IMG/VR virus record: IMGVR_UViG_3300012936_000005
Span: 21,043-85,042 of that record
Origin: a virus
Reading direction: 5' to 3' (one strand)
Length of the DNA: 64,000 bases
Shown here: piece by piece, positions 1-64,000 of the stretch
Layout: the number at the start of each line of letters is the position of its first letter
Numbering within the stretch: position 1 is the first letter of the stretch
Position numbers and translations under genes: made by a program
The notes under the pieces: model-generated
Told to the model about the DNA's origin: nothing
The model's database searches: none
The model's input: only the letters and a program-made list of their open reading frames with translations

Positions 1-312
1 ACCTTCTAATCCTACTAATAATATTCCCTCTCTATCATTACTTACACCTTCTCTACGCAAGTAAGGAACAAATTCAGCAGTTTTTACTTCATCTTTAAAC
101 TTTTTAACATCAGGACGCAAAGATAATGCTTCAAAATCTCCCAATAAATTTAACTGCAATTCGCATTTTAAGTCATCTGCTGTTGGCTCATATTGTGTAG
201 GATCGTTTTTATACCACTCATAATAATTACTACCAGTGGCTTTATCATTCCTATCATATGCTTTAGTTAAATTTAAAAGATTACCATCTTTATCATATTT
301 TTTTAAGTCCAT
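1..312 (-). CDS. hypothetical protein, partial (runs off the left edge)
   Basis: Not in the ORF track. ATG at 312-310 directly follows the TAA of the upstream gene (TAAATG) and stays open to base 1: MDLKKYDKDGNLLNLTKAYDRND... Confidence 0.7.
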   Translation of the reverse strand, partial: MDLKKYDKDGNLLNLTKAYDRNDKATGSNYYEWYKNDPTQYEPTADDLKCELQLNLLGDFEALSLRPDVKKFKDEVKTAEFVPYLRREGVSNDREGILLVGLEG

Positions 313-957
313 TTATTCCTCCTCAACTTTATATACTTCTTCAAAACTAGGTCGATTATAAATTTGATCTATGTTTTTTCTATCATAGGGCACACTTTTC
401 ATAGCATTAGTTCTAGGATCTAAATATTCTAGTTCGTTACTAGCATATCCTACTCCTAATATTAAACGTATAGGATTATCGACTCCGAACAGTTCTGCAC
501 ATCTTTCAGGATCATGACTGCAATTTTGTGTTATACCTGTGCTAAGTCCTCTATCTTGTAATGCTAACATTATAAATGCGGCTTGAATACCAAATTCTAA
601 ATGGTCATATCTATCAACAGCCGTTGATGTTCTGTTATAAAATTGGTATTGTACTTCTGCTTTAGTAACATCTCTTTGTGAAAATCCAATTAGATAAGGT
701 GCTAGAACTTGCGGATTACCATAATCAGTTTCGATAGGCATTTCATCATTGCGATGACAAATTGTCATTATTTCTTTTCTACGATTAGGCTCATCATTCT
801 TAATACATTTAATAACAAAAGGATATTTTAGATTTTTTGTAGGAGCTTGCATATAAGCATCATACATTGCATCTTTTATTAATTGTACATCTACTTCCTT
901 TGTATAATCCCAAGTATAAGTATTAGTCCTTGCTTTTATTACATCGTTAAATTGCAT
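313..957 (-). CDS. nitroreductase-family flavoprotein
   Basis: Motifs IKARTNTY (R-x-S/T-like), QAPTKNLKYP, EFGIQAAFIMLALQDRGLST and LILGVGY fit the nitroreductase fold. Start moved to MQFND (957), which has an AAGGA SD; the track's 1053 start overlaps the upstream gene by about 100 nt. Confidence 0.75.
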   Translation of the reverse strand: MQFNDVIKARTNTYTWDYTKEVDVQLIKDAMYDAYMQAPTKNLKYPFVIKCIKNDEPNRRKEIMTICHRNDEMPIETDYGNPQVLAPYLIGFSQRDVTKAEVQYQFYNRTSTAVDRYDHLEFGIQAAFIMLALQDRGLSTGITQNCSHDPERCAELFGVDNPIRLILGVGYASNELEYLDPRTNAMKSVPYDRKNIDQIYNRPSFEEVYKVEEE

Positions 958-2062
958 TAAGTTTCCTTTTTGGTATTTTTGAATCTGCACTTGAAACACA
1001 ACTTTCAGTGATACAAGGCATTGCTTTTTCAAACAGTTTAAATCCTGTTTCAATATTTCCTAAAGGAACATCACCGCAACTGTAACTGCGTTTTATACTA
1101 CCGTCTGGTTCACGTATAATTATACCTTGATATCCAGCATTACAATTCCAACCTTTAAACTTGTTAAAATTGAAAGCATTGAATCTTTCTGCTTGATCCA
1201 TATAATATTTATTGCCCTTACTATCTTCCATTTCTACTTGAAAGTGAGGAGGTATAGTTTCTTTTGTATTAAACTCACTCCACTTTTTAAATTTAGCTTT
1301 TGGTCGGTCTGCCCATTTACGTTTGTTTTCTGTATATGCACGTTGAGGCATACCATTATGTAATTTCGCTAATTGTTCTTCCGTATAACCATCAACAACA
1401 AAACTAGCAGTAGGATCACTTTGTGGCTTTAGTGTTACATTAATTCCTTGTTCATGGAAAAACAGTGCATTATCCCAATCCCTTTCAAACCAAGCAGGAA
1501 CCATTACCATGTTTATTGTAACCTGTACATCATGCTCTTGGCAAAATATAAGTTTGTCTGCAAACTCCTGCATTTTTACAGGTGTGTTTACGTGTTCAGT
1601 ATGTAGACTTGCAGTAATACTAGCTCTATGAAATGCTTTAGCATATTCAACATAAGTTTCAAACCAATTAATTTTACGTGAACAATTTGATGTCATATGT
1701 ATACTTGTATAATTTGTATTTTCTACGTCATCGGCGAGATATTTGAGAATGTCCAAGTATCCTGGATGAAAGGTAGGCTCACCCCCTGACAAAGAAAAGT
1801 GAAATGAATTGAAACCGTTTCCTCTGGCTTGTCGCTTGATTTCGTCAATAGTTCGAAGACACAACTCGGTTGGTCTGTGATCTTTTCTGTCACTTCTTGC
1901 GTATGGCCAACAGTAGCTACACCTATAATTACAAAAGCGACCAAGCAACCAACTAACCGTAAATACGTCACGATAGAGCAAAGTGCGTTGGCCCACACTG
2001 ACAATATCCTCAAGTGGTATTTTTGTAAAGTCATAATTACTCCATTTTAAATCTTGAGTCAT
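947..2062 (-). CDS. radical SAM protein (subfamily C) with C-terminal Cys-rich SPASM/twitch-like region
   Basis: CNYRCSYC (CxxxCxxC), SGGEPT, TSN; C-terminal FKGWNC...SC...C...C; paralog of 4103..5275. Confidence 0.9.
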   Translation of the reverse strand: MTQDLKWSNYDFTKIPLEDIVSVGQRTLLYRDVFTVSWLLGRFCNYRCSYCWPYARSDRKDHRPTELCLRTIDEIKRQARGNGFNSFHFSLSGGEPTFHPGYLDILKYLADDVENTNYTSIHMTSNCSRKINWFETYVEYAKAFHRASITASLHTEHVNTPVKMQEFADKLIFCQEHDVQVTINMVMVPAWFERDWDNALFFHEQGINVTLKPQSDPTASFVVDGYTEEQLAKLHNGMPQRAYTENKRKWADRPKAKFKKWSEFNTKETIPPHFQVEMEDSKGNKYYMDQAERFNAFNFNKFKGWNCNAGYQGIIIREPDGSIKRSYSCGDVPLGNIETGFKLFEKAMPCITESCVSSADSKIPKRKLNAI

Positions 2063-2067
2063 AGTTT

Positions 2068-2096
2068 ATTATAGCACCTTATGTTAATTTTGTCAA
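2068..2096 (-). promoter_or_regulatory. perfect sigma70-type promoter for the 2062 radical SAM gene
   Basis: Minus strand TTGACA-aaattaacataaggtgc (17 nt)-TATAAT, then 5 nt to ATG. Confidence 0.85.
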
Positions 2097-2101
2097 TCAT
2101 T

Positions 2102-3043
2102 TTATAACTTCTCTTTGATAAATTGATCTCTTTTATTTTCTTTACATACTTGTTCGCAACGTGGTATTTTGTTTTCTGCTGTCCAACTATTTTTTATATC
2201 AGTCCAAACTTTTCCGTTCATAGCCTCAGCAATACTTACATTAGATAAGTTTATATCTGTCATATAATCTTGTTGTTCGAGTATATCTTCAAATTTATCA
2301 TGCTTATGTCCACTGACAGGATACTCTAGCATTTTAGAATTTAAATGACAGCAAGGAATTACGTTGCCCATATGATTCACAAAGATACGTTTTTGATTAG
2401 CATATTTACAGCTAATACAATTAGATTCTTCTACTTCAGTTTTTTTATGTTTTACGCCGCCTGTGTCTTTCCTATGACTTATTATAGTTTGAAATTTTAC
2501 AAACCCTTCCTGCTTGGCTAGTTCTCTTGCTTCTTCTAATTGGTGTTCATTATGTTCGAAACTAATAAATTGCCAATTTGATTTTCCTCCTGCCGCGATA
2601 AATGCCCTATAGTTTTGTTGTACTTTTTTAAAGTTTGATCCTTCTCTATATCTTTCTGATAATTCATCACTACCATCTATACCCCAAGTTACTCTGTGCG
2701 AAGACGGTAAAATGTTTGCTAATTTTTCCCACCATTTTGTTGTGCGTAAACTACCGTTAGTAGCAATATTAATATGTGCGTTCCAGTCTGCAAAATGTTC
2801 TATAATTTCGTGGAACTGAGGATGACTACAAGGCTCATCTACACTACCACAGAAATTAATTATCTTGATATTAGGAAACATTTCTTTTTGAAACTTTTCT
2901 TTAATAGTATTAAGATCTAAATACGTCTTGTTTAAGATTTTGTCAGCATGATCAGAAATAACACGGAAACAGCCTTTGCAACGAATATTACAAAAACTTG
3001 TAAGTTCTATGTCAATCCATTCTAGTGTATCAGTTGTTAACAT
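2102..3043 (-). CDS. radical SAM protein (subfamily A)
   Basis: CNIRCKGC, GSVDEP, TNG, WGIDG, WQFISFEHNEHQ, C-terminal C...PCC...C...C. Confidence 0.9.
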   Translation of the reverse strand: MLTTDTLEWIDIELTSFCNIRCKGCFRVISDHADKILNKTYLDLNTIKEKFQKEMFPNIKIINFCGSVDEPCSHPQFHEIIEHFADWNAHINIATNGSLRTTKWWEKLANILPSSHRVTWGIDGSDELSERYREGSNFKKVQQNYRAFIAAGGKSNWQFISFEHNEHQLEEARELAKQEGFVKFQTIISHRKDTGGVKHKKTEVEESNCISCKYANQKRIFVNHMGNVIPCCHLNSKMLEYPVSGHKHDKFEDILEQQDYMTDINLSNVSIAEAMNGKVWTDIKNSWTAENKIPRCEQVCKENKRDQFIKEKL

Positions 3044-4110
3044 TATTCAAAGCACCACGGTATAGTTTTTTTACTATTTGTTCCTCTTTTTGCATCTAGA
3101 TCTAATAGATACCTTTGCATAGTTGCATTACCCTCTTTATCAAATTTATAATCTTTATAGAATGTTTTAAGCTCTTGTACTTTTGTTAATTGTAATACTT
3201 TCTGCACAACATGAGGCTTCAAACAATTTACAGATAGAAAATTAGGACTATAAAGTTTATGTATATCATAAGTACCATTCCATTTTCTCCGTATCTTTGT
3301 TACTACTTTATCTACGTTTGGCAAATTCATTGCTTGTACAGTAATATTAAAACTAATATTCATAGGATTTAGATCTACTAATTGCTGAGTATCTCGACAA
3401 AATATATCATGATGTGTAGGAAATCTAATTAATTCGTTAACAGAACCCCAGCCGTCTATACTTACTGAAAAAGTAAGTCTTTCAAATTTTTCTAATGTTT
3501 TTAAAAAACTATCTGTGTTACTTACACCATTAGTTTGTATTTGAATTTCTGTATGCTTACGATTCCATTCATGTTCTGATAATAACTTACAAAATCGTTG
3601 AACACCTTTCATATAAAAAGGCTCTCCACCTGCAATATATATTTTTACAGCTTTATCCTTGCATCTTTCATATACCCAATCCCAATCTAAAGACTCCCTA
3701 ACCTGTCTAAATTGATCAATATTGCCTGTACGGTATTTAGAATATACATCTAAATCTTCATACCATTTACTACTATTACCAGGATTACACATGGCACATT
3801 TTAAGTTACAAGTGTTTCCAGGACGTAAATCCCAAACAATAATTCCCTTATCACCTCTAAGTAAACTCTGCTGTCGCTTACTTTCTCTACCCATAGATTC
3901 GTTCATTACACAGTCATTACATTCAGGTCTTTTCCAATCTCCTTTAAATCTTTCTCTGACTTCATTTATATAATCATTATCTAACAATTCATTTATATCT
4001 TTTACAGTATGTTTTCCTTTTTGCTTGAAAAGACAACAAGGCGTAGTAACATAGCCGCTGTCTTTTTTTTGTATATATAAACTGTTAATTGATTCTAAAC
4101 AATTATGCAT
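3043..4110 (-). CDS. radical SAM protein (subfamily B, N-terminal Cys-rich twitch-like domain)
   Basis: N-terminal C...PCC...CNDC, then CNLKCAMC, AGGEPF, TNG, SIDG, IRFP. Confidence 0.9.
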   Translation of the reverse strand: MHNCLESINSLYIQKKDSGYVTTPCCLFKQKGKHTVKDINELLDNDYINEVRERFKGDWKRPECNDCVMNESMGRESKRQQSLLRGDKGIIVWDLRPGNTCNLKCAMCNPGNSSKWYEDLDVYSKYRTGNIDQFRQVRESLDWDWVYERCKDKAVKIYIAGGEPFYMKGVQRFCKLLSEHEWNRKHTEIQIQTNGVSNTDSFLKTLEKFERLTFSVSIDGWGSVNELIRFPTHHDIFCRDTQQLVDLNPMNISFNITVQAMNLPNVDKVVTKIRRKWNGTYDIHKLYSPNFLSVNCLKPHVVQKVLQLTKVQELKTFYKDYKFDKEGNATMQRYLLDLDAKRGTNSKKTIPWCFE

Positions 4111-5275
4111 TTAACACACCAGTGTCAAAATGTGTTTTGACTGTTTGTAAATATTTTTCTTTAAATTTGCTTTTAGGAGCACACAACCCACAACCACAAG
4201 TATGCTTAGGGCAAATCATTGTTGGCATGGTTTTCGATTCTAATTTATGTTTAAGCTCTGCAATAATTTTTTGTCCTTCACTAATTTTTCCAATTGGTCC
4301 TCTAGTACCGTCAAAACGAGCTTGACAAGTTTGATGATGAAACACTTGATCAGTTTGTTGTTCAAGATGTAAAAAGAACCAGTTTACACTACAATGCCAA
4401 CCTTTAAATTCACGCATGTTAACAAAATTACTTTTTTTACTTGTATCTCCAGAACTTAAACACATTTCTCTTCCGCCGCAACACGGTCTTCCTAGACTCA
4501 TTCCTAATTTTTTCTTTTCGGTTGTTTTTTCGCCTACTGCACTTAACTTATCGTTGTTCAATCCTTCTTCTTTGTACTTCCAATAATTTTTAATAAAATC
4601 TAGTTGATCGTCAGTGTATTTGTGTGCAAAACTAGGTTTGCTATCAGGCTCTTCACCTATTATTCTTGGCACATACCACACACCTAATTGATCTAACCAC
4701 TTGCATAATTCTTTGCACTCGTCAAAATACTGTGCATGAAACATTACATTTACTTTGAATCCAAAATACTTTTTACCGTTAGAATTTTTTGCGGCTTCTG
4801 ATGCTGTATGGAATTGCATAATTCTATCTTTTATTTGATTTTTAAGTTTTTGATCTGCTTCAGTATGATAACTTAGTGTAACAAAACTCATCTTGTCTAT
4901 AATTTGTTGAGCAATTTTAGGACCCATTGCTCCGTTGCTTGTAAGAGAGAATCCAGTGTGCCATCTATCTCTATATCTTTTGTTATATTCTTCTTTTAAG
5001 TATTCAATAAAAGGAATAAAGTTGGGGTTGACTGTAGGCTCTCCTCCTGTAAAACTTATACTTGCTTCTTTAAAATCTCTGTACTGCATATACGTGTCCA
5101 TATATTCAAATAAAAAATCAACACTAGACTTCAATTGATCTAGTGTAGCATGTGGACTAAAATTATCGTGTCTTGTTACTGGGCAGTACGTACAGTCATA
5201 ATTACATCTGCGACCAAGATCCCATGAAACTTGGAATAAATTTCCTGTCAATAAATCTACAGTATCAAAGCTCAC
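4103..5275 (-). CDS. radical SAM protein (subfamily C)
   Basis: WDLGRRCNYDCTYC, TGGEPT, TSNG, FKGWHC, C-terminal CPKHTCGCGLC. Confidence 0.9.
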   Translation of the reverse strand: MSFDTVDLLTGNLFQVSWDLGRRCNYDCTYCPVTRHDNFSPHATLDQLKSSVDFLFEYMDTYMQYRDFKEASISFTGGEPTVNPNFIPFIEYLKEEYNKRYRDRWHTGFSLTSNGAMGPKIAQQIIDKMSFVTLSYHTEADQKLKNQIKDRIMQFHTASEAAKNSNGKKYFGFKVNVMFHAQYFDECKELCKWLDQLGVWYVPRIIGEEPDSKPSFAHKYTDDQLDFIKNYWKYKEEGLNNDKLSAVGEKTTEKKKLGMSLGRPCCGGREMCLSSGDTSKKSNFVNMREFKGWHCSVNWFFLHLEQQTDQVFHHQTCQARFDGTRGPIGKISEGQKIIAELKHKLESKTMPTMICPKHTCGCGLCAPKSKFKEKYLQTVKTHFDTGVLNA

Positions 5276-6665
5276 TGAAAATATCCTTCATTTCAGGAAA
5301 AGTTTCTGCAAAAGTATTCCCGCGTTGAGTGTCGCACCTTTTTAGAAACTCTTGCATTTCTGGCAGACGTCTACTCCAATCTTCACTTTCCATAAAATTA
5401 AGCATACCTTTTAGCCTTTTAATCCCATAGCTTGCTTGCATGAAGTCGTCTTTTTGTACTTTACCTTTGTGCCAACTAGGAATTCCTAGTTCCCAATTTT
5501 CTTCCCACCAAGGATAAAATTCTTCATATTTCTTACGGCACTCAGCCTTAAACCAATTAGGCAAAACTTTTACATTTAAGTGCGGTGGATGATATACAAA
5601 GTGATAATTCACTCCTCCTGCACCAAATGGCCACATGTTAATTTTTTTAAATCCTTGTGTCAGTTTCCATTTTATAAAATCGGGTATATAGTAAATGTTG
5701 AGTGCTTGTACTGCACAAGCCACAGTAACTTCAGTGTTGTTAGGTGTATCATTATCTAGTATATGAAAAACTTCTTCCTGTCTTTTCCATTTACTAGGAT
5801 AACGAATATATTCATTCATTTCTTTTATGCTATCAATGCTGTAATGAAAACGAACTAATTTAAAATGTTTCCATAGGTCAAACAAATCTTCGCGCCATTC
5901 AACTCCATTACTATTATACCTAAGCTCTAAATTTTTAGCATATCCCATTTTAATAGCATGTTCAAGTATTTCATAATGTTCTTCAATAATTAAACTTTCG
6001 CCACCAGCAAAATATATCTGTTGCATACTTGGCATCTGCTCGTAAAATTGTTTCCAGAATGTAGGATTTTGTTTGTGCCAATTATAACTACTTCCATTTG
6101 TACTACCTTTGTCTTGCCACTGCATTGTTTCTTTTAGTGATTCATTTTTTACTGCCGGAAACATTGCTTTCCAATCTTTAATCCAACCTGAACTATCGTG
6201 AGGTGAACACATTACACAAGCAAGTTGACACTTGGTTCCAAATCGTAAATCAATATATGCTAACTGAGGAGGTACGCTACCATCTTCTTTTGTGTTCTCT
6301 AAAAGATTATCTACATCAACACGCTCACTCCAATATGCTGTTTCCCACATACGTTTACTGTTATGACCAGCCGCTTCTTCTTTGAAACATTTTATACAAC
6401 TAGGTGGTACTTCTCCGTTCAGCATTTGTTTACGTACATTACGCATATATGTACTGTTCCATGCTGTTTCAAAATCACTTACATTAAGATTATTAGGACG
6501 TCCTTCTTCATCTTTAAGAATTCCAACTTGGCCGCCATGCTCTTTGTCATTAGTTGGTCCTACAGAACTTGCGTTCGCTGTACAACAAACTCTCATACTT
6601 CCGTCTGGTCTTGTGCTTAGGTGTACCCACGGTAGGATACAAAATGTATCTGAAACTTTACTCAT
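5265..6665 (-). CDS. radical SAM protein (subfamily B)
   Basis: FCILPW...CC...CIKC N-terminal domain; CQLACVMC; AGGES; NSNG; SIDS; YIRYP. Confidence 0.9.
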   Translation of the reverse strand: MSKVSDTFCILPWVHLSTRPDGSMRVCCTANASSVGPTNDKEHGGQVGILKDEEGRPNNLNVSDFETAWNSTYMRNVRKQMLNGEVPPSCIKCFKEEAAGHNSKRMWETAYWSERVDVDNLLENTKEDGSVPPQLAYIDLRFGTKCQLACVMCSPHDSSGWIKDWKAMFPAVKNESLKETMQWQDKGSTNGSSYNWHKQNPTFWKQFYEQMPSMQQIYFAGGESLIIEEHYEILEHAIKMGYAKNLELRYNSNGVEWREDLFDLWKHFKLVRFHYSIDSIKEMNEYIRYPSKWKRQEEVFHILDNDTPNNTEVTVACAVQALNIYYIPDFIKWKLTQGFKKINMWPFGAGGVNYHFVYHPPHLNVKVLPNWFKAECRKKYEEFYPWWEENWELGIPSWHKGKVQKDDFMQASYGIKRLKGMLNFMESEDWSRRLPEMQEFLKRCDTQRGNTFAETFPEMKDIFSEL

Positions 6666-6673
6666 ATATGTAC

Positions 6674-7699
6674 TTATCGTGTTATAGTGGTGGTTAATTG
6701 ATGTACTGGCTCAAATCGTTGTGTAGAAATCTTATTTTCTTTGCAATTTTCTATACACTTAGGAAAAATTCCGCTTTTAATATTATAGAATATATTAGTA
6801 TACCATTCACTATCAAATATATCCTGTATGCTGTTTGAACCGTTTAATCTATGATGTTCAGAGCCATTTTCTTTGCTGTAAAGATCCCATAAATCTTTGA
6901 ATCCGCTTTTTGTTCCCCACCAACAACACGGTACAACATATCCTTGATGCGTAATATATAAACCTTGATCATCTATTTTACTACTGATGCATTTTGGTAA
7001 AACTTTAGGCAACACGTCAAAAGTTTCTCCTTTTGGATCTTTTTTATGTTGACTGTTCTCTCCAAAGTTTTTACGTGGGCTACCAATAAATTTAACTCTA
7101 TGAAATCCTTCTTTTTTTGCTATGTCTTCTATTAAGTTAGCTTGGTGTTCATTGTGAGCAAAGAAAATAAATTGCCATATTGCACAGCCGCCGGCCGCAA
7201 TATATGATCTAAAATTATTTTGTGTTTTTTTCCAGTCAACATTTACTCTGTAAATATGGTTAGTATCTTCAAGACCATCTAAACCAAAATTAACATGTAA
7301 TCGCCAATTATACTTCTTTGAAAGTTGTCCTAATTCTTTCCAGAATTCTGTATTACGTGTTCCGCCATTAGTAGAAACAGTAATTTTTGGTTTGCTAGGA
7401 AATAATTTATCATTTTCGAAAATCCATTTTATAATATCTAATAAGTCTGGATTAGTAGTAGCTTCGTCATAATTACCACACATATGAATAAGTCTTAGAT
7501 CAGTCCATACATCTTTGGATACCCAACTTTTAAATTTTTCTAAACTGACGTATGTGTCATTTATAGTAATCCTATAGTCCATATCTGCCGACCAGTCACT
7601 TACAACTGCTCTTGCACAGGCAGGACATGCGGCATTGCAATAATTTGACATTTCTATTTGTAATTTTGTTTGATTTTTAACAGGTATTTGCCAACTCAT
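6674..7699 (-). CDS. radical SAM protein (subfamily A)
   Basis: CNAACPAC, CGNYDE, TNGG, GLDG...NHIYR, WQFIFFAHNEHQ, PCC. Confidence 0.9.
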   Translation of the reverse strand: MSWQIPVKNQTKLQIEMSNYCNAACPACARAVVSDWSADMDYRITINDTYVSLEKFKSWVSKDVWTDLRLIHMCGNYDEATTNPDLLDIIKWIFENDKLFPSKPKITVSTNGGTRNTEFWKELGQLSKKYNWRLHVNFGLDGLEDTNHIYRVNVDWKKTQNNFRSYIAAGGCAIWQFIFFAHNEHQANLIEDIAKKEGFHRVKFIGSPRKNFGENSQHKKDPKGETFDVLPKVLPKCISSKIDDQGLYITHQGYVVPCCWWGTKSGFKDLWDLYSKENGSEHHRLNGSNSIQDIFDSEWYTNIFYNIKSGIFPKCIENCKENKISTQRFEPVHQLTTTITR

Positions 7700-8742
7700 T
7701 TTTGTTCTACCTGTACATTCTGATATGCTTTATGTGATGCACACGTTCTAATACATCTTCTCAAATGTTTATTGTGTGATGGATTCCAGCTTTCTTCTAA
7801 AACTTTTTCATAGTAAGGATGTTGCATAATCTGTTCTATACTATTTAATCTAAGACTATTCCAGCCTGTTTGAAATTCACTTAGTTTTTCTAGAATATTT
7901 TCTTTATTTTTAAATGCACTATCCCACAAAAAACAGCATGGCCACATTTCCTGTTTAGCACTTATAAATATTTCTCCTTCATGCACATACTTGCAAACTA
8001 TGGTGTCAATAACTTTTTTATCTATTTGATTGTTTTGCATAAGACTATCTAATTTGTAAACTTCTTCTCTGCGATCATGTTGTTTATTACCTGTTGTGGT
8101 TATTACCTTTTTTTCTTTGTTACTTTTCTTTCCTATTTCTGCCACCCAATTATAGTAACTATTACGCATGCCTGTTCTAATAAAAAATTTTAATCCTAAT
8201 TTTTCTGCGTGTGCTTTTGCCGCTTCTATTTCTTGTTCATTATGATCAAATACAATAAAAGTCCATTTATTTTTATTAAATTCTCCTTTGTAACTATTTT
8301 CTGCATATGCTTCAAGATTTCTTTCAATAACATTAAATTTAGTATTAACTCTGTAAATATGATTTGTTTCTCTGTGTCCATCGATACATGCTTGCAAAAT
8401 AAAATTCTTGTGATATTTCTTGCTTAGTAATCCTAAATCATACCATATGCTCTTTGTACCTACACCAGTATTGGTGCTAATAGTTACTATCGCACCGTTT
8501 GATAACAAATATTCAGTGATATCAATGACTTGAGGATGTATCATAGGATCTCCTAATACTCCGCAAAGTCTAATATCTTTACCATCAATATGTTTTTTAG
8601 TAGGTAATATACGTTTTAGATCATCAAGAGAAAAATCTACCACTTCTAGTATATCTCTATTAAGTGTCCTTGCACAACCAGGACAAGCGGCATTACAGTC
8701 ACTTGTAATTTCTAATTCAATTTTTTTAATTCTGTCTATCAT
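7696..8742 (-). CDS. radical SAM protein (subfamily A)
   Basis: CNAACPGC, CGVLGDP, IDG...NHIYR, WTFIVFDHNE, PCC, CIRTC. Confidence 0.9.
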   Translation of the reverse strand: MIDRIKKIELEITSDCNAACPGCARTLNRDILEVVDFSLDDLKRILPTKKHIDGKDIRLCGVLGDPMIHPQVIDITEYLLSNGAIVTISTNTGVGTKSIWYDLGLLSKKYHKNFILQACIDGHRETNHIYRVNTKFNVIERNLEAYAENSYKGEFNKNKWTFIVFDHNEQEIEAAKAHAEKLGLKFFIRTGMRNSYYNWVAEIGKKSNKEKKVITTTGNKQHDRREEVYKLDSLMQNNQIDKKVIDTIVCKYVHEGEIFISAKQEMWPCCFLWDSAFKNKENILEKLSEFQTGWNSLRLNSIEQIMQHPYYEKVLEESWNPSHNKHLRRCIRTCASHKAYQNVQVEQK

Positions 8743-9806
8743 TTGAACTGCTCTGCAAACGGGTCAAACTCTGCACCACACTTCATAGCACAAACTTTTA
8801 ATTTTCCTTCTCCGCAAGTTGGCTTCGACCAACTATCTTGTATTGTGTTAAATATACCTGTCTCAAAAACTTTATCTAATCCAGAACGTGCATCTAATGC
8901 ATTTTTGTTAGGAATAAAGTCCCATATTTGTTCTACTTTAGGATCTTTATGCCACCACTTGTACATGCGTCCTGCTGTCCAACAACAAGGCAAAGCTAAA
9001 CCTTCTGCTGTTATATATAAACTATTTTCTTTTTTAACTTTACATATAATAGGAGCCGCATCATAATATGCATCCATACTACCATATTTTTTAATAATAA
9101 TGTCTTGTTTTTGTAATGCTTTATTTTGATATTTTTTATCAGGTTTTCTTAATTGTGTTGTTTCTTTACCTTTCTTATCAACTGCTTGATGTGATTCTTT
9201 TTTCTTACTATCTTGTGTAATAAAACGTCCTGTCTTTTTTGCAGTAAATTTTTCAAAACCTTTTTGCTTACTTAATTTTTCTGCTTCTTCTACTTGATGT
9301 TGATTGTGTTCAAAAATTAAAAAGTCCCAACGAGCTCGACCGCCTGCTTCTATAAAAGCGTCCATACTACGCTCTACATTGTTCCAGTTAACGCCTTGGC
9401 GATATAAATGATTAGTATCACGAAGACCATCAACGCTAAAAATAACAGACCCCATCCGACCAAAAATTGTTGCCAGGTTGCTCCACCATACTTCATCTCT
9501 TGCTCCTGCATTTGTATTCATACTTAGCCACATGTTTTTATTGTGTTCTCTAAAGTATGCAAATATTTCTAATGTATCTCGTGCAACAATAGGGTCACCT
9601 AGATTGCCACACATATACATAGTGTCAAGTTGCTTGATAAATTTAGGAGAAAATATCTTCTTACAATCTTCTAATGACAATTCATCTAAATTAATATGTG
9701 GATTTACACCTTGACCGTTACAATTTCTATCACACATAGGACAAGCCGCCTGGCAATTTTGTGTTACCTCTAGATGTATAGTTTTTATGTCTTTGTAAAA
9801 ATACAC
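8739..9806 (-). CDS. radical SAM protein (subfamily A)
   Basis: CQAACPMC, CGNLGDP, FSVDG...NHLYR, WDFLIFEHNQHQ, PCC, CAMKC. Confidence 0.9.
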   Translation of the reverse strand: MYFYKDIKTIHLEVTQNCQAACPMCDRNCNGQGVNPHINLDELSLEDCKKIFSPKFIKQLDTMYMCGNLGDPIVARDTLEIFAYFREHNKNMWLSMNTNAGARDEVWWSNLATIFGRMGSVIFSVDGLRDTNHLYRQGVNWNNVERSMDAFIEAGGRARWDFLIFEHNQHQVEEAEKLSKQKGFEKFTAKKTGRFITQDSKKKESHQAVDKKGKETTQLRKPDKKYQNKALQKQDIIIKKYGSMDAYYDAAPIICKVKKENSLYITAEGLALPCCWTAGRMYKWWHKDPKVEQIWDFIPNKNALDARSGLDKVFETGIFNTIQDSWSKPTCGEGKLKVCAMKCGAEFDPFAEQFK

Positions 9807-10327
9807 TATGTTAGTACCCTTTGCATTGATAAAACTATTTTTAATTGTGATGTATAAAATGCATCTACTCCATGATATCCGTTAGCTATATACCATGCGT
9901 CAGCATCTAAATATTTGAAGTGTAATCCGTTTTTGTTTTTAATTACTGCTATATTTTTTAAATGTGCATCTTGATTAACAAAAAATCTGTTATCGTTCCA
10001 TTCACTACTTAATCCCATTGATGCTGTCCATGTATGATTAATACATTTGAACAGTCTTATATAATCTGCTTTAGTTAAGACTTTACTCTTATGCGGTTCT
10101 AATAGTTTGTACAAATCTGTTTCGATGCCCTCTAAATATTCCATTGAGTATGTATGCTCATCTATTAAATCTATTATCTTTACAATATGAGGAGTTCTAT
10201 TTTGCAGATTTTTATAACAACGAAACCATTCTTTAGTAAGTGGCTTTCTTTTTAGAGTCTTAATTAAAATATTATTTTTAGTATCATGTACTATCCTAGA
10301 TACATCTGTGTTCCATATTTCTTTCAT
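9806..10327 (-). CDS. short protein-kinase-like (APH/Kdo/choline-kinase-type) phosphotransferase
   Basis: LIK (beta3 Lys), MEYLEG hinge, QDAHLKNI catalytic-loop-like, YLD Mg-binding-like. Confidence 0.55.
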   Translation of the reverse strand: MKEIWNTDVSRIVHDTKNNILIKTLKRKPLTKEWFRCYKNLQNRTPHIVKIIDLIDEHTYSMEYLEGIETDLYKLLEPHKSKVLTKADYIRLFKCINHTWTASMGLSSEWNDNRFFVNQDAHLKNIAVIKNKNGLHFKYLDADAWYIANGYHGVDAFYTSQLKIVLSMQRVLT

Positions 10328-11028
10328 TATTTTACGCCAATTCTCATAAATCTATTATACTTTGGCAACTCTAAGGATCCTGAATAAAAGCAGTCCATCA
10401 TTGGAGATTGTTCTTTAAATTCCAAAGGATTTTTTACACAATTTACGTGATCCTTCACATCGAAAAAATTGTTAGATTGTAAAACAACTAAGGTACCATT
10501 TGGTATTTTTTCATACCACTTATTAAATTCTTTGATATGTTCACAACTTGTATTGATCACAGTATCAGGACAATCTGTTATATCTCTACTCATTCTGTTA
10601 TTAGCTTTGCTCCAAGTTTGCCAAGTATGTTTATTATAATCAATATCCATTATATCTTGCGTTATTGCTTTGAATTGCCAATCTTTTTTTACTTGATTGC
10701 GATTTATTGTATCTGCTATTTCTAAACAACTATCGTCTATGTCAAAACTTCTAATTTTATCTATTGAGCAACGACTTCTAAACAACATGGCCGCAAGTGT
10801 AGCATACCAACCAGCACACAAAAATACAGTTCCTAATGGCACATCAATATCTTCTAAAGTGTTAACTAACCATCTTTTGCTTTTAAGTTGTCCCCAACTT
10901 AAAGCATCTGTCAAATCAGCTTTATGATTATCCACAGCATTACGCAAATTATTGAATATAGGATTGTCAGTTAGAACTAACATCCTTCCAAAAATATCGT
11001 TATCGTCTTTCCAATTAATGCTCATCAA
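10327..11028 (-). CDS. class I SAM-dependent methyltransferase-like protein
   Basis: GQLKSKRWL, VFLCAGWYA (motif I-like), SFDID (motif II acidic), VINTSCEH. Confidence 0.6.
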   Translation of the reverse strand: MMSINWKDDNDIFGRMLVLTDNPIFNNLRNAVDNHKADLTDALSWGQLKSKRWLVNTLEDIDVPLGTVFLCAGWYATLAAMLFRSRCSIDKIRSFDIDDSCLEIADTINRNQVKKDWQFKAITQDIMDIDYNKHTWQTWSKANNRMSRDITDCPDTVINTSCEHIKEFNKWYEKIPNGTLVVLQSNNFFDVKDHVNCVKNPLEFKEQSPMMDCFYSGSLELPKYNRFMRIGVK

Positions 11029-11698
11029 ACTTTTTCCTTAGCCATTCAAAATCATTTATTAACCCAAGATCAGCCCCGCTAGAAAGGCCAAACTGCATAC
11101 CATCCCTAGCACCTCTAATCGCAAATTCACCAAACTCTCTATCGTGTCCCACGGTTGTCCAAGTTTTAAGTCTTCCATTTGTTTCTTGCTCCTTTTGTCT
11201 ATCTATTGTTTTACTTGATAGTTTAGCACATTCTCTAAAAGCACTTTTCCAAGTATTAAAAGGATCTGTGTTGAATGCTGTTATATTACTTACTTCGTTC
11301 ATAACTTTAAATTTATCACTTATGCTTGTAGTCATATCGTTAGTATTTGTATCCATATTTTTTGTTAATGTAGTTGGAAATAATTTTACACCTCCATAAC
11401 CATAAACAAGATCATTAATTGGATTCATACATCTGTATACATGAACTAGATCCTTTTCTTCTGTAGTGTATCCAAAATTAAATTCATCTACAATTACAGC
11501 ATCTCCATCAACTACATAAAAGTAACTTGAGTTTGCAAGTTTGGCCGCTTCTACATGTGCGTTATGAATGCCTTTAACATCTTTTACACGTTTTACTCTA
11601 TCACCAAATACTCCGACAGTATTGAATCTTGAATAAAGATTGTTATAATTTTCTTCTGCATTTGGTTCGTGATAGCTTATAAAAATAATATCATACAT
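11015..11698 (-). CDS. GT-A fold (GT2-like) glycosyltransferase
   Basis: DIIFISYHE, GIHNAH, VVDGD (DxD), YGYGGVKL, W..AFRE; paralog of 13058..13978. Confidence 0.65.
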   Translation of the reverse strand: MYDIIFISYHEPNAEENYNNLYSRFNTVGVFGDRVKRVKDVKGIHNAHVEAAKLANSSYFYVVDGDAVIVDEFNFGYTTEEKDLVHVYRCMNPINDLVYGYGGVKLFPTTLTKNMDTNTNDMTTSISDKFKVMNEVSNITAFNTDPFNTWKSAFRECAKLSSKTIDRQKEQETNGRLKTWTTVGHDREFGEFAIRGARDGMQFGLSSGADLGLINDFEWLRKKFDEH

Positions 11699-13058
11699 TT
11701 TTACAAATCTCCAAAAATTGTTCGTACTCAGGAAAAACCTTTACAAAATTTACATCTCTTCTTTTGTCATATTGTTTTGTAAACCTAAAAAACATTTTTT
11801 GAGCTTCTTGCTGTTCTTTCCAAAAGTCGTCTTTGTTTTTAAGTCTGTGCTCTACATCTGATACAATGCGTTCTAGCTTTACAGTCTCAATCTGTTTGAA
11901 GCCATGATGGTCTGTGTTTTCTTGCATAAATTTTAATGCAGGTTTTAAATAATCATCTACCACTTGTTCATTTGCTATTTTAACATCTAAGAATGCAGGA
12001 TTTCGCACATACGGAATGTCAATTAGTATCCTTTGGTTTCCTGGATGCCTACCCCAATATGTTGACTTTAAATATAGCACCCAGATCAAAAACGACTTGA
12101 ATGTTGGTAAACTATAAATGTTAAAAGCACTCATGAAACTTATTTTACTTGCAGTATGTCTTGCAAAGTATTCGATGTTATCAGTAAACAATCGCCAGTC
12201 CATACCAAATCTACTATATTCTGCTTGAGTACCTGTACTTTCTGCACTTGTGTATAAACAAAATTCTCTAATAGCATTTGAATCTTCTAACTTCTTTATA
12301 GACTTTGTAAATCTTTTCCATAAATCTTTAGGTGGGCATCCATTACTGTTAATTGCAAATTTTAAATTGGGTTGCGGATGTTCAATTAAGTAATCAATCA
12401 CTCTTTGAGTATGTTTACTTAACAGAGGTTCTCCTCCTGTAATACGGAAAGTATGCATATGTTTTACTGCTTCTGGAAACCATTTCCAAAATGCTTCAAT
12501 ATATGGATTATCTTCACGCTCAGGTATAGGCGTTTCGTTAGGATCAATCATATTGTATGCCCAAGTGTTTAAATCATATGGTCCTTTTTGCTTAACTTCT
12601 TCCATCCATTTACTACTAAATGGCGGACCACAATATGCACATTTGAAATTACATACATTACTAAAACTAATTTCTACATATCTAGGATAAAAATCTTCGT
12701 CTCCTGTAAAGTTGCTAATTGTATCGTAATCGCTCCAACTAAACGCATCAGCACTTTTGTAAACTCTATCACTAAACTTATCTGTGTTGTCTTCGATACG
12801 CCAGCAGTAATCGCACTCGCCTGGGCGTTCATTTTTTAGCATTTGCTTTCTTACATTTTTTTTGAAGCCTGTATTATGAAGTGCATTAGGATTTTTTGCA
12901 AGTTCATCTAAATCAATCCTATGTGCTTTTACATGATGACAACTATGATTTATACCTGTGCCTAAGTGAATTGTAACTTGTGTCCATTTGGCAAGACAAA
13001 ATCCGCACCCAACTTTATCTAGTTTTTCTTTAACTTCTATTGGTTCACCTTTAAGCAT
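11691..13058 (-). CDS. radical SAM protein (subfamily B)
   Basis: FCLAKW...SCHH...CDYCW N-terminal domain; CNFKCAYC; TGGEPLL; NSNG. Confidence 0.9.
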   Translation of the reverse strand: MLKGEPIEVKEKLDKVGCGFCLAKWTQVTIHLGTGINHSCHHVKAHRIDLDELAKNPNALHNTGFKKNVRKQMLKNERPGECDYCWRIEDNTDKFSDRVYKSADAFSWSDYDTISNFTGDEDFYPRYVEISFSNVCNFKCAYCGPPFSSKWMEEVKQKGPYDLNTWAYNMIDPNETPIPEREDNPYIEAFWKWFPEAVKHMHTFRITGGEPLLSKHTQRVIDYLIEHPQPNLKFAINSNGCPPKDLWKRFTKSIKKLEDSNAIREFCLYTSAESTGTQAEYSRFGMDWRLFTDNIEYFARHTASKISFMSAFNIYSLPTFKSFLIWVLYLKSTYWGRHPGNQRILIDIPYVRNPAFLDVKIANEQVVDDYLKPALKFMQENTDHHGFKQIETVKLERIVSDVEHRLKNKDDFWKEQQEAQKMFFRFTKQYDKRRDVNFVKVFPEYEQFLEICKNV

Positions 13059-13978
13059 TAATTTTCCTTATCAATGAACTGCTGGTTGCCGCCTCTGCTT
13101 GGATTTTGATAAACAGTTTTAAAAAAAGAGCTTTGTTCTTCGTTGAGAGGTTGTATTGAAATAGGTATTTCTAAATTGTTTACTAAATCACTTCCGTAAT
13201 TAAAAATTTCTGTATGTAAAACATCTTCGGGCATTTGATCACGTCCTGCCCAGAGATTGTTAAGATATTCAAAGTCTCGTACATTTACATAATCCCAATC
13301 ACTTAACATAGTCATACTAAGTCCTTCTCTGGCTCCTAATATGGCCCAGTTTCCGTTTTGTACATCTGCTCCTACCATTAACCAAATCCATAGTCTATGT
13401 AAATTTTTCCAGTGTCCTTTTAAGAACTCTTCTTTGGTCGGCTTGACTCCTCTGTCAAGTGCCATTTTTACACCTTCACGAAATCCTGCTCGCCAAGCCT
13501 GATGTGGAGTTTCGTTATTATGTACATCTGAATAACAACTGTTTTGTTGAATATACTGTAGGTCCCAACAAAAATCAACCTGTGCAGACTGATTATTAGG
13601 ATCAGCGTTTTCGTGTGTACGCATATTTAACACAAATTCTTTAGGCCAACATTTTAATCCGCCGTTACCATACATCAAACCGTTTATACTATTTTTTCCG
13701 CACCAACTAATCACACTGTTGGCTAAGTCTGTATGTTCGTCAAAATCTAAAACTTGGTTTATAAAATCTTGACGAATTGTGTTATCGCCGTCGACTGTTA
13801 CAAATCTATCTGTTTCTGATAATTCAGCACAGGCTTTATGTGCCGCATCTGACCCTTCTACACCGTGTACTCGTTTTGCCCAAGGAACTTTTGTAAGTAG
13901 ATCAGCATAATTTTTTTCAGCATTTGGTTCGTCATAGCTTAGGTATATTATATCTAATTCTGCAATTTTAACTTTCAT
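13058..13978 (-). CDS. GT-A fold (GT2-like) glycosyltransferase
   Basis: DIIYLSYDEPNA, GSDAAHK, TVDGDN (DxD), YGNGGLK, WRAGFREG. Confidence 0.65.
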   Translation of the reverse strand: MKVKIAELDIIYLSYDEPNAEKNYADLLTKVPWAKRVHGVEGSDAAHKACAELSETDRFVTVDGDNTIRQDFINQVLDFDEHTDLANSVISWCGKNSINGLMYGNGGLKCWPKEFVLNMRTHENADPNNQSAQVDFCWDLQYIQQNSCYSDVHNNETPHQAWRAGFREGVKMALDRGVKPTKEEFLKGHWKNLHRLWIWLMVGADVQNGNWAILGAREGLSMTMLSDWDYVNVRDFEYLNNLWAGRDQMPEDVLHTEIFNYGSDLVNNLEIPISIQPLNEEQSSFFKTVYQNPSRGGNQQFIDKEN

Positions 13979-14520
13979 TATAACTCCTTATACATACAAG
14001 TTGCCATATCGCAATTAGCGTAAACACTGTATGGTCCTTTTATATTTAAAGGTTTAGATTCGTTCGATGCAATGTTAAATGTAAGTTGTTCATACAAAAT
14101 ATGGGGGTCACCTTTTTTTGTAAAACTAAAACTTATTTCTTTTTGTAGATCAACATTTGTAGTTTTCATTGTATCTAATAGTTCAATACCCGTATTAATA
14201 TAACATCTTTTGGTAACTTTGTCAACAGTCAATAACAGATCGTACATGATTGATTCGTCAACTGGTTTAATTTCAATGAATTTTGCTTCATGTTGTACAT
14301 AGATATTTTTCTTAAGTACAAATTTCTTATCACTACGATTATAAGCAACAACATAGTCTGTCATTTTTTCTTTCAAACTTTTAATAGGTTCTACTTCTTC
14401 TTCAGTAACTTTTATGTGTTGGTATCCTTCTTCTATACTAGGACCTATACTAAAAATTCTTCCAGTCTTTTGATTGAAGCATACATATTGTTGTGTATGT
14501 GTGCTAACGTGATGCATCAT
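13978..14520 (-). CDS. hypothetical protein
   Basis: 180-aa ORF coupled to both neighbours, GGAG SD. Confidence 0.7.
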   Translation of the reverse strand: MMHHVSTHTQQYVCFNQKTGRIFSIGPSIEEGYQHIKVTEEEVEPIKSLKEKMTDYVVAYNRSDKKFVLKKNIYVQHEAKFIEIKPVDESIMYDLLLTVDKVTKRCYINTGIELLDTMKTTNVDLQKEISFSFTKKGDPHILYEQLTFNIASNESKPLNIKGPYSVYANCDMATCMYKEL

Positions 14521-15313
14521 ACTCTCCTATAATATCTTCAGCAAATTTTTGTTCAGTGTAATGAACTATACCATGTTGCATAAAATTTCCTATTTTTAAA
14601 TTAAAGTCTTCATCTAAATAATAAGGTATCCTATCTAACCAGTTTTCTGGAGGGTTTGACCATCCTTGTATTTTACTTTTCATATGTACGAAGCTAGGAG
14701 ACTTTACAGTATAATCTTCTATGTTGTTTTCTAGTATAGCAATAGAATGATTTACATCCATGCTACTTAATTTAGGTATTTGTTTAGGTGCATAAATTTC
14801 ATAATATTTTTCGTAATTTTCACATATGCGATTCAAAGTTTTATAATACTCTAATGCTGTATCATCTTTTTTAAAATAATGAAATGCACAGTAAATGTTT
14901 GGCAGACTATTTGCTGTAAAAGCCTTTCGATAATAATCATTATCAATAAGATGATTTCTGTAATCTCTTACATTAGAAATAAATCCAATACTTTTTTGTG
15001 CAAAATATTTCCACCAGTAACTAATGTCAGATAAAAATATCATATCAGTATCTAACACAACTGTTTCTTCATACGGAGTTAAATGAAATACTTTCCATCT
15101 ATGCTCTGTCTTATAGAAACTTTTTGCGTGTTTGTCGTGCCACGGAACTTCTATAATTTTATCAAATAGTCTTTTGTATCTTCTTGGCACTCTATCACTT
15201 GTAACAAGAGAAATGTTTTTTATAGATTGTGTCTTTTTGATGCTCATCGCACATAAACATGCTTGTAGGACATAATTATCGCCCATAGCAACCATAATAT
15301 ATCCTTTATCCAT
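14504..15313 (-). CDS. GT8-like glycosyltransferase
   Basis: Y...A.LCAMSIK, LVTSD, FDKII, TPYEETVVLDTDM (DxD), FVHMK, HY. Confidence 0.7.
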   Translation of the reverse strand: MDKGYIMVAMGDNYVLQACLCAMSIKKTQSIKNISLVTSDRVPRRYKRLFDKIIEVPWHDKHAKSFYKTEHRWKVFHLTPYEETVVLDTDMIFLSDISYWWKYFAQKSIGFISNVRDYRNHLIDNDYYRKAFTANSLPNIYCAFHYFKKDDTALEYYKTLNRICENYEKYYEIYAPKQIPKLSSMDVNHSIAILENNIEDYTVKSPSFVHMKSKIQGWSNPPENWLDRIPYYLDEDFNLKIGNFMQHGIVHYTEQKFAEDIIGEYDASR

Positions 15314-16130
15314 TTATAAGTTCTCCTAGACTAAATTTATTCATTACATGAACATTACAGTCTTTTGTAGATGCTAGTATATATTCACCGTTGTATTTTT
15401 CTTTTTGCAATAAAAATGTAAGTGAGTTATCTTTAATTGTTTTTATGAAGTCTCTGTCTAGTGTATAGAACATAGTTCCTGGTAATGTTTTAGCCCAGTC
15501 ACTATCAGTAAATCCGTTCATCATATGGATAGCAATACTAAAGACATGGTCATTCCTAAAATTTCTACTTCCTATGTCATAAACTTGTTCATAGTGGTTC
15601 CAATTTTTAACCAAGTGTTGCAATAGATCAAAAAATATTTTTGTCTCATTTGTTTTTTTAAAACAAAAGCAAGTAGCCCAATAAAACGGAATTCCAGTAT
15701 TGTTTATAAAAGAGAATTCATCATGCTTGCGCCATTCACACAAATCTACTCCGTGCTTATAAATTTGAAAATCATTTTTGCTATCAAAGGCATGTTTTAA
15801 TGAATTATTACAAATTACATAATCTGTATCAAGAACTAATGTGCTTTCGTAAGGCGAAAGATCATAACTTTTTACTCTATCATTATTTTTAAATTGTAAT
15901 TGTTGATGATGCAAAGTACCGTTGTAATAACGTTTGTAATTAGAATTATTATCTTCTATCTCTATTACTTTGTCAAATAGACCAACATTTTGTAATTCAC
16001 TTGCTGTTGAAGTGACCAATGTAGTAGGCAAATCCAAATGTTTTTTCACACGTTCTGCAAGTATTTCTGCTTGCCTTAAATAATCTACTTTTCCGTTATT
16101 GTGTGCAAAACATAATACACCATTAGACAT
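15306..16130 (-). CDS. GT8-like glycosyltransferase
   Basis: SPYESTLVLDTDY (DxD), WAT, FRND, HVMNK; paralog of 14504..15313. Confidence 0.7.
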   Translation of the reverse strand: MSNGVLCFAHNNGKVDYLRQAEILAERVKKHLDLPTTLVTSTASELQNVGLFDKVIEIEDNNSNYKRYYNGTLHHQQLQFKNNDRVKSYDLSPYESTLVLDTDYVICNNSLKHAFDSKNDFQIYKHGVDLCEWRKHDEFSFINNTGIPFYWATCFCFKKTNETKIFFDLLQHLVKNWNHYEQVYDIGSRNFRNDHVFSIAIHMMNGFTDSDWAKTLPGTMFYTLDRDFIKTIKDNSLTFLLQKEKYNGEYILASTKDCNVHVMNKFSLGELING

Positions 16131-16470
16131 CTACTAAACCTTCTACACTACGTTTGGTGCTGAGAATCTTATATTCTTCTAAGTACTTATTTGTTGCATC
16201 TGTATATTGTTGCATTGCTTTTGATACAAAGTCAACAACACTTTCTATTTGTATTGGTGTATTGTTATCATCAACTATGACTGTTTTCTCAATGCCGCCT
16301 TTACTAAGCATAAAAACAAAATTTAGAAGTTCTTTTGTGATTGTAAACTTGCCGTTATCGGAGTACATTACAAGTTCGCCTAAGTATTTCTCGTGTAATA
16401 TACGCTTTTGTGCATTTAGAGTCGCAGTAAAATTTGAAAATTCTAGTGCTTTTTCTAGTGCTTCGTCCAT
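16123..16470 (-). CDS. hypothetical phage protein
   Basis: 115 aa, GGAG SD, upstream GTAAATA late-type motif. Confidence 0.75.
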   Translation of the reverse strand: MDEALEKALEFSNFTATLNAQKRILHEKYLGELVMYSDNGKFTITKELLNFVFMLSKGGIEKTVIVDDNNTPIQIESVVDFVSKAMQQYTDATNKYLEEYKILSTKRSVEGLVDV

Positions 16471-16506
16471 AGTTATACTCCTAGTTTATAGTATAACTAT
16501 TTACTC

Positions 16507-17421
16507 TTATAAACCGTCTGATGTGTTGAAAGTTGGCGCTGATATGTTAACACTACTAGAGTTGTTAGGTCTATTAAGCTGTGCTGTGCTTGTTGTAGTA
16601 GCTGTTACTGCTTCGTCAAAGTTTGGATTGCCTGTTTTATCTTCATTAAATGTAACTCTGAATGTTAGGACTGCTCCGTTCTTCCTTGCTTCAATAAGAT
16701 AATCGTTTTGTGAATAAGCTGATGCTGTTTTATTAAAAATTGTTGTAAAGCCAGTAGGTAAGTTTGAATAACCAAAGTTTGTACCTACAGATCCATTCGA
16801 TGTAGTACTTCTACCAAATACAACTGTACCTACACTAGTCATTAAGTTACGCCAGTCATTGTTAATAGTACTGTTACCTGAACCAATTGTTCCACTTATA
16901 TTTACACTACCACCTGCATTAAAAAATACACGCATATGATCTGCACCACTTACTGTAGTTGTTGACCCGTCACCGTTAGTTACACTATATCCGCCAAATG
17001 TTACTGTAAATGTATGGTTAATATCAGTTGACCAATCTGCGTTTCTTATACTTTCTGTGCCATCTTGCAGTCCTAATTGGCTTGCCGCCGCACTTAATCT
17101 TGATGCTTGGCAGGTTGTACTTAAACTTTCATATTGTACATAACCTTCTTTACTAGTAGCGTTTGAATCTTCTATTGTATCGCCTACACTAGGCTGTGCA
17201 ATTTCACTTGGTACAGTACCAGTTTGGTGTAATCTAATCTTAGTCATATCAGTAAACAGATTTGTCATATCTTGAGCTGTAACTGTTGCTCCAACCGCAA
17301 CTGTTTGACTTGCTCTAGCTTGACCGTAACCTTCGTCACCTGAACCTAAACCAATAACTGCCGCTACTCTTGCTTGGATAATGTTGTACCGCGCCGCGGT
17401 AATTGTGTCGCCTACTGCCAT
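16507..17421 (-). CDS. putative virion structural (tail-fibre-associated) protein
   Basis: G/S/T-rich beta-type composition, AAGGAAG SD, located in the fibre cluster. Confidence 0.6.
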   Translation of the reverse strand: MAVGDTITAARYNIIQARVAAVIGLGSGDEGYGQARASQTVAVGATVTAQDMTNLFTDMTKIRLHQTGTVPSEIAQPSVGDTIEDSNATSKEGYVQYESLSTTCQASRLSAAASQLGLQDGTESIRNADWSTDINHTFTVTFGGYSVTNGDGSTTTVSGADHMRVFFNAGGSVNISGTIGSGNSTINNDWRNLMTSVGTVVFGRSTTSNGSVGTNFGYSNLPTGFTTIFNKTASAYSQNDYLIEARKNGAVLTFRVTFNEDKTGNPNFDEAVTATTTSTAQLNRPNNSSSVNISAPTFNTSDGL

Positions 17422-17440
17422 ATTACTTCCTTTTTAATAC

Positions 17441-18937
17441 TTATACTTTAAGTACACACTCGATAAGTTTTTCTGACTCGTCAGTACTTGATTCTAAAGC
17501 TATTCCTACTAATGCTGTAGTTTGTACTGTTGAGCATACTCCATCTTCCCAAGCGTAAACTGCTTCGCCCTTCTTAACAACGCCTTTGCAACGCACCGGT
17601 ACACGACCTTTAAGTCCGATTGCTTGTCCTTCTGCTTCACTATTCATTAAGTAAGCAGGTTCAGCTGAAACAACACCAATTGGCATTGAACTTGATTTTG
17701 CACTGATACATTCGTGATCATTTTCGTCACCAAAGTCAACTGCTACTGCTGTACCTACTGGATACTCTTCTGCTGTTGTATATTTCTCTGCTAAGTCAGC
17801 ATATCTTGCACTTGTTGATATACCGTTAAAAACGTTTGCGGCAATATTACCGCTTGAGTCACGTACTGCAACTGTGTTATTTGTTGCGTTAACGTCACCT
17901 GTTCTATAATTACTACCAACTTGAAGTGCAATAGCTTGTGTTGCTAATCCGTTAAATGAAGTTGCATATATATTTCTCCATTTATAATTTGCATCACCAA
18001 TATCATACGTTGATGTTGTAGTTGGGATCATTCCTGAAGACTGAATTTGGAATACTTCAGTTGTTACGCCTCCTGGCGACTTAACTCTAAATCTAATTTT
18101 TTGTCCTACAGTGTTTTCTATAATAGCTTCGTTACCTGCACCAGCTGAATCTACAAATATTTTTAAATCATTTGCCGCGCCAACTGTATATCCATCATCT
18201 GAAAATCTAACAGTTTCGCCAAATGAACTTTCTTGCCCTGGTGTGTTCTGTACGAAGTTTGCCGCACTAACACCGCCTAGTGATTCAGCGTTTGTTGCTG
18301 TTCCGTGAAATCTATGTGCTGAACTTGTAATACCGTTTGTAGAACTTGTTGTATTTCTTAGGGTTACACCTTGACGAACTACATCAAAACCAGTAATGGC
18401 ATTGGCTGGATCTGTTGTATCAATAGTAAATTCTGCGTTGCTTACAATAAACACAACGCCATCGTCAACTGTACCTTTAATAATTGTTCTATTAACTTGA
18501 TTGTTGTCACGTACTTGTGCAGTAACCATAGCACTTACAGTTTCGCCTATTGACTGTGGACCAATTAGGACAAATCCACCGTCAGCGTTTTGTGCATATA
18601 GCTGATTGTTGCCGCTATCCCACCAAAAATCACCTGTTGTTAAACCAACTGGTTGTGTAGTGCCTACTTCTGCACCACCTGTTGTTCTAAATTGTGTGCC
18701 ATCATAGAACTTTAATTTCTTTAATGAACTATCAAACCAAACCTGTCCTGATAATGGACCTGCTGGCGCATTTCCACTAGCAAAACTTTCTAGTAAATGG
18801 ATAAAGTTTTCGTTCTGTATCTCACCGTAACCAGCATAGTTCTTACCTACTAATTTAAGCGAAGTACTCTGATCAATGGTGCCGTCCTCAACAGTAACTA
18901 ACGACCCTCCATTTGTTAAATTTATTACGTATGCCAT
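17441..18937 (-). CDS. tail fibre with C-terminal intramolecular chaperone (autocleavage) domain
   Basis: Shared N-terminal MAYxIN...GKNY.GYG...ENF..LLE.FA anchor; ARY/ADLAEKY...GVVS..PAYLMN...LKGRVPV IMC-type tail. Confidence 0.75.
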   Translation of the reverse strand: MAYVINLTNGGSLVTVEDGTIDQSTSLKLVGKNYAGYGEIQNENFIHLLESFASGNAPAGPLSGQVWFDSSLKKLKFYDGTQFRTTGGAEVGTTQPVGLTTGDFWWDSGNNQLYAQNADGGFVLIGPQSIGETVSAMVTAQVRDNNQVNRTIIKGTVDDGVVFIVSNAEFTIDTTDPANAITGFDVVRQGVTLRNTTSSTNGITSSAHRFHGTATNAESLGGVSAANFVQNTPGQESSFGETVRFSDDGYTVGAANDLKIFVDSAGAGNEAIIENTVGQKIRFRVKSPGGVTTEVFQIQSSGMIPTTTSTYDIGDANYKWRNIYATSFNGLATQAIALQVGSNYRTGDVNATNNTVAVRDSSGNIAANVFNGISTSARYADLAEKYTTAEEYPVGTAVAVDFGDENDHECISAKSSSMPIGVVSAEPAYLMNSEAEGQAIGLKGRVPVRCKGVVKKGEAVYAWEDGVCSTVQTTALVGIALESSTDESEKLIECVLKV

Positions 18938-18963
18938 TTATTAACCCCTAATTGTGTTATATG

Positions 18964-18971
18964 TATTTATA
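18964..18971 (-). promoter_or_regulatory. T4-type late promoter TATAAATA
   Basis: Exact consensus upstream of the tail fibre gene at 18937. Variants NNTAA(A/G)TA also at 6671, 16498, 17438, 23520, 42274, 42748, 50334, 55811, 57823 (minus) and 54664, 57794, 61931, 62855 (plus). Confidence 0.75.
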
Positions 18972-20808
18972 TCAAAGTCCCCGGAGTCAAGTCTTGCACA
19001 TAAGTCCAGGCTCCTGCTGTAACTCTGAATAATTTAAGTGTTCTTGTTACTGTACTTGTAATATTACCAGTAGCATCGTTAAATGTAGCACTTTGAATAA
19101 CACTTACAGAGCCATCGTCGTTGCCACTATTGTCTTTTTGCTGTACTAGTACTGTACTTTCATTAAATGCAGTGTTCAAAGCAGAACCTGTAAGCGTTGC
19201 TGTAGCACCTGTAGTAGTTGTACAGTGTATTCTAGCTTCGGTACCGTTCTGTTTTGAGATTGCTGGAGAAATATCATTCAAAATTGTAGCTATATTTGTA
19301 TGTTGTTGTGCAGTTCCTGATCCTCCTAGCCCTGTTACATCTAAAGCAAGTGATAAAACTTCTAAATTTATGCTAGAATCCACATATGCTTTTGTTGCTA
19401 CGTCTTGATCTGCTGTTGGATCACTAACATTTCTAATTTGTCTTGGTGTAACTAAGTTGATATTACCAGCCGCTGTAATATTCATACCGTTTCCGCTACC
19501 ATCAACTGTTGTAGTAGATAAGTTATTACCACCTGTAAAACTAAAACTACCAATATTTGCTGATGTTAATGCACCAATACTTGTAATACCAACACCAGCA
19601 GAGCCAGTAATGATATCAACACCGTTAAATTTAAGGGAACTTGCACCTGTTAAGTTAATACTAACATTAGACGTCCAAGCGTTTGTAGAATTACGCCATA
19701 AAAGTTCTTTATTACCATTAGATGATGCTACTATAATACCTGCTTCGTCAACTCCTGAATCATCTAGCAGTGTACTATCGTCACCTTTTGCAAGTTCAAT
19801 GCTTTTATCTCTTACCAATAATTTTTGTACATCAAGTTCTGTAGTATCTCCGTCCACTATTAAGTTTCCTGCAACACGCATGTTACCACCAACATCTAAA
19901 GTTTGTGTTGGATTAGTGTTAAAAATACCTATTCTACTATTTCCAGAATCAATAGTCATTGCATCTGTTTTACCAGTGCTAGTTGTCATTCTAAATGTAT
20001 AATTTTGTCCTGAAACTTGGTTCTCGTTTACAACTCCTTCTGCTGTAACTTTTACCACATTGTTATCAGTAAGTCCAATAGTCAGTCCATTGTTATTTCT
20101 AACTGTTAATGCTCCTGATGTTGCATCATCAGAGTCACTAGCAAGGAACTGTGCCGCTGTTCTTGATATATTGTTACTATCAACTAGTGCTGATGTTCTA
20201 GTTGCTGTACCTGCAAAAACAAAATCTGAGTCAACAACGTTAAATCCTTTTACAACGTCTCCTGTATACCCTGGAATAGTATCTACGTTTTGTGGAGTAA
20301 ATCCAATTTTGCTCCATAGCCCAACAAATGTTCCACCTACCCAATATTTTACAATAGTTCTACTTGTTCCTGTGTTATCAAGTACTGTTATTACCTCAGG
20401 TCCTGACTTACCTTGGAACGCATTATAAATTGGTCCTGCTAATTCTAAATCCGTACCATCAAAAAAGTAAAGTTGGTTAGCATCGTTATCAATCCACATG
20501 TCACCTGCAACCATTGTTGGCTGTGTAGGTTGTACAATCGGTCCACCGCCGGTAGTCCAATCTGTACCTGTGTAAACTTTTAATCTACTGTTTGAAGTAT
20601 CCCACCAAATTTGACCTGCTAAAGGATTGGATGGTGAACCTGTTCCAGCAAAATTTTCTAGCATCTTAACAAAGTTTTCGTTTATGCTTTCGCCAAACCC
20701 TGTATAGTTTTTACCTATTAGTGTGATATCTGTTGATATTGTATCTATTTGCCCGTCTGCTAGGTTTACAAGTAACGCTCCGCTTGTCTTATTAATTTGA
20801 TATGCCAT
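18967..20808 (-). CDS. tail fibre protein
   Basis: Same N-terminal anchor; RIGIFNTNPTQTLDVGG and VSDPTADQDVATKAYVD fibre motifs. Confidence 0.75.
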   Translation of the reverse strand: MAYQINKTSGALLVNLADGQIDTISTDITLIGKNYTGFGESINENFVKMLENFAGTGSPSNPLAGQIWWDTSNSRLKVYTGTDWTTGGGPIVQPTQPTMVAGDMWIDNDANQLYFFDGTDLELAGPIYNAFQGKSGPEVITVLDNTGTSRTIVKYWVGGTFVGLWSKIGFTPQNVDTIPGYTGDVVKGFNVVDSDFVFAGTATRTSALVDSNNISRTAAQFLASDSDDATSGALTVRNNNGLTIGLTDNNVVKVTAEGVVNENQVSGQNYTFRMTTSTGKTDAMTIDSGNSRIGIFNTNPTQTLDVGGNMRVAGNLIVDGDTTELDVQKLLVRDKSIELAKGDDSTLLDDSGVDEAGIIVASSNGNKELLWRNSTNAWTSNVSINLTGASSLKFNGVDIITGSAGVGITSIGALTSANIGSFSFTGGNNLSTTTVDGSGNGMNITAAGNINLVTPRQIRNVSDPTADQDVATKAYVDSSINLEVLSLALDVTGLGGSGTAQQHTNIATILNDISPAISKQNGTEARIHCTTTTGATATLTGSALNTAFNESTVLVQQKDNSGNDDGSVSVIQSATFNDATGNITSTVTRTLKLFRVTAGAWTYVQDLTPGTLI

Positions 20809-20809
20809 A

Positions 20810-22891
20810 TTAGCCCCCGACTCCTGTGTAGATAATGTATTTGACTGTTAAGAACGGATTCATAACATTATATGGAGTGCCTAGTTCTGTAATATCAAAT
20901 GTTTCAAATTCTTCTAAACCTGTATTTTGATTGTATTGAATATTTCTTCTGTTTAACACACCACCTGATGATGTACGTGCTTGTCCAGCACCAGAACCTG
21001 TTGGAGCATCATACGGTATAGTATCAGCATCTTGCTGTGTACCACTATCGTCTAATATGACATAGAACTGAGCACCTTTGGGTGATCTTAAATCATGTTC
21101 GTGTTCAGGTAAGTTTTTAACATCAATAGATCTGCTTTCAACTCCTGAACCTAGTCCTACTGTATCAGCATTAGCATCTGTAACTCTGTTTGCACTCGAT
21201 CCGCCCATATTATCTGCACCTAAGGCAAATCTACCTCTAAAGTCTGGTAGTCCAAAAAATCCTGACTGTACTTGGCTTTGGTCTTTGAATTGATACTGAA
21301 TACTATTGTACAAACTTAAATAATCTGCGATTCTAACTTCTGTACCATCACATAGTAACCATCCTGCTGGAGTATTAACTCCACCAAATGGAACAATAGT
21401 ACCAATTGGAATTACCGGCACACTACTTACTAGTGCCGCTTGTGATATTTTAAATACACCTGTGTCATCACCTGAAATTCTGTTAATAATTATTTCATCA
21501 TCATTATTAGGTTGTGTTGCAAGAGTTTTGTTTGCAATAAAAGTATTACTAATTGCAGTATTAAATGTTTTTGTTGTTCCGCCAACCTGTCCATCAAATG
21601 TAATTTGGTTTGAACTTACATCTCCAGTAAGTTGAAATGTTGATGCACTTGTTAATTTATTTGCGTTTGTTGCACCACCTGTAACTGTACCTGTAATATT
21701 ACCAATTAAGTTTCCTCTAAACTCAACAGCATGTACAGCTGACCAACGCTTGTCACTTGTTCCTAAAGAATATGTTTGAGTTGCTATAGGTGTTATTGCT
21801 CCAACTGTACTTGATCCTGCAACATTTAAATCTGTGCCTACAAATAGTTTCTTAGCAATACCAACACCACCGCTTATTTTTACAGCACCAGTACCAATAC
21901 TTGCACTATCTGTGGTACCTTGTACAATTAAATTTGCACTTGTTTGTATTGAACCTGCTACGTCTAATGCTTCTGCAGGTGATAATGTATTGATACCTAC
22001 TTTTTCTGTAGAGTCAATTCTAATTACATTTGCTTGCACACCTAAGTTATTAACCTTAAAGTCAATTGGTGCACCTGAAGTTAAGTTAGTTACAACTCCT
22101 GATGTACCTTGGACATCAAAAGTAACAATAGCATCTTGTCCTACTTGTATACCAGAGTTATTACTAATTGTTAATTTTTGTGATGATGTACTTGCTACAT
22201 CTGATCTTAAAAAATTAGACGAAGCTACACTTGCTCCTGCTACCACTAAATTTTCTGCTTTTTCACTTGTGCCAAAATATTTTCCAATACCGTCACCACC
22301 GATATTTGCATTAGATAAATTTAATCCTGGCTGTATAATTGTAAATCCTGGAATAGTACTCTTAGGTTGGAATGTTCTTGTAGAATAAATTGCAATAGGA
22401 TTACCGCCTACTTCAAGTTGTAAAATAGTATAAAGTACTTCATCTTTACCTGTAACAACAACTGGCTTCGCACCTGTTAAAAGTCCATCACTGTACTCAG
22501 GTCCGACTAGTGTCCATCCACTACCTGTAAAGATATACAACTGATTGTTGTCAGTATCAGACCAAAGGTCTCCTTGTAGTGCATTTGCAACGTCTGGCGC
22601 ATTGTTTCCTTTTTTAAGTCCACTTGCATTTACCCAGCTAGTACCGTCATATAATTTTAAAGTATCAACTCCTGTTGAACTATCATACCATAACTGTCCT
22701 TGTACAGGGTTACGTGGTGCTGATGTATTTGCAAAATTTTCTAGTAGCTTAAGAAAGCTCTCTGCTATAACTGACCCATAACTAGTTGTGTTACGTCCAG
22801 GAATATCTAAACTTGTTTGCTGGTTAATTGTGCTATCTTCAATTGAGATAGTTCCCTTGTTAGTATCTGAGTAGTTAATTGTATAAGCCAT
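20810..22891 (-). CDS. tail fibre with tail-collar domain (T4 gp12/gp10-like C-terminus)
   Basis: IPIGTIVPFGG...GWLLCDG...LPDFRGRF, NLPEHEH, NVMNPFLTVKYIIY. Confidence 0.8.
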   Translation of the reverse strand: MAYTINYSDTNKGTISIEDSTINQQTSLDIPGRNTTSYGSVIAESFLKLLENFANTSAPRNPVQGQLWYDSSTGVDTLKLYDGTSWVNASGLKKGNNAPDVANALQGDLWSDTDNNQLYIFTGSGWTLVGPEYSDGLLTGAKPVVVTGKDEVLYTILQLEVGGNPIAIYSTRTFQPKSTIPGFTIIQPGLNLSNANIGGDGIGKYFGTSEKAENLVVAGASVASSNFLRSDVASTSSQKLTISNNSGIQVGQDAIVTFDVQGTSGVVTNLTSGAPIDFKVNNLGVQANVIRIDSTEKVGINTLSPAEALDVAGSIQTSANLIVQGTTDSASIGTGAVKISGGVGIAKKLFVGTDLNVAGSSTVGAITPIATQTYSLGTSDKRWSAVHAVEFRGNLIGNITGTVTGGATNANKLTSASTFQLTGDVSSNQITFDGQVGGTTKTFNTAISNTFIANKTLATQPNNDDEIIINRISGDDTGVFKISQAALVSSVPVIPIGTIVPFGGVNTPAGWLLCDGTEVRIADYLSLYNSIQYQFKDQSQVQSGFFGLPDFRGRFALGADNMGGSSANRVTDANADTVGLGSGVESRSIDVKNLPEHEHDLRSPKGAQFYVILDDSGTQQDADTIPYDAPTGSGAGQARTSSGGVLNRRNIQYNQNTGLEEFETFDITELGTPYNVMNPFLTVKYIIYTGVGG

Positions 22892-23502
22892 TATTCACTA
22901 AATCCTGACAAACTTTGTACACGCACAGTATAGTCAATTTGAATTAATCTATTCAAACTTTTTTGTACTGGGTGGAAAATTACATGTGTTAACAGTCTGC
23001 CTTGTCCTGATGGGCTATAACTTACAAGTCCTAGTTCATCAAATACATACAAACTGTCAGCGTTCGTTGCGTTATCAACAGCATCTTGTCCTGAAGGTTC
23101 ACCATAATCAAGTAAACAACTTACAACAATATCTGTATAGTTAGTACCACTTACGTGCCTTGATTCAATTTTATTTCTTGCAGGATCAGTGTTATTAACA
23201 CTTCTATCATCAACAACTTTAATAAATGTTTGGTTATAAAGACTAGCGTTAGTGCCTGTACTGTTAGGTGTAAGGTATGTAATAATTCCAGTAGGGTCAA
23301 TGCTAGTTCCACCATTACCAAATGCCATTTGATAGATAGTTCCTTGTCCTGCATTTGCTAAACTTTCTGCGAGCGAAATACTCATATTCTCGTAGTGAAT
23401 AGCATTACGTTTATCAACAATAACTTCGCCCGTTTTAGCGTCGGTTATCTTAATATGTCCTTGGAGCATTACTCCGTTTTCTTCTTTAATGTTGTCAATC
23501 AT
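22891..23502 (-). CDS. putative baseplate/tail-fibre attachment protein
   Basis: GHIKITD...NAI, MAFGNGG, FDELGL, IQIDYTVR; context. Confidence 0.55.
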   Translation of the reverse strand: MIDNIKEENGVMLQGHIKITDAKTGEVIVDKRNAIHYENMSISLAESLANAGQGTIYQMAFGNGGTSIDPTGIITYLTPNSTGTNASLYNQTFIKVVDDRSVNNTDPARNKIESRHVSGTNYTDIVVSCLLDYGEPSGQDAVDNATNADSLYVFDELGLVSYSPSGQGRLLTHVIFHPVQKSLNRLIQIDYTVRVQSLSGFSE

Positions 23503-23522
23503 ACCTTTGTCCTATACTGTAT

Positions 23523-26500
23523 TTATTTGGGTAGCTCCACCTTTTCTGCCTTAAAGAAACGTGCTACCAAACTTTCCGCATCATTAAGTGAAATTCCTGG
23601 GTCTGTCCAGCGTTTTCCTTGTCTTCTTACAATTTTTATCTTTGCATTCACTGCTGGTGTATTTAACAGAGTAAGTGCTGGCGTTGTGCCGTCTACTGAA
23701 AACTCTGCTGGAGCAGTTTCGTCTGCTTCGGGTGAATCTTGATCTAGTGCAGGATTAAACATTTGTATAGCGTTTTTACGCAATCTTTTACCTGCTACAA
23801 ACACTTCAAACTCATTAGTGTTTTTAGGAGTAAATCCTAAAGGAAATACTGTAGTAGAACCGTCACCTATTTGCTCGTCTACAATAGTTTGATCTGCATA
23901 TGGTGCTGTCTGTGTAGATCCTTGATTATATACATCACTTCCTGCTTCGTGAACGCTTGCTACACCTGTTCCAAGTGTTCCTCTCTGTATTTGACGTAAT
24001 ACATTGCCTTGTTTTATTAAAAATTCAATACGCTCACCGTTTATGAAAATAATACCCGGGATACTACTATTTTTATCCGGAGTACTAATTGCACTTGCAT
24101 CATCTAAGAAAATTTCTTTATCAAAAGTTTTTAAATCTTTTGCTAATTTAAGTGGAGCAACATCTCCAAGTCTTTTGTAAATATTTCTGTTTAGAATATC
24201 TTTAAATTGACTGAATCCAAAGTTTGAGCTTATTTCACCTTGGGCACTAAATTGTATAACTTCAACTACATCATTATCTGCAAATGAACCTTTGTATTTT
24301 ACAAAATTCTTATCTTCAGTAAGTTTATAATCGACACTTGGCGTTTGTAATACGCCGTTGACTGTTAACCAAACATATTGGGCATCAATAGCAGGATATC
24401 TTAATTTTACTAATCCTGCTTTTATATGATTAAATTGTATATGATCGTCTGTGCCAACAGTAACTGGTGTTCTTGCAATAACATCAAAGTTCTGTCTTTC
24501 AAAATCCATACTGTCATGTTTGTTAAATGTGTAAACTGTTAATTTTTGTCCTTCAGCAGGTGCTGTTTTTAATTGTAAATCTGCACCACTGTCTACCCAA
24601 GTTAGATTAGAATTAATAGTTTGTACACTACCAAAGGCATAGTCGCCGTCTGTTCTTAAATAAACTTCTAAAATATCACCTTCTCGACCTATTCCTGGCT
24701 CAAGTATAACACTACTATTTGCAGGACGTAGATTATATTCAACTGCAATAGTAAGTTCTTTACCATTGAGTAATATTAGTATATCTTTAGCTTGGAAACT
24801 TCCAATCGGTGATTGCCACAACTCTAAGAAGTATTCTCTCTGTGCTAATTTACAATTAAACTGTTGATTGTAACCAGGATTTAATATTTTATTATCTAGT
24901 TTAACAATAACATTATGACTGTTTGGTTTTGAACTGTAAGGTGTTTTATCTAATGAAAATACTTTTGTGCTTCCGTCTCCAACAAACTCAGTAGTTTCAA
25001 TTTTACTAAAACTATCAACTGAAGTGTATACAGCATAATTTATAATACTATTATCTGGTGGAGGACTACCAAAAACTATCATTGCCTTAGGATCTTCGCC
25101 TGAACTATCACCTGTAGATGTTAAGACTGATTCTACTAATACACCGTTTACTGTAGCATAATAATCTAATTTGCTATCATAATGTATTTTAGTTACATAT
25201 GCATTAGTACTACCGTCGCCAATAAACTGACTTTGTTCTATAGCGTTTGTACCGTTACCACTAATTGAAACAATGTTAACTTCTTGATTTGCATTAGGCA
25301 CTGTGTCAAATGTAATTGTTTTTAATCTATAATCTACTTTATATAATGTTTGAGCTTGAATTACATCATCTAGCTTAACTATTAATGCATCTTTGTTTTG
25401 AGGTTGTATTCCAAAATTAAATTTATTTGTAACGCCGTCTGTTCTATAAGAATTGCTAGATAATACACTACCTCCATCTTTTGGACGATGAAATACTCTA
25501 ATATCCAAAGTATCTAATACTTGTCCTGGAACTTGTTCCTCAGGGCCTTTTGATGTTGTTGGGCTTACAAAATCATCACCATCTACAATTATCTCTTCAG
25601 GGTTAATCCCTTTTGCTGTACTAAATGCAAAGTCGCCACCTCTTAGAATTGTATCATATGATCTTGGATCAGGTAAGAAAGAACCATCCGATGTAGTTTT
25701 TCTAAACACTATAATATCATTTGGACTTGTGCTTATTAGTTCTTCGTCAAATACTATTATATCATTTCCTAGTGTGCCTGCATCATCATATAAAGCAACA
25801 CCAGTTTGTCCTGCTCCTGTAACACTTTGCATTACTGCTCTAGTATTAGTTACAGGATTACTTGTTCCGTAGTTTGGATCATCTAATCTAACTCCGTTTT
25901 TATAAACATTATATACTGCACCAGCTTCTAACGGTTTTACAAAATTTAACACTCTTGTACTGTCATCACCAATTTGGAATATTTCATCCTCAAAGGTAGT
26001 ATCAAATGTGTCATATGTTGTAGTAAACCATTCGTCTGCGTCCCAACCTGTACCTGTTCCAAAGTCAAAACTACTTACTTCTACACCGCCATAATCAATA
26101 CCATCTAATAACTGAGCTAAATCATTACCATACATTCCTGATGTTGGATTATAATAAAGATTAATTCTGTCTTGTGCTTGTAATAATTCAGGCGCCTTAT
26201 TATAGGTAATAACTACTGATTGATTAATAGCAAGTGCATTAGTAAATGTAATCCTACCATAACTTCTAGTATATCCTTTTGAAGTGTCGGTAATATTTGT
26301 AAATGAATATTCACTGCGTAATGCTTCTAGCCCACCAACTGTAACTTTAATTTGTGTAGACTTTAACTGCATAGGCCATTTTAAATTAAATATCTGTTGA
26401 TCTAATGTACTTGTAAATGTTTGTGTTTCTCCTAGTGTCTGGAATAGATACGTACCAGTAACTCTATCAAACTTACATCTAATATGAGCTGATTTAGTTT

Positions 26501-29500
26501 TACCTTCTCCAAGTATTGGACTTAGTCTTGCAACTGATCCACCATCATCTATTGAGCCGACTATATCAATCTTAGGACTTGTTAAATATCCGCTACCACC
26601 GTTTGTAACTCTAACACTTGTTACTCTTCCGTTACCTATAAATGCTTCTGCTGTTGCTCCTGAACCGCCACCGCCACTAATAACAATTTTAGGTGCAACT
26701 TGATATCCGGATCCTGCATCTGCAATACTAAAGGACTTAATTTGGAAACCAACATTGTCTAACCAATGTTTACTAGGATAATTTTGTAAATCTGATGCAC
26801 CAGCTAATACTTTGCCGTCAATAATTTGGACACTCTGCGGAACAATTTTTCCTTCATCTTCATTGTAGTAAGGAGCAAGATCGAAATCAGTTATTACATT
26901 ACTAGCAGGATCTATTTTTTCATATGAGCTTAAATATTCTCTAATCTTAGTTTTGTAAGGTTTCATTTCTTCTACATAGTTTTGATAGCTAGGTAGACTA
27001 TCATTTTGGAATGTAACTTTTTGTTTTAATTCACCAATGTTATGTTTTGCTTTTACAAAACTAGTCTTAAATAACCAATCAACATTAGGTTGCTCACTTA
27101 GTACATATCGCACACTTGCAAAGAATAACTCGTTCCAATGTATTGCTAGATTATCAATAAAGATATCTGATTTAAGTATTTCTAATATTTTTCTAAATTC
27201 TGTATTTGGTTCTGTATCATAGAATATTTTATCAAAACTTGCACCGTCAAATGCAGTATTACTAGCATTGCTATCATATAAACTATTTTTAAACAGTATA
27301 GTTCCGTTCTCTCTACCAATAGTTTCGTAACTTAAAGTATAATCTTGTGTATCAAGGTTAGCTATTTTTCTAAGTAGCAACCAGCCACCTGTACCTACAC
27401 TGTTAATTTTTACAATATCACCTATCTCATCATCTAATGCATAAATTTCATAGCTTGAATCAATAGTATGATTTATAAATGTAAATTGATTGTATCCTGA
27501 TGCATACCAATCTGTGTATTGCCAGTAAAGATTGATATCATAACTTTGTGTCAGTGTTCTAAGATATTCTGTGCCATCCCATTGGTATACACTCCACTTG
27601 CCATTAATTGTTTCATCACTTTTGACTAGAACAGCAAAACTTCTTACGCTTATAGATAAGTTTGTGGTATAATCTCTTCCACCATTTATAATATTAACAT
27701 TTGATATTGAGCCGTTAGCATCTAACACAAATTCTAATTCTGCTCCTGAACCTTCTATATCACTAATTGTATATGTTGGCACATTAATATAACCTTGTCC
27801 TGCATCATTTATTAGCACGTTAATAATAACACCATTCTCAACTTCTAGTTGTAGACTAGCAGGTTTTACTCTAGCTATACTAACAAAACCTATTTCAGCA
27901 AAACTATCAGCAGTTGTGTCAAATATTCCTGTAGCAACTGTAGGCTGTGGATCAAAACCTGTAAGTTTTGTAAGATCAAAATCATCTACTATTAAATTTT
28001 TACCTAATGTGTTGTTTACTCTTTCTACAAACTGTTTCCGTGCTTCAGTTCTGTTTACAAACCAACTCTGTCTTGGATCATTTAATGCACCATAACGTAA
28101 TTTTACAGGTAAATTAATATCAGGCACTGGCCTGTCGTTAGTATCAAATCCAACTAAACTATCGAACCATTTTTGTTCTATATCTCTGTTAGGTACGCTT
28201 GTTTCTAATCCATCACTTATTAATTGGTATTGAATGTGTGTTGGCTGTTCTTGATTTTCAATGGTCCACCAATTAAAGCTAATTGCAGTTTCTTTGTCTT
28301 GTATAAAAGAGTCGCAGTTATATAAACTAAATCTATTTGATCCAAGCATTGCTACAAATCTATAACCTGTAATTTCTGGATTTGTAATATATCTTATGAC
28401 GTCACTACAAGTTGTTACTCTACCATCTACAGGCGGTAGTGTTGCTTTTCCTAACACCCAGTAATAATAATAATTTGTAAATGTTTCAGAACCTTGATCA
28501 TATTTTCTTCTTACTGTGTAGGCATTATCGCCGTATTTTGTTGTTCCACTTATACCACTTGTAAGTCCAGCATCTGTTCCAGACTGTTCGTCCCATTCGC
28601 TTGGTAGTAACTCTGACTCAACCCATTCATAAACTTCTACAGTTGATCCAGGAAATAGCTTGTTAAAGTTAGAAGTTGCTTCAGTTATGTCACCTTGATG
28701 ATGATTAATAAATTTAGCACTGTCAATATCCCACCATAGTTTGCCTACCCATTCATCACTCGTATAATCTAAAGGATGTGCAACAACATTTGAAGTAGCT
28801 GATGTAAATGAATATCTTGCAGGGTCATAACTTGTTTTAAATGATATTTCTTGTTCTGCTGGTCCTGCAATTTTTCCTTGAATTGGATCAATATAATCAA
28901 GATATGTAAGCAAGCCATTTGTTTTCTTATCGTACAAATATACACCTTTGAACTTAGACGTATCTGCTGGTAGGACAGGCTGTCTAGTTATTGACCATGA
29001 TGTTGTGCCTGCTGGTTTACGATACTCTGCAACTAATCCTTTATCAAGCACACTACTGTTAGGAACTTGTTGTTTTGGTAAACCAATGTAAACATGGTTT
29101 TTACTTACAAGCATTCTATTACCAAAATCTTGTGTGTCTAAATCATATGTAAAGTTTTGACTGTATAATAATGAATCATTAACAGTTTCATATAAACTAA
29201 CAACTCCACTACCTTGATCTATTGTTTGGAATTTTGTAGAATTGTTATCAAAAGAAGTTGCAATAGGATTAACACCAGACTTTGGATCTAATACATATTG
29301 TTCATTTTCTTTAAGATTTCTAAACGTATCAAATGATGTTACGCTAGTCATACTGCCGCCTCTTGATGCTACAGCTAGGGTGTTTCCATCAAAGTCAATC
29401 TTTGTACCAAATTGTATGTTTACTGATTTATCAATAGGTCTAAGTGTCTGTGAGTATACAAATGTATTATCTTTTTGTATATAAAGATATACTGCTCCAG

Positions 29501-32500
29501 CATTATCAGCTACATCACTATTGAAAGGTGCTCCCACAGCAATTTTTTTGCCGTCTTCTGATACTGCTATAGTTGCTCCAAAATCTTCTGTTTGGTTAAA
29601 TGGTTCTAATATTTGTGAATATTCGTAACTGGAATCATTTAGTCTGTATACAACAACTTTTCTATTTGCTATACTACTATCTAAACCTAATGATACTCCT
29701 CCTGACTCTATTTCATATACACTTGTGTATACAGAGTTTGCAATTAATACTTCGCCCTTTGAACTTACATCAAAGTCAGAACCAAATGCTTCTAAATTAT
29801 TTTGTTCAAGTACACTCTCTACTAAAGAAAAATTAGTATCATTAGGCACATATCCTAATAAGTCTAATCCGCTTGTTTGAGCAGTCCATTGATTTACATT
29901 AAAAGGTCCCGGAATGGAATTTGTATTTGCTTTGTAAATAGTTTCGCCGAATCTAACAAATTCACCTTCGAAATAAGTTGCAGATAATCTAAAATCTCCT
30001 CTATAATTTTTCTGTACAGATAGTGCCCAGTCATCGGTGCTATTTTTGTTTACAAAATATATACGTCCTTGGTTTGCTTCACTGCCGTCACCTTGAGCAT
30101 GAATATAAAGTTTATAACTATTAGCGTCTGGTTGTACGAATCTTAACTTAGTTCCTAATTGTCTATTGTTGGCACTGTTAGGAACTGTGTAATAACTAAT
30201 TAATTGATATGTTACACCTTTCATTTCATAAATTGCAAAAGTACCTTGCTCACTAAGCCCCGTACCATATCCTTCTGCAATTACAGGAATGTTATATACT
30301 CTAGTCCAATCTAAATTAATACTTGATGGAGGATTAGCTGAATCTGTAATTCCTTCTATTACAGTAGATGAATAAATCCAGTATTCTAAATCACGCAGAT
30401 AATTTGTTCCGCTTGCAACTACCGGAATATTTGTGCCACTGTCAATAATTATTAATGGACCCGAAATACTATTTTCCATATGAGCTGAATTAATTGGTCC
30501 TATTGTTCTAACAGTAGAATCATTTTCAATGTATGTGGCATTTGAATTTACACCAAAATCAGATCCTAATGCCCATGTACCATTTCTATTCTTTAAATAA
30601 ATTTTTGCTGTAGAAAAAGCACGTTCAATAAATGCAATTTCACCTGTAGATCCTGTATTTGTACAAGTAAGTATATCTCCTATATTAGGAATAAAAGGAT
30701 CACCATTCAAATCAAAATTTGTAAGTCTAACTTCAACATAACCATTCCATACATCTGCTACTGTATGTTCTGTGCTGTTAATATAACTTGAAGTTAGTCC
30801 TATCGCATTAGGATCTTGTACTAAACCGTTAACACGGATAGTATTGACCCAAAATCTTGTTTTATCTCCTGGAGTAATGCTGTTTCCGTGAGCTAATGGA
30901 GTACGCACCCACCATTTGCTATCTAAAACTTGTATATTACTCTGTCCTTGTGTATGAGATAATATTCCAAACTCTGATGCTTTAGTAGGATGAGCAGTAG
31001 ACGATAGCACTTTCGTATCTAAAATATTACTGAAAAACGGATTGTTTACTATTTCAGTTTCTAATGTAATATCTTGGATTACAAGATTAGCTTTTGTTTC
31101 AACAAGATTAGTTGATGTAAAAGTGCTTCCTACAGATACATACCACCAACCTGTATGATAGTTGTCTGTAATAGTTAATTCTTCTACGTAATCACCAACC
31201 AAGATTCCGTTAGCGTAGATTTTGCCTGATCCTTGGAATGAACCGTTAACATCCTTGATGTACATAGTCATTTCATTTTCATTGTTTGTTCTACGGTACA
31301 TTATAGTTGCTCTACATGTATCTGTAGTAATTTCTGTACCAGCATCTGGCACACTTAACGCACTTTGAATATGAATGATATGTTGTACCTTATCTACAAT
31401 AGTATGATTACCGTTGATTAAAGATTCTGTAAGCGTTGTATCTCCGTTAAATGGTTCTGTACCAGCTTGTGCTGTTGTTGTATACTTGTTCCATTTTAGA
31501 GTTAATATATCTCCAGGCTTTGTTCCTTCAAATTGTTCTTTCTCTGCTCTAATTAAAATATGATCAGTATCTGAGTTAGCACCTAGCGTATAATCTCCGC
31601 GGACTATATATTCAATAGTTGGATATTCTTGGGTATCTGTGTTGTAATCGTCTTCTTTTGCTTGTGCATTTGACGAATGATTACTAAAACTTTGTAATGC
31701 ATCTGCATCAATATTTCTATCTGCTTTCCATAATTGATCAGAAAATAAAACAATATCACCTTGAACGTATGCAACCTTATTGTTATAATCACCTCTCAGT
31801 TTGCTTTTTACATTTGATGCATGTGGCGATCCTACTGCTAAATATTTTCCATCTGGACTGACTGCTACACTTTGGCCAAATCCTCCATTTGAATCAAACA
31901 AGAATGCTTGTTCGTCTATTTGTTGTAAAAATCCAAATTCATTATTGTCACTAGGTCTTTGGAAAATATATACGCTTCCGTTAAGATCTTTAGGAGCAGT
32001 AATTGCTATGCGATTATTATTGCTTGTGACACTAAATGCTGTACCAAAATCTTTTTCTGTTGAATCTAATATTCCTGCAGAAGTGTTTATAATGTTTGGT
32101 TTTAATTCAAATACTTCTCTGTTACTTAAAGTTAACCATTGCCCTGTGTCATCATCGTCTACCCATAAAGTATTGTTAAGGTTACTAACACCTAGACTAT
32201 CATTAGCATCTTTCAAATTAGGTAATCTTGCAGTTTCAAATTTTGTTACATAGCCATTTATTTCAACGCCATCTTCCGGATCTTCAATATCTTCATCTTC
32301 TACAGATTCTAACACGATAGAATTTAGAGAAGTGCTATCTACTTTATAGTACCCATCAGTCGCATCATCAATATCATTTAAACCTATTATATCACCTTTA
32401 GCAAAATCTGCTACTTTGTCACAAGTTACTGTAAACAAGCCAGCATTAGTTGCAGTATAGTTTGTAATTCTTAAATCAGTAGCAACAAGTTTATAAACTC

Positions 32501-35500
32501 CCCAAGTTTGTGTACTTTTATCTGTTGCTGTCCAAATATAACTATTTGTTGCAAGATTAGTCTGAGTAAGCAAATCATTGTAACTTAGAAGTGATAATGC
32601 TACATCGGAAGGATTTACATACCCTGCTGTTTTTGTAAAACTGTTATCATCATTGAAATATTTTGTCGGGAACGGTTTGTGATCATAATTTTTTGATTTA
32701 ACATAGATGCCGTTCCTATCTAATTTATAAATTAAACTTGTGTCCTTGGGATTAATTACATCAACTAATTGTACTTGCTGTGGTTCTTGTCTATACTTTT
32801 GTTCATCAAATACAATATCGAACTGATCGTCACCTTCTGTTGATCCGTAACGTCCTACTCTTACTGCCCACTCTTCAAAAAATTCTAAACTATCTTTTGT
32901 TGCACTTCCTAATTTATCAAATAATTTTGTTAAGACATTTTTAGTACCTTTGTCTTGTATAGCACCTTGATAAAACTTATACTGTGAAACATCGTCATTG
33001 ATAATATTTTCAAGATATTTACGCTTTTGATATCCTGTCAAATGTTGTGCAAGTTTCTGTTGCTCTATATCAAAATTATCAGAATCTAAATCGTAATAAT
33101 CTGCAAACTGTTTTGCTTTGTAATCTAAATTTGGAAGAAGCTGTTGTACTGGCTTATCATTTAATCTTACAAATGCTCTATCGTTAAATGTTTCAGTGCC
33201 TACTACTTTAGTTTGTGCTACATAAAAATATTGTTTATATTTTACTAATGCACCTATAGGATAATCTTGCCAACTTACCCATTCTGTTGCTACTGCATCA
33301 TCGAAAATAAAACCAGGTATGTTATATGATCCATTCCATTCATCTGATCTATATCCTTTTACTTTTATTCTTTCTTGCCTGTAACCTTGGGCTCTGTTAT
33401 AAATTACATCTCCAAAAACTGTTTTATTATCTATTAGCAGAACATGTTCATGCTGTATAACCGGAATCTTAAGATGGAAGATTCCGTCTTCAGTATTTTT
33501 TACATATATTCCAAATTCATTTGTGTTGTCTCTTTGTGTTGTTGCAAAATCAGCAAGTAGTCGTTTACCATCTGCTTTAAGCAAACTGTAGTCATAAAAA
33601 TTATCGTAAATATCATCAACAACAACATTTTGCCTATAAAATTCTATTTGTCTAGCACTAGGGCTTACTGTAAGAATAGTTCCTGATTCCCAATTCTGTG
33701 TTGTCCAAAATAGGAATTCTTTGGCACTTAATCTCCAGTTTTCAATTTCTTCTATGTCTTGATTAAAATTATCAAATTTAAAACCAACTTTTTGTAAGTA
33801 TTCTTGATAACCCATCATTAGATCTACTACATCTTGCTTGTCCCTTAATAGCGTCCCGTAAGGCATTTCATTTAGAGTTTTATCAAAGTTTGTAGAAATT
33901 TGTGCTGTTGCTCCGCCTTCTTGTGGTAGTTCAGCTAACTTCTGAAAATTATCCTGGTTAAAGCCTTCTCCTGAAGTGTGACTTATTTTTACTCTATAAT
34001 AAGAGTCTGATAATTCAACTATTTGTCCAGCTTCGTATGTTTTACCTGAAGTCCATGTTAGGAAGTTTTCGCTTATGCCTCCAACGTTTATAACTTGATC
34101 ACTGTTTTTACGTCTTACAGGATAATACTTAAACACAGGATTATCTTTATCATAACCTTTTACTACATAACCAGAAGGCGTAATTTCAATAATTATTCCG
34201 CTATATGCAAAAACATCTACAGGAATACTTTTAGTTAAATGTATAGAATAGTTTTCGTCTGGTACAAAAACATTACCTTCATTTGTAGGTGTCCTTGAAT
34301 CTAATATTAATCTAAACTTTTCTTTCTGTGTAAATCCTGCTAGTTTACAACCTAATTTGTTTTGTACGGCTACAATATTATTTTTAAAGTCTCTAAAACG
34401 TAAAGTATCATTACCTGCAAGGTATCCTTGAATATAATTGACTATTCCTGCTGTATAAACTCTTTGTGAATCTGTTGCACTATTAGGAAATATAAGTTGA
34501 TTTAATTCAATTCTTTTGCTAGTATCTTTGTATACTAATTGACCAGCTGTATTACGGACTATTCTACTTCTATCAAATGCTAAACCAAAAAACTGTGCAG
34601 GTTGGTTTAGTGCCCAAGATATCATTAAACTGAATGGGAAGTGTGAGCTTCTTCTCCAAGCAGTTTCTACAGGTCCTTCGTCTCCAAAAGCAAAGTCGTT
34701 AGTATATGTCGTAGGAATATTACCTCTAGTATATCCTGTTTCATTTGGTGGTAACAAGTTACCATTTTCGTCTACAGGAATATATTTTAAAATATCTTCA
34801 TTTTTAAATTTATTTCTATACGTTACTTTAGAGCCTTCATCTCCTCTAACAATACCTTTACTCAAATCTTCCCAAAGTAACAAGTTATTACTTGTATATG
34901 GAGCAGGTCCATATTCAGTGTCAAACCATGTAGGCTTTTCTTTGAACCCTAGTATTTCCCAAGGATGACTATGAGGTCTATCTGTGTTATAAAAATCTTT
35001 ATAAATTGATCTCCAAAAACCTGTCAAAGGTTGATTATATGGATCACTTGCTGATCCATAGTTATATGTAAATCCGTCTCCGGGTCTATAATAATTATTT
35101 GCTACATAATCAGGAACACCTACAGTTTCTAACCAGCTGTTAAATTCTGCGATCATTGTTTTAGAAATTTGTCTTCTTGTAAAACTAGTATTCCTACTTT
35201 TACTGTTGACGTAATCTGCAATGTCTAAAACGTTTTCGTCATATTGTAATTTAATATTATTGTAAATTCTTTTTTCAATATCTAATAATAAATTATCTCT
35301 AAAATCTCCAAAACATCTCCATAAACTTCCGTCGTGACCTTGTAACATCGGTCTTGAGTTTGGATATTCTTCTATTAGCTGTGTATCATTTGTAGCATGA
35401 TTCATTCCACCACTGCCGCTAGGCATATAAAACTTTTCATTAGAGCCTGCAAAAACATGGGTGTGTGCAGTTCCGTTCCCGCCGCTTCTTAAATCTTCTT

Positions 35501-38500
35501 GTTGTGCAGAAACTTCATCTGTGAACAACGGATAAAACCAACCTAGTTTCCCTTTGTAACTTTTATTAGTTGTAACATCTCTACCGTAAATTTTCCAAGG
35601 GCCAGTTGTATCTGTTGGAGTGTCTAAATATGTGTCGTCTAAAAATATCTCTGGAGTGAACTTTGGATATAAACCAAGTTTAGTTGGTGTAGGAGGTATC
35701 CAACAACCATCTGTAGTTATGTATTCGTAAACATCTAAAATATCACCTGCTGTTGGTGGATTTAACAAAGTTAAAAATCCGTCTGTGCTTACAGTATAAT
35801 CTTTATCTAAAATTAATTGTTTTTCATTTAAGTATACTAAAACAGCTTTATCTGATAACGCTGTAAAATCAATTCCTCTAATAAGACTAAAAATTGTCTG
35901 TGATGAATCTTCAATATTATGTGTAACTTTAGTATCTCCACCATGTGGTAACATATCACTAAAGTAAAACGGATCAGTATTATTTTTATTTTTGTTTAAT
36001 TCAAATAAAACTTTATCAACATGTATTTTATCAACGCCTTCGAATCCTAGTTCATTTGCTAATCTTAGAAACTCTTTTTTAAATTTAATATATTCAAAAC
36101 CGGAATATTTTAAAGCCTCAATAGCGTCATAATCTTTATCTGTCAAATTAAACAATGCAAGATTGATAGGTCCACTGTGTTGTACAAATTTTAAACCATA
36201 CTGTGATGCATTTCCGATGTCTCTTAGATTACTTACACCTGGGAATGTTCCTACAAATCCGTTTACATTATCAACTATACTATCAACATGATCCAAAACT
36301 TCACCTAATGTAAATGTTGTTACATTTTCATTTTGTGGATTTTTTTCAAAATTTATTGGAAATTCATAAAATCCTATGCCGTTCCTTTTAGGAGCACTTG
36401 ACGTTGTTTTTAAAACTAATTTATCATCTGCATTTAATTCAGTGTCAAATGTTACATAAGCATAACCGTTTACTCTATTAATTGTATAGTCAACGCCGTC
36501 ACGCTTACGATTACTGTTTACATAAACTTTAACAACTAAGTCATTTAAATCTCCGCTGTTTGTATATACATCAACAATAAAATTGTTTGTTCTTTGACCA
36601 ACAGTAATTTGTTTAACTACAGGTTGTATAGATTTATTTGGTGCTTTCGTCCAGCCCGAAACATTTGTAAAGTTTGTTCTGTCAGTATATTTTCTTAATA
36701 ATGCTGTATCTGTACTAACATTTAATACATCAGTAAGTTCATCGTACTGGTATGTATCTAACAACAAGTTAAAATCAAATACAATGTCACCACTATTTTC
36801 AATAGTTCTGTAACTTAAAGGAAAGCCTAATTCTGTGTCGTTATTTCCTGTACCAACTTTATAACTAAAAATTTTATTTCCTGCAAAAGTGCTTGATTCT
36901 AATGTAGATAATTGTGCACCTGAATCATTATACAAATCAAATAATGGTTGTTGATTTACTTTGGTTTTATCCTGTGTTTGTCTCCAAGTAGTACCATTAT
37001 AATAGAAAAGTTTACCTTTGAACTTTGTACCTGATTTAATTAAAACTGTTTCATCTGTTTGTGGTACAGAATCAGTAGTTTCTTTTAGGGCTAATTGTTG
37101 ACTTCCGTTTTGACTTATAAAGTTTACTTCATAAATTTTTCCTGCTACAAAACTATCTGGATCTGCTGTGAATAAAACACGCATACCAGACACTAACTCT
37201 ACTCCGTCTACAAAGTAACCAACTTGTCCTTCTATATCAGAAAATACATCTTTGGTTACAGTATCAACTAGGTCAACTGCTGTTTTTGATTGTGTTCCAA
37301 AATTGTAAAGTTTTAAACCAGCATCAAATTCTATAATAGGTCTAGTAGCTCTATAGTTTTGATCTAAAACAACCGGAACATTATTAATCTTTGCAATATT
37401 TTCTATAACACTTTTATGTGTCCATTTATTATAACGTGACCATTGGTTACCGTCTTTGGATGCTCTGTTAATAACAATATAGTCTTTTAAAATTGCATAA
37501 GAAGTTGCATCGTCAAAAGGTAATGAACTAAATCCTTGTCCGTCAAACTCTGTAGAAACATCTGTCAAATAATCAGCAGTAATAACAAGATCAGATTCTG
37601 ATATTAATTTTATTGATTCTCCAACCCCTTCTACATACCAATTGCCTTCGCCATATTTTTCTGGTGTAATTTTTCCGTAAAATTTTACTTTCATACCGTT
37701 AGTTAATTCATAACCATTTTGCATAGTATATGTTTTTTTACCAACAATATCAGTTCCTACATTGAGCTCTGAAGCATCTCTAATATCTTTTATAATAATA
37801 AGTCCGCTTGCTTCTAGGTCATTACCGTTTGTGTAATATAAAATATCAGGAGATTCTAAATCTATTTGCCAAGTAATTGTGCCTTGTTCTACTTTTTGTT
37901 GACTAACTCCTGTATTGTATAAGTTTGCATCAGAGTCAATATCAGTGCTTGTTCTAATACTGAAAGGCATATCTACTGCATCAATATCAAAGTTGTATGT
38001 TTGTCCTCTGTATAAAGTTAAGGTAGGATTGCTTACTTTGTTTTCTTCACTAAAAATATAACTGTTATTATCAACATTATCTTGACGCTTGACTGCAAAA
38101 GTACTAACGATGTTTGTAGCTGTTCCGTAGACTGGTATTTCATTAGGACCAGAAGGTAACCAATAGTATTCTCTAAAATTTACAAACTTATCCCAATTAA
38201 TATGTGGATCCCATGCATAATATTCTTGTGAACTATATTTGCTATGGTCTATGTTATCTGCATTTCTTATTTTAGATGCATTTATATAATCTCTATAATC
38301 TCTGTAGAAAGTTACATTACCTAAGTTATTTGTTATAGTTGCAACAGGTTCTAATTGATAATTTTCTCTATCAGGTGAAACATCTGCGATATAATTATCT
38401 GATGCTTTGAATGCTTTTGCATCTCTACGCCCTATAAATCCATCTACTTTTTCAATGACGCCTGGTTGCATCAATTGATCAAGAGTACTTGTTAGAAACT

Positions 38501-38597
38501 TTTTGTTGGCTGTAGTTCTAAAGTACCTGGGTAATAAATCAGCTGATTTTCTTTTTTCGTTTCCGCCTACTGGAATTGGACTTTCATCTTGTGCCAT
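23523..38597 (-). CDS. giant (5024 aa) virion structural protein, probable baseplate wedge/fibre platform (gp7-like position)
   Basis: Uninterrupted ORF coupled to gp6 (TAATG); FG-GAP-like repeats (FGQSVAVSPDGKYLAVGSP), GSGY..AP.I.ISGGGGSGA repeats, GDGST..F repeats. Confidence 0.8.
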   Translation of the reverse strand: MAQDESPIPVGGNEKRKSADLLPRYFRTTANKKFLTSTLDQLMQPGVIEKVDGFIGRRDAKAFKASDNYIADVSPDRENYQLEPVATITNNLGNVTFYRDYRDYINASKIRNADNIDHSKYSSQEYYAWDPHINWDKFVNFREYYWLPSGPNEIPVYGTATNIVSTFAVKRQDNVDNNSYIFSEENKVSNPTLTLYRGQTYNFDIDAVDMPFSIRTSTDIDSDANLYNTGVSQQKVEQGTITWQIDLESPDILYYTNGNDLEASGLIIIKDIRDASELNVGTDIVGKKTYTMQNGYELTNGMKVKFYGKITPEKYGEGNWYVEGVGESIKLISESDLVITADYLTDVSTEFDGQGFSSLPFDDATSYAILKDYIVINRASKDGNQWSRYNKWTHKSVIENIAKINNVPVVLDQNYRATRPIIEFDAGLKLYNFGTQSKTAVDLVDTVTKDVFSDIEGQVGYFVDGVELVSGMRVLFTADPDSFVAGKIYEVNFISQNGSQQLALKETTDSVPQTDETVLIKSGTKFKGKLFYYNGTTWRQTQDKTKVNQQPLFDLYNDSGAQLSTLESSTFAGNKIFSYKVGTGNNDTELGFPLSYRTIENSGDIVFDFNLLLDTYQYDELTDVLNVSTDTALLRKYTDRTNFTNVSGWTKAPNKSIQPVVKQITVGQRTNNFIVDVYTNSGDLNDLVVKVYVNSNRKRDGVDYTINRVNGYAYVTFDTELNADDKLVLKTTSSAPKRNGIGFYEFPINFEKNPQNENVTTFTLGEVLDHVDSIVDNVNGFVGTFPGVSNLRDIGNASQYGLKFVQHSGPINLALFNLTDKDYDAIEALKYSGFEYIKFKKEFLRLANELGFEGVDKIHVDKVLFELNKNKNNTDPFYFSDMLPHGGDTKVTHNIEDSSQTIFSLIRGIDFTALSDKAVLVYLNEKQLILDKDYTVSTDGFLTLLNPPTAGDILDVYEYITTDGCWIPPTPTKLGLYPKFTPEIFLDDTYLDTPTDTTGPWKIYGRDVTTNKSYKGKLGWFYPLFTDEVSAQQEDLRSGGNGTAHTHVFAGSNEKFYMPSGSGGMNHATNDTQLIEEYPNSRPMLQGHDGSLWRCFGDFRDNLLLDIEKRIYNNIKLQYDENVLDIADYVNSKSRNTSFTRRQISKTMIAEFNSWLETVGVPDYVANNYYRPGDGFTYNYGSASDPYNQPLTGFWRSIYKDFYNTDRPHSHPWEILGFKEKPTWFDTEYGPAPYTSNNLLLWEDLSKGIVRGDEGSKVTYRNKFKNEDILKYIPVDENGNLLPPNETGYTRGNIPTTYTNDFAFGDEGPVETAWRRSSHFPFSLMISWALNQPAQFFGLAFDRSRIVRNTAGQLVYKDTSKRIELNQLIFPNSATDSQRVYTAGIVNYIQGYLAGNDTLRFRDFKNNIVAVQNKLGCKLAGFTQKEKFRLILDSRTPTNEGNVFVPDENYSIHLTKSIPVDVFAYSGIIIEITPSGYVVKGYDKDNPVFKYYPVRRKNSDQVINVGGISENFLTWTSGKTYEAGQIVELSDSYYRVKISHTSGEGFNQDNFQKLAELPQEGGATAQISTNFDKTLNEMPYGTLLRDKQDVVDLMMGYQEYLQKVGFKFDNFNQDIEEIENWRLSAKEFLFWTTQNWESGTILTVSPSARQIEFYRQNVVVDDIYDNFYDYSLLKADGKRLLADFATTQRDNTNEFGIYVKNTEDGIFHLKIPVIQHEHVLLIDNKTVFGDVIYNRAQGYRQERIKVKGYRSDEWNGSYNIPGFIFDDAVATEWVSWQDYPIGALVKYKQYFYVAQTKVVGTETFNDRAFVRLNDKPVQQLLPNLDYKAKQFADYYDLDSDNFDIEQQKLAQHLTGYQKRKYLENIINDDVSQYKFYQGAIQDKGTKNVLTKLFDKLGSATKDSLEFFEEWAVRVGRYGSTEGDDQFDIVFDEQKYRQEPQQVQLVDVINPKDTSLIYKLDRNGIYVKSKNYDHKPFPTKYFNDDNSFTKTAGYVNPSDVALSLLSYNDLLTQTNLATNSYIWTATDKSTQTWGVYKLVATDLRITNYTATNAGLFTVTCDKVADFAKGDIIGLNDIDDATDGYYKVDSTSLNSIVLESVEDEDIEDPEDGVEINGYVTKFETARLPNLKDANDSLGVSNLNNTLWVDDDDTGQWLTLSNREVFELKPNIINTSAGILDSTEKDFGTAFSVTSNNNRIAITAPKDLNGSVYIFQRPSDNNEFGFLQQIDEQAFLFDSNGGFGQSVAVSPDGKYLAVGSPHASNVKSKLRGDYNNKVAYVQGDIVLFSDQLWKADRNIDADALQSFSNHSSNAQAKEDDYNTDTQEYPTIEYIVRGDYTLGANSDTDHILIRAEKEQFEGTKPGDILTLKWNKYTTTAQAGTEPFNGDTTLTESLINGNHTIVDKVQHIIHIQSALSVPDAGTEITTDTCRATIMYRRTNNENEMTMYIKDVNGSFQGSGKIYANGILVGDYVEELTITDNYHTGWWYVSVGSTFTSTNLVETKANLVIQDITLETEIVNNPFFSNILDTKVLSSTAHPTKASEFGILSHTQGQSNIQVLDSKWWVRTPLAHGNSITPGDKTRFWVNTIRVNGLVQDPNAIGLTSSYINSTEHTVADVWNGYVEVRLTNFDLNGDPFIPNIGDILTCTNTGSTGEIAFIERAFSTAKIYLKNRNGTWALGSDFGVNSNATYIENDSTVRTIGPINSAHMENSISGPLIIIDSGTNIPVVASGTNYLRDLEYWIYSSTVIEGITDSANPPSSINLDWTRVYNIPVIAEGYGTGLSEQGTFAIYEMKGVTYQLISYYTVPNSANNRQLGTKLRFVQPDANSYKLYIHAQGDGSEANQGRIYFVNKNSTDDWALSVQKNYRGDFRLSATYFEGEFVRFGETIYKANTNSIPGPFNVNQWTAQTSGLDLLGYVPNDTNFSLVESVLEQNNLEAFGSDFDVSSKGEVLIANSVYTSVYEIESGGVSLGLDSSIANRKVVVYRLNDSSYEYSQILEPFNQTEDFGATIAVSEDGKKIAVGAPFNSDVADNAGAVYLYIQKDNTFVYSQTLRPIDKSVNIQFGTKIDFDGNTLAVASRGGSMTSVTSFDTFRNLKENEQYVLDPKSGVNPIATSFDNNSTKFQTIDQGSGVVSLYETVNDSLLYSQNFTYDLDTQDFGNRMLVSKNHVYIGLPKQQVPNSSVLDKGLVAEYRKPAGTTSWSITRQPVLPADTSKFKGVYLYDKKTNGLLTYLDYIDPIQGKIAGPAEQEISFKTSYDPARYSFTSATSNVVAHPLDYTSDEWVGKLWWDIDSAKFINHHQGDITEATSNFNKLFPGSTVEVYEWVESELLPSEWDEQSGTDAGLTSGISGTTKYGDNAYTVRRKYDQGSETFTNYYYYWVLGKATLPPVDGRVTTCSDVIRYITNPEITGYRFVAMLGSNRFSLYNCDSFIQDKETAISFNWWTIENQEQPTHIQYQLISDGLETSVPNRDIEQKWFDSLVGFDTNDRPVPDINLPVKLRYGALNDPRQSWFVNRTEARKQFVERVNNTLGKNLIVDDFDLTKLTGFDPQPTVATGIFDTTADSFAEIGFVSIARVKPASLQLEVENGVIINVLINDAGQGYINVPTYTISDIEGSGAELEFVLDANGSISNVNIINGGRDYTTNLSISVRSFAVLVKSDETINGKWSVYQWDGTEYLRTLTQSYDINLYWQYTDWYASGYNQFTFINHTIDSSYEIYALDDEIGDIVKINSVGTGGWLLLRKIANLDTQDYTLSYETIGRENGTILFKNSLYDSNASNTAFDGASFDKIFYDTEPNTEFRKILEILKSDIFIDNLAIHWNELFFASVRYVLSEQPNVDWLFKTSFVKAKHNIGELKQKVTFQNDSLPSYQNYVEEMKPYKTKIREYLSSYEKIDPASNVITDFDLAPYYNEDEGKIVPQSVQIIDGKVLAGASDLQNYPSKHWLDNVGFQIKSFSIADAGSGYQVAPKIVISGGGGSGATAEAFIGNGRVTSVRVTNGGSGYLTSPKIDIVGSIDDGGSVARLSPILGEGKTKSAHIRCKFDRVTGTYLFQTLGETQTFTSTLDQQIFNLKWPMQLKSTQIKVTVGGLEALRSEYSFTNITDTSKGYTRSYGRITFTNALAINQSVVITYNKAPELLQAQDRINLYYNPTSGMYGNDLAQLLDGIDYGGVEVSSFDFGTGTGWDADEWFTTTYDTFDTTFEDEIFQIGDDSTRVLNFVKPLEAGAVYNVYKNGVRLDDPNYGTSNPVTNTRAVMQSVTGAGQTGVALYDDAGTLGNDIIVFDEELISTSPNDIIVFRKTTSDGSFLPDPRSYDTILRGGDFAFSTAKGINPEEIIVDGDDFVSPTTSKGPEEQVPGQVLDTLDIRVFHRPKDGGSVLSSNSYRTDGVTNKFNFGIQPQNKDALIVKLDDVIQAQTLYKVDYRLKTITFDTVPNANQEVNIVSISGNGTNAIEQSQFIGDGSTNAYVTKIHYDSKLDYYATVNGVLVESVLTSTGDSSGEDPKAMIVFGSPPPDNSIINYAVYTSVDSFSKIETTEFVGDGSTKVFSLDKTPYSSKPNSHNVIVKLDNKILNPGYNQQFNCKLAQREYFLELWQSPIGSFQAKDILILLNGKELTIAVEYNLRPANSSVILEPGIGREGDILEVYLRTDGDYAFGSVQTINSNLTWVDSGADLQLKTAPAEGQKLTVYTFNKHDSMDFERQNFDVIARTPVTVGTDDHIQFNHIKAGLVKLRYPAIDAQYVWLTVNGVLQTPSVDYKLTEDKNFVKYKGSFADNDVVEVIQFSAQGEISSNFGFSQFKDILNRNIYKRLGDVAPLKLAKDLKTFDKEIFLDDASAISTPDKNSSIPGIIFINGERIEFLIKQGNVLRQIQRGTLGTGVASVHEAGSDVYNQGSTQTAPYADQTIVDEQIGDGSTTVFPLGFTPKNTNEFEVFVAGKRLRKNAIQMFNPALDQDSPEADETAPAEFSVDGTTPALTLLNTPAVNAKIKIVRRQGKRWTDPGISLNDAESLVARFFKAEKVELPK

Positions 38598-41500
38598 TAG
38601 TATCCATAGCCTCCGCCGCCGCCGGAACTACCTCCTCCACCGCTAGATCCTCCTCCACCGGAAGACCCACCGCCACCGCTTGACGATCCACCGCCACCGC
38701 TTGACGATCCACCGCCACCTGAATATTGGCCGCCTCCTGAGCTACTGCCTGAACTGCTTGTAGTTGTTGCAGTAGTAGTGGTAGTTGTTGTGGTTCCTGT
38801 GCTTGTTGTAGTAGTTGTGCCTGCTGTGCTTAAGGCTTGACTCTTAATACCTGTATTTGTTGTACCAGTTGCTGTTACAACCTTGCCCGAAGCTTGTATT
38901 CTTGAAGCTGTAACACTATCAATAATTTCCACATCATCAACTGTTGCGTCATTAATGAAGATTTCGTTGTTTTCTGATTTTACTTCGTACAAACTACCAA
39001 AGCCTTGAGTGGCTTGTTTAGGTACTAGTAAGATATTAACAACATCTGGTGCTACTTCGTTCATTACATAAGTTGCTAGTTCTGTAAAATGAAATGTTTC
39101 GCCAAAGTCCCAGTTTTGTAATGAAAAGAATCTATTTACAGCATTAATAACATTTGTTTTAAGTTCGTTATTATTAACTACTTCTCCGCCATTTTTAACA
39201 ATTTTAATAGTTGCTTGTAAATTATCTTGTGCATGTATTCCAAACAAAGGTTTATATAAAACAGGATGATATATAACTTCATCACTTATTGATTTATATA
39301 AAGCAATCTTTGTTCCATAATTTTGAAATAATTCATCAGTGCTTGGTGGTAATGGCATAGTGTTAGTTTCGCCTCTAATGTATTTTCTAAAATTTGTATC
39401 ATAAGACTTTGTAAGAAGATAGATATCTATTATGTTACTTGCACTAGGATCTATTCTGTTACCTTCGTCTGCACTGTGTACATACTGAAATTTAAGATCT
39501 GATCTACCAACATATGCTTTATAATCAGCAGTAACACTTAGCACACTATTGTTTAAAATTTTGAAGTTATCATTATCGATGATATAAAAAACTTTACCGT
39601 CAGTGTATTGGCTGTAAGCACCAATTTCTGTTTCCGTAGAAACAATTTTTATTGTGCTACCCTGGCTATAATAATTAAATTTACTAAATCCTTGATCTGA
39701 AGATTCTTTCTTTAAAAATATATATTTTGCTGTACTATTTGTTAATGGATCAACAACATTATCAAAAATATCTGGATCATCAACGCTTCCGTCTTCGTTA
39801 TTATCAAAGAAACTTACTTCAACTTTTTTACTGTTTACATATCCATCTGCATTTCTAAATTCTTTTACAATTTCCCAATTTACATCATTATTAAATGCTT
39901 CTAACGAATCTGGTTTGGTGTTAAAATTCATTATTGCAACTTTGTCTTTTACAAGTTGCCCAGTCTGTGAATCATAAATTTTATTTTGTCCATCAAAATA
40001 AAAACTTAATTCTTTATCGCTTTCAAAGATATAACGAAGTCCTCTATTTGTTACTGTATATTTTTCTCCATTTGTTTGGAATAAAATAAGCCAACTAGAG
40101 TCTAACTGGTTGTTAGTAACATCACCAGTTTTACCATTACTAAACACATCAACAGTATTAAGGTTCTCGTTTATAATTACTCTCCAAGCTCTTGTTACTT
40201 GATCATATCTTAAAGCAAATGTTTTATATGCAAAAACTTGATCAATAATTTGTGATCTTACATCTGCAGAAATATCTTTTACAATTTTAGGTTTCACTTC
40301 TTCTAGAACACTATTTGAAGGAAGTATTTCGTTAAACACAATAGGACCTTGTCCAGTTACACTGTCTACACTTGTTCCTGCACCGTCTACACTAATTACT
40401 TTTACCCATTTATAATCACTTGCACCTTTAGCTTTGCTGTCACTAGTCAGTTCGCCTTCACCTATAAAGTAAAATCCTGCTGGAGATTTAAATTTAAGCA
40501 ATGCACCTGCTTCTAAATATTTTAATGAACCGCCTGTAAATGTACCTACTTGATAAGGGATGTCACTTATATTGTTCAACAGTCCCGAAGAGCTATTTGT
40601 AGTTTTGCTAGATTGTTTCCATCTAGCATTAAGATCACTTACAATAATTTTAGCATAATTACCAAAGTAAAAATTACTTATTGCTCTACTTTGTATTATT
40701 GGTAATACTGTATTTTCTATTGCACCTTCAATATCAGTTTGAGTTGAAAAACTAAATGATGTTTTGCTTTCATAAGGTTCTCTGTATAACACACCGTCTG
40801 AACCATATAAATTTGTGCTTGAATATTTTCCAGTAGCATCTTTCAAATCAAAATATCTACTAATACCACTTGTTGTTCTATTTGTTGATTTTACTTTTAT
40901 AATTTCTTGGTTACTAGTCAACGGAACAATATTATAATCCTCACCAGTAATCATTCTGTTTTGTGTGTAATATGTTTGAGGAGCGTTTGTTCTTATATTA
41001 GCTGTTGACTCACTTGTAGTTGCATTTGTAACAGGAGTCTTTAATTCAACACCTATGGTCAAAGTTTCTGTCGTGCCTGCTTTACTTGTATATGGTAATG
41101 TAAATGTTATGCCAGTAAGTTCATTTGGATTTATTGACATAATTCTGTTAGCACTTGTTCTGTAATAAACTCTAAATGTTCCTGCTGGTAGATTACCAAA
41201 AGTTCCGTCTGCAAATACTAAACTTATTTCGTCGTTTGCTCTTGTTTGTACAACGTAAAAATCTCTTATTCTTTTGTTAAGGCTGTTATAAATTGCATTG
41301 TTGCCTTCTAATGAACTTACTTTGGTCCAAATTCTATCTGCAACCCCATTCTGGTCTAAAGAATATAACCATACGTCTGAATCGTTTATGTTTTGTGCTT
41401 CTACAGCAATTTTTTGATTTGAGCTAGGACTGTTTACGTTGAATACATTAGATTTTAATTGACCTTGTCTAAAATGTAAAAAGTATCCTGTGTTAGAACT

Positions 41501-42247
41501 TCCTGAACCTCTACCATCTTCTCTATATAAAAATGCTAAACTTGTTCCTGGTACTGGATTTTCTTCTTGTATAACATTAAACTCTTCATCAATTCCTGTA
41601 GATACCATTTCAAATTGTGTAGGTAATCCGTTCACTGACTTTGTAAAGCCAAAGACAGGAACATCTGTACCACCACTGTTAAATCTATACTGCTGTGTAA
41701 GTACACCGTTTATAATTTTTGATTTAGCAGGTTTGCCTACAGTTCCGTTTTGAGGTAATGATGCATTAAGCACACGTCTAAATTGTTCTGCCCAATTAGC
41801 ATTACTAGGATCGTTCCAAATAATAGTTTGTCCTGTAAGGTTGTTTCCATTACTGTCTACTATAGACTCAGTAGTGCTTACACTTTCAAATTTAATAAGT
41901 CCGTTTGCCGCTTGGTTACGTCTAGGATTATATGATAGCATACGTGCTAGACGTAGCACTGACTCTCTTCGTTCAGCTAGTTCTAAGAAATTTTCTCTTG
42001 CATTTAGGTCAACTCTGTAACTGATATTTTGCCCTAAAAAGGCAATCATATCAATTAGTGCAAGATATTCTGATGTATCAACATAATCATTGAAGTCTTC
42101 TGGGTAGTTGTTTCTTAGATAGGTAATCATAGCCCGTCTAAGTGTGTCAAAGTCATAACTACGGAACTCAGCGTTACGATAACTTTGGTATACTTTTTGC
42201 CAATCTTCTGCTAAAAGCAGTCTATTTTGTCTGTCTGTTGATGACAT
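38597..42247 (-). CDS. baseplate wedge subunit, T4 gp6-like
   Basis: YDFDTLRRAMITYLR...LIDMIAF...ENFLELAERRESVLRLARMLSYNP; FADG.FG.LP; QNRM.T.EDY. Confidence 0.85.
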   Translation of the reverse strand: MSSTDRQNRLLLAEDWQKVYQSYRNAEFRSYDFDTLRRAMITYLRNNYPEDFNDYVDTSEYLALIDMIAFLGQNISYRVDLNARENFLELAERRESVLRLARMLSYNPRRNQAANGLIKFESVSTTESIVDSNGNNLTGQTIIWNDPSNANWAEQFRRVLNASLPQNGTVGKPAKSKIINGVLTQQYRFNSGGTDVPVFGFTKSVNGLPTQFEMVSTGIDEEFNVIQEENPVPGTSLAFLYREDGRGSGSSNTGYFLHFRQGQLKSNVFNVNSPSSNQKIAVEAQNINDSDVWLYSLDQNGVADRIWTKVSSLEGNNAIYNSLNKRIRDFYVVQTRANDEISLVFADGTFGNLPAGTFRVYYRTSANRIMSINPNELTGITFTLPYTSKAGTTETLTIGVELKTPVTNATTSESTANIRTNAPQTYYTQNRMITGEDYNIVPLTSNQEIIKVKSTNRTTSGISRYFDLKDATGKYSSTNLYGSDGVLYREPYESKTSFSFSTQTDIEGAIENTVLPIIQSRAISNFYFGNYAKIIVSDLNARWKQSSKTTNSSSGLLNNISDIPYQVGTFTGGSLKYLEAGALLKFKSPAGFYFIGEGELTSDSKAKGASDYKWVKVISVDGAGTSVDSVTGQGPIVFNEILPSNSVLEEVKPKIVKDISADVRSQIIDQVFAYKTFALRYDQVTRAWRVIINENLNTVDVFSNGKTGDVTNNQLDSSWLILFQTNGEKYTVTNRGLRYIFESDKELSFYFDGQNKIYDSQTGQLVKDKVAIMNFNTKPDSLEAFNNDVNWEIVKEFRNADGYVNSKKVEVSFFDNNEDGSVDDPDIFDNVVDPLTNSTAKYIFLKKESSDQGFSKFNYYSQGSTIKIVSTETEIGAYSQYTDGKVFYIIDNDNFKILNNSVLSVTADYKAYVGRSDLKFQYVHSADEGNRIDPSASNIIDIYLLTKSYDTNFRKYIRGETNTMPLPPSTDELFQNYGTKIALYKSISDEVIYHPVLYKPLFGIHAQDNLQATIKIVKNGGEVVNNNELKTNVINAVNRFFSLQNWDFGETFHFTELATYVMNEVAPDVVNILLVPKQATQGFGSLYEVKSENNEIFINDATVDDVEIIDSVTASRIQASGKVVTATGTTNTGIKSQALSTAGTTTTTSTGTTTTTTTTATTTSSSGSSSGGGQYSGGGGSSSGGGGSSSGGGGSSGGGGSSGGGGSSGGGGGYGY
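38667..38719. repeat. 21-bp tandem repeat (2.5 copies) within the Gly/Ser-rich tail of gp6
   Basis: ccaccgccaccgcttgacgat twice plus a partial copy; encodes GGGGSSS. Confidence 0.85.
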
Positions 42248-42310
42248 CGATTATCCTTCTTTAAATGCTACAGTATTTATTACAAATGATAATACTAGTA
42301 GTTAATTCTA

Positions 42311-42742
42311 TCACGACAACCCAATGTTTTTATCAAACTGCATTTTCAAATTTTCGCTTATATTATAGTCCAAATAAGTAAGTGTACATTCAATCTGTAA
42401 TCCGCTTTCATATTCAGAAACTTGAACGCTAGATGCACGAGTTCTAGGATCAAAATTTACAATATTAGTAACATTAGTTGTAATAGCTTCTTTGAGTCTT
42501 GTTGTAAGTGGTTCGTATAAGGCATCCCAAATTATACAACCAAATGTAGGGTCAGATAACTTTTCTCCCTGACGTATATTAAGATGATTTAATAAATTTT
42601 GCTTAATCAAAGCAATATCAAACTGTTGAAAAGAATTGTTTTCAGGATTTACTGTGCTGAATCCCCTATATGCTTTTTGCTTGATAGGAGGCTTTTTCTC
42701 TTTTCTAGGAGTTACTTTAATTGTTTTGTATAAGTCTGCCAT
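42311..42742 (-). CDS. baseplate wedge subunit, T4 gp25-like
   Basis: IKQNLLNHLNIRQGEKLSDPTFGC...LYEP...DPR. Confidence 0.9.
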   Translation of the reverse strand: MADLYKTIKVTPRKEKKPPIKQKAYRGFSTVNPENNSFQQFDIALIKQNLLNHLNIRQGEKLSDPTFGCIIWDALYEPLTTRLKEAITTNVTNIVNFDPRTRASSVQVSEYESGLQIECTLTYLDYNISENLKMQFDKNIGLS

Positions 42743-42760
42743 ATTAATATTTACCTTTCA

Positions 42761-43063
42761 TTAAGGACCGGCGAAAACTGTTTCGCTTCCTGTTGAAACG
42801 CTTGTACAATCTGTAATAGCATCTCCGACACGGCCGCAACCCTTACCATTTATAAAAACTTCTGTACTTCCTGTTGTAATAGGCTGTGCATGTGTACCAC
42901 ACGGTGCTGGTGGAACATCGTGAGTCGTGTTTTTATCGTCTTGTCGAGATACTCCTGTTCCATTCACAAATACATCACTACTACACTCATCTCTAAAAGG
43001 AGTGGAGCAATGTGATACATCTTCGTCAACGCTATCACCTCTACATACTGCTGGCACGTTCAA
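42761..43063 (-). CDS. PAAR-type spike tip protein (T4 gp5.4-like)
   Basis: VFVNGTGVSRQDD...H...ITTGSTEVFINGKGCGRVGD...GSETVFAG; the start may be the GTG at 43057. Confidence 0.85.
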   Translation of the reverse strand: MNVPAVCRGDSVDEDVSHCSTPFRDECSSDVFVNGTGVSRQDDKNTTHDVPPAPCGTHAQPITTGSTEVFINGKGCGRVGDAITDCTSVSTGSETVFAGP

Positions 43064-43244
43064 TCTCCATTAATCTTTGTAATTTTGTATTCCATTGTTC
43101 AATTTCTTCGTGTTGTTCTTCTGTGTGAGGACCTTCAGGAACATGAGGTCTAAATTTAATAACATGATCAAACTTATTAGGTATATCTTCATAGTTATTA
43201 AATGTTTGAAGTTTTCCATCTATCATTATAACAAATTCATGCAT
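43041..43244 (-). CDS. small hypothetical phage protein
   Basis: 67 aa, TAATG-coupled to gp5. Confidence 0.7.
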   Translation of the reverse strand: MHEFVIMIDGKLQTFNNYEDIPNKFDHVIKFRPHVPEGPHTEEQHEEIEQWNTKLQRLMEIERASSM

Positions 43245-45991
43245 TACTGTACCTTTGTCACTCCATTGCCGTTATCAATAGCTTGTGGTGGTGTTACATC
43301 AGCTAATGGTGTTAGATCACCATTTTTAATTTGTTGCCAAAAACCTCTACCGGACTTAGTTCTTTCTATTGTTTTACTACCGCTTGGATCTGCGTATCCT
43401 ATAGCATTTCTAAATTGTTTTCCTAAAGATGTAAAGTTAGTATCAGTCCAAGTTATAAAACCTGCCTTAGGCCCTTTGGTCAAATAAGCTACTGCGAGTT
43501 TACAAGCAATTTTTGGATCATTTGCTAGTTCTGGATTTTTGTAAATATCTACTCCAGCAAATCCGCCGTACAATTTGTAATTGTCTGTGCCGGTTAATTG
43601 GATTAGTCCACGTCCTCTATATCTCCAGCCGTCACCTGTTTCAGGTCCGCCATTACCCATTCTGCTACCATACACAACACTTCCTATTTCTACAGGCTTT
43701 CTATGCAACTGTTCTGATAATGCACGGCCGCCAGGCTTTCTAAACATTTTAAATGTAGCTCTTAAACCTTTTGCACTGTAATTTAAATTCTCGCTTCGAG
43801 GTTCAAAACGACTTTCAGCTTGTATTTGTGCTACAGCCATACCTAAGGCTTCACCTGCTCCACCTTCTGCTCCGCTTTTTAATGCTTCAACAGGATCAAG
43901 TCCTAGTCCTTTTATAAGTTCGCTTAAGAAAAATCTTTTAGACTCTGTTCTTGATATTGGCTCTGCTGGCTGTGTTCCAACTTTTCCATCATCGTTGCTT
44001 TTGAATACTTTGTCTATATCAACAACTTTTGGATCTGAGTCTCCTGCTCTAAACACACCAGAGGTGCTGTTACGTTCAGGCATATCTGATTCTTTTTCCA
44101 ATGTTGGTGATGATTGTCTTAAGGAAGGAGATGATTGAATAATACTTTCTGTAACTCCCGGAGTATGTCCTGATGGATTATAATTTTCGTGTCCAGCCCA
44201 AGGTTCGTGTAACGGAACACGTCTTGGAGTGGCCGCTTCTGCGGCTTCGCCTGCTCTTGTTGCGTCTGCTGTAACTCTTAATGGGTTTCCGTCAGCGTCA
44301 TTAATAATTTGATTGTCTTTATCACGTACTTCATCTGCATCGTCAAGAGAATTACCTGTTGCTGGTTTAGTAAACGTATCGCCTATTACGTCTGCTGTAT
44401 CTGCAGATGTTGCTGGTATTGTACTATTCATATGAATATGGTTACCTGCTGTTTCAAGATGATTGATTCCTGATTTTATTTCTGTGTTTCCAGTGCTTGC
44501 ATCAAATTTGTTGTTAAGAAAACTTTTAATTTGTGTGCTTTGATAACTGGTCAATTTGTTTTCGCCAAGTGTATTCAAGTTATATGCACCATTTATTGTT
44601 TGTCTATAATCACCTACTACTTTACTGTGGAAGTTTGCGTTTATAGCAATGTGTCCATCTTTACTAACTTGTAAATTATAATCTCCGGATATTGTTGATC
44701 TTTGTGTTCCAGCAATTTGCACATCTTCGTCCTCGCCGATTGCTTTTTGTCTAGCGCCACTTACTCTTAGATCTTGGTTAACTCCAACATTTTTAGTATC
44801 ATTGTTTGATATAATAACGTCATTGTTGTTACCCACTTGTACTTTTTTATCTCTACCTGTCGTTAAGTTAAAGTCTCTTCCTGATCTTATGTTTATATCT
44901 CTGTCTGCTGTAATATTGAGATCTGTTTCAGTTCTTATATTAATACTATCACTAGCATATACATCTATTTTGCCGTTACCTGTAAGTTCAATCCAAGCAC
45001 TACCTTGTGCGTTACCTATATAAATTAAATCTTCAGTATTGTGTAATAATATCTGATGACCTGTTCTAGTTTTAAGTTTGATATGTTCATTAAATGGTAG
45101 TGTTACATCTGCCTTAGAAACATTTCTCGGAGTAGTTTCAATGTCATAATATACTGCACCTACTTGAGTAGCTGGTGCTTCTCTTAACAATGTAGGATCT
45201 CCGTCATCCATAGTAAATGCTGAGCCACCTAGTCTGCTTCTGTATATGTCTTTTTCTTGACCAAATTCTCCATATTTTCCTTTTGGTTTTCCTGCACGTT
45301 TATCTAAAGGTCCTGGTGTATTCCAACCATACACTGTGTTAGGTATATCTCGTCTAGATGATGTAGATGTTAGTCCTCTCACAATATCTTCTTGTAATCC
45401 TTGTGTTGCTAATACTCTAGACATCATAGGATTATGTGGACGTGGAAATCTATCTGGATTATTACTTTTTTTCGAATCTCTTAATTTTTTATTGAACTCA
45501 CCTACAGGCAAAGGCAGATTTTTTAAATCATCTGGCAAAGTATTTTGTATTATATTGTCTCCTTTGTCAGAGGGGTATCCGCCAGGAACCATAAAGTTCA
45601 TGTATTCGTCTTGTATACAACCTATCCAATAGCCTTGGTTTGGTAATCCTTCTGCAAATATAACAAGTACCTTTGTACCCGGATCAGGTGGCACTGCCCA
45701 AAAACCATAACTCTGTTGACTTGAATAGTAATCATTATTTTTTTGATTACTTTCTACATTTGTTACTCCATAAAAAGGCATACAATATCTTACAGTAAAT
45801 AATTGTCCGTCAGCTTTGTTATCATTTCCTGATATTGCATCAGTAAGTAATTGAACTTTTAATGCTCCTTGCCTTTTGGTATCTAAATGACTTATTACTT
45901 TTGCAATATACGGACCTGGCGACATACGTCCACCGCCAGCACCTGCTGACCGTTTTGTTTGTCCACCTGCTTTTAATTGTTTATCGTCCAT
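43244..45991 (-). CDS. baseplate central spike, T4 gp5-like, with C-terminal GH19 lysozyme/chitinase-like domain
   Basis: OB-fold (PPDPGTKVLVIF...YWIGC), RTGHQILLH, beta-helix repeats; AQIQAES...ENLNYS...GDGWRYRGRGLIQLTG.DNY. Confidence 0.85.
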   Translation of the reverse strand: MDDKQLKAGGQTKRSAGAGGGRMSPGPYIAKVISHLDTKRQGALKVQLLTDAISGNDNKADGQLFTVRYCMPFYGVTNVESNQKNNDYYSSQQSYGFWAVPPDPGTKVLVIFAEGLPNQGYWIGCIQDEYMNFMVPGGYPSDKGDNIIQNTLPDDLKNLPLPVGEFNKKLRDSKKSNNPDRFPRPHNPMMSRVLATQGLQEDIVRGLTSTSSRRDIPNTVYGWNTPGPLDKRAGKPKGKYGEFGQEKDIYRSRLGGSAFTMDDGDPTLLREAPATQVGAVYYDIETTPRNVSKADVTLPFNEHIKLKTRTGHQILLHNTEDLIYIGNAQGSAWIELTGNGKIDVYASDSINIRTETDLNITADRDINIRSGRDFNLTTGRDKKVQVGNNNDVIISNNDTKNVGVNQDLRVSGARQKAIGEDEDVQIAGTQRSTISGDYNLQVSKDGHIAINANFHSKVVGDYRQTINGAYNLNTLGENKLTSYQSTQIKSFLNNKFDASTGNTEIKSGINHLETAGNHIHMNSTIPATSADTADVIGDTFTKPATGNSLDDADEVRDKDNQIINDADGNPLRVTADATRAGEAAEAATPRRVPLHEPWAGHENYNPSGHTPGVTESIIQSSPSLRQSSPTLEKESDMPERNSTSGVFRAGDSDPKVVDIDKVFKSNDDGKVGTQPAEPISRTESKRFFLSELIKGLGLDPVEALKSGAEGGAGEALGMAVAQIQAESRFEPRSENLNYSAKGLRATFKMFRKPGGRALSEQLHRKPVEIGSVVYGSRMGNGGPETGDGWRYRGRGLIQLTGTDNYKLYGGFAGVDIYKNPELANDPKIACKLAVAYLTKGPKAGFITWTDTNFTSLGKQFRNAIGYADPSGSKTIERTKSGRGFWQQIKNGDLTPLADVTPPQAIDNGNGVTKVQ

Positions 45992-48900
45992 TTACTTTCC
46001 TATTCCGTATGGTACCCAAAGTCCTCTTTCATCTACGTAACCTGTACTTGTAGCAGTTGAGCTACTAGATTTTGAGCTCGACGAGCTTGATGAACTTCCT
46101 GTTGTTGCAGTACCGCCTGGATTTCCTCCGTCCCTAACTGATTCAGATGGTGGCGGAGCTCCTTGGTTTGCTATTCGTAAAATTCTATCTTCGTACACTA
46201 CTGGTTTAGATCCTTTATCTTCTGCGGCTTTAATATTTGCTTGAAGTTTTGCAAGGTATTCTGTATCTGATGCTTTTCCTCCTGTCAATCCGCTTAATTC
46301 ATTTGTGTAAACTACGCCATCTTTTTTGGCAATCATATATCTATATTCATCGGAATCTTTACTGTACAATGCTTCAACTGCGGCCGCTTGTTTGACCCAT
46401 TCTTTTGATGGCTCAAATTTCTTAGCAGTATTATCTTCACCCTCATCTTTTTTATCATAATTTGTGCGTTTTACTAATTGTAAATCTTGTGTAAACATAT
46501 TGCCTTCAAACCTATTTGCAACACTAATAACTCTGTAGAGTCCGCTAAAATTACTCACTCCTATAATTCTTCCGTCCATGAGATAATTGCCTGCGGCTGG
46601 ATTTACATCTATAGGTGTTGTAAATTGTAACATAATGTCTACATCACTCGTCTGATGATCAATTGAACCGTCTGCATTTATATTAATGTATGATGTTCGT
46701 TCAGCATTATAATTACCTGTGCCACTATCCGCAATATAATAAGGATCGCCTAATATTTTTAAATTTAAACTTATCATATCAGCTTCACTGTTAACTATTG
46801 CATCATTAAAAGATCTTGCTACTTGTATTCTTGCGTTCTCAGCTATTGCTCCTGCAGACAAAGGTGTAACATCACTACTAAGCTGTGTTGCTAATGTTTT
46901 TGCATCAGCCAACATAGTTGTATCTGTTCCTTTATTGCCTCCTACTCCTACTTCAAAATTAGGATCACTATCTCCTCTTTCTGAAGCACTATTACTTGCT
47001 TTATTGTTACCTCTATCAGGAGTAATAGATGCATAAAAAGTATTGTCTAATCTTATTTCAAAGTCAAGTATATCTTTGTTTAAACCTGTGTACATATAAT
47101 TGTATGCTTTAGGTGCTTGTTTGATTAATTCGTTATAACCTTTAGGTGCTTCATTAGGAAGCTGAAACTCTGAAATATGGGCTTTACGCGGATGAACGTT
47201 GTAAACATATATTCTTGGCATCCTGCCAATTTTCTTTTCTGCTTCTTCATCTTGTACAATAAATAGTTCTGCATTTATAGCAAACCAATTTAAATTTCCA
47301 AACTCATCTGGTTCTTGTGATAATAATGATTGACCGTATGAACTTATTAATACTAGTTCTTCAATTATTCTTTGTATCTTTGTTCCTGCTCTAAATTGTA
47401 TAGTCCGTTTATTTGGATCAATTCCTGTAGATCCTCTTTGAAAATTATTCGATGTTTCATTGTAGACGAAACTTGTTTGAGCAAAAGGACTATCCCCGCC
47501 ACCTAATGGTTCTTCAGGATCTACTTTAGACATACCAATAGGATTAACTCCTGAAAGGCCGCCTGGATTTCCTCCGTCCCTGATTGATTCTTTATTTGAA
47601 ATAACTTTCTTTATTGCTTCACTTAAATTACTACGCTTTACACTGTAACCTAGTCTGCCATCAATAAATTCTTTCTTTGAATGTTCATCTCCCATGTATA
47701 CATTTCGATTTGGGGGACCACCTGCATATACTCTAGTAAAAGTTGCATCCTTTTGTCCTACTGTAGATATTGCATCGTCGTAGTTAATATCTTTTAGTGT
47801 CCAATCTCCTGTGGTTGCGGCTTGTTCACCTTTGCTGTCTGACTTGTATAATTCAGCTTTTTTAGCACTCGATAACTCGGTTGGAAAGGCAATAATATAT
47901 TCATCTATTTCATGCTTAACTTTATCATTAGCTTGTGCTTTCAAATAATGTGTGTTAAGATGAGTAGCAACACTATCAAAACCGCTTTGACATATTTCCT
48001 CTAAAGTGTTTCCTGATACCGACAAATCAGTTGGTATTGATTGAGTAGTGTCATTAAACGCTTCATCATTAAATGCACTACATAAAAAGTTATATCTAGA
48101 ACCTTCTGTGTCTACTTCAAAGTCTACTGTAACAATTTTTAATGGCAATAATTTTTGTGCAAAAGGTGCTGTCGGCTTCTGACTTTCCATGTCCTTCCAA
48201 CCAACAAACATTATATGCAATAACCAAGGTGCTTCAGAATAATTTTTATATCCTGCATTCATAGCACATAATTGCATTGTTTGAAATAATTGACCCATAC
48301 TATAAGGTTCTCTAATTTCAAACTTTATTTGAAAGAAATTTGTCTGTCTACTTTTTTTGTTTGGAGCAATATAAGTATCGATTTCTACATTATCAATAAA
48401 GTATTGTGTATCTACATTATAATCTTGCTCTGCTCCTGTTCTTGGTTTCTTATTTGATTTTAATCCTGCACCTGATCTAAAAACCATTTGTCCGCCTCTA
48501 ATTCCGGTTTTCCTATAAGTTTCGTCAGGATAATTTAATTCTTGTGGACTAATACAACCAAATGAAAATATATTGTTGTAAGTTGCAAACTGTTCTAAAA
48601 CATTTGCTAAAGGTAAAGGAGTATTTCCTCTTTCTCTTTTTGGTTCAATTGTTTGTACATAGTCTTCATTGTTTGCATCGCCTACTGTAGCTGTATCTTG
48701 TGTGTTGCTAGATCTAAAATAATTGTTTGTACCTTGTGTGCTACTTCCGGTAGGTATTCCTGTTATGTTTCCGCTACTATCTAAGTAAGAAGAAAAGAAT
48801 GGAGGCACTTCACCTTTTTCTGCGGCCGCTCCTTGTTCTTCGTAAAAATCAGCTAATCCGTTCATCCCAAAGGCACGCATAAACTTTTTGGCTTCTTCAG

Positions 48901-49081
48901 GATCTCCTTCATTTTTTGGTTTAGTTTGATTAAATTTACTTGCTACGTTTGACTTGCCGTTAGGATTTCTTGTTCCGTATTCTCCTGCACGTTCATTGTT
49001 AGTAAACCCATCTTTGCCAACCTGATTATTTTTATTAATAAGAGTTTGACCTGTAATTGGGTCTGTACGGAATGTTGCCAT
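45992..49081 (-). CDS. baseplate hub/tail protein (gp27-like position)
   Basis: LKILGDP, SGLYRVISVANRFEGNMFTQDLQLVK (hub-like C-terminus); lies between gp53-like and gp5. Confidence 0.6.
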   Translation of the reverse strand: MATFRTDPITGQTLINKNNQVGKDGFTNNERAGEYGTRNPNGKSNVASKFNQTKPKNEGDPEEAKKFMRAFGMNGLADFYEEQGAAAEKGEVPPFFSSYLDSSGNITGIPTGSSTQGTNNYFRSSNTQDTATVGDANNEDYVQTIEPKRERGNTPLPLANVLEQFATYNNIFSFGCISPQELNYPDETYRKTGIRGGQMVFRSGAGLKSNKKPRTGAEQDYNVDTQYFIDNVEIDTYIAPNKKSRQTNFFQIKFEIREPYSMGQLFQTMQLCAMNAGYKNYSEAPWLLHIMFVGWKDMESQKPTAPFAQKLLPLKIVTVDFEVDTEGSRYNFLCSAFNDEAFNDTTQSIPTDLSVSGNTLEEICQSGFDSVATHLNTHYLKAQANDKVKHEIDEYIIAFPTELSSAKKAELYKSDSKGEQAATTGDWTLKDINYDDAISTVGQKDATFTRVYAGGPPNRNVYMGDEHSKKEFIDGRLGYSVKRSNLSEAIKKVISNKESIRDGGNPGGLSGVNPIGMSKVDPEEPLGGGDSPFAQTSFVYNETSNNFQRGSTGIDPNKRTIQFRAGTKIQRIIEELVLISSYGQSLLSQEPDEFGNLNWFAINAELFIVQDEEAEKKIGRMPRIYVYNVHPRKAHISEFQLPNEAPKGYNELIKQAPKAYNYMYTGLNKDILDFEIRLDNTFYASITPDRGNNKASNSASERGDSDPNFEVGVGGNKGTDTTMLADAKTLATQLSSDVTPLSAGAIAENARIQVARSFNDAIVNSEADMISLNLKILGDPYYIADSGTGNYNAERTSYININADGSIDHQTSDVDIMLQFTTPIDVNPAAGNYLMDGRIIGVSNFSGLYRVISVANRFEGNMFTQDLQLVKRTNYDKKDEGEDNTAKKFEPSKEWVKQAAAVEALYSKDSDEYRYMIAKKDGVVYTNELSGLTGGKASDTEYLAKLQANIKAAEDKGSKPVVYEDRILRIANQGAPPPSESVRDGGNPGGTATTGSSSSSSSSKSSSSTATSTGYVDERGLWVPYGIGK
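46113..47590. repeat. dispersed direct repeat pair, 23 bp identical (30/32), at 46113-46144 and 47559-47590
   Basis: ccgcctggatttcctccgtccct in both copies; encodes ES(I/V)RDGGNPGG. Confidence 0.85.
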
Positions 49082-49085
49082 TAGG

Positions 49086-49379
49086 TTACTCTCCTAAGTG
49101 TTCTTTAACACGACTCGGATCCGGTAAGTAAATCTGTAATCCTGGAACTAAGTCGTAGACAGGATCTTCTATTACATCTAGATTTCTTTGAGCAAATATC
49201 CACCAAAGGTTTTTATCTCCGTACATATCGTATGCTAATAAATCTGGTCTGTGAGTGTACTGCGGTTCTACTGTATATAACGGATCTTCACTATACGCTG
49301 GCACAGGTCTGATAGCTAAAATACCTAATGTACCTTCTGTAGTAATTTTTGTTTTTGAATATGGACTGTAACTAGCCAT
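49086..49379 (-). CDS. baseplate wedge subunit, gp53/LysM-like
   Basis: HRPDLLAYDMYGDKNLWWIFA...PGLQIYLP. Confidence 0.8.
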   Translation of the reverse strand: MASYSPYSKTKITTEGTLGILAIRPVPAYSEDPLYTVEPQYTHRPDLLAYDMYGDKNLWWIFAQRNLDVIEDPVYDLVPGLQIYLPDPSRVKEHLGE

Positions 49380-50311
49380 TAAATATATCCTCTTCCAAGA
49401 TCAGAACCATTAATGAAATTTCTGTAACTAAAGTTAGTTTGACTATCTCTACTGTAAATAGGTTGAACTGTAATTGAAAACTGTGACTCTGAAGGAGCCC
49501 AGCCAAATCTTTGTCCTGCTGTTGGACTACTTCCATAATCATCATATGCGGCAATCTGTCCAGGTGTAAATCCGCAAGCAATATAATCTACTTCGTTTGG
49601 TAAGTCAACTGTAAAGTTTTGAATAATAACAGGAACATTATTGAATACATAATCACCGTAGCCGTTAAGTTTTGCTATAGGCGGAGGTGCTCCTGAACTA
49701 ACAGCACCATAATCCATCTTAGTCATAACTCTCAAATAATGTAAACATGCTGTCCAATATTGAGCTTCTAAACTATTTTGACAATAAAATTGTCCAACTA
49801 TTGTCATTGCATCCACTTGTGAGTTCTGATAAGCAAAGAACGGATAATTATTATGTATAGGGGACACTGTGTTATAGTTTGCACTGTGACTTACAATAAT
49901 AGTTGGTGTGTACGGAAAGACCATATGTCCGTCATTTTGTACAAACAATGGACTTAACATTCCTCCAGTATTGCCAACTGATTTAGGAACTGACAATTTG
50001 ACACGCCAATCTTTTTCTTCCAGCTCGGCAGTAAACGTCGCAGGTGATTTAGCTTCAAATGGATTAGCTCCAGCTTTTCCGGGCAAATTTTTACCACGTA
50101 ATCCAGAAACAAGATCCTCAGCACCACCACTTATTCCATCAAATATGTCTTGTCCTATATCTTTTGCTCCAGCTATTGCATCTGAAACAAATCCAGGAAC
50201 ATTTCCTGATGCTACATTTTGCCCTGGCGCATTTGTTCCTACTGGCGGAACTTTGACACCCATGTTTTTACCGTCTTTAGATATGATTCCATCTTTGAAG
50301 AAAGTTGTCAT
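49379..50311 (-). CDS. tail tube initiator/baseplate-tube junction (gp48/gp54-like)
   Basis: FPYTPTI, GAPPPIAKLNGYG...NVPVIIQNFTVDLP; context. Confidence 0.6.
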   Translation of the reverse strand: MTTFFKDGIISKDGKNMGVKVPPVGTNAPGQNVASGNVPGFVSDAIAGAKDIGQDIFDGISGGAEDLVSGLRGKNLPGKAGANPFEAKSPATFTAELEEKDWRVKLSVPKSVGNTGGMLSPLFVQNDGHMVFPYTPTIIVSHSANYNTVSPIHNNYPFFAYQNSQVDAMTIVGQFYCQNSLEAQYWTACLHYLRVMTKMDYGAVSSGAPPPIAKLNGYGDYVFNNVPVIIQNFTVDLPNEVDYIACGFTPGQIAAYDDYGSSPTAGQRFGWAPSESQFSITVQPIYSRDSQTNFSYRNFINGSDLGRGYI

Positions 50312-50340
50312 AATAATTGTCTCCTATATACATTATTTAG

Positions 50341-50369
50341 TTGACAAAATTAACAGAGTAGTTTATAAT
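50341..50369 (+). promoter_or_regulatory. perfect sigma70-type promoter for the late sigma gene
   Basis: TTGACA-aaattaacagagtagtt (17 nt)-TATAAT; GGAG SD before the ATG at 50392. Confidence 0.9.
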
Positions 50370-50391
50370 ATAACAAATAATCGGAGAAAAT

Positions 50392-51228
50392 ATGAATAAA
50401 CGTGTAAATTATCTAAACAACAAGGATATATTAAAAGAAATACACAAGTCAAAAGCCACATTCTGTAGCTATACTGACACTGAGTATGGACAATATGATA
50501 TAATCCTGCCTAGTATTGATAAAATTAATATTAGGACTATTGCAGAAGCAAAACGCAATAAAGCCAAAAGGCTACAACAACAAAACTTTGAACAAGCCAA
50601 ATCAGAAGGCAAAAGAGTAAAACTAGCTGAATTTGAAATTGACTATAGAAAGATACAAAAAGACGAACTTATCTTTAGAATAATGACTTTTGACCATATA
50701 CCTGAAGAACCCGGACGCAAAAAGAATCCTAAGACACCAGCAGATTATAGAGTAAAACTAAACTTTCCTCCATTTCAGCATTTTAAGTTTGATGACAATG
50801 ATCAACTTGTATGTGTAGGCAAAAGCCATTGGGAAGGTGGTATGGAAAACGGATTTTTTAATAAAGACCACGGCAAAGCTACAAATAAACTTGCCCTTAT
50901 GTGGATGAAATTATGTGATAGATATGCAACAAGAGGAAACGTTCGTGGATATACATATAATGATGAAATGAGAGGACAAGCAATACTACAACTTGCTCAG
51001 ATTGGTTTGCAATTTGATGAGTCAAAATCTAATAATCCATTTGCTTATTATACGGCGGCTGTAACAAATTCATTTGTTAGAGTTATTAATATTGAAAAGC
51101 GAAATCAAAATATCAGAGATGATATATTAGAGATGAATAATATGAATCCTAGTTACACTAGACAAGCATCTACTGAGTGGGATCGTGTAAAAACACAAGA
51201 AGCCAAGGAATCTATCCAAAAGAAGTAA
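50392..51228 (+). CDS. late-transcription sigma factor, T4 gp55-like
   Basis: NYLNNKD, RGYTYNDEM, FDESKSNNPFAYYT...NSF.R.INIEK; precedes gp47/gp46 as in T4-like phages. Confidence 0.85.
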   Translation: MNKRVNYLNNKDILKEIHKSKATFCSYTDTEYGQYDIILPSIDKINIRTIAEAKRNKAKRLQQQNFEQAKSEGKRVKLAEFEIDYRKIQKDELIFRIMTFDHIPEEPGRKKNPKTPADYRVKLNFPPFQHFKFDDNDQLVCVGKSHWEGGMENGFFNKDHGKATNKLALMWMKLCDRYATRGNVRGYTYNDEMRGQAILQLAQIGLQFDESKSNNPFAYYTAAVTNSFVRVINIEKRNQNIRDDILEMNNMNPSYTRQASTEWDRVKTQEAKESIQKK

Positions 51229-51236
51229 AAAAATAC

Positions 51237-51265
51237 TTGACTTAGACAAATTTTTCAAGTATAAT
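51237..51265 (+). promoter_or_regulatory. sigma70-type promoter for the gp47/gp46 operon
   Basis: TTGACT-17 nt-TATAAT; overlapped by the inverted repeat ATACTTGA (51233-51240) / TCAAGTAT (51255-51262). Confidence 0.75.
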
Positions 51266-51284
51266 ATACAAAACAGGAGTACGA

Positions 51285-52295
51285 ATGTTTAAGAAAGCGG
51301 CGGTATTTACAGATATTCACCTTGGGTTGAAGTCTAACAGTAGGCTACATCTTCAAGATTGTGAAGACTTTGTAGATTGGTTTATAGAACAAGCTAAAGA
51401 AAACGGTTGTGAGACCGGTATCTTTTGTGGTGATTGGCATCACAACAGAAATACTATTAATGTACAAACACTTGATAGCACAACTAGGTGTCTTGAAAAA
51501 CTAGGTGCGGCATTTGAAAAGTTTTATTTCTTTGCAGGTAACCACGATTTATATTACAAAGACAAACGTGATTTATACAGCCTTGAGTTTGGTAAACACA
51601 TTCCCGGTATTACATACGTAGATGAAATATTAGAAATAGATGATGTTGCATTAGTCCCATGGCTAGTAGGTGATGAATGGAAAAAGATTAGTAATATCAA
51701 AGCAAGATATATATTTGGTCATTTTGAATTGCCAAGTTTTTATATGAATGCTATGGTACAGATGCCTGATCATGGAGAACTAAAAGCAGAACACTTTAAA
51801 CATCAAGAATATGTATTCTCCGGACATTTTCACAAACGTCAAATACAAGGATCAATCCATTATATGGGTAACGCATTTCCGCACAACTATGCAGATGCAT
51901 GGGATGACAAACGTGGTATGATGATTCTTGACAAAGAAAATAACAAAGAACCACAATACATTGATTGGCTAGACTGTCCTAAGTATAGAACAGTAAAACT
52001 AAGTCAGCTATTAGATGACAAAGACAAACTACTTAAATCTAAAATGTATCTTAGAGTAACACTTGACTTACCTATAAGTTATGAAGAAGCGAGTTTTATC
52101 AAAGAAACATTTATCAATGATTATGATTGTAGAGAAATTACACTTATTCCAAGTCAAAAAGATGAGGAAATACACACCGACATTGACATTACACAATTTG
52201 AAAGTGTAGATGAAATTGTTACAAAGGAAATCACTGCATTGGATACAGAAAACTACAATAAGAAAATGCTATTAGGAATCTATGACGAACTATGA
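51285..52295 (+). CDS. recombination endonuclease subunit, T4 gp47/Mre11/SbcD-like
   Basis: DIH, GDW, GNHD, GHFE and SGHFH metallophosphoesterase motifs. Confidence 0.92.
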   Translation: MFKKAAVFTDIHLGLKSNSRLHLQDCEDFVDWFIEQAKENGCETGIFCGDWHHNRNTINVQTLDSTTRCLEKLGAAFEKFYFFAGNHDLYYKDKRDLYSLEFGKHIPGITYVDEILEIDDVALVPWLVGDEWKKISNIKARYIFGHFELPSFYMNAMVQMPDHGELKAEHFKHQEYVFSGHFHKRQIQGSIHYMGNAFPHNYADAWDDKRGMMILDKENNKEPQYIDWLDCPKYRTVKLSQLLDDKDKLLKSKMYLRVTLDLPISYEEASFIKETFINDYDCREITLIPSQKDEEIHTDIDITQFESVDEIVTKEITALDTENYNKKMLLGIYDEL

Positions 52296-54067
52296 TTAAA
52301 ATTAAAAGTTTAACTGTTAAGAATTTTATGAGTGTGGGTAATCAAACCCAGGCTGTTGATTTTGACAAACAACAACTAACGCTTGTACTAGGAGAAAACC
52401 TTGATCAAGGCGGTGACGACAGCGGATCACGTAATGGTACAGGTAAAACTACTATTGTAAACGCATTAAGTTATGCATTATATGGACTTGCGTTAACAAA
52501 TATTAAACGCAACAATCTTATTAACAAAACTAACAACAAAGGTATGTTAGTTACTCTGACATTTGAAAAAGATGGTAGAGAATACAAGATTGAAAGAGGT
52601 AGAGGACCTAATCTTCTTAAATTTTATGTAGATGGACAAGAGCAAGAAATGCTAGATGAGTCGCAAGGCGATTCACGTAAGACTCAAGAAGACATTATTG
52701 ATCTGTTAGGTATGTCCCATAATATGTTCAAGCATGTTGTGGCACTAAACACATACACAGAACCTTTCTTAAGTATGCGAGTAAATGATCAAAAGGATAT
52801 TATTGAACAGTTGCTTGGTATTACAATCCTTAGTGAAAAGGCCGAAGTACTTAAAGACAAACTTAGACAAACAAGAGAAGCAATTACAGACGAAACAGCT
52901 CGTATTAATGCTATTGAAACTAGTAATGAACGTATTGGAGAAACAATACGCAGTTTGCAAACAAAACAAAGTGCTTGGACTACAAAACAGCAACAAGATA
53001 TTACAAAGTTAGAGCGTTCAATCGACGAACTAGAGCATTTAAATGTAGAAGAAGAACTAGACAAGCACGAAAAACTGTCAACTTGGGAAGAACAAAATAA
53101 TGCTATTTTGGCTCTTAAAAAGGAATTAAGCACACTTGAGCCTGCATTAGTACGTGCAGACAATTCTGTAGAAAAAGCACAAAAAGACTCAGAAAATTTA
53201 GATCAAGGTACTTGTCATACATGCGGACAAACACTACACGACGACAAAAAAGAAGAACTAGCAGTCAAAAAAAATAAAGAACTTGAAGATGCAATAGCAT
53301 ATCAAAAAGAAGTAGGTGATAAAGTAGTTGATGTTACACAAGCACTAGAAGAAATTGGAGATATCAATGGTAAGCCTACTACATTCTATGAAACTATCAA
53401 AGAAGTTTACGATCATAAACAAAATGTTGCACAATTACAAGAAGCTCTTAGCCGTGCAAAAGCAGAAGTAGATCCTTATCAAGAACAAATTGACGAACTA
53501 AAGAATAGTGCAATACAAGAAATTGACTGGAATACTGTAAACGATCTTACAAGTTACAAAGAACACCAAGACTTTATGTTAAAACTGCTTACCAACAAAG
53601 ACAGTTTTATACGTAAGAAAATTATTGATCAAAACTTGGCATATCTAAACAACAGACTTACACATTATCTTGATAAACTAGGATTACCACATCAAGTTGT
53701 GTTCCAAAATGACCTTGCTGTAGAAATCACACAATTAGGACAAGATTTAGACTTTGATAATCTATCAAGAGGTGAGCGTAATAGACTAATACTTGGTATG
53801 AGCTTTGCATTCCGTGATGTTTGGGAGAGCTTGTATCAAAATATCAACTTGTTATTCATCGATGAGCTTATTGATAGCGGTATGGATACTAGCGGAGTTG
53901 AGAATTCACTAGGTATTCTCAAGAAGATGGGTCGTGAAAGAGATAAAAATGTATATCTTATCTCACACAAAGACGAACTAGTAGGAAGAGTAACACATGT
54001 TCTCAAAGTAATAAAGGAAAACGGATTCACATCATATGAGAATGATGTTGAAATACATAATGAATGA
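52292..54067 (+). CDS. recombination ATPase subunit, T4 gp46/Rad50/SbcC-like
   Basis: KNFMS, Walker A NGTGKTT, coiled coil with CHTC zinc hook, LSRGE signature, FIDE Walker B, ISH. Confidence 0.93.
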   Translation: MIKIKSLTVKNFMSVGNQTQAVDFDKQQLTLVLGENLDQGGDDSGSRNGTGKTTIVNALSYALYGLALTNIKRNNLINKTNNKGMLVTLTFEKDGREYKIERGRGPNLLKFYVDGQEQEMLDESQGDSRKTQEDIIDLLGMSHNMFKHVVALNTYTEPFLSMRVNDQKDIIEQLLGITILSEKAEVLKDKLRQTREAITDETARINAIETSNERIGETIRSLQTKQSAWTTKQQQDITKLERSIDELEHLNVEEELDKHEKLSTWEEQNNAILALKKELSTLEPALVRADNSVEKAQKDSENLDQGTCHTCGQTLHDDKKEELAVKKNKELEDAIAYQKEVGDKVVDVTQALEEIGDINGKPTTFYETIKEVYDHKQNVAQLQEALSRAKAEVDPYQEQIDELKNSAIQEIDWNTVNDLTSYKEHQDFMLKLLTNKDSFIRKKIIDQNLAYLNNRLTHYLDKLGLPHQVVFQNDLAVEITQLGQDLDFDNLSRGERNRLILGMSFAFRDVWESLYQNINLLFIDELIDSGMDTSGVENSLGILKKMGRERDKNVYLISHKDELVGRVTHVLKVIKENGFTSYENDVEIHNE

Positions 54068-54468
54068 TAATAGATAAGATTAAATCACGTGGCGAAGAAA
54101 TGAGTCCTTTGGAAGGGCATGATAGATTACAGTATATCATTGATCTTGCCAAGGAAGTACCTCCATTATCAGAAGAACACAAAACAGAAGATAATAAAAT
54201 CAGAGGTTGTGTAAGTAGTCTATGGGTAGTAGGTAAAGCAAATAATGATGGAACCATGTCATATCAACATGATGCTGAATCATACATGACCAAAGGCACA
54301 GCAAAAGTAATTGTAGATATTGTAAATGGTGAACAAAAAAGCGAAATAGCAAATTTAACACTAGAAAGTTTCCGCGGATTGGGTATTAAAGAATTACTAA
54401 CCATGCAGAGACAGGTTGGATTTGCCAGCTTGATACAACGTATCATAGGAATAGCACAAAATGGATGA
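54064..54468 (+). CDS. sufE: SufE-family sulfur-acceptor protein (Fe-S cluster assembly)
   Basis: DRLQYIIDLAK..P, NKIRGCVSSLW (catalytic Cys), DAES..TKG, LGI.ELLTMQRQVG. Confidence 0.85.
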   Translation: MIIDKIKSRGEEMSPLEGHDRLQYIIDLAKEVPPLSEEHKTEDNKIRGCVSSLWVVGKANNDGTMSYQHDAESYMTKGTAKVIVDIVNGEQKSEIANLTLESFRGLGIKELLTMQRQVGFASLIQRIIGIAQNG

Positions 54469-54658
54469 TACGCACGATAAATTAACTAAGGCATATATGG
54501 CATATTTTAAGGCAAACGAGAAATTCGAAGCTCGTAATTCTGTACGAACACATAGAGAAAGCAGAAAATGGTTACGTGAGATAAGATTACTAGCCAAAGA
54601 ACGTATGGATGAAATTCACTACAAACACAATTCCAAAAAAGAGGCCCCAGAATCATAG
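54461..54658 (+). CDS. small basic helical protein
   Basis: 65 aa; ANEKFEARNSVRTHRESRKWL; overlaps the sufE stop. Confidence 0.7.
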   Translation: MDDTHDKLTKAYMAYFKANEKFEARNSVRTHRESRKWLREIRLLAKERMDEIHYKHNSKKEAPES

Positions 54659-54676
54659 GCGACGGTAAGTACCAAT

Positions 54677-55099
54677 ATGCAATGGACTTATCAAGGTGAA
54701 AATGTTGAAGAAATACCAGAGGATGTAGAAGCATTTGTCTACTTGATAACAAATACAGTCAATGGCATGAAGTACGTAGGCAAGAAACTAGCAAAATTCA
54801 AAACAACGAAGCCACCGCTAAAAGGCAAAAAAAACAAAAGACGTGGAACAAAGGAGTCAGACTGGAGAGACTATTGGGGATCTTCAGACAGATTGATTGC
54901 GGATGTTGCACAACTAGGCGAAGACAAATTCACTAGAGAAATATTATACTACTGTCCAAGCAGAGGCATTGCAAGTTACTTAGAGGCCAGAGAACAATTT
55001 GAACGCAGAGTACTAGAAAATGATGATTACTACAATGGAATTATCAATGTACGTGTAGGCGGTTCAAAAATTCTTAAAGAACACTTAAAAACATTATAG
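54677..55099 (+). CDS. stand-alone GIY-YIG family endonuclease
   Basis: AFVYLITN...KYVGKK (GIY-YIG-like pair), YWGSS, FTREIL, conserved E (YLEA), YYN; no C-terminal DNA-binding domain. Confidence 0.75.
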   Translation: MQWTYQGENVEEIPEDVEAFVYLITNTVNGMKYVGKKLAKFKTTKPPLKGKKNKRRGTKESDWRDYWGSSDRLIADVAQLGEDKFTREILYYCPSRGIASYLEAREQFERRVLENDDYYNGIINVRVGGSKILKEHLKTL

Positions 55100-55104
55100 G
55101 CAAA

Positions 55105-55560
55105 ATACGGATACTGTTTGATCGGGGTTGCTCGATCCGCTTTGAGGACATGACCACATGTTCAGAACTAGCGAATCCACCAGGCTGTATGCTACGAAAA
55201 CTCCACGCAAGGGAACGAAGCGGGAGATAGCGAAGAAATCCGCGAAGCGGTAAAGCGGTTTTGCAAATTTTTTCGTGATGTCGACGTAGGTTGGGAAAGG
55301 TCAGAGCCCATGTAGCAAAGTCAAATACCTACTTCCGAATCTCGGCTGTGACGAACTCACATGAAGACCAAGATTAGATGGAACCGCTGTTAGGTTCCGT
55401 CTGACTGAAACAATCTACATGAAGCAATTACAATATCACTTACGTGATATTGCTTTAATTCAAGTAATTACTTCTATCACAAACGAAGTGTAAAGTTTGA
55501 GCGTAAGCGAAAACTAAATGAGCTTTAGCTCATTTCTAATTATTCTTGTAAACAGTCCAT
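55105..55560 (+). ncRNA. candidate large structured non-coding RNA (~450 nt)
   Basis: ORF-free and GC-richer than the genome; terminal helix 55109-55120/55549-55558; several internal helices with G-U pairs that only work on the + strand; GNRA-capped hairpin. Confidence 0.6.
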
Positions 55561-55618
55561 AACAATACTAGAGTTATTAATATAAAGTATACGTATGGAT
55601 TGCACATCTGATGAATAT

Positions 55619-55804
55619 TTAGTGTAATTCCGGATCTCTTCCAAAGCCTGGTTTGACACTGCTAACTTCGAAAGTTTCATATCTAAGTTCTAAATGAGGC
55701 TGTTGTTCACGCATAGTATCAATATACTGTACTGCTTCTTCAATGCTGTTTAGAACTTCGATTTCGTTATCCGCGTTGTCAACAATGCGATATCGTGTTA
55801 TCAT
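55619..55804 (-). CDS. small hypothetical protein
   Basis: 61 aa, ATTAAATA late-type motif 6 nt before the ATG. Confidence 0.65.
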   Translation of the reverse strand: MITRYRIVDNADNEIEVLNSIEEAVQYIDTMREQQPHLELRYETFEVSSVKPGFGRDPELH

Positions 55805-55839
55805 AATTGATATTTAATATGTAATTATCAATTCAAAAG

Positions 55840-55847
55840 TATAAATA
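55840..55847 (+). promoter_or_regulatory. T4-type late promoter TATAAATA
   Basis: Exact T4 late consensus upstream of the GGGAG SD and ATG at 55869. Confidence 0.75.
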
Positions 55848-55868
55848 TAATTAATCGGGAGACTAACT

Positions 55869-56645
55869 ATGAAAGTATACGACGTTTTAACAGAATCTAA
55901 GCAAGTTGACGAAGGTCCTATTAGATTTTTAAAAAGAACACTGGGAAAAAACACAGCTATGGGCAAAGCCGCACAGCTAGATGTTGAATTAGACAAAGAA
56001 GTGTCTGATATATACAAAGACTTTGTTGCTGTAAGCAAACAAGATCCTAAAATGGGCGGTATGACTGCTAAAGGACTTGCTAATTTTCTAAAAGCAAAAG
56101 GTTTTGTAAGTAAACCTAGTGACGTAATGTCGTATGTTAATCAAGAACCTAGTCTAGGTAGAAAAGCTTCTAAAGCAGGTAAAAAAGTTGCTAAAGGCGC
56201 TAAAGCGGCCGCTGGCGCGGCTAAGTCCGGAGCAAGCAAAGTAGGACAAGCGGCTAGCAAACTTAAGAAAAAACTTTCTCCTGAACCAACAGGACTTACT
56301 CCAGATCAACCTAATCTCCCAGGTATTGAAAGTATGTACAGTGAAGCAAGACTTATGGAAGTTGATGTAAAACTGTCCGGTGGACAAGCAAAGAAAATTA
56401 TCAAACGTTTTGTACAGCAAGGCTTTCAAAAGCAAATGGGCAACAGACTATCTAAAAGTAGTTACGGCGATGCTCCTGCAGATACAGCTAAAGGATCTAG
56501 TTCAAATACGGCTAGTGCATCTAGTTCTAAATCAGATGCGAAAGCAATGGCAACTCCTACAATGGACGTTGCAAGTGCAATTAAGTTTTTGAGATCACAA
56601 GGTTATACTGTAACTGCTCCTAAGAAACAAAAGCAAAAAGCATAA
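55869..56645 (+). CDS. Lys/Ala-rich protein, possible internal head protein
   Basis: Late promoter; N-terminal LTE/VDE motifs; basic KA-rich central region. Confidence 0.6.
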   Translation: MKVYDVLTESKQVDEGPIRFLKRTLGKNTAMGKAAQLDVELDKEVSDIYKDFVAVSKQDPKMGGMTAKGLANFLKAKGFVSKPSDVMSYVNQEPSLGRKASKAGKKVAKGAKAAAGAAKSGASKVGQAASKLKKKLSPEPTGLTPDQPNLPGIESMYSEARLMEVDVKLSGGQAKKIIKRFVQQGFQKQMGNRLSKSSYGDAPADTAKGSSSNTASASSSKSDAKAMATPTMDVASAIKFLRSQGYTVTAPKKQKQKA

Positions 56646-56647
56646 TC

Positions 56648-56884
56648 CTACCAAAAAGGCATACCTGACTTTTTAGCAGATTCCATATTTTCTTTGATAA
56701 GGTCTGAAATTATAGCTCTATCGTCCATGTCTAACAAATAACAATCGTCTAACGGTATTCCGCCACGCATCCACCAAGAGATACGTATCATCTCATTTTT
56801 TATTTGCTTGACCTCGCCCTCTAGGACCTTAACCTCGTTTTGGATTTTTTCGAGGCTCCACGTTAAGATCCTTATCCGAAAAAA
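56648..56884 (-). CDS. -1 frame extension of the gp26-like gene (gp51-like/GT-type chaperone tail); 47 aa if started from the ATG at 56791
   Basis: Not in the ORF track. Frame opens exactly at the T TTT TTC slippery site: FFRIRILTWSLEKIQNEVKVLEGEVKQIKNEMIRISWWMRGGIPLDD...SGMPFW*. Confidence 0.7.
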   Translation of the reverse strand, partial: FFRIRILTWSLEKIQNEVKVLEGEVKQIKNEMIRISWWMRGGIPLDDCYLLDMDDRAIISDLIKENMESAKKSGMPFW

Positions 56885-57780
56885 TTACCTTGGTCGAATG
56901 TAATAGGTATTTCGTAAGTAGAATCAGCCCCTGCTTCCATTTCTTCATCAGTGGCTTTTACTTCTAATGGTTGCTGTGTAAATTTTTTCTTTTCAGCTTC
57001 AATATGATCTTTGATCTGATTGAAAATTTTTGCATCAGTATTCATCAAAAATTCTTTCAAGTGTACTGGATTAACTACAGCCTCAGGTGAATCATCTGGT
57101 TGAATAGCTATTACACTTTTAACAAGTGTTTCAACATTTAAATCTGTAAGTTTAGAAAAACTAGTTTGGAATTTTTTAAGTTTTTCTTCATTGCCTAGAT
57201 CATCATTGTCTATGATTGAAAAAATTCTTTGTTCTTCAAATGCTTTGATCATTCCTTGAGTGATTGTTCTATAATCCAAAGGTTGGATCTGAACTTTGAA
57301 ACCATCAATTGCAAAAGTATGAACAAATTCTTTTGACATATAATTGTCAAAAATTGTTTGAAGACTTAGTTCAAAGTCTTTATTAATATTGGTTTTAGGA
57401 ATAGTTGCTGACATTGACATCTTTTCTCCAAAACTTGCACGTCTAATTGCAATTAGGATAATGTCTAAATCAATTGATGGACACTTCCATGCGTCTTTGA
57501 TATTAGGCATACAACTTTGAATTACATCAACTGTTGCTTGTCCGTTTAATAATGCATCGGGAGTCTTAAACGTAATCTCATCCTTTGCTGTCATTGCGTA
57601 AACTGGGTATTCACCGTTTTCCGTCTTTTCCAAAGACTTACCTGGCCAATACTCACCGTTACTTGGCAATTTGATGTAGATCTTTGGTTGTCTAAGGTGT
57701 TTCGCTAATGGGTTACCTTGCGGTTGTGCCATTGGAATACCTTGCTGTCCCATGTTTGGTGGGAAGTTATTATCTACCAT
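56872..57780 (-). CDS. baseplate hub/tail assembly chaperone, T4 gp26-like
   Basis: RQPKIYIKLPS.G, YAMTAKDEI, IDLDIILIAIRRASFGE, ends NFF like gp26-family proteins. Confidence 0.75.
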   Translation of the reverse strand: MVDNNFPPNMGQQGIPMAQPQGNPLAKHLRQPKIYIKLPSNGEYWPGKSLEKTENGEYPVYAMTAKDEITFKTPDALLNGQATVDVIQSCMPNIKDAWKCPSIDLDIILIAIRRASFGEKMSMSATIPKTNINKDFELSLQTIFDNYMSKEFVHTFAIDGFKVQIQPLDYRTITQGMIKAFEEQRIFSIIDNDDLGNEEKLKKFQTSFSKLTDLNVETLVKSVIAIQPDDSPEAVVNPVHLKEFLMNTDAKIFNQIKDHIEAEKKKFTQQPLEVKATDEEMEAGADSTYEIPITFDQGNFFG

Positions 57781-57857
57781 GTTTATTTCTCCTGCTAAAT
57801 AGTATTAACATATATGTGTATGTATTTATGGATTCGGATTAAGTGAGCATTTAATTA

Positions 57858-60176
57858 ATGGCAGTAAAAATAGATATACCGGGAATTGGTGAAGTACAAG
57901 CGGATAATGCGGCTTCAGAGCAAACATTACGTGAAATACTCAAAGCCTTAGGCGGTAGACCTGGTCAAATTGACGGTCAGGGAGGCGCTGGAGGTGGTAG
58001 TGGCGTAGGTCCTGAAGCTAAGAAAGCATCAAAAGAAGTCAAAAAACTAGGTACAGCTTCTAAAGATGGTGCAAGTGCTATTAATAAAATGGCATCTGCG
58101 GCTAGTAGTGTAGTTGGTGGTGCATTTAATATGATCGTAGGCACCATTGGTGCCGCGGCTGGTGCTGTTACAGGTCTTGCTACAGGCTTACTTGAAGGCA
58201 AAAACAGCATACACGAATTTACAAAGAACGTTCCCGGACTGAATATAATGACTGGGATCATCGAAAACCAGATGAACCAGTTCAAAGAACTATCATCAAT
58301 TGGTGCAGGCTTTGGCAACAATATGTTTGAAATAACACAAGTTGCAGGACAATCTGCATTATCTATGCAAACACTTGCAAAAACTATTGCTGGTAATTCA
58401 GAAGGACTAAGAATGTTTGGAGTTAGTGTGCAAGATGGTACACGAAGATTTGGTAGGCTTTCAAAAGAATTACGTACAGGAGATTTAGGTAGACAACTAT
58501 TAGGAATGGGTGTTACTACAGAAGAACTTAACGAAAATTTAATCAGTTACAACGAACTATTAGTTTCAACAGGCAGAGATAGATTTATGACTGATGCTCA
58601 GATAGCTGATGGCACAGCAAAATACTCGTTGGAACTAGATAGAATTGCAAGACTTACAGGTAAGAGTAGAAAACAGCTCGAAGAAGAAATGAGAGCTAAA
58701 AATACAGATATACGTAGACAAGCCGCTATGTCAACTATGTCCGTTGATCAAATGAATCAATTTAGAAATAACTTACAATTAGCGGCATCCAAATCACCAG
58801 AGTTTGAAGCGGCACTTGTTGATATGGCAGATGGTATTGCTAATGATCCTGTCACACAACAGTTAATGGCTAACAGTCCTACATTTAGACAGTTTGCTAA
58901 AGATATAGAAGATATGGATCCAGCGGCATTCAACAACTTCCAAAAACAAGTTGGCGACGAAATGAAAGCATTAGCACTTAGATTCAAAGACGGTGGTATT
59001 GATGCATCTATGAATAGTGCATTTGGTAGTGCATTACAAATTGCTGGACAATTACAAATGACTGTTGAAACAACTAAGTCAGCTATTGACAACGAACAGT
59101 CAGCTAGAGACAAATTAACAACTGCCGTAGGTAATAGTGTTACTACACTTGAAGATTTATCAGGTAGAACACAAGCATTACTAACAGGTACAGATGCATT
59201 CAAAGAAGCGGCAGAGGCAATAGCAGATCTAATTCCAGATTACGAAACAGCAACAGACTTATTTGAAGACAACAAACACATTGTTGAAAACGCAATGAAT
59301 GATGCCTGGGAATGGTTAAAGACAGACGGTAAAGATCTTATCGACGATGCTATAACTTTGAGTACAGATGCTTTCAAAAAAGCTGTAGAATATATGAAAG
59401 ATATATTACCAACATTAAAACAATGGGCAGACGATTTCAAAAAAGATCCTGCAGGATTTTTTAATTCTGCAATAGATAGTTTGATGGGCTATGTTTATGA
59501 TGCAATGGTGGTGTTAGGTGTTGGAATATTAGCGTTCTTTAAAGGTGGGGCTATTGTTACAGCAATTGCAACAGGTTTAAAAGGTATTGGTCTTACAATT
59601 GGTACAAAAATAATGGGCTTTATTACAGGAGCATTTGCAGTCAAAGCCGCGGCTATTGCATCAGCATTAGGAACAAGTCTTATGGCGGCTGGCGGAGCAT
59701 TACTATCATTGCCAGTTTTAATTGGAGGTGCGATTGCGGCCGCAATAGCAGGAGCATTCGTAGCTATTGATTTTGCTTTCTTTGATGGAGAAATGACAGC
59801 ATGGATTACAGAAGGAATTGGCAAAATTTGGGAAGGATTAAAAGGTTGGATGTCTGATGCATTTTCAGGAATCAAGTCATTCTTCGGATTTGGAGGCGGC
59901 GATCCTGATTCAGTAAACAGTAGTGGCGGCCCAAATAAAGAAGAAAAAGGCTGGTTTAAAAAATGGTGGGAAGGCGAAGAAGAAGCTGATAATTCATCTG
60001 CTGATACTGATAAAAACGAAGAAACGCCAGAAACAAAAGAAGCAAAAGCTCAAACCAAGACTGGAGCCGATAGTGAGCTTGCGATGTTAAATACTAATAT
60101 GTTACAGCTCATTGATTTAACTAAAAAGAATACAACAGCCGTAAAAGCTCTTAACGGCAACATAATGGCTGGATAA
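57858..60176 (+). CDS. tape-measure-like tail protein
   Basis: 772 aa, helical A/G-rich, hydrophobic segment near aa 550-640, W-spaced repeats (WITEGIGKIWEGLKGW). Confidence 0.65.
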   Translation: MAVKIDIPGIGEVQADNAASEQTLREILKALGGRPGQIDGQGGAGGGSGVGPEAKKASKEVKKLGTASKDGASAINKMASAASSVVGGAFNMIVGTIGAAAGAVTGLATGLLEGKNSIHEFTKNVPGLNIMTGIIENQMNQFKELSSIGAGFGNNMFEITQVAGQSALSMQTLAKTIAGNSEGLRMFGVSVQDGTRRFGRLSKELRTGDLGRQLLGMGVTTEELNENLISYNELLVSTGRDRFMTDAQIADGTAKYSLELDRIARLTGKSRKQLEEEMRAKNTDIRRQAAMSTMSVDQMNQFRNNLQLAASKSPEFEAALVDMADGIANDPVTQQLMANSPTFRQFAKDIEDMDPAAFNNFQKQVGDEMKALALRFKDGGIDASMNSAFGSALQIAGQLQMTVETTKSAIDNEQSARDKLTTAVGNSVTTLEDLSGRTQALLTGTDAFKEAAEAIADLIPDYETATDLFEDNKHIVENAMNDAWEWLKTDGKDLIDDAITLSTDAFKKAVEYMKDILPTLKQWADDFKKDPAGFFNSAIDSLMGYVYDAMVVLGVGILAFFKGGAIVTAIATGLKGIGLTIGTKIMGFITGAFAVKAAAIASALGTSLMAAGGALLSLPVLIGGAIAAAIAGAFVAIDFAFFDGEMTAWITEGIGKIWEGLKGWMSDAFSGIKSFFGFGGGDPDSVNSSGGPNKEEKGWFKKWWEGEEEADNSSADTDKNEETPETKEAKAQTKTGADSELAMLNTNMLQLIDLTKKNTTAVKALNGNIMAG

Positions 60177-60186
60177 GGAACAAATA

Positions 60187-61935
60187 ATGAGTTGGAAAAG
60201 ATATTTTACACCGGTAGAAGGCGAAGCAGGAACACGTAGCCCTCTTTCAGTAGGGCAAGGAACACAGCCAGGACCGGCAAGATCAAACTATTCAAGTTTT
60301 TTACCAGACGTATATACAGGCGCTCCTAATAGAGTTGAGCGTTATGGACAATATAATGTAATGGATCAAGACAGTGAAGTAAATGCGGCACTAGATATTC
60401 TAGCTGAATTTTGCTCACAACAAAATCCTATTAACAAAACTAGTTTTAGTATTGATTTTAAAAAGATGGCTACTAATTCTGAAGTAAAAGTTTTAGAACA
60501 ATATTTACAACAATGGACTAAGATGAATGATTTTGGAACACGTATGTTTAAAATTGTTCGTAATGTTTTTAAGTTTGGCGATGCTTTCTTTATCAGAGAT
60601 CCAGAAACTACAAAATGGCATCACGTTGATCCTGCAAAAGTATCAAGTATTATTGTTAACGAATCAGAAGGTAAAAAACCAGAACAATACATTATAAAAG
60701 ATATTAATCTAAACTTTGTTGACAAAGTAGCAACAACTCCATATACTACTAATGGAAATGCTACAGGCGGAGGCGACGGATACCTAACAGGTGGCGTTCG
60801 TGGTATGGTAGGAAATACTCATACGTCTGGTGCAAGTGCAGGACGCTTTGGTCACGACAAAACAAAAGAACATGCTATAAGTGCAGAACATATGGTACAT
60901 TTAAGTTTAAGCGAAGGCTTAGATAACAATGCTCCATTTGGTAACAGTTTATTAGAAGGTATATTTAAAGTATACAAACAAAAAGAATTATTAGAAGATG
61001 CTATTATTATCTACAGAACACAAAGAGCACCTGAACGTAGAGTGTTCTATGTTGATGTAGGAAATATGCCATCGCACCTAGCGATGCAGTTTGTTGAAAG
61101 AGTCAAAACTGAGATACATCAAAGAAGGATACCATCGAAGACAGGAGGCGGTACATCTGTCATAGACAGTGCTTACAATCCTTTATCAACTAATGAAGAT
61201 TACTTTTTCCCACAAACAGCAGAAGGTAGAGGATCAAAAGTTGAAACACTACCAGGCGGTACTAACTTAGGCGAAATCGACGACCTTAAATATTTTACTA
61301 ACAAACTTGTAAGAGGACTACGTATTCCTAGTTCATACTTACCAGCGGCCGCACAAGACGAAGGACAAAGTTCTTTCAATGATGGAAGAGTTGGTACAGC
61401 ATATATTCAAGAATTACGTTTTAACAAATACTGTGAGCGTTTACAAAATTTAATAGCTGAAGTGTTTAATCAAGAATTTAAACGCTATCTACTAGAAAAA
61501 GGTATAAACGTTGATATTGCAATGTTTGATTTATTATTTCAACCACCGCAAAACTTTGCAAGTTATAGACAAAGTGAATTAGATAATCAGCGTATCGGTA
61601 CGTTTGCACAGATCCAAGCTATTCCATTTATTAGTAATAGATATGCAATGAAACGTTTCTTAGGAATGAGTGATTCAGAGCTTGCAGAAAATGAACGTTA
61701 CTGGAGAGAAGAGAATGACGAAACACTGTCTGCACAACCGACAGATGCCGCAGGCGAAATGAGAGGTGCAGGAATTAGTGGAGCAGGTATTGAAAGTGAC
61801 CTAGGTGCAGGAGCAGATGTTGCACCAGAAGGTGAAGAAGGAGTTGCTACAGGAGAAACTGGAGGACCAGAATCAGTAACAACACCAGATGCAGGCGGAG
61901 GGGGAGATGCAGGCGGCGAAACGCCTCCGGCATAA
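60187..61935 (+). CDS. portal vertex protein, T4 gp20-like
   Basis: LLEDAIIIYRTQRAPERRVFYVDVGNMP, EDYFFP...GRGSKVETLPGG.NLGEIDD, ELRF.KYC.RLQ. Confidence 0.95.
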   Translation: MSWKRYFTPVEGEAGTRSPLSVGQGTQPGPARSNYSSFLPDVYTGAPNRVERYGQYNVMDQDSEVNAALDILAEFCSQQNPINKTSFSIDFKKMATNSEVKVLEQYLQQWTKMNDFGTRMFKIVRNVFKFGDAFFIRDPETTKWHHVDPAKVSSIIVNESEGKKPEQYIIKDINLNFVDKVATTPYTTNGNATGGGDGYLTGGVRGMVGNTHTSGASAGRFGHDKTKEHAISAEHMVHLSLSEGLDNNAPFGNSLLEGIFKVYKQKELLEDAIIIYRTQRAPERRVFYVDVGNMPSHLAMQFVERVKTEIHQRRIPSKTGGGTSVIDSAYNPLSTNEDYFFPQTAEGRGSKVETLPGGTNLGEIDDLKYFTNKLVRGLRIPSSYLPAAAQDEGQSSFNDGRVGTAYIQELRFNKYCERLQNLIAEVFNQEFKRYLLEKGINVDIAMFDLLFQPPQNFASYRQSELDNQRIGTFAQIQAIPFISNRYAMKRFLGMSDSELAENERYWREENDETLSAQPTDAAGEMRGAGISGAGIESDLGAGADVAPEGEEGVATGETGGPESVTTPDAGGGGDAGGETPPA

Positions 61936-61943
61936 ATACTAGC

Positions 61944-62183
61944 ATGATACTAAGAGAATTATTTTATTTTGATAAAGAAACTGTTGATCCTATTGAGGAC
62001 AAGAGCTACGATGCCACAGATGACAAGAGCATTGTTAATCGTGATGACACACGTAAAACAAGATTGACACTTAGACAAATTAATAAAGCTCGCCGGGCAT
62101 CAGAACTACACAACGAAGAGAAAGTTAAAGAATTAGAATTTGTACGTCAAATGTACGGTATTCAAGCACAACCTGAAGTATAG
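61944..62183 (+). CDS. small head-module protein
   Basis: DTRKTRLTLRQINK.R; CATAAATA 5 nt upstream of the ATG. Confidence 0.7.
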   Translation: MILRELFYFDKETVDPIEDKSYDATDDKSIVNRDDTRKTRLTLRQINKARRASELHNEEKVKELEFVRQMYGIQAQPEV

Positions 62184-62194
62184 GATGATGTATA

Positions 62195-62794
62195 ATGACT
62201 GTAGCCTTTGTGATAGGTAATGGCACGAGCCGTAAAGACATAGACTTATACCCACTTAAAAACTACGGAAAGATATATGCATGTAACGCAATGTTCAGGC
62301 ACTTTGAGCCTGATTACTTAGTCGCTGTTGATGTAAAAATGATCTTAGAAATAAACCATGCTAAATGGCAAATGGAGCACGAAGTATGGACAAATCCAAA
62401 TAAACAATTTAATGGTATGCAAGGATTCAGATATTTTCAGCCTAGCAAAGGTTGGAGTAGTGGTCCTACAGCATTATGGCTAGCAAGTACACATAAACAC
62501 GATACAATTTATATATTAGGATTTGATTTTCACGGTGAATTAGACAAACATGGCAACAGAAATGTGGTAAATAACTTGTACGCAGGAACACACAATTATA
62601 AGAAAGTTGGAGATCCTGCTACATATTTTGGTAATTGGGAGAGACAAACAGCTTCAACGTGCGATTCTCATCAAGGCAAAAGATACATAAGAGTTGTTGC
62701 CGATGATGATGACTTTGTACCGAAACAATTAAAGAAATGTACGAATTTATCTCACATAAAAGTCAGTGAGTTTAAAAGATATTATGATTTTTAG
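62195..62794 (+). CDS. Maf/CstII/MptE-like (DUF115-type) nucleotide-sugar transferase-fold protein
   Basis: FVIGNGTSR, YACNA, PDYLVAVD, SSGPTA, IYILGFDF. Confidence 0.55.
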   Translation: MTVAFVIGNGTSRKDIDLYPLKNYGKIYACNAMFRHFEPDYLVAVDVKMILEINHAKWQMEHEVWTNPNKQFNGMQGFRYFQPSKGWSSGPTALWLASTHKHDTIYILGFDFHGELDKHGNRNVVNNLYAGTHNYKKVGDPATYFGNWERQTASTCDSHQGKRYIRVVADDDDFVPKQLKKCTNLSHIKVSEFKRYYDF

Positions 62795-62805
62795 ACGGTT
62801 TGTGC

Positions 62806-62823
62806 CAAAACGAGCTCGTTTTG
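62806..62823. other. perfect 18-bp palindrome upstream of the scaffold gene
   Basis: CAAAACGAG/CTCGTTTTG. Confidence 0.8.
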
Positions 62824-62906
62824 ACGCCGTTATCCGTGTATTTTTAAATCATAGTGTAAATAATACTAGACAGCCTTACAACTTAATAAAACTATAGGAG
62901 AAAACA

Positions 62907-63911
62907 ATGGCAGACAATAAATTAGAGCAAATGCTCGAAAAACTTGTCAATAACGACCGTGCTGGCGCAGATGAGCTATTTCACGAGTTTGTTATTGAAA
63001 AGTCACGTGGTATCTATGAAAAGATGCTAGAAAACGATTTAGAAGATTTAGAAGTCGATGAAGCAAAAGACGAAGAAGTAGATGAAGCGTCTAAAGACGA
63101 AGAAACTAACGAAGCTACTGACGAAGAAGTAGATGAGGCTTCAGACGACGAAGAAACAAACGAAGCTACTGACGAAGAAGTAGATGAAGCATCAAAAGAT
63201 GAAGAAGTTGATGAAGCATCAGACGAAGACGTTGAAGAAGCTACAGACGAAAAAACAGACGAAAATTTCGGAGAAATTACACCAGAAGCTGACCCAATGG
63301 GTGGCGATGCCGCTGACGATATGATGGGTGACATCGAAGCAGATGGCGAAGAAGGTGAAGGCGACGATATGGGTGGCGATGAAGAAGAAATCGAAGACCG
63401 TGTAGTTGACCTAGAAGATGCTCTTGATGACCTAAAAGCTGAATTTGAAAAAATGATGGCTGGCGACAAAGGTGACGATGAAGGCGACGAAGATGCCGCT
63501 GACATGGACATGGATGACGAAGGTGATGAAGACAAGGAAGAAGCTATTGAAGTTCCTTCCGAACTTAGCGTAGAAGACGAAGCAATGCCATTTGAAAGCA
63601 AAGCAAAAACAGCTGGCGAACAAATGCGTGAGTACGTAGAAAAAGTTGCTGAGCCAAAAGGCGAAGACAACAAAGCGAAATCACCAGTTGCTTCAAAAAA
63701 TGACATGGGTGGAACAGCAAGTAACATAGCCGCAGGCGGCGAAGGTTCTACAAGCGGTTCAGCAATGTCCTCTAAAGAAGAAAATGCAGGTAACGTAAAT
63801 GTACCAGGCGGAAAAGCTTCTAAGAGTATGTCAAACGCTAAAGGCCATGGCGCAGAGAAAAAAGGCGCAGGCGAAACTGGAGCCAATACTAAAAGTACAA
63901 TTGGTTCTTAA
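62907..63911 (+). CDS. acidic prohead core/scaffold protein
   Basis: Extremely D/E-rich, coiled coil EDRVVDLEDALDDLKAEFEKMM, AGGAG SD, between portal and the probable protease. Confidence 0.7.
   Translation: MADNKLEQMLEKLVNNDRAGADELFHEFVIEKSRGIYEKMLENDLEDLEVDEAKDEEVDEASKDEETNEATDEEVDEASDDEETNEATDEEVDEASKDEEVDEASDEDVEEATDEKTDENFGEITPEADPMGGDAADDMMGDIEADGEEGEGDDMGGDEEEIEDRVVDLEDALDDLKAEFEKMMAGDKGDDEGDEDAADMDMDDEGDEDKEEAIEVPSELSVEDEAMPFESKAKTAGEQMREYVEKVAEPKGEDNKAKSPVASKNDMGGTASNIAAGGEGSTSGSAMSSKEENAGNVNVPGGKASKSMSNAKGHGAEKKGAGETGANTKSTIGS
63054..63263 (+). repeat. imperfect tandem repeats encoding (V/T)-(D/N/E)-E-A units
   Basis: 29-bp exact copies at 63108-63136 and 63159-63187 (51-nt period). 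Confidence 0.85.
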
Positions 63912-63931
63912 TTGAGATTAAGGAATAACAG

Positions 63932-64000
63932 ATGTTAAACTTAACTGAAACACTATCATTCGACCAAGCTAAAATGGTCGTCGAGACTACTGAAAACGAA
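63932..64000 (+). CDS. probable prohead protease (gp21-like), N-terminal fragment
   Basis: AAGGA SD; MLNLTETLSFDQAKMVVETTENE runs off the edge; assignment by synteny only. Confidence 0.45.
   Translation, partial: MLNLTETLSFDQAKMVVETTENE

Follow-up and report, generated by a model that had tools for sequence, protein, structure and literature searches.

A hypervariable island of radical SAM enzymes and glycosyltransferases, possibly for sugar building and editing, behind the tail-fibre genes of a marine jumbo phage

Directly behind the tail-fibre genes of an uncultured marine jumbo myovirus, we find an island that carries nine radical SAM enzymes, four sugar transferases and one methyltransferase within the window, that is, the 64,000 nucleotides analysed (positions 21,043 to 85,042 of IMG/VR record IMGVR_UViG_3300012936_000005). 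Our tentative reading, to which we give slightly less than an even chance, is that these genes encode a pathway that builds sugars on a cytoplasmic acceptor, possibly the fibres, and edits them by radical chemistry; the sugar substrate, the individual reactions and the acceptor are all what we infer. The first-pass annotation had proposed a glycan pathway, and most of its enzyme classes hold, with sugar building and tailoring as the best-supported part, whereas the acceptors it named (virion, host surface or DNA) stay candidates.

The phage is a distant relative of PA5oct, Atu_ph07 and RsoM2USA. Its gp46-like protein shares at most 48% identity with that of any cultured phage, the best matches being to jumbo phages of the PA5oct, Phosso and Atu_ph07 kind, and contigs that encode near-identical copies of the core radical SAM gene reach 320-350 kb. 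As first described, the island genes adjoin or overlap (gaps of 39 nt or less in the ORF tables) in the same orientation as the fibre genes, and three of the four tail-fibre-like genes encode a common N-terminal part of about 300 aa by paralogy comparison (Table 1). The supposition that the cluster continues past the left window edge also proved correct: the island runs 7.9 kb further, to contig base 13132, and this left arm adds three enzyme genes, for a B12-type radical SAM enzyme (the tenth), a TauD protein and an Asp/Arg-hydroxylase-like protein. Asp_Arg_Hydrox matches recur in related loci. The 252-aa ORF at the edge has no Pfam match, and copies 57-100% identical occur in six related loci.

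Table 1. Features of the island and its fibre-side context (positions in the window).
Positions	Strand	Feature	Evidence
1..312 (contig 20596-21354)	-	252-aa ORF of left arm, 3' part	ORF tables
313..1053	-	nitroreductase-like protein	Pfam Nitroreductase E 0.0014, 19.3 bits vs cut-off 23.5
947..2062	-	radical SAM 'w947', core gene, CNYRCSYC at residue 44	Pfam 52.2 bits
2068..2096	-	perfect sigma70-type promoter TTGACA-17-TATAAT with TG, before 947-2062	island's only sizeable gap
2102..3043	-	SPASM-type radical SAM, variable set	Pfam Radical_SAM 39 bits, SPASM 26.3 bits
3043..4110	-	N-terminal-twitch radical SAM, variable set	NF033640 194.4 bits
4103..5275	-	radical SAM, weak PapB/anSME-like matches, semi-core	Pfam 44.5 bits
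5265..6665	-	N-terminal-twitch radical SAM 'w5265'	NF033640 421 bits
6674..7699	-	SPASM-class radical SAM paralogue, variable set, CNAACPAC	Pfam 26.6 bits (sub-cut-off); 32% identity to 2102-3043
7696..8742	-	SPASM-class radical SAM paralogue, CNAACPGC	Pfam 23 bits (sub-cut-off)
8739..9806	-	SPASM-class radical SAM 'w8739', core gene, CQAACPMC	~69% identity in relatives
9806..10327	-	173-aa ORF, presumably the gene first called kinase-like	3 related loci, rare
10327..11028	-	predicted class I SAM-dependent methyltransferase fold, core gene	AF2 pLDDT 85.7
11015..11698	-	predicted GT-A-fold glycosyltransferase-like, second of pair, core gene	41% identity to RsoM2USA_348
11691..13058	-	N-terminal-twitch radical SAM between two GT-A genes	NF033640 302.4 bits; 40% identity to RsoM2USA_349
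13058..13978	-	predicted GT-A-fold glycosyltransferase-like, first of pair	AF2 pLDDT 88; 47% identity to RsoM2USA_350
13978..14520	-	180-aa ORF	similar-sized RsoM2USA_351 at equivalent position
14504..15313	-	GT8-like (glycogenin-like) glycosyltransferase	profile A2; 36% identity to RsoM2USA_352
15306..16130	-	GT8-like glycosyltransferase, paralogue	in profile A2; 25% identity to 14504-15313; 36% to RsoM2USA_353
16123..16470	-	115-aa first island gene, no Cys	~40% identical in 12-13 related loci
16471..16506	-	fibre/island junction	GTAAATA; degenerate TTTATA-17-TATAAA; 8-bp hairpin AGTTATAC/GTATAACT over ribosome-binding site
16507..22891	-	context: four tail-fibre-like genes	PHROG tail-fibre and tail-protein matches

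All nine CxxxCxxC proteins, each encoded on the minus strand and holding 10-14 Cys, are radical SAM enzymes as the first-pass annotation had it, judged by motif, Cys content, Pfam and NCBIfam matches and paralogy. They comprise three N-terminal-twitch enzymes (NF033640), four SPASM-type paralogues and two singletons. Six exceed the Pfam Radical_SAM cut-off (947-2062, 2102-3043, 3043-4110, 4103-5275, 5265-6665 and 11691-13058); the other three (6674-7699, 7696-8742 and 8739-9806) fall below it at 23-27 bits and are paralogues of 2102-3043 at 25-32% identity. The three N-terminal-twitch genes match the NF033640 (N_Twi_rSAM) model over its full length at 421, 302 and 194 bits, above the NCBIfam cut-off of 170 bits, and share its auxiliary Cys cluster N-terminal to CxxxCxxC. 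NF033640 is a sequence model that gives no substrate, and we found no experimentally tested member. Like BtrN/anSME-type SPASM/twitch enzymes, these proteins join a CxxxCxxC core to an auxiliary Fe-S domain, but here the twitch comes first, a permuted domain order, and the scores fall far under the family cut-offs.

Comparison with 80 related ocean phage loci reveals a fixed radical SAM core (5265-6665, 8739-9806, 947-2062 and the glycosyltransferase-associated 11691-13058), the rest being swappable, and radical SAM genes number 10 here and about 20 in a 256-kb relative. Of all island genes, w5265 is the most conserved (83-100% identity in 80 loci; more than 2300 metagenome protein clusters), while w947 is about 80% identical in 53 loci, 4103-5275 about 63% in 55, and 7696-8742 about 51% in relatives. 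The core is also found in Bdellovibrionota chromosomes, with identities of 63-67% for w947, 37-44% for the semi-core 4103-5275, 60-62% for w5265 and 44-48% for w8739. There the w8739 homologue adjoins those of w947 and w5265, and the phage clade of w947 is nested among the Bdellovibrionota rows. Beside the w947 homologue stand tandem N_Twi arrays, adjoined by an S9 peptidase fused to an ABC transporter and by AsnB, and the lack of a glycosyltransferase in the stretch examined counts against a sugar substrate.

The glycosyltransferase and methyltransferase assignments of the first reading survive closer comparison. The GT8-like pair, as profile A2, matches glycogenin at E 4e-5 with the DxD motifs aligned (DTD to DAD). 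The two DxD proteins originally called GT2-like are predicted to adopt a GT-A fold: they are 32% identical to each other with an invariant DGD, and Foldseek matches are GT-A enzymes, the model of 13058-13978 (VIA Z 10.6) best matching the PBCV-1 capsid-glycan glycosyltransferase A64R (2.5e-4) and then SunS/ThuS. With the model of 10327-11028, Foldseek returns more than 500 class I SAM methyltransferases, ChlM leading at 5e-8 and NodS and RebM being among the others. Two further assignments are not confirmed. The nitroreductase gene is below the Pfam threshold, and the family has two matches among representative accessory proteins of related loci (best E 9e-6); from its TTG start the gene would share 107 nt with the next one, so translation probably begins at the ATG at 957. 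The gene first called kinase-like, presumably 9806-10327, gives no match in Pfam, PHROGs, NCBIfam or PDB sequences; a DAHLKN...DAD string in it is visible by eye only. The ORF at 13978-14520 likewise has no family match.

Several features support a sugar pathway. First, the module of GT-A, N-twitch radical SAM, GT-A and methyltransferase genes has been kept from a soil phage to ocean phages: ORF355-347 of the cultured Ralstonia jumbo phage RsoM2USA share the gene order of the island (fibre, small ORF, GT8, GT8, small ORF, GT-A, N_Twi, GT-A, methyltransferase) at 29-47% identity, and RsoM2USA_349 likewise sits between two GT-A genes, tying one N-twitch radical SAM gene to glycosyltransferases. 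Second, GT-A, GT-A, linker and methyltransferase form a single protein of 800-1200 aa in at least 519 metagenome clusters. Third, the accessory genes of related islands include a UDP-glucose/GDP-mannose dehydrogenase, a CMP-sugar-type cytidylyltransferase, a carbamoyltransferase and an FkbM methyltransferase. In addition, the N_Twi profile aligns through its twitch domain with the twitch of the sugar dehydrogenase BtrN (E 0.003). Counting against a sugar pathway, other accessory genes of these relatives (tryptophan halogenase, AMP-binding enzyme, thioesterase) suggest small-molecule or peptide chemistry.

In the proposed sugar pathway, the two GT8-like and two GT-A enzymes would transfer sugars from nucleotide-sugar donors to a cytoplasmic acceptor, a location that fits the absence of a membrane-spanning stretch from every island protein. 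The class I methyltransferase would methylate the glycosylated product, the radical SAM enzymes would edit sugar units by 5'-deoxyadenosyl radical chemistry (candidate edits are oxidation, epimerisation, deoxygenation, C-methylation and C-C bond formation), and the left-arm Fe/2OG oxygenases may edit the sugars further. Among candidate acceptors, phage structural proteins are the most likely, namely the fibres, whose genes lie just upstream, or the 5024-aa protein. Because of the fibre-adjacent synteny in RsoM2USA, we keep virion decoration as the leading guess and no more. PBCV-1 A064R, which has three domains and builds and methylates a capsid glycan, resembles the fusion of two GT-A domains and a methyltransferase in relatives. 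Virus-encoded soluble GT-A enzymes are common to the island, A064R and the virion glycosylation systems of giant viruses and mycobacteriophages; however, sequence identity is only 12-14%, TM-scores are low (0.26-0.40), and to our knowledge none of these systems includes radical SAM enzymes.

Most known SPASM/twitch radical SAM enzymes are peptide maturases, which counts against the sugar reading, and the best NCBIfam and PDB matches in the island, all weak, are to the maturases PapB, YhhB/XyeB, SkfB and CteB. We therefore weighed an alternative, which we consider unlikely, in which the radical SAM enzymes, Asp/Arg-type hydroxylases, B12 C-methyltransferase and nitroreductase-like enzyme modify a protein encoded elsewhere (a fibre tip, the 5024-aa protein or a host protein) by RiPP-like chemistry of the proteusin kind, introducing cross-links, epimerisations, methylations and hydroxylations, while the glycosyltransferases add sugars. 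The hydroxylases, halogenase and nitroreductase-like enzyme would suit such chemistry, as would SunS and ThuS, peptide S-glycosyltransferases that figure in the GT-A structural matches, and the peptidase-transporter fusion and AsnB beside the Bdellovibrionota arrays. However, the maturase matches all lie far under their family cut-offs (including NCBIfam PapB at 7.8e-11 for 4103-5275), and no precursor peptide gene is present, nor could any island gap hold one. In the SPASM-class enzymes CxxxCxxC starts at residues 16-21, too close to the N-terminus for a recognition domain to precede it, and Pfam matches no PqqD-type domain among the island proteins. Moreover, in phages very distant from each other one N_Twi gene keeps its place between two GT-A genes.

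The island had been described as joined to the tail-fibre operon. Adjacency and orientation stand, but simple co-transcription with the fibres is hard to reconcile with the conserved sigma70-type promoters. The promoter before 947-2062 is found at the same position as a 12/12 match in 15 of 28 relatives and a 10-11/12 match in about six more, even though protein identity is only about 80%, and relatives carry TTGAC[AT]-17-TATAAT at the island entrance, before the counterpart of 16123-16470. Promoters at these two sites suggest that the island may be expressed by the host polymerase in early fashion rather than with the late fibre genes, a timing that counts against the sugar reading. The late-type motifs reported at 16498 and 6671 are not above chance, with 3 occurrences of TATAAATA (11 expected) and 20 of GTAAATA (23 expected); the candidate at 6671 was rejected, as it consists of the TAA stop of 6674-7699 plus GTA at a conserved gene junction. 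One TATAAATA lies 27 nt before the fibre gene 17441-18937. RNA-library contigs were compared with the fibre genes only, a coverage that is uninformative about the island.

Rather improbable, in our estimate, is that the island remodels the host surface against superinfection, by modifying an O-chain or other glycan or by changing the nucleotide-sugar pool, as was proposed for pelagimyophage hypervariable regions that are rich in GT8, bear radical SAM cassettes and lie beside tail fibres (Zaragoza-Solas et al. 2020, PMC7029224). Early-like promoters would fit such an exclusion function. The GT8 family, moreover, includes LPS glycosyltransferases. Yet membrane-spanning stretches are missing from all island proteins, among which Pfam and PHROGs also recognised no flippase, polymerase, ligase or polyprenyl-phosphate transferase; the same glycosyltransferase block follows the fibres in phages whose hosts (soil Ralstonia in one case, a marine organism in the other) must differ greatly; and, where examined, the Bdellovibrionota copies have the housekeeping genes rpoD and dnaG for neighbours, with no evident polysaccharide locus. 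The island does resemble the hypervariable host-recognition region (HRC) of marine T4-like pelagimyophages and cyanomyophages (PMC7029224) in adjoining tail-fibre genes downstream of a giant structural gene, in varying among close relatives and in combining GT8-type glycosyltransferases with radical SAM cassettes. It differs in phage lineage, in its far larger radical SAM load, and in links to Bdellovibrionota and RsoM2USA that are absent from that paper. A double-digit number of radical SAM genes is also found in a marine T4-like environmental viral genome, which has 12 (Nishimura et al. 2017, PMC5332604); there they are treated purely as clients of Fe-S assembly genes encoded by phages, without cluster anatomy, a glycosyltransferase link or cellular homologues.

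We regard as doubtful a soluble, sugar-derived small molecule, aminoglycoside-like or nucleoside-like, acting on the host or competitors. All island enzymes are soluble, and their mix is reminiscent of aminoglycoside and nucleoside pathways, which we take to combine BtrN-like twitch radical SAM enzymes, B12 radical SAM C-methyltransferases, TobZ-type carbamoyltransferases, 2OG dioxygenases, glycosyltransferases and methyltransferases; but we recognised in the window no gene for a cyclitol or scaffold synthase, an aminotransferase, an exporter or self-resistance, and the constant place behind fibre genes would be left unexplained. Hypermodification of phage DNA bases by glycosylation and tailoring is very improbable: phage DNA glycosyltransferases are typically expressed early, as the sigma70-type promoters would allow, thymidine hypermodification pathways include radical SAM, PLP and kinase enzymes, and one related locus has a thymidylate synthase-family gene, but the island yielded neither a nucleotide kinase nor a DNA-binding domain, and no thymidylate-synthase-like hydroxymethylase, TGT/DpdA or QueC turned up in this record and three relatives 51-72% complete, an absence that is weak evidence because the records are incomplete.

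The island is hypervariable across the 80 related ocean phage loci, with mosaic gene content around anchor genes that are 50-86% identical, as expected of a host-interaction trait. If sugars are built and edited as we propose, the varying enzyme set may give related phages chemically different surfaces. Since part of the island resides in the culturable phage RsoM2USA, its product is now testable.

Nine ORFs between window positions 947 and 13058 in the island, the minus-strand block of radical SAM and glycosyltransferase genes behind the tail-fibre genes, carry a CxxxCxxC motif together with 10-14 cysteines. Six of them pass the Pfam Radical_SAM cut-off (PF04055, 29.5 bits), and the remaining three, which score 23-27 bits, are clear paralogues of gene 2102-3043 (25-32% identity), so the nine radical SAM genes of the first-pass annotation hold up. 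Three belong to the N-terminal-twitch (N-twitch) family, NCBIfam NF033640, scoring 421 (5265-6665), 302.4 (11691-13058) and 194.4 bits (3043-4110) against a full-length cut-off of 170 bits; the other six fall under it and comprise four SPASM-type paralogues of about 350 aa and two singletons (947-2062 and 4103-5275). Among 14 diverse N-twitch members, C9, C90 and C93 are invariant and lie N-terminal to C146/C150/C153. This N-terminal cysteine-bearing part (profile positions 5-70) corresponds to the twitch domain that BtrN has at its C-terminus, so the domain order is permuted. The Pfam SPASM model (PF13186, cut-off 21.5 bits) recognizes 2102-3043 (26.3 bits) and the N-terminal part of 5265-6665 (21.6 bits), and the other paralogues have no match at E 0.01. 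Searches of PDB sequences with 947-2062, 4103-5275 and 8739-9806 returned generic radical SAM cores or no match. NF033640 is the dominant family here and has no member with a known substrate; our literature search recovered no paper on the function of N-twitch enzymes and none tying them to Bdellovibrio.

Two pairs of putative glycosyltransferase genes accompany these enzymes. A 13-member profile of the GT8-like pair (14504-15313 and 15306-16130) matches glycogenin-1 over residues 5-104 (E 4e-5), with the N-terminal nucleotide-binding motif aligned and DTD placed over DAD. No family model is matched over its whole length: the PDB match is limited to the first 100 residues, and Pfam gives nothing even at E 1. 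The second pair (13058-13978 and 11015-11698), earlier described as GT2-like, matches no sequence model but has an invariant DGD, and its structural model (pLDDT 88) matches GT-A enzymes. Foldseek ranked the PBCV-1 capsid-glycan transferase A64R first and two peptide S-glycosyltransferases, SunS and ThuS, next, and VIA gave Z 10.6-10.0 over about 135 residues to B4GALNT1, a Leptospira glycosyltransferase and STIV A197. Because nucleotidyltransferases of GT-A-like fold also reach VIA Z 9 against this model, transferase chemistry is presumptive for the pair. Pfam PF00535 matches neither window protein, reaches only E 0.02-0.2 in relatives (related ocean phage loci from IMG/VR), and has a precomputed match in two of the 120 fused homologues listed.

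Gene 10327-11028, noted previously as methyltransferase-like, is modelled as a class I SAM methyltransferase with at least 500 Foldseek matches at E <= 0.001 (TM 0.5-0.68), and the top matches listed are all SAM-dependent methyltransferase-fold enzymes. Sequence models are silent on this protein, hhalign against one bacterial Methyltransf_11 protein gave nothing either, and profile searches of PDB sequences with it and with the GT-A pair yielded no useful match. Two other early assignments did not survive: the kinase-like gene 9806-10327 finds no support in Pfam, PHROGs, NCBIfam or PDB, and the nitroreductase gene 313-1053 scores under the Pfam cut-off. The listed TTG start of 313-1053 (minus strand) overlaps 947-2062 by 107 nt; ATG at 957, which would give a 9-nt gap, is the more likely start. 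PHROGs supplies a functional name for none of the island genes outside the radical SAM set. As anticipated, the cluster runs past the left edge of the window, for 7.9 kb more. In this left arm, the best match of the B12-binding radical SAM gene, which lies below the cut-off, is to KedN5-type C-methyltransferases, the TauD dioxygenase is matched at E 7e-27, the unassigned ORFs of 190-250 aa include two paralogous pairs, and a 253-aa ORF has no match in PDB or NCBIfam.

Island genes and neighbouring structural genes, with counterparts in the cultured Ralstonia jumbo phage RsoM2USA and median identities in relatives (window positions unless marked contig)
Feature	Position	Strand	RsoM2USA gene	Match to RsoM2USA	Median identity in relatives	Remarks
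gp6-like baseplate wedge gene	38597-42247	-				upstream of island
5024-aa ORF	23523-38597	-				between baseplate wedge gene and fibre genes
Four tail-fibre-like genes	16507-22891	-				immediately upstream of island
Fibre N-terminus			ORF355	not full-length
Small ORF			ORF354	position only
GT8-like	15306-16130	-	ORF353	36%
GT8-like	14504-15313	-	ORF352	36%
Small ORF			ORF351	position only
GT-A	13058-13978	-	ORF350	47%
N-twitch radical SAM	11691-13058	-	ORF349	40%
GT-A	11015-11698	-	ORF348	41%	58%
Methyltransferase	10327-11028	-	ORF347	29%	48%
Radical SAM, core gene	8739-9806	-			69%
N-twitch radical SAM, core gene	5265-6665	-			86%
Radical SAM, singleton	4103-5275	-			63%
Radical SAM, singleton, core gene	947-2062	-			80%
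Left arm of island	contig 13132-21354	-				B12 radical SAM, TauD, Asp/Arg-hydroxylase-like, about eight ORFs of 190-250 aa

Over ORF355-347, the gene order of Ralstonia phage RsoM2USA (344 kb) equals that of the window from 16507 down to 10327. Its ORF347-355 are annotated as 'hypothetical' throughout, and the phage's own paper is silent on them. A second N-twitch gene, ORF202, resides elsewhere in that genome, and the remaining radical SAM array is absent from the glycosyltransferase locus. Because RsoM2USA has this block without the rest of the array, the glycosyltransferase block and one N-twitch enzyme form an old module attached to fibre genes, to which the marine phages have added a large and variable array. 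The ORF355/ORF354 junction (local coordinates 6300-6372) carries GTAAATA and then a 9-bp hairpin (GGTTGCTAG/CTAGCAACC), which recalls the GTAAATA and hairpin at window positions 16471-16506. Since RsoM2USA grows in the laboratory, the block of fibre, GT8, GT-A, radical SAM and methyltransferase genes is testable.

A scan of IMG/VR located 290 stretches with a homologue of 5265-6665 at least 83% identical, and 80 of these loci were compared. Roughly four in ten of their 1348 ORFs are radical SAM genes (301 N-twitch and 187 SPASM-class, with smaller families related to 947-2062 and 4103-5275). Island gene content is mosaic among these relatives, such that anchor genes are kept and the rest come and go; in one relative of 256 kb, radical SAM genes number about 20, and 12 of these exceed the N-twitch cut-off. 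The most conserved island gene, 5265-6665, is represented in more than 2300 metagenome protein clusters. Accessory genes encode sugar enzymes (UDP-glucose/GDP-mannose dehydrogenase, cytidylyltransferase, carbamoyltransferase and FkbM methyltransferase), oxygenases (Asp/Arg hydroxylases and TauD), and also a tryptophan halogenase, an AMP-binding enzyme and a thioesterase. In the window (11015-13978) and in RsoM2USA, each of the two GT-A domains has its own gene, and an N-twitch gene lies between them. In many marine relatives the two domains are joined through a linker to the methyltransferase as one protein of 800-1200 aa (at least 519 metagenome clusters), with the N-twitch gene in front; the fused forms compared with the window come from two related loci (local coordinates 1210-4443 and 1315-3879).

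When one genome for each prokaryote species was scanned, cellular relatives of the N-twitch family came almost exclusively from Bdellovibrionota, and the family is missing from all of 14 model genomes. Five Bdellovibrionota loci have core-gene homologues, namely of 5265-6665 (60-62% identity), 947-2062 (63-67%) and 8739-9806 (44-48%), and some of the five also have 4103-5275 (37-44%), the GT-A genes (39-43%) and the methyltransferase (37-42%). At least one of these loci is clearly chromosomal, because rpoD and dnaG adjoin it. In each of four Bdellovibrionota genomes there are 10-25 N-twitch genes, some of them arranged in tandem arrays with a homologue of 947-2062 as the last gene. Neighbours of the bacterial copies include rpoD/dnaG, MoxR, S49 peptidase, LysR, carbamoyltransferase, AsnB, ABC plus S9 peptidase, SDR and phosphoglucomutase, and by Pfam no neighbour is consistently present. 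In a quick maximum-likelihood tree of the 947-2062 family, computed without bootstraps and with an assumed root, the phage orthologues group in a single clade (SH-aLRT 100), which is nested in a grade of Bdellovibrionota sequences (97, 100); paralogues branch outside. This topology fits a single transfer, probably out of such bacteria. A Bdellovibrionota host, if true, would explain the shared core.

Two further sequences deserve description. A 1.9-Mb Bdellovibrionales chromosome, whose G+C content of about 33% is close to that of the phage, has sixteen N-twitch genes, including six in a row with 13-nt overlaps followed by a homologue of 947-2062; AsnB, an ABC plus S9 peptidase fusion and phosphoglucomutase lie near its N-twitch genes. 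A contig filed under a Chloroflexota MAG has 27.8% G+C, and all its genes overlap and share a single orientation; eight of them are radical SAM genes 41-70% identical to those of the island. It resembles phage DNA that was binned together with bacterial sequence.

The first-pass annotation joined the island to the tail-fibre operon, but the island promoters do not suggest a mere continuation of the late fibre genes. The sole sizeable gap in the island, at 2063-2101, contains a perfect TTGACA-17-TATAAT with TG. The same promoter stands at equal distance from the 947-2062 orthologue in 15 of 28 relatives, and about six more score 10-11/12 there. Ahead of the first island gene, TTGAC[AT]-17-TATAAT is present in most relatives; the window has only a degenerate version there, together with GTAAATA and a hairpin of 8 bp that covers the ribosome-binding site. 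Because sigma70-type promoters occur at these places, whereas structural genes have (T/A)ATAAATA 25-34 nt ahead of their starts, the island seems to form one or more separate transcription units, perhaps with some read-through from the fibre genes. The late-type motifs of the earlier annotation are no more frequent than expected by chance (the T4 late promoter TATAAATA and GTAAATA are both unenriched), and the motif at 6671 is ruled out as a promoter since it contains the stop codon of the upstream gene. On the minus strand, the sites 18964-18971, 23520-23530, 42280-42290 and 42748-42754 carry (T/A)ATAAATA or GTAAATA 20-35 nt ahead of fibre and baseplate gene starts; the cases are few, and the motif may be a late promoter used by this group of phages. 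Among metatranscriptome contigs from four runs (samples with phage DNA) compared with region 1-20000, good identity is confined to the fibre genes at 17.1-20 kb and the island is represented by short, partly fitting pieces, although these are contigs only and the libraries may contain DNA. None of the RNA datasets is listed as carrying the island, and marine metagenomes from nine studies contain its DNA.

The window covers bases 21043-85042 of the source record (85 kb, CheckV completeness 23%). Every gene from window position 1 to 50311 is on the minus strand, and near-identical copies of the core radical SAM gene sit on contigs of up to 320-350 kb. Megablast of the island and structural region found no DNA-level match among cultured phages. 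No cultured phage has a protein more than 48% identical to the gp46-like protein, for which the best matches come from the jumbo phages PA5oct, Phosso and Atu_ph07. The closest cultured kin are jumbo phages and neither HTVC008M nor cyanophages. The first 1000 residues of the 5024-aa ORF are about 28% identical to a 'virion structural protein' of Atu_ph07, Phosso and PA5oct, and this giant protein is a candidate acceptor for the island enzymes.

What might the island make? The fixed position of an N-twitch gene between GT-A genes, the fusions of two glycosyltransferase domains to a methyltransferase, and the sugar-nucleotide enzymes of relatives all point to sugar chemistry as its most likely activity. 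In 19-residue hydropathy windows no island protein reaches the level of a membrane helix, except at the motif I strand of the methyltransferase, and so the acceptor should be cytoplasmic. Because the position behind fibre genes is conserved in phages with hosts that must be very different, this acceptor may be phage structural protein. A bolder proposal, which we consider unlikely, is that N-twitch enzymes are a new glycan-editing class and that a swappable set of them, originally taken from Bdellovibrionota-like bacteria, diversifies sugars on jumbo-phage tail fibres. Such diversification would be a post-translational route to altered receptor binding or evasion of recognition.

There are four rival readings. 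Radical modification of a protein or peptide is the likeliest of them, though still unlikely: no gap exceeds 39 nt, which leaves no room in the island for a precursor peptide gene, and no PqqD match was found, but the substrate could be encoded elsewhere. Remodelling of the host surface, as proposed for pelagimyophages, seems rather improbable; the initiating transferase, flippase and polymerase membrane proteins of a polyprenyl-phosphate-linked polysaccharide locus were not found among the island proteins. A soluble sugar-derived metabolite is quite improbable. Weakest is DNA hypermodification, which we consider highly improbable: hydroxymethylase, TGT/DpdA and QueC were not found in the source record, 23% complete, or in three relatives that are 51-72% complete.

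Islands of this kind are known but uncharacterised. Radical SAM cassettes and GT8 genes were described in 2020 in the hypervariable, fibre-adjacent region of pelagimyophages (PMC7029224), and a 2017 paper (PMC5332604) noted 12 radical SAM genes in the genome of a T4-like environmental virus; function was not tested in either study. The present island shares fibre adjacency, variability, glycosyltransferases and radical SAM cassettes with the hypervariable host-recognition region of marine T4-like phages (PMC7029224), whereas the nearest cultured kin of this phage are jumbo phages rather than pelagimyophages or cyanomyophages. New here are the fold-level confirmation of the GT-A and methyltransferase genes, the gene-by-gene synteny with RsoM2USA, the conserved promoters and the 947-2062 family tree.

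Few unexplained gene blocks in abundant ocean phages are as large as the radical SAM arrays, with 10 genes here and about 20 in one relative. The N-twitch gene locked between GT-A genes in very distant phages, the RsoM2USA block and the Bdellovibrionota core make the question of their product testable. If that product is not a virion glycan, the island is still a large and widespread pathway. If it is a radical-edited glycan on virion proteins, it would add a new chemistry to phage surfaces and a new enzymology to the N-twitch family.

What the first reader, a model, noticed from the sequence alone, without database searches (positions are those of the whole stretch)
54664..55560. Minimal GIY-YIG nuclease followed directly by a ~450-nt multi-domain structured RNA: candidate phage ribonucleoprotein system
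Seen: the largest ORF-free gap in the window starts right after the GIY-YIG stop (55099) and is visibly GC-richer than its surroundings. It has a closing helix GG-ACTGTTTG (55109-55120) / TAAACAGTCC (55549-55558). Internal helices are GATCGGG/CTCGATC (55120-55137), CCGCTTTG/TAAAGCGG (55137-55144/55251-55258), GGACATG/CATGTTC, GCTA..CTCC.CGC/GCG.GGAG.TAGC (55191-55231), GTAGGT/ACCTAC (55286-55332) and a 12-bp TTAGATGGAACC/GGTTCCGTCTGA (55374-55404). A hairpin AGTTT-GA-GC-GTAA-GC-GA-AAACT (55494-55515) has a GNRA loop and tandem GA pairs. G-U pairs consistently favour the + strand. The nuclease has a late-type promoter and no obvious terminator before the element. Known: homing GIY-YIG enzymes carry extra DNA-binding domains, which this 140-aa protein lacks. 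Inference: a co-transcribed nuclease and RNA (guide/scaffold RNP, ribozyme or packaging RNA); an origin or primer RNA is an alternative.
Basis: partly seen in the sequence, partly recalled or inferred. Interest (0 to 1): 0.85.

Follow-up and report, generated by a model that had tools for sequence, protein, structure and literature searches.

The report
Twin-box phage RNA beside nuclease
The gene-free stretch after a small DNA-cutting-enzyme gene of this uncultured marine T4-like phage encodes a real, roughly 430-base, knotted RNA from an uncatalogued family; the enzyme appears to be a frequent neighbour and not the RNA's partner.

Summary
Positions 55100-55618 are by far the largest ORF-free gap in the window. 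The gap is G+C-richer than its surroundings (49% against about 35%) and folds better than shuffles (z = -5). A homologous element lies in the same place in more than 100 uncultured phage contigs. Base-pair counts on two independent clades show strong compensatory change, and G-U pairs mark + as the RNA strand. RNA-library contigs from four studies cover the element.

The closing helix, CCGCTTTG/TAAAGCGG and GCTA/TAGC do not. GCUAC instead pairs 120 nt downstream, which makes a pseudoknot. No late promoter lies before the nuclease gene.

No Rfam family matches, no tRNA or tmRNA is found, and nothing similar appears in 50,697 cultured phage records or 185,579 prokaryote genomes.

The nuclease link is positional only. 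Relatives carry the RNA behind a PD-(D/E)XK nuclease gene instead, or behind an extra gene. A 230-kb contig has the RNA and no GIY-YIG. Many GIY-YIG loci lack the RNA.

The oddest feature is two 7-nt boxes 58 nt apart (55359, 55417). They take eight forms across phages and are identical to each other in every sequence where both were found (about 10 joint switches). No complementary partner was found within the RNA or its flanks. The function is unknown.

This scan has already met the same family on other genomes.

The parts
54677..55099 (+). 140-aa GIY-YIG nuclease gene, catalytic domain only. It is the upstream neighbour and not shown to be part of the RNA system.
   Evidence: Pfam PF19835 SegE_GIY-YIG, E = 4e-33, residues 3-123. 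PHROG 447. More than 590 relatives in IMG/VR and 591 cultured phage records.
55105..55545 (+). The non-coding RNA gene, about 430-440 nt. It runs from the conserved 5' UGUUUG to the terminator hairpin and its U-rich tail.
   Evidence: The nhmmer family profile matches 55105-55538. Homologues lie in 50 of 80 GIY-YIG loci and in all 81 P1-motif loci, the latter carrying at least the 5' domain. RNA-library contigs cover 55181-55570.
55120..55137 (+). H1 hairpin, GAUCGGG-GUUG-CUCGAUC. It is nearly invariant and serves as the family signature.
   Evidence: 100% paired in both clades. A-U changes to G-C at the second pair, and G-U changes to A-U.
55138..55173 (+). H2 (55138-41/55170-73) encloses hairpin H2a (55146-52/55157-63) and a conserved UUGAG / GAACU internal loop.
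   Evidence: All 4 H2 pairs show compensatory change and are 100% paired in clade B. In H2a, 6 of 7 pairs show double changes.
55183..55322 (+). Long-range helices H3a (55183-86/55319-22) and H3 (55190-95/55312-17). They cross H6/H7 and so form a pseudoknot.
Evidence: H3 has double changes in 6 of 6 pairs and is 95.5% paired.
55201..55226 (+). H4 (CUCC/GGAG) plus H4b (CGC/GCG), capping the conserved loop RGGAACGAA.
   Evidence: U-A changes to C-G in 11 of 26 sequences. The equivalent clade B helix covaries in 3 of 4 pairs.
55230..55276 (+). H5 (55230-34/55272-76) encloses a variable insert that some relatives have deleted.
   Evidence: All 5 pairs show double changes and are 98% paired.
55280..55346 (+). 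H6 (55280-84/55342-46, untested), H7 (55286-91/55327-32) and H8 (55292-95/55307-10), which has an 11-nt loop.
   Evidence: These are invariant in clade A, so that clade is uninformative. The clade B equivalents of H7 (100% paired, 3 of 4 pairs with double changes) and H8 covary.
55299..55305 (+). 5' strand of pseudoknot PK1 (GGUCAGA, in the H8 loop), pairing with UCUGACU at 55400-55406.
   Evidence: 100% complementary in 26 clade A sequences but invariant there. In clade B it is 74% paired with one compensatory G-C to C-G change. Support is moderate.
55338..55375 (+). Hairpin Pa (55338-41/55372-75), with box 1 in its loop.
   Evidence: The closing pairs change A-U / G-C / G-U in clade A. Clade B shows many register-shifted complementary versions, seen by inspection. 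The column count is poor (50%) because the register shifts.
55356..55366 (+). Twin box 1, CUC-ACAUGAA-G.
   Evidence: Exact 8-nt direct repeat with box 2. The 7-nt core is identical to box 2 in all 62 clade A/B sequences, in 8 variants, with about 10 joint switches on a tree.
55376..55402 (+). H9 hairpin. The core is 55379-85/55393-99. The three outer pairs compete with PK1.
   Evidence: 96.7% paired in clade A. In clade B it is 94.6% paired with 3 pairs compensatory.
55400..55406 (+). 3' strand of PK1 (UCUGACU).
   Evidence: See the entry for the PK1 5' strand.
55414..55424 (+). Twin box 2, UCU-ACAUGAA-G.
55431..55452 (+). H10, a variable hairpin after box 2. Relatives have a UUCG-capped hairpin here.
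   Evidence: Three pairs show double changes. It was also flagged as terminator-like.
55494..55515 (+). H12: a hairpin with a GNRA-type loop, a 2-bp stem and tandem G-A/A-G pairs.
   Evidence: 33 distinct versions with 15 different outer stems, nearly all fully complementary. The GA..GA core is conserved and the inner pairs covary.
55516..55535 (+). H13: a terminator-like hairpin that scores on both strands, so it may end the RNA and the convergent - strand gene.
   Evidence: Four pairs show double changes.

Best explanation
Positions 55105-55545 (+) are a stand-alone gene for a stable, trans-acting structured RNA of about 430 nt. It belongs to an uncatalogued family confined, as far as the collections searched show, to uncultured aquatic T4-like myoviruses.

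Location. The gene keeps a fixed genomic slot: after the gp47-gp46-nuclease recombination genes and before the convergent baseplate-hub genes. It ends at an intrinsic-terminator-like hairpin.

Fold, supported by comparison; the pseudoknots rest on crossing helices and the weakly supported PK1. There is a nearly invariant 5' hairpin domain (H1-H2), a long-range pseudoknotted core (H3 crossing H6/H7, plus PK1), and a tandem-GA/GNRA hairpin before the terminator.

Twin boxes (shown). The core presents two 7-nt boxes, apparently single-stranded, 58 nt apart. They change between phages but are always identical to each other.

Mechanism (inferred). The folded RNA acts as a scaffold or decoy that offers two equal docking sites to one outside reader present in two copies. 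No complementary strand was found inside the RNA or within about 5 kb of it.

The nuclease. The GIY-YIG gene is a habitual neighbour because both genes occupy the end of the same module. It is not the RNA's protein partner.
For: - Reality of the RNA: clade A is 90.3% paired against 32-40% for slid controls, with 31 pairs changed on both sides and 0 of 500 shuffles as good. Clade B is 86.9% paired against 39-49%, with 26 such pairs.
- Strand: G-U outnumbers A-C by 6-7 fold on the + strand.
- Expression: contigs from four metatranscriptome studies lie on 55181-55570. In two of those studies the contigs that matched lie on the RNA.
- Terminator: hairpin at 55516-35.
- Fixed slot but swappable neighbour.
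- Twin boxes: 62 of 62 sequences have identical cores in 8 variants, with about 10 joint switches.
- No partner found: no complementary hexamer inside the RNA, no covarying column, and nothing positionally conserved in the flanks.
- Single copy in the window.
Against: - The function is not shown by anything here.
- Expression rests on contigs from RNA libraries. These cannot show ends, strand or level, and can contain carried-over DNA.
- No promoter was demonstrated. Only a semi-conserved ATA-type element lies about 7-12 nt before UGUUUG, so the RNA could simply be the 3' end of the nuclease mRNA.
- In every context seen, the gene in front, or one gene further up, is a DNA nuclease of some fold. 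A looser functional tie to 'a nuclease' is therefore not excluded.
- Two of the three variable box positions are always purines and could pair with invariant U's, so an internal partner using G-U pairs cannot be ruled out.
- PK1 has mismatches in some lineages.
Confidence: 0.6

Rival explanations
1. Nuclease-RNA particle. The RNA is the guide or scaffold of the adjacent 140-aa GIY-YIG enzyme and supplies the target recognition that the missing DNA-binding domain would otherwise give.
For: The RNA starts about 10 nt after the nuclease stop codon, with no terminator between. The enzyme is catalytic domain only. Of 66 close GIY-YIG loci, 42 have the RNA directly downstream. The twin boxes vary the way programmable guide segments would.
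Against: The RNA occurs behind a PDDEXK_15 gene with no GIY-YIG within 700 nt upstream (the twin-box form in 5 loci, the shared 5' domain alone in 7 more), and with an intervening gene in 2. A 230-kb contig with the RNA has no GIY-YIG hit. 24 of 66 GIY-YIG loci lack it. Melnitz and several hundred cyanophage records carry the enzyme family; in Melnitz, the one context inspected, it has no such neighbour. No complement of the boxes was found near the locus.
Confidence: 0.06
2. Recombination- or replication-linked RNA. This could be a structured primer or origin transcript (in the manner of ColE1 RNA II or T4 R-loop origins), or a cofactor that works with whichever structure-specific nuclease (GIY-YIG or PD-(D/E)XK) sits in the gp46/gp47 module.
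For: Synteny is invariant, directly after gp47-gp46-nuclease whatever the nuclease fold. An A+T-rich stretch follows the element.
Against: The RNA ends in a terminator-like hairpin, not in a run-on transcript. Selection acts on RNA pairing throughout about 430 nt, including G-U pairs. From established knowledge, T4 origin transcripts are not known to need this. No promoter or unwinding element was identified. Two unrelated nuclease folds are unlikely to share one RNA cofactor.
Confidence: 0.1
3. Decoy or antitoxin-like RNA. The two boxes are recognition or cleavage sites for a sequence-specific host endoribonuclease (a toxin of an abortive-infection or toxin-antitoxin system). The RNA soaks up that enzyme, as pseudo-ToxI repeats do for ToxN.
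For: The commonest box 2 contains UACAU. From memory, not tested here, this resembles MazF-type recognition words.
Against: The repeats are only 7-11 nt, not whole near-identical units. TRF finds no tandem array spanning the boxes or the RNA. No toxin-like gene is adjacent, and Pfam and PHROGs give no hit for the flanking small ORFs. Rfam type III antitoxin models do not match. This is a special case of the best explanation and is wholly untested.
Confidence: 0.1
4. Cis-acting 3' untranslated element. The structure only stabilises, terminates or insulates the upstream early or middle operon at the border with the convergent late genes.
For: It lies at the end of a + strand gene run, facing - strand genes. 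It has a terminator that scores on both strands. No promoter of its own has been proven.
Against: About 430 nt with at least 12 conserved helices, pseudoknots, invariant loops and co-switching boxes is far more than termination or 3' protection needs. It stays the same while the upstream gene changes. In two RNA libraries the contigs that matched lie on the element alone.
Confidence: 0.08
5. Not an RNA gene at all. It would be a missed or decayed protein gene, a relic of a group I intron or mobile element around a homing nuclease, or a set of DNA-level repeats (iterons or recombination sites).
For: GIY-YIG genes classically travel with group I introns (established knowledge). The boxes are direct repeats in DNA as well.
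Against: All six frames are closed. Substitutions preserve pairing, not codons. The element lies after a stop codon and before a convergent gene, so there are no exons to join. Rfam intron models do not match even at E = 10. The G-U/A-C asymmetry indicates selection on one RNA strand. No inverted arms flank the boxes, by inspection.
Confidence: 0.03

Closest known systems
GOLLD and ROOL large ornate RNAs (Rfam; cryo-EM in PMC12286853)
   Same: Large (over 400 nt), multi-helix, pseudoknotted non-coding RNAs of unknown function. They are often carried by phages or prophages, were found by comparative genomics, and are transcribed as separate genes.
   Different: There is no sequence or model similarity: no Rfam match at the gathering score in the window and in 16 of the 23 relatives searched, nor at E up to 1 in the other 7 and E up to 10 around the window element. 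No tRNA genes lie nearby. The hosts are marine T4-like myoviruses. The twin co-switching boxes have no described counterpart. Whether this RNA forms oligomers is unknown.
Free-standing GIY-YIG (Seg-type) homing endonucleases of T4-like phages
   Same: The upstream protein matches the SegE GIY-YIG catalytic domain and lies between conserved phage genes next to an RNA gene. T4 segB similarly lies among tRNA and stable-RNA genes (established knowledge, and a lead from earlier notes).
   Different: At 140 aa it has no DNA-binding extension. It is about 80% conserved in hundreds of contigs; in the window and in the contexts inspected it follows gp46. Where it is absent it is replaced at that slot by a PD-(D/E)XK nuclease. 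That looks more like a resident module gene than a roaming homing gene.
RNA-guided nuclease and recombinase systems with adjacent structured RNAs (IscB/TnpB omega RNA, IS110 bridge RNA)
   Same: A nuclease gene is followed by a long structured RNA on the same strand, and the RNA has short variable segments set in a conserved scaffold.
   Different: Co-occurrence is not obligate in either direction. The protein is a bare GIY-YIG domain with no known RNA-binding part. The variable segments are two identical copies, not a target-specific guide. No complementary target was found.
Polynucleobacter-1 motif (Rfam RF01718; Weinberg et al. 2010, PMC2864571)
   Same: Earlier notes of this scan named it as the closest catalogued motif for divergent members of the family. 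It is an orphan motif from fresh-water and estuary sequence (PMC2864571).
   Different: It does not match here. There is no hit at E up to 10 in the window's 85-kb record or in five relatives' records, and none at the gathering score in 16 further loci. It is 141 positions long, against about 430 nt here.
Candidate structured RNAs mined from IMG/VR (PMC10690425)
   Same: The same data source and method (homologous intergenic regions plus covariation) were used, so pieces of this RNA may be among its 8,495 'DNAVirus_X' candidates.
   Different: Those candidates are 29-151 nt long, and none is described as a 430-nt RNA with twin boxes. The supplementary alignments are not held here, so any overlap could not be checked.

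Membership tests
Any Rfam 15 family (4227 models, including GOLLD, ROOL, HEARO, OLE, RNase P, tmRNA, 6S, group I/II introns, ToxI and marine IMES/Ocean motifs) | Covariance-model score at or above the curated gathering score | tested here: not met
   There were 0 matches in the 64-kb window. Only two chance-level hits to unrelated families appeared at E up to 10 in 54400-56000. There were 0 matches in 23 relatives' loci.
Polynucleobacter-1 (RF01718) | Match to the 141-position model | tested here: not met
   No match at E up to 10 in the window's own record or in five relatives' records.
Group I intron carrying a homing endonuclease | Interrupts a host gene whose exons join into one reading frame | tested here: not met
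   The element lies after the GIY-YIG stop codon and before a convergent 61-aa ORF, so there are no flanking exon halves.
Group I intron carrying a homing endonuclease | Conserved catalytic core recognised by the intron model | tested here: not met
   No Intron_gpI hit, even at E = 10.
tRNA / tmRNA | Cloverleaf or tRNA-like domain with a tag reading frame | tested here: not met
   ARAGORN finds 0 genes in the window.
Guide-RNA nuclease systems (omega RNA / bridge RNA type) | Obligate co-occurrence of the RNA with its cognate protein gene | tested here: not met
   The RNA occurs without the GIY-YIG, and the GIY-YIG occurs without the RNA.
Guide-RNA nuclease systems (omega RNA / bridge RNA type) | Variable guide segment complementary to a target or to the element's own ends | tested here: inconclusive
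   No complement of the boxes is positionally conserved in the loci (up to about 4-10 kb either side) or enriched in the 64-kb window. Targets elsewhere, such as in the host, cannot be searched.
Type III toxin-antitoxin antitoxin RNA (ToxI-like) | Tandem array of near-identical repeat units followed by the toxin gene | tested here: not met
   TRF finds no tandem array spanning the boxes or the RNA (only two weak two-copy matches of 11-14 nt). Only the 8-nt boxes repeat. The neighbouring ORFs have no family hit.
Seg-type free-standing GIY-YIG homing endonuclease (for the protein) | GIY-YIG catalytic domain | tested here: met
   PF19835, E = 4e-33.
Seg-type free-standing GIY-YIG homing endonuclease (for the protein) | Additional DNA-binding domain | tested here: not met
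   The protein is 140 aa, and the domain spans residues 3-123 of it.
Seg-type free-standing GIY-YIG homing endonuclease (for the protein) | Sporadic, mobile distribution among close relatives | tested here: inconclusive
   The protein is 75-97% identical in the best 80 of about 600 IMG/VR hits, and where the context was inspected it sits after gp46. However, it is replaced by a PDDEXK gene in some phages and lies elsewhere in Melnitz.

The most novel reading that the evidence does not exclude
The RNA is a programmable two-site adaptor. Its two identical boxes base-pair with two copies of a short word in a DNA or RNA target, for example the two arms of a branched or repeated recombination intermediate. 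This would hand the target to whichever structure-specific nuclease (GIY-YIG or PD-(D/E)XK) is encoded just upstream, making it an RNA-directed step in T4-type recombination or anti-host attack that works with unrelated nuclease folds.
Probability: 0.07. Interest if true: 0.95.

Novelty: new variant of a known kind. Interest (0 to 1): 0.6.

Why it matters
Large, intricately folded RNAs with no known function are rare, and they have repeatedly led to new biochemistry. This one is widespread in uncultured marine and fresh-water T4-like phages, which are among the most abundant viruses in those waters. It is not matched by any Rfam 15 model and was not found in any cultured phage record searched.

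Its two boxes change together about ten times yet never differ from each other. That is an unusual evolutionary signature, pointing to an unknown outside reader that differs between phages or hosts.

At about 430 nt, with a well-defined fold, the RNA is also a good candidate for cryo-EM.

For annotation, the result corrects a tempting but unsupported 'RNA-guided GIY-YIG nuclease' reading.

Tried and rejected
- Rfam at the gathering score and at permissive E-values on the window and 23 related loci: nothing.
- RF01718, the lead from earlier notes: no match in six records.
- ARAGORN: no tRNA or tmRNA.
- blastn of three family members and of the conserved 5' domain against 50,697 cultured phage records: no real match.
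- Exact 23-nt H1 pattern in one genome for each of 185,579 prokaryote species: 0 hits. This tests only that exact pattern.
- Internal partner for the twin boxes: no Watson-Crick or G-U complementary hexamer at a conserved place, and no column complementary to the informative box position.
- Partner in the flanks: no positionally conserved reverse complement within the loci, and no enrichment in the window.
- Box 1 pairing with box 2: only the commonest variants (CAUG, UAUG) would pair. The GAUA, AAUG and GAUG variants would not, so this was rejected.
- A conserved small ORF starting at the boxes: rejected, because the box spacing varies (54-67 nt) and is not held to multiples of 3.
- RNAalifold on mixed-clade alignments gave poor structures, because the clades differ in architecture and the fold is knotted. 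Helices were therefore set by hand and counted.
- In the metatranscriptome lay, parts of the stretch (55118-55154 and 55600-55700) had no contig. This is not used as evidence. The contig ends (55539, 55559, 55570) do not coincide, so no 3' end is claimed.
- Supplementary alignments of PMC10690425 are not held, so overlap with its candidates could not be checked.
- No covariance model was built, because the 400-column limit does not fit the full RNA. nhmmer profiles were used instead.
Full report
**Setting.** The window is a fragment of an uncultured marine T4-like myovirus. It is part of an 85-kb IMG/VR record that CheckV estimates to be 23% complete. Around the finding, the + strand carries:
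- gp47-like and gp46-like recombination nuclease genes (51285-54067);
- a SufE homologue;
- a 65-aa ORF;
- a 140-aa protein that is a bare SegE-type GIY-YIG domain.

After the gap come a convergent 61-aa ORF, a + strand gene with the only local TATAAATA late-type promoter word (55840), and a gp26-like baseplate-hub gene on the - strand. The closest cultured relative of the nuclease is the OM43 phage Melnitz (71% identity, Kyanoviridae).

**The observation.** Positions 55100-55618 are the largest ORF-free stretch of the window: 519 nt, against 226 nt for the runner-up. G+C rises to 0.49, against about 0.35 nearby. The + strand folds at -138.7 kcal/mol, z = -4.97. The - strand also folds well (z = -4.07), so folding energy alone does not pick the strand.

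**Homologues.**
- The GIY-YIG protein has about 600 relatives in IMG/VR.
- An nhmmer profile of the gap finds a homologous element directly downstream in 50 of the best 80 loci.
- An exact search for the 23-nt H1 signature returns 81 more viral loci, all with at least the 5' domain.
- After removing duplicates, 69 distinct full-length sequences remain, about 40 of them below 90% identity to one another.
- They fall into the window's clade A, a sister clade B with the same overall plan, and a clade C that shares only the 5' domain.
- Among 'RNA-less' GIY-YIG loci, eight carry a further variant (clade D) that shares the H4 module.

**Structure.** Mixed-clade RNAalifold runs were uninformative because the fold is knotted and the clades differ. 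I therefore set helices by inspection and had them counted.

On 26 clade A sequences (A3):
- 99 proposed pairs are 90.3% paired, against 32-40% when the partners are slid;
- 31 pairs change on both sides;
- none of 500 shuffles reaches the observed values on four of the five measures.

H2, H2a, H3, H4, H5, H10 and the terminator covary. H6, H7, H8 and PK1 never vary in this clade, so it says nothing about them.

On 21 clade B sequences (A4), 48 pairs are 86.9% paired, against 39-49% for slid controls, with 26 pairs doubly changed. This includes the equivalents of H2 (4 of 4 pairs), H4, H7 (100% paired) and H9. PK1, which joins the H8 loop to the segment just 3' of H9, is 74% paired there with one G-C to C-G swap. 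I rate its support as moderate.

The tandem-GA/GNRA hairpin H12 occurs in 33 versions with 15 different, nearly always complementary outer stems. G-U pairs outnumber A-C 211 to 32 and 112 to 18, so the + strand is the one under selection.

H3 (55190-95/55312-17) crosses H6/H7, so the core is pseudoknotted.

- The closing helix, whose 3' arm lies beyond the terminator, is not conserved.
- CCGCTTTG pairs locally, as CGCU/AGCG (55138-41/55170-73).
- GCTA/TAGC is replaced by the long-range H3.
- No late promoter precedes the nuclease gene.

**Expression.** One lay of contigs from four metatranscriptome studies places RNA-library contigs on 55181-55570. In two studies (231-nt and 261-nt contigs) what matched lies on the element itself. 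In the other two, the nuclease gene is covered as well. This shows presence in RNA libraries. It does not show ends, strand or level, and DNA carry-over cannot be excluded. A terminator-like hairpin that scores on both strands lies at 55516-55535. A semi-conserved ATA-containing word about 7-12 nt before UGUUUG may be a -10 element, but no promoter was demonstrated.

**Twin boxes.** ACAUGAAG occurs at 55359 and again at 55417. In all 62 clade A/B sequences the 7-nt core (R-N-A-U-R-A-W) is identical in the two copies. Across phages it takes eight forms:

| Core | Sequences |
|---|---|
| ACAUGA | 43 |
| AGAUAA | 7 |
| GGAUAA | 4 |
| AGAUGA | 2 |
| GGAUGA | 2 |
| GGUGAA | 2 |
| GUAUGA | 1 |
| GAAUGA | 1 |

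On a tree built without the box columns, the type changes about 10 times, always in both boxes. The flanks stay different (CUC against UCU).

This is parallel covariation, not complementary covariation. I found:
- no complementary hexamer at a conserved place in the RNA;
- no column complementary to the informative second position;
- no positionally conserved complement in the fetched loci (up to about 4-10 kb either side) or in the window.

Pairing of the two boxes with each other works only for the commonest variants. Box 1 sits in the loop of hairpin Pa, and box 2 lies between PK1 and H10. Both are preceded by similar segments (UCGGCUG / UCUGACUG). In clade B a third pair of look-alike words (GCGAAG-type) precedes H7 and forms the 3' strand of H9. 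The core therefore looks like an old tandem duplication and may have alternative pairings.

Every box variant contains a UGA or UAA overlapping an AUG or GUG. I record this without an explanation. No conserved reading frame starts there.

**Is the nuclease the partner?** The evidence says no.
- Twelve P1-motif loci have a PF24608 (PDDEXK_15) nuclease gene, similar to phage Holliday-junction resolvases, in place of the GIY-YIG directly upstream of the element. Five of them (L101, L111, L140, L143, L155) carry the twin-box clade B RNA; the other seven are clade C and share only the 5' domain.
- Two loci have an extra gene between the GIY-YIG and the RNA.
- The 230-kb record behind L143 (66% complete) has the RNA and no GIY-YIG hit.
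- Of 66 GIY-YIG loci with at least 450 nt downstream, 24 lack this RNA by nhmmer.
- In Melnitz the gene follows the ribonucleotide reductase genes, with only a 150-nt gap after it.

What is constant is the slot: gp46, then a nuclease, then the RNA, then the baseplate-hub genes. Two unrelated nuclease folds alternate at that slot. This suggests that the 140-aa GIY-YIG protein is a resident structure-specific nuclease of the recombination module and not a roaming homing enzyme.

**Comparison with what is known.**
- No Rfam 15 model matches the window or 23 related loci.
- Earlier notes of this scan named the Polynucleobacter-1 motif as the closest catalogued entry. It does not match the window's record or five relatives at E up to 10.
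- No cultured phage record and no prokaryote genome (exact H1 pattern) holds it.
- The nearest kind is the set of large ornate RNAs of unknown function, such as GOLLD and ROOL (PMC12286853), with which it shares size, complexity and phage association but no homology.
- A 2023 survey of IMG/VR listed 8,495 short candidates of 29-151 nt (PMC10690425). Fragments of this RNA may be among them, but that could not be checked.

**Earlier notes.** This scan has reported the same family from other genomes. My independent tests agree with those reports on the main points: the RNA is real, it has twin boxes, and the nuclease is swappable. They do not reproduce the Rfam link.

**Verdict.** This is a real, expressed-looking, knotted non-coding RNA of about 430 nt from an uncatalogued phage family. 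It is probably a trans-acting scaffold or decoy whose two identical boxes are read by one outside partner. It is not a guide for the GIY-YIG nuclease. The function remains unknown.

Noticed in passing
window 54677-55099; L162:2758-3339, L101:2663-3166, L143:1189-1710: At the same slot after gp46, related phages carry either the 140-aa GIY-YIG gene or a PF24608 PD-(D/E)XK nuclease gene similar to phage Holliday-junction resolvases. This looks like non-orthologous displacement. It suggests that the GIY-YIG, widely mis-annotated as 'NAD synthetase', is a resident structure-specific nuclease and not a homing enzyme.
   Followed up: partly
L014, L021, L031, L040, L044, L049, L055, L063 (about 0-450 nt after the GIY-YIG stop): A different structured element follows the GIY-YIG in these loci. 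It lacks the H1 signature but shares the H4 module (AAAAGGAUGUAGG...GAGAAAAAGCAACCUAC) and a GGUAGUG word with clade C. The family therefore seems to be a mosaic of modules.
   Followed up: no
L016, L066, L068, L069 (after the GIY-YIG stop): A sigma-70-like promoter (TTGACA...TATACT/TATAAT) is followed by runs of AAACUAAAACUUAAAC-type repeats and then a G+C-rich stretch that may be another RNA.
   Followed up: no
clade B alignment A4, columns 209-216 and 393-400; window 55288-55292 and 55392-55396: A third pair of look-alike words (GCGAAG / UGUGAA / CAAAU types; UAGGUU in the window) changes in parallel. One copy is the 3' strand of H9, so the other copy could compete for the H9 5' strand. This hints at alternative folds or an ancient tandem duplication of the core.
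   Followed up: partly
window 55359-55365 and 55417-55423, and all relatives: Every twin-box variant keeps a UGA or UAA stop triplet overlapping an AUG or GUG (AUGA, UAAUG, UGAUG, GUGA). No conserved reading frame starts there, and the meaning is unexplained.
   Followed up: partly
window 54064-54468: A phage-encoded SufE (Fe-S cluster assembly) homologue (PF02657, E = 1e-29) sits between gp46 and the nuclease gene.
   Followed up: no
window 55195-55202 and 55508-55515: CGAAAACU occurs twice: once before H4 and once as the 3' strand of H12. The H12 5' strand could therefore pair with either copy in this clade.
   Followed up: no
window 55840-56645: The only TATAAATA late-promoter word in the region precedes a 258-aa Lys/Ala/Ser-rich protein with no family match.
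   Followed up: no
window 56646-56871: The second-largest ORF-free gap at the 50- and 60-aa cut-offs (226 nt) lies between that gene and the gp26-like hub gene. It overlaps a 47-aa - strand ORF with a WWMRGG motif that recurs next to the hub gene in relatives.
   Followed up: no
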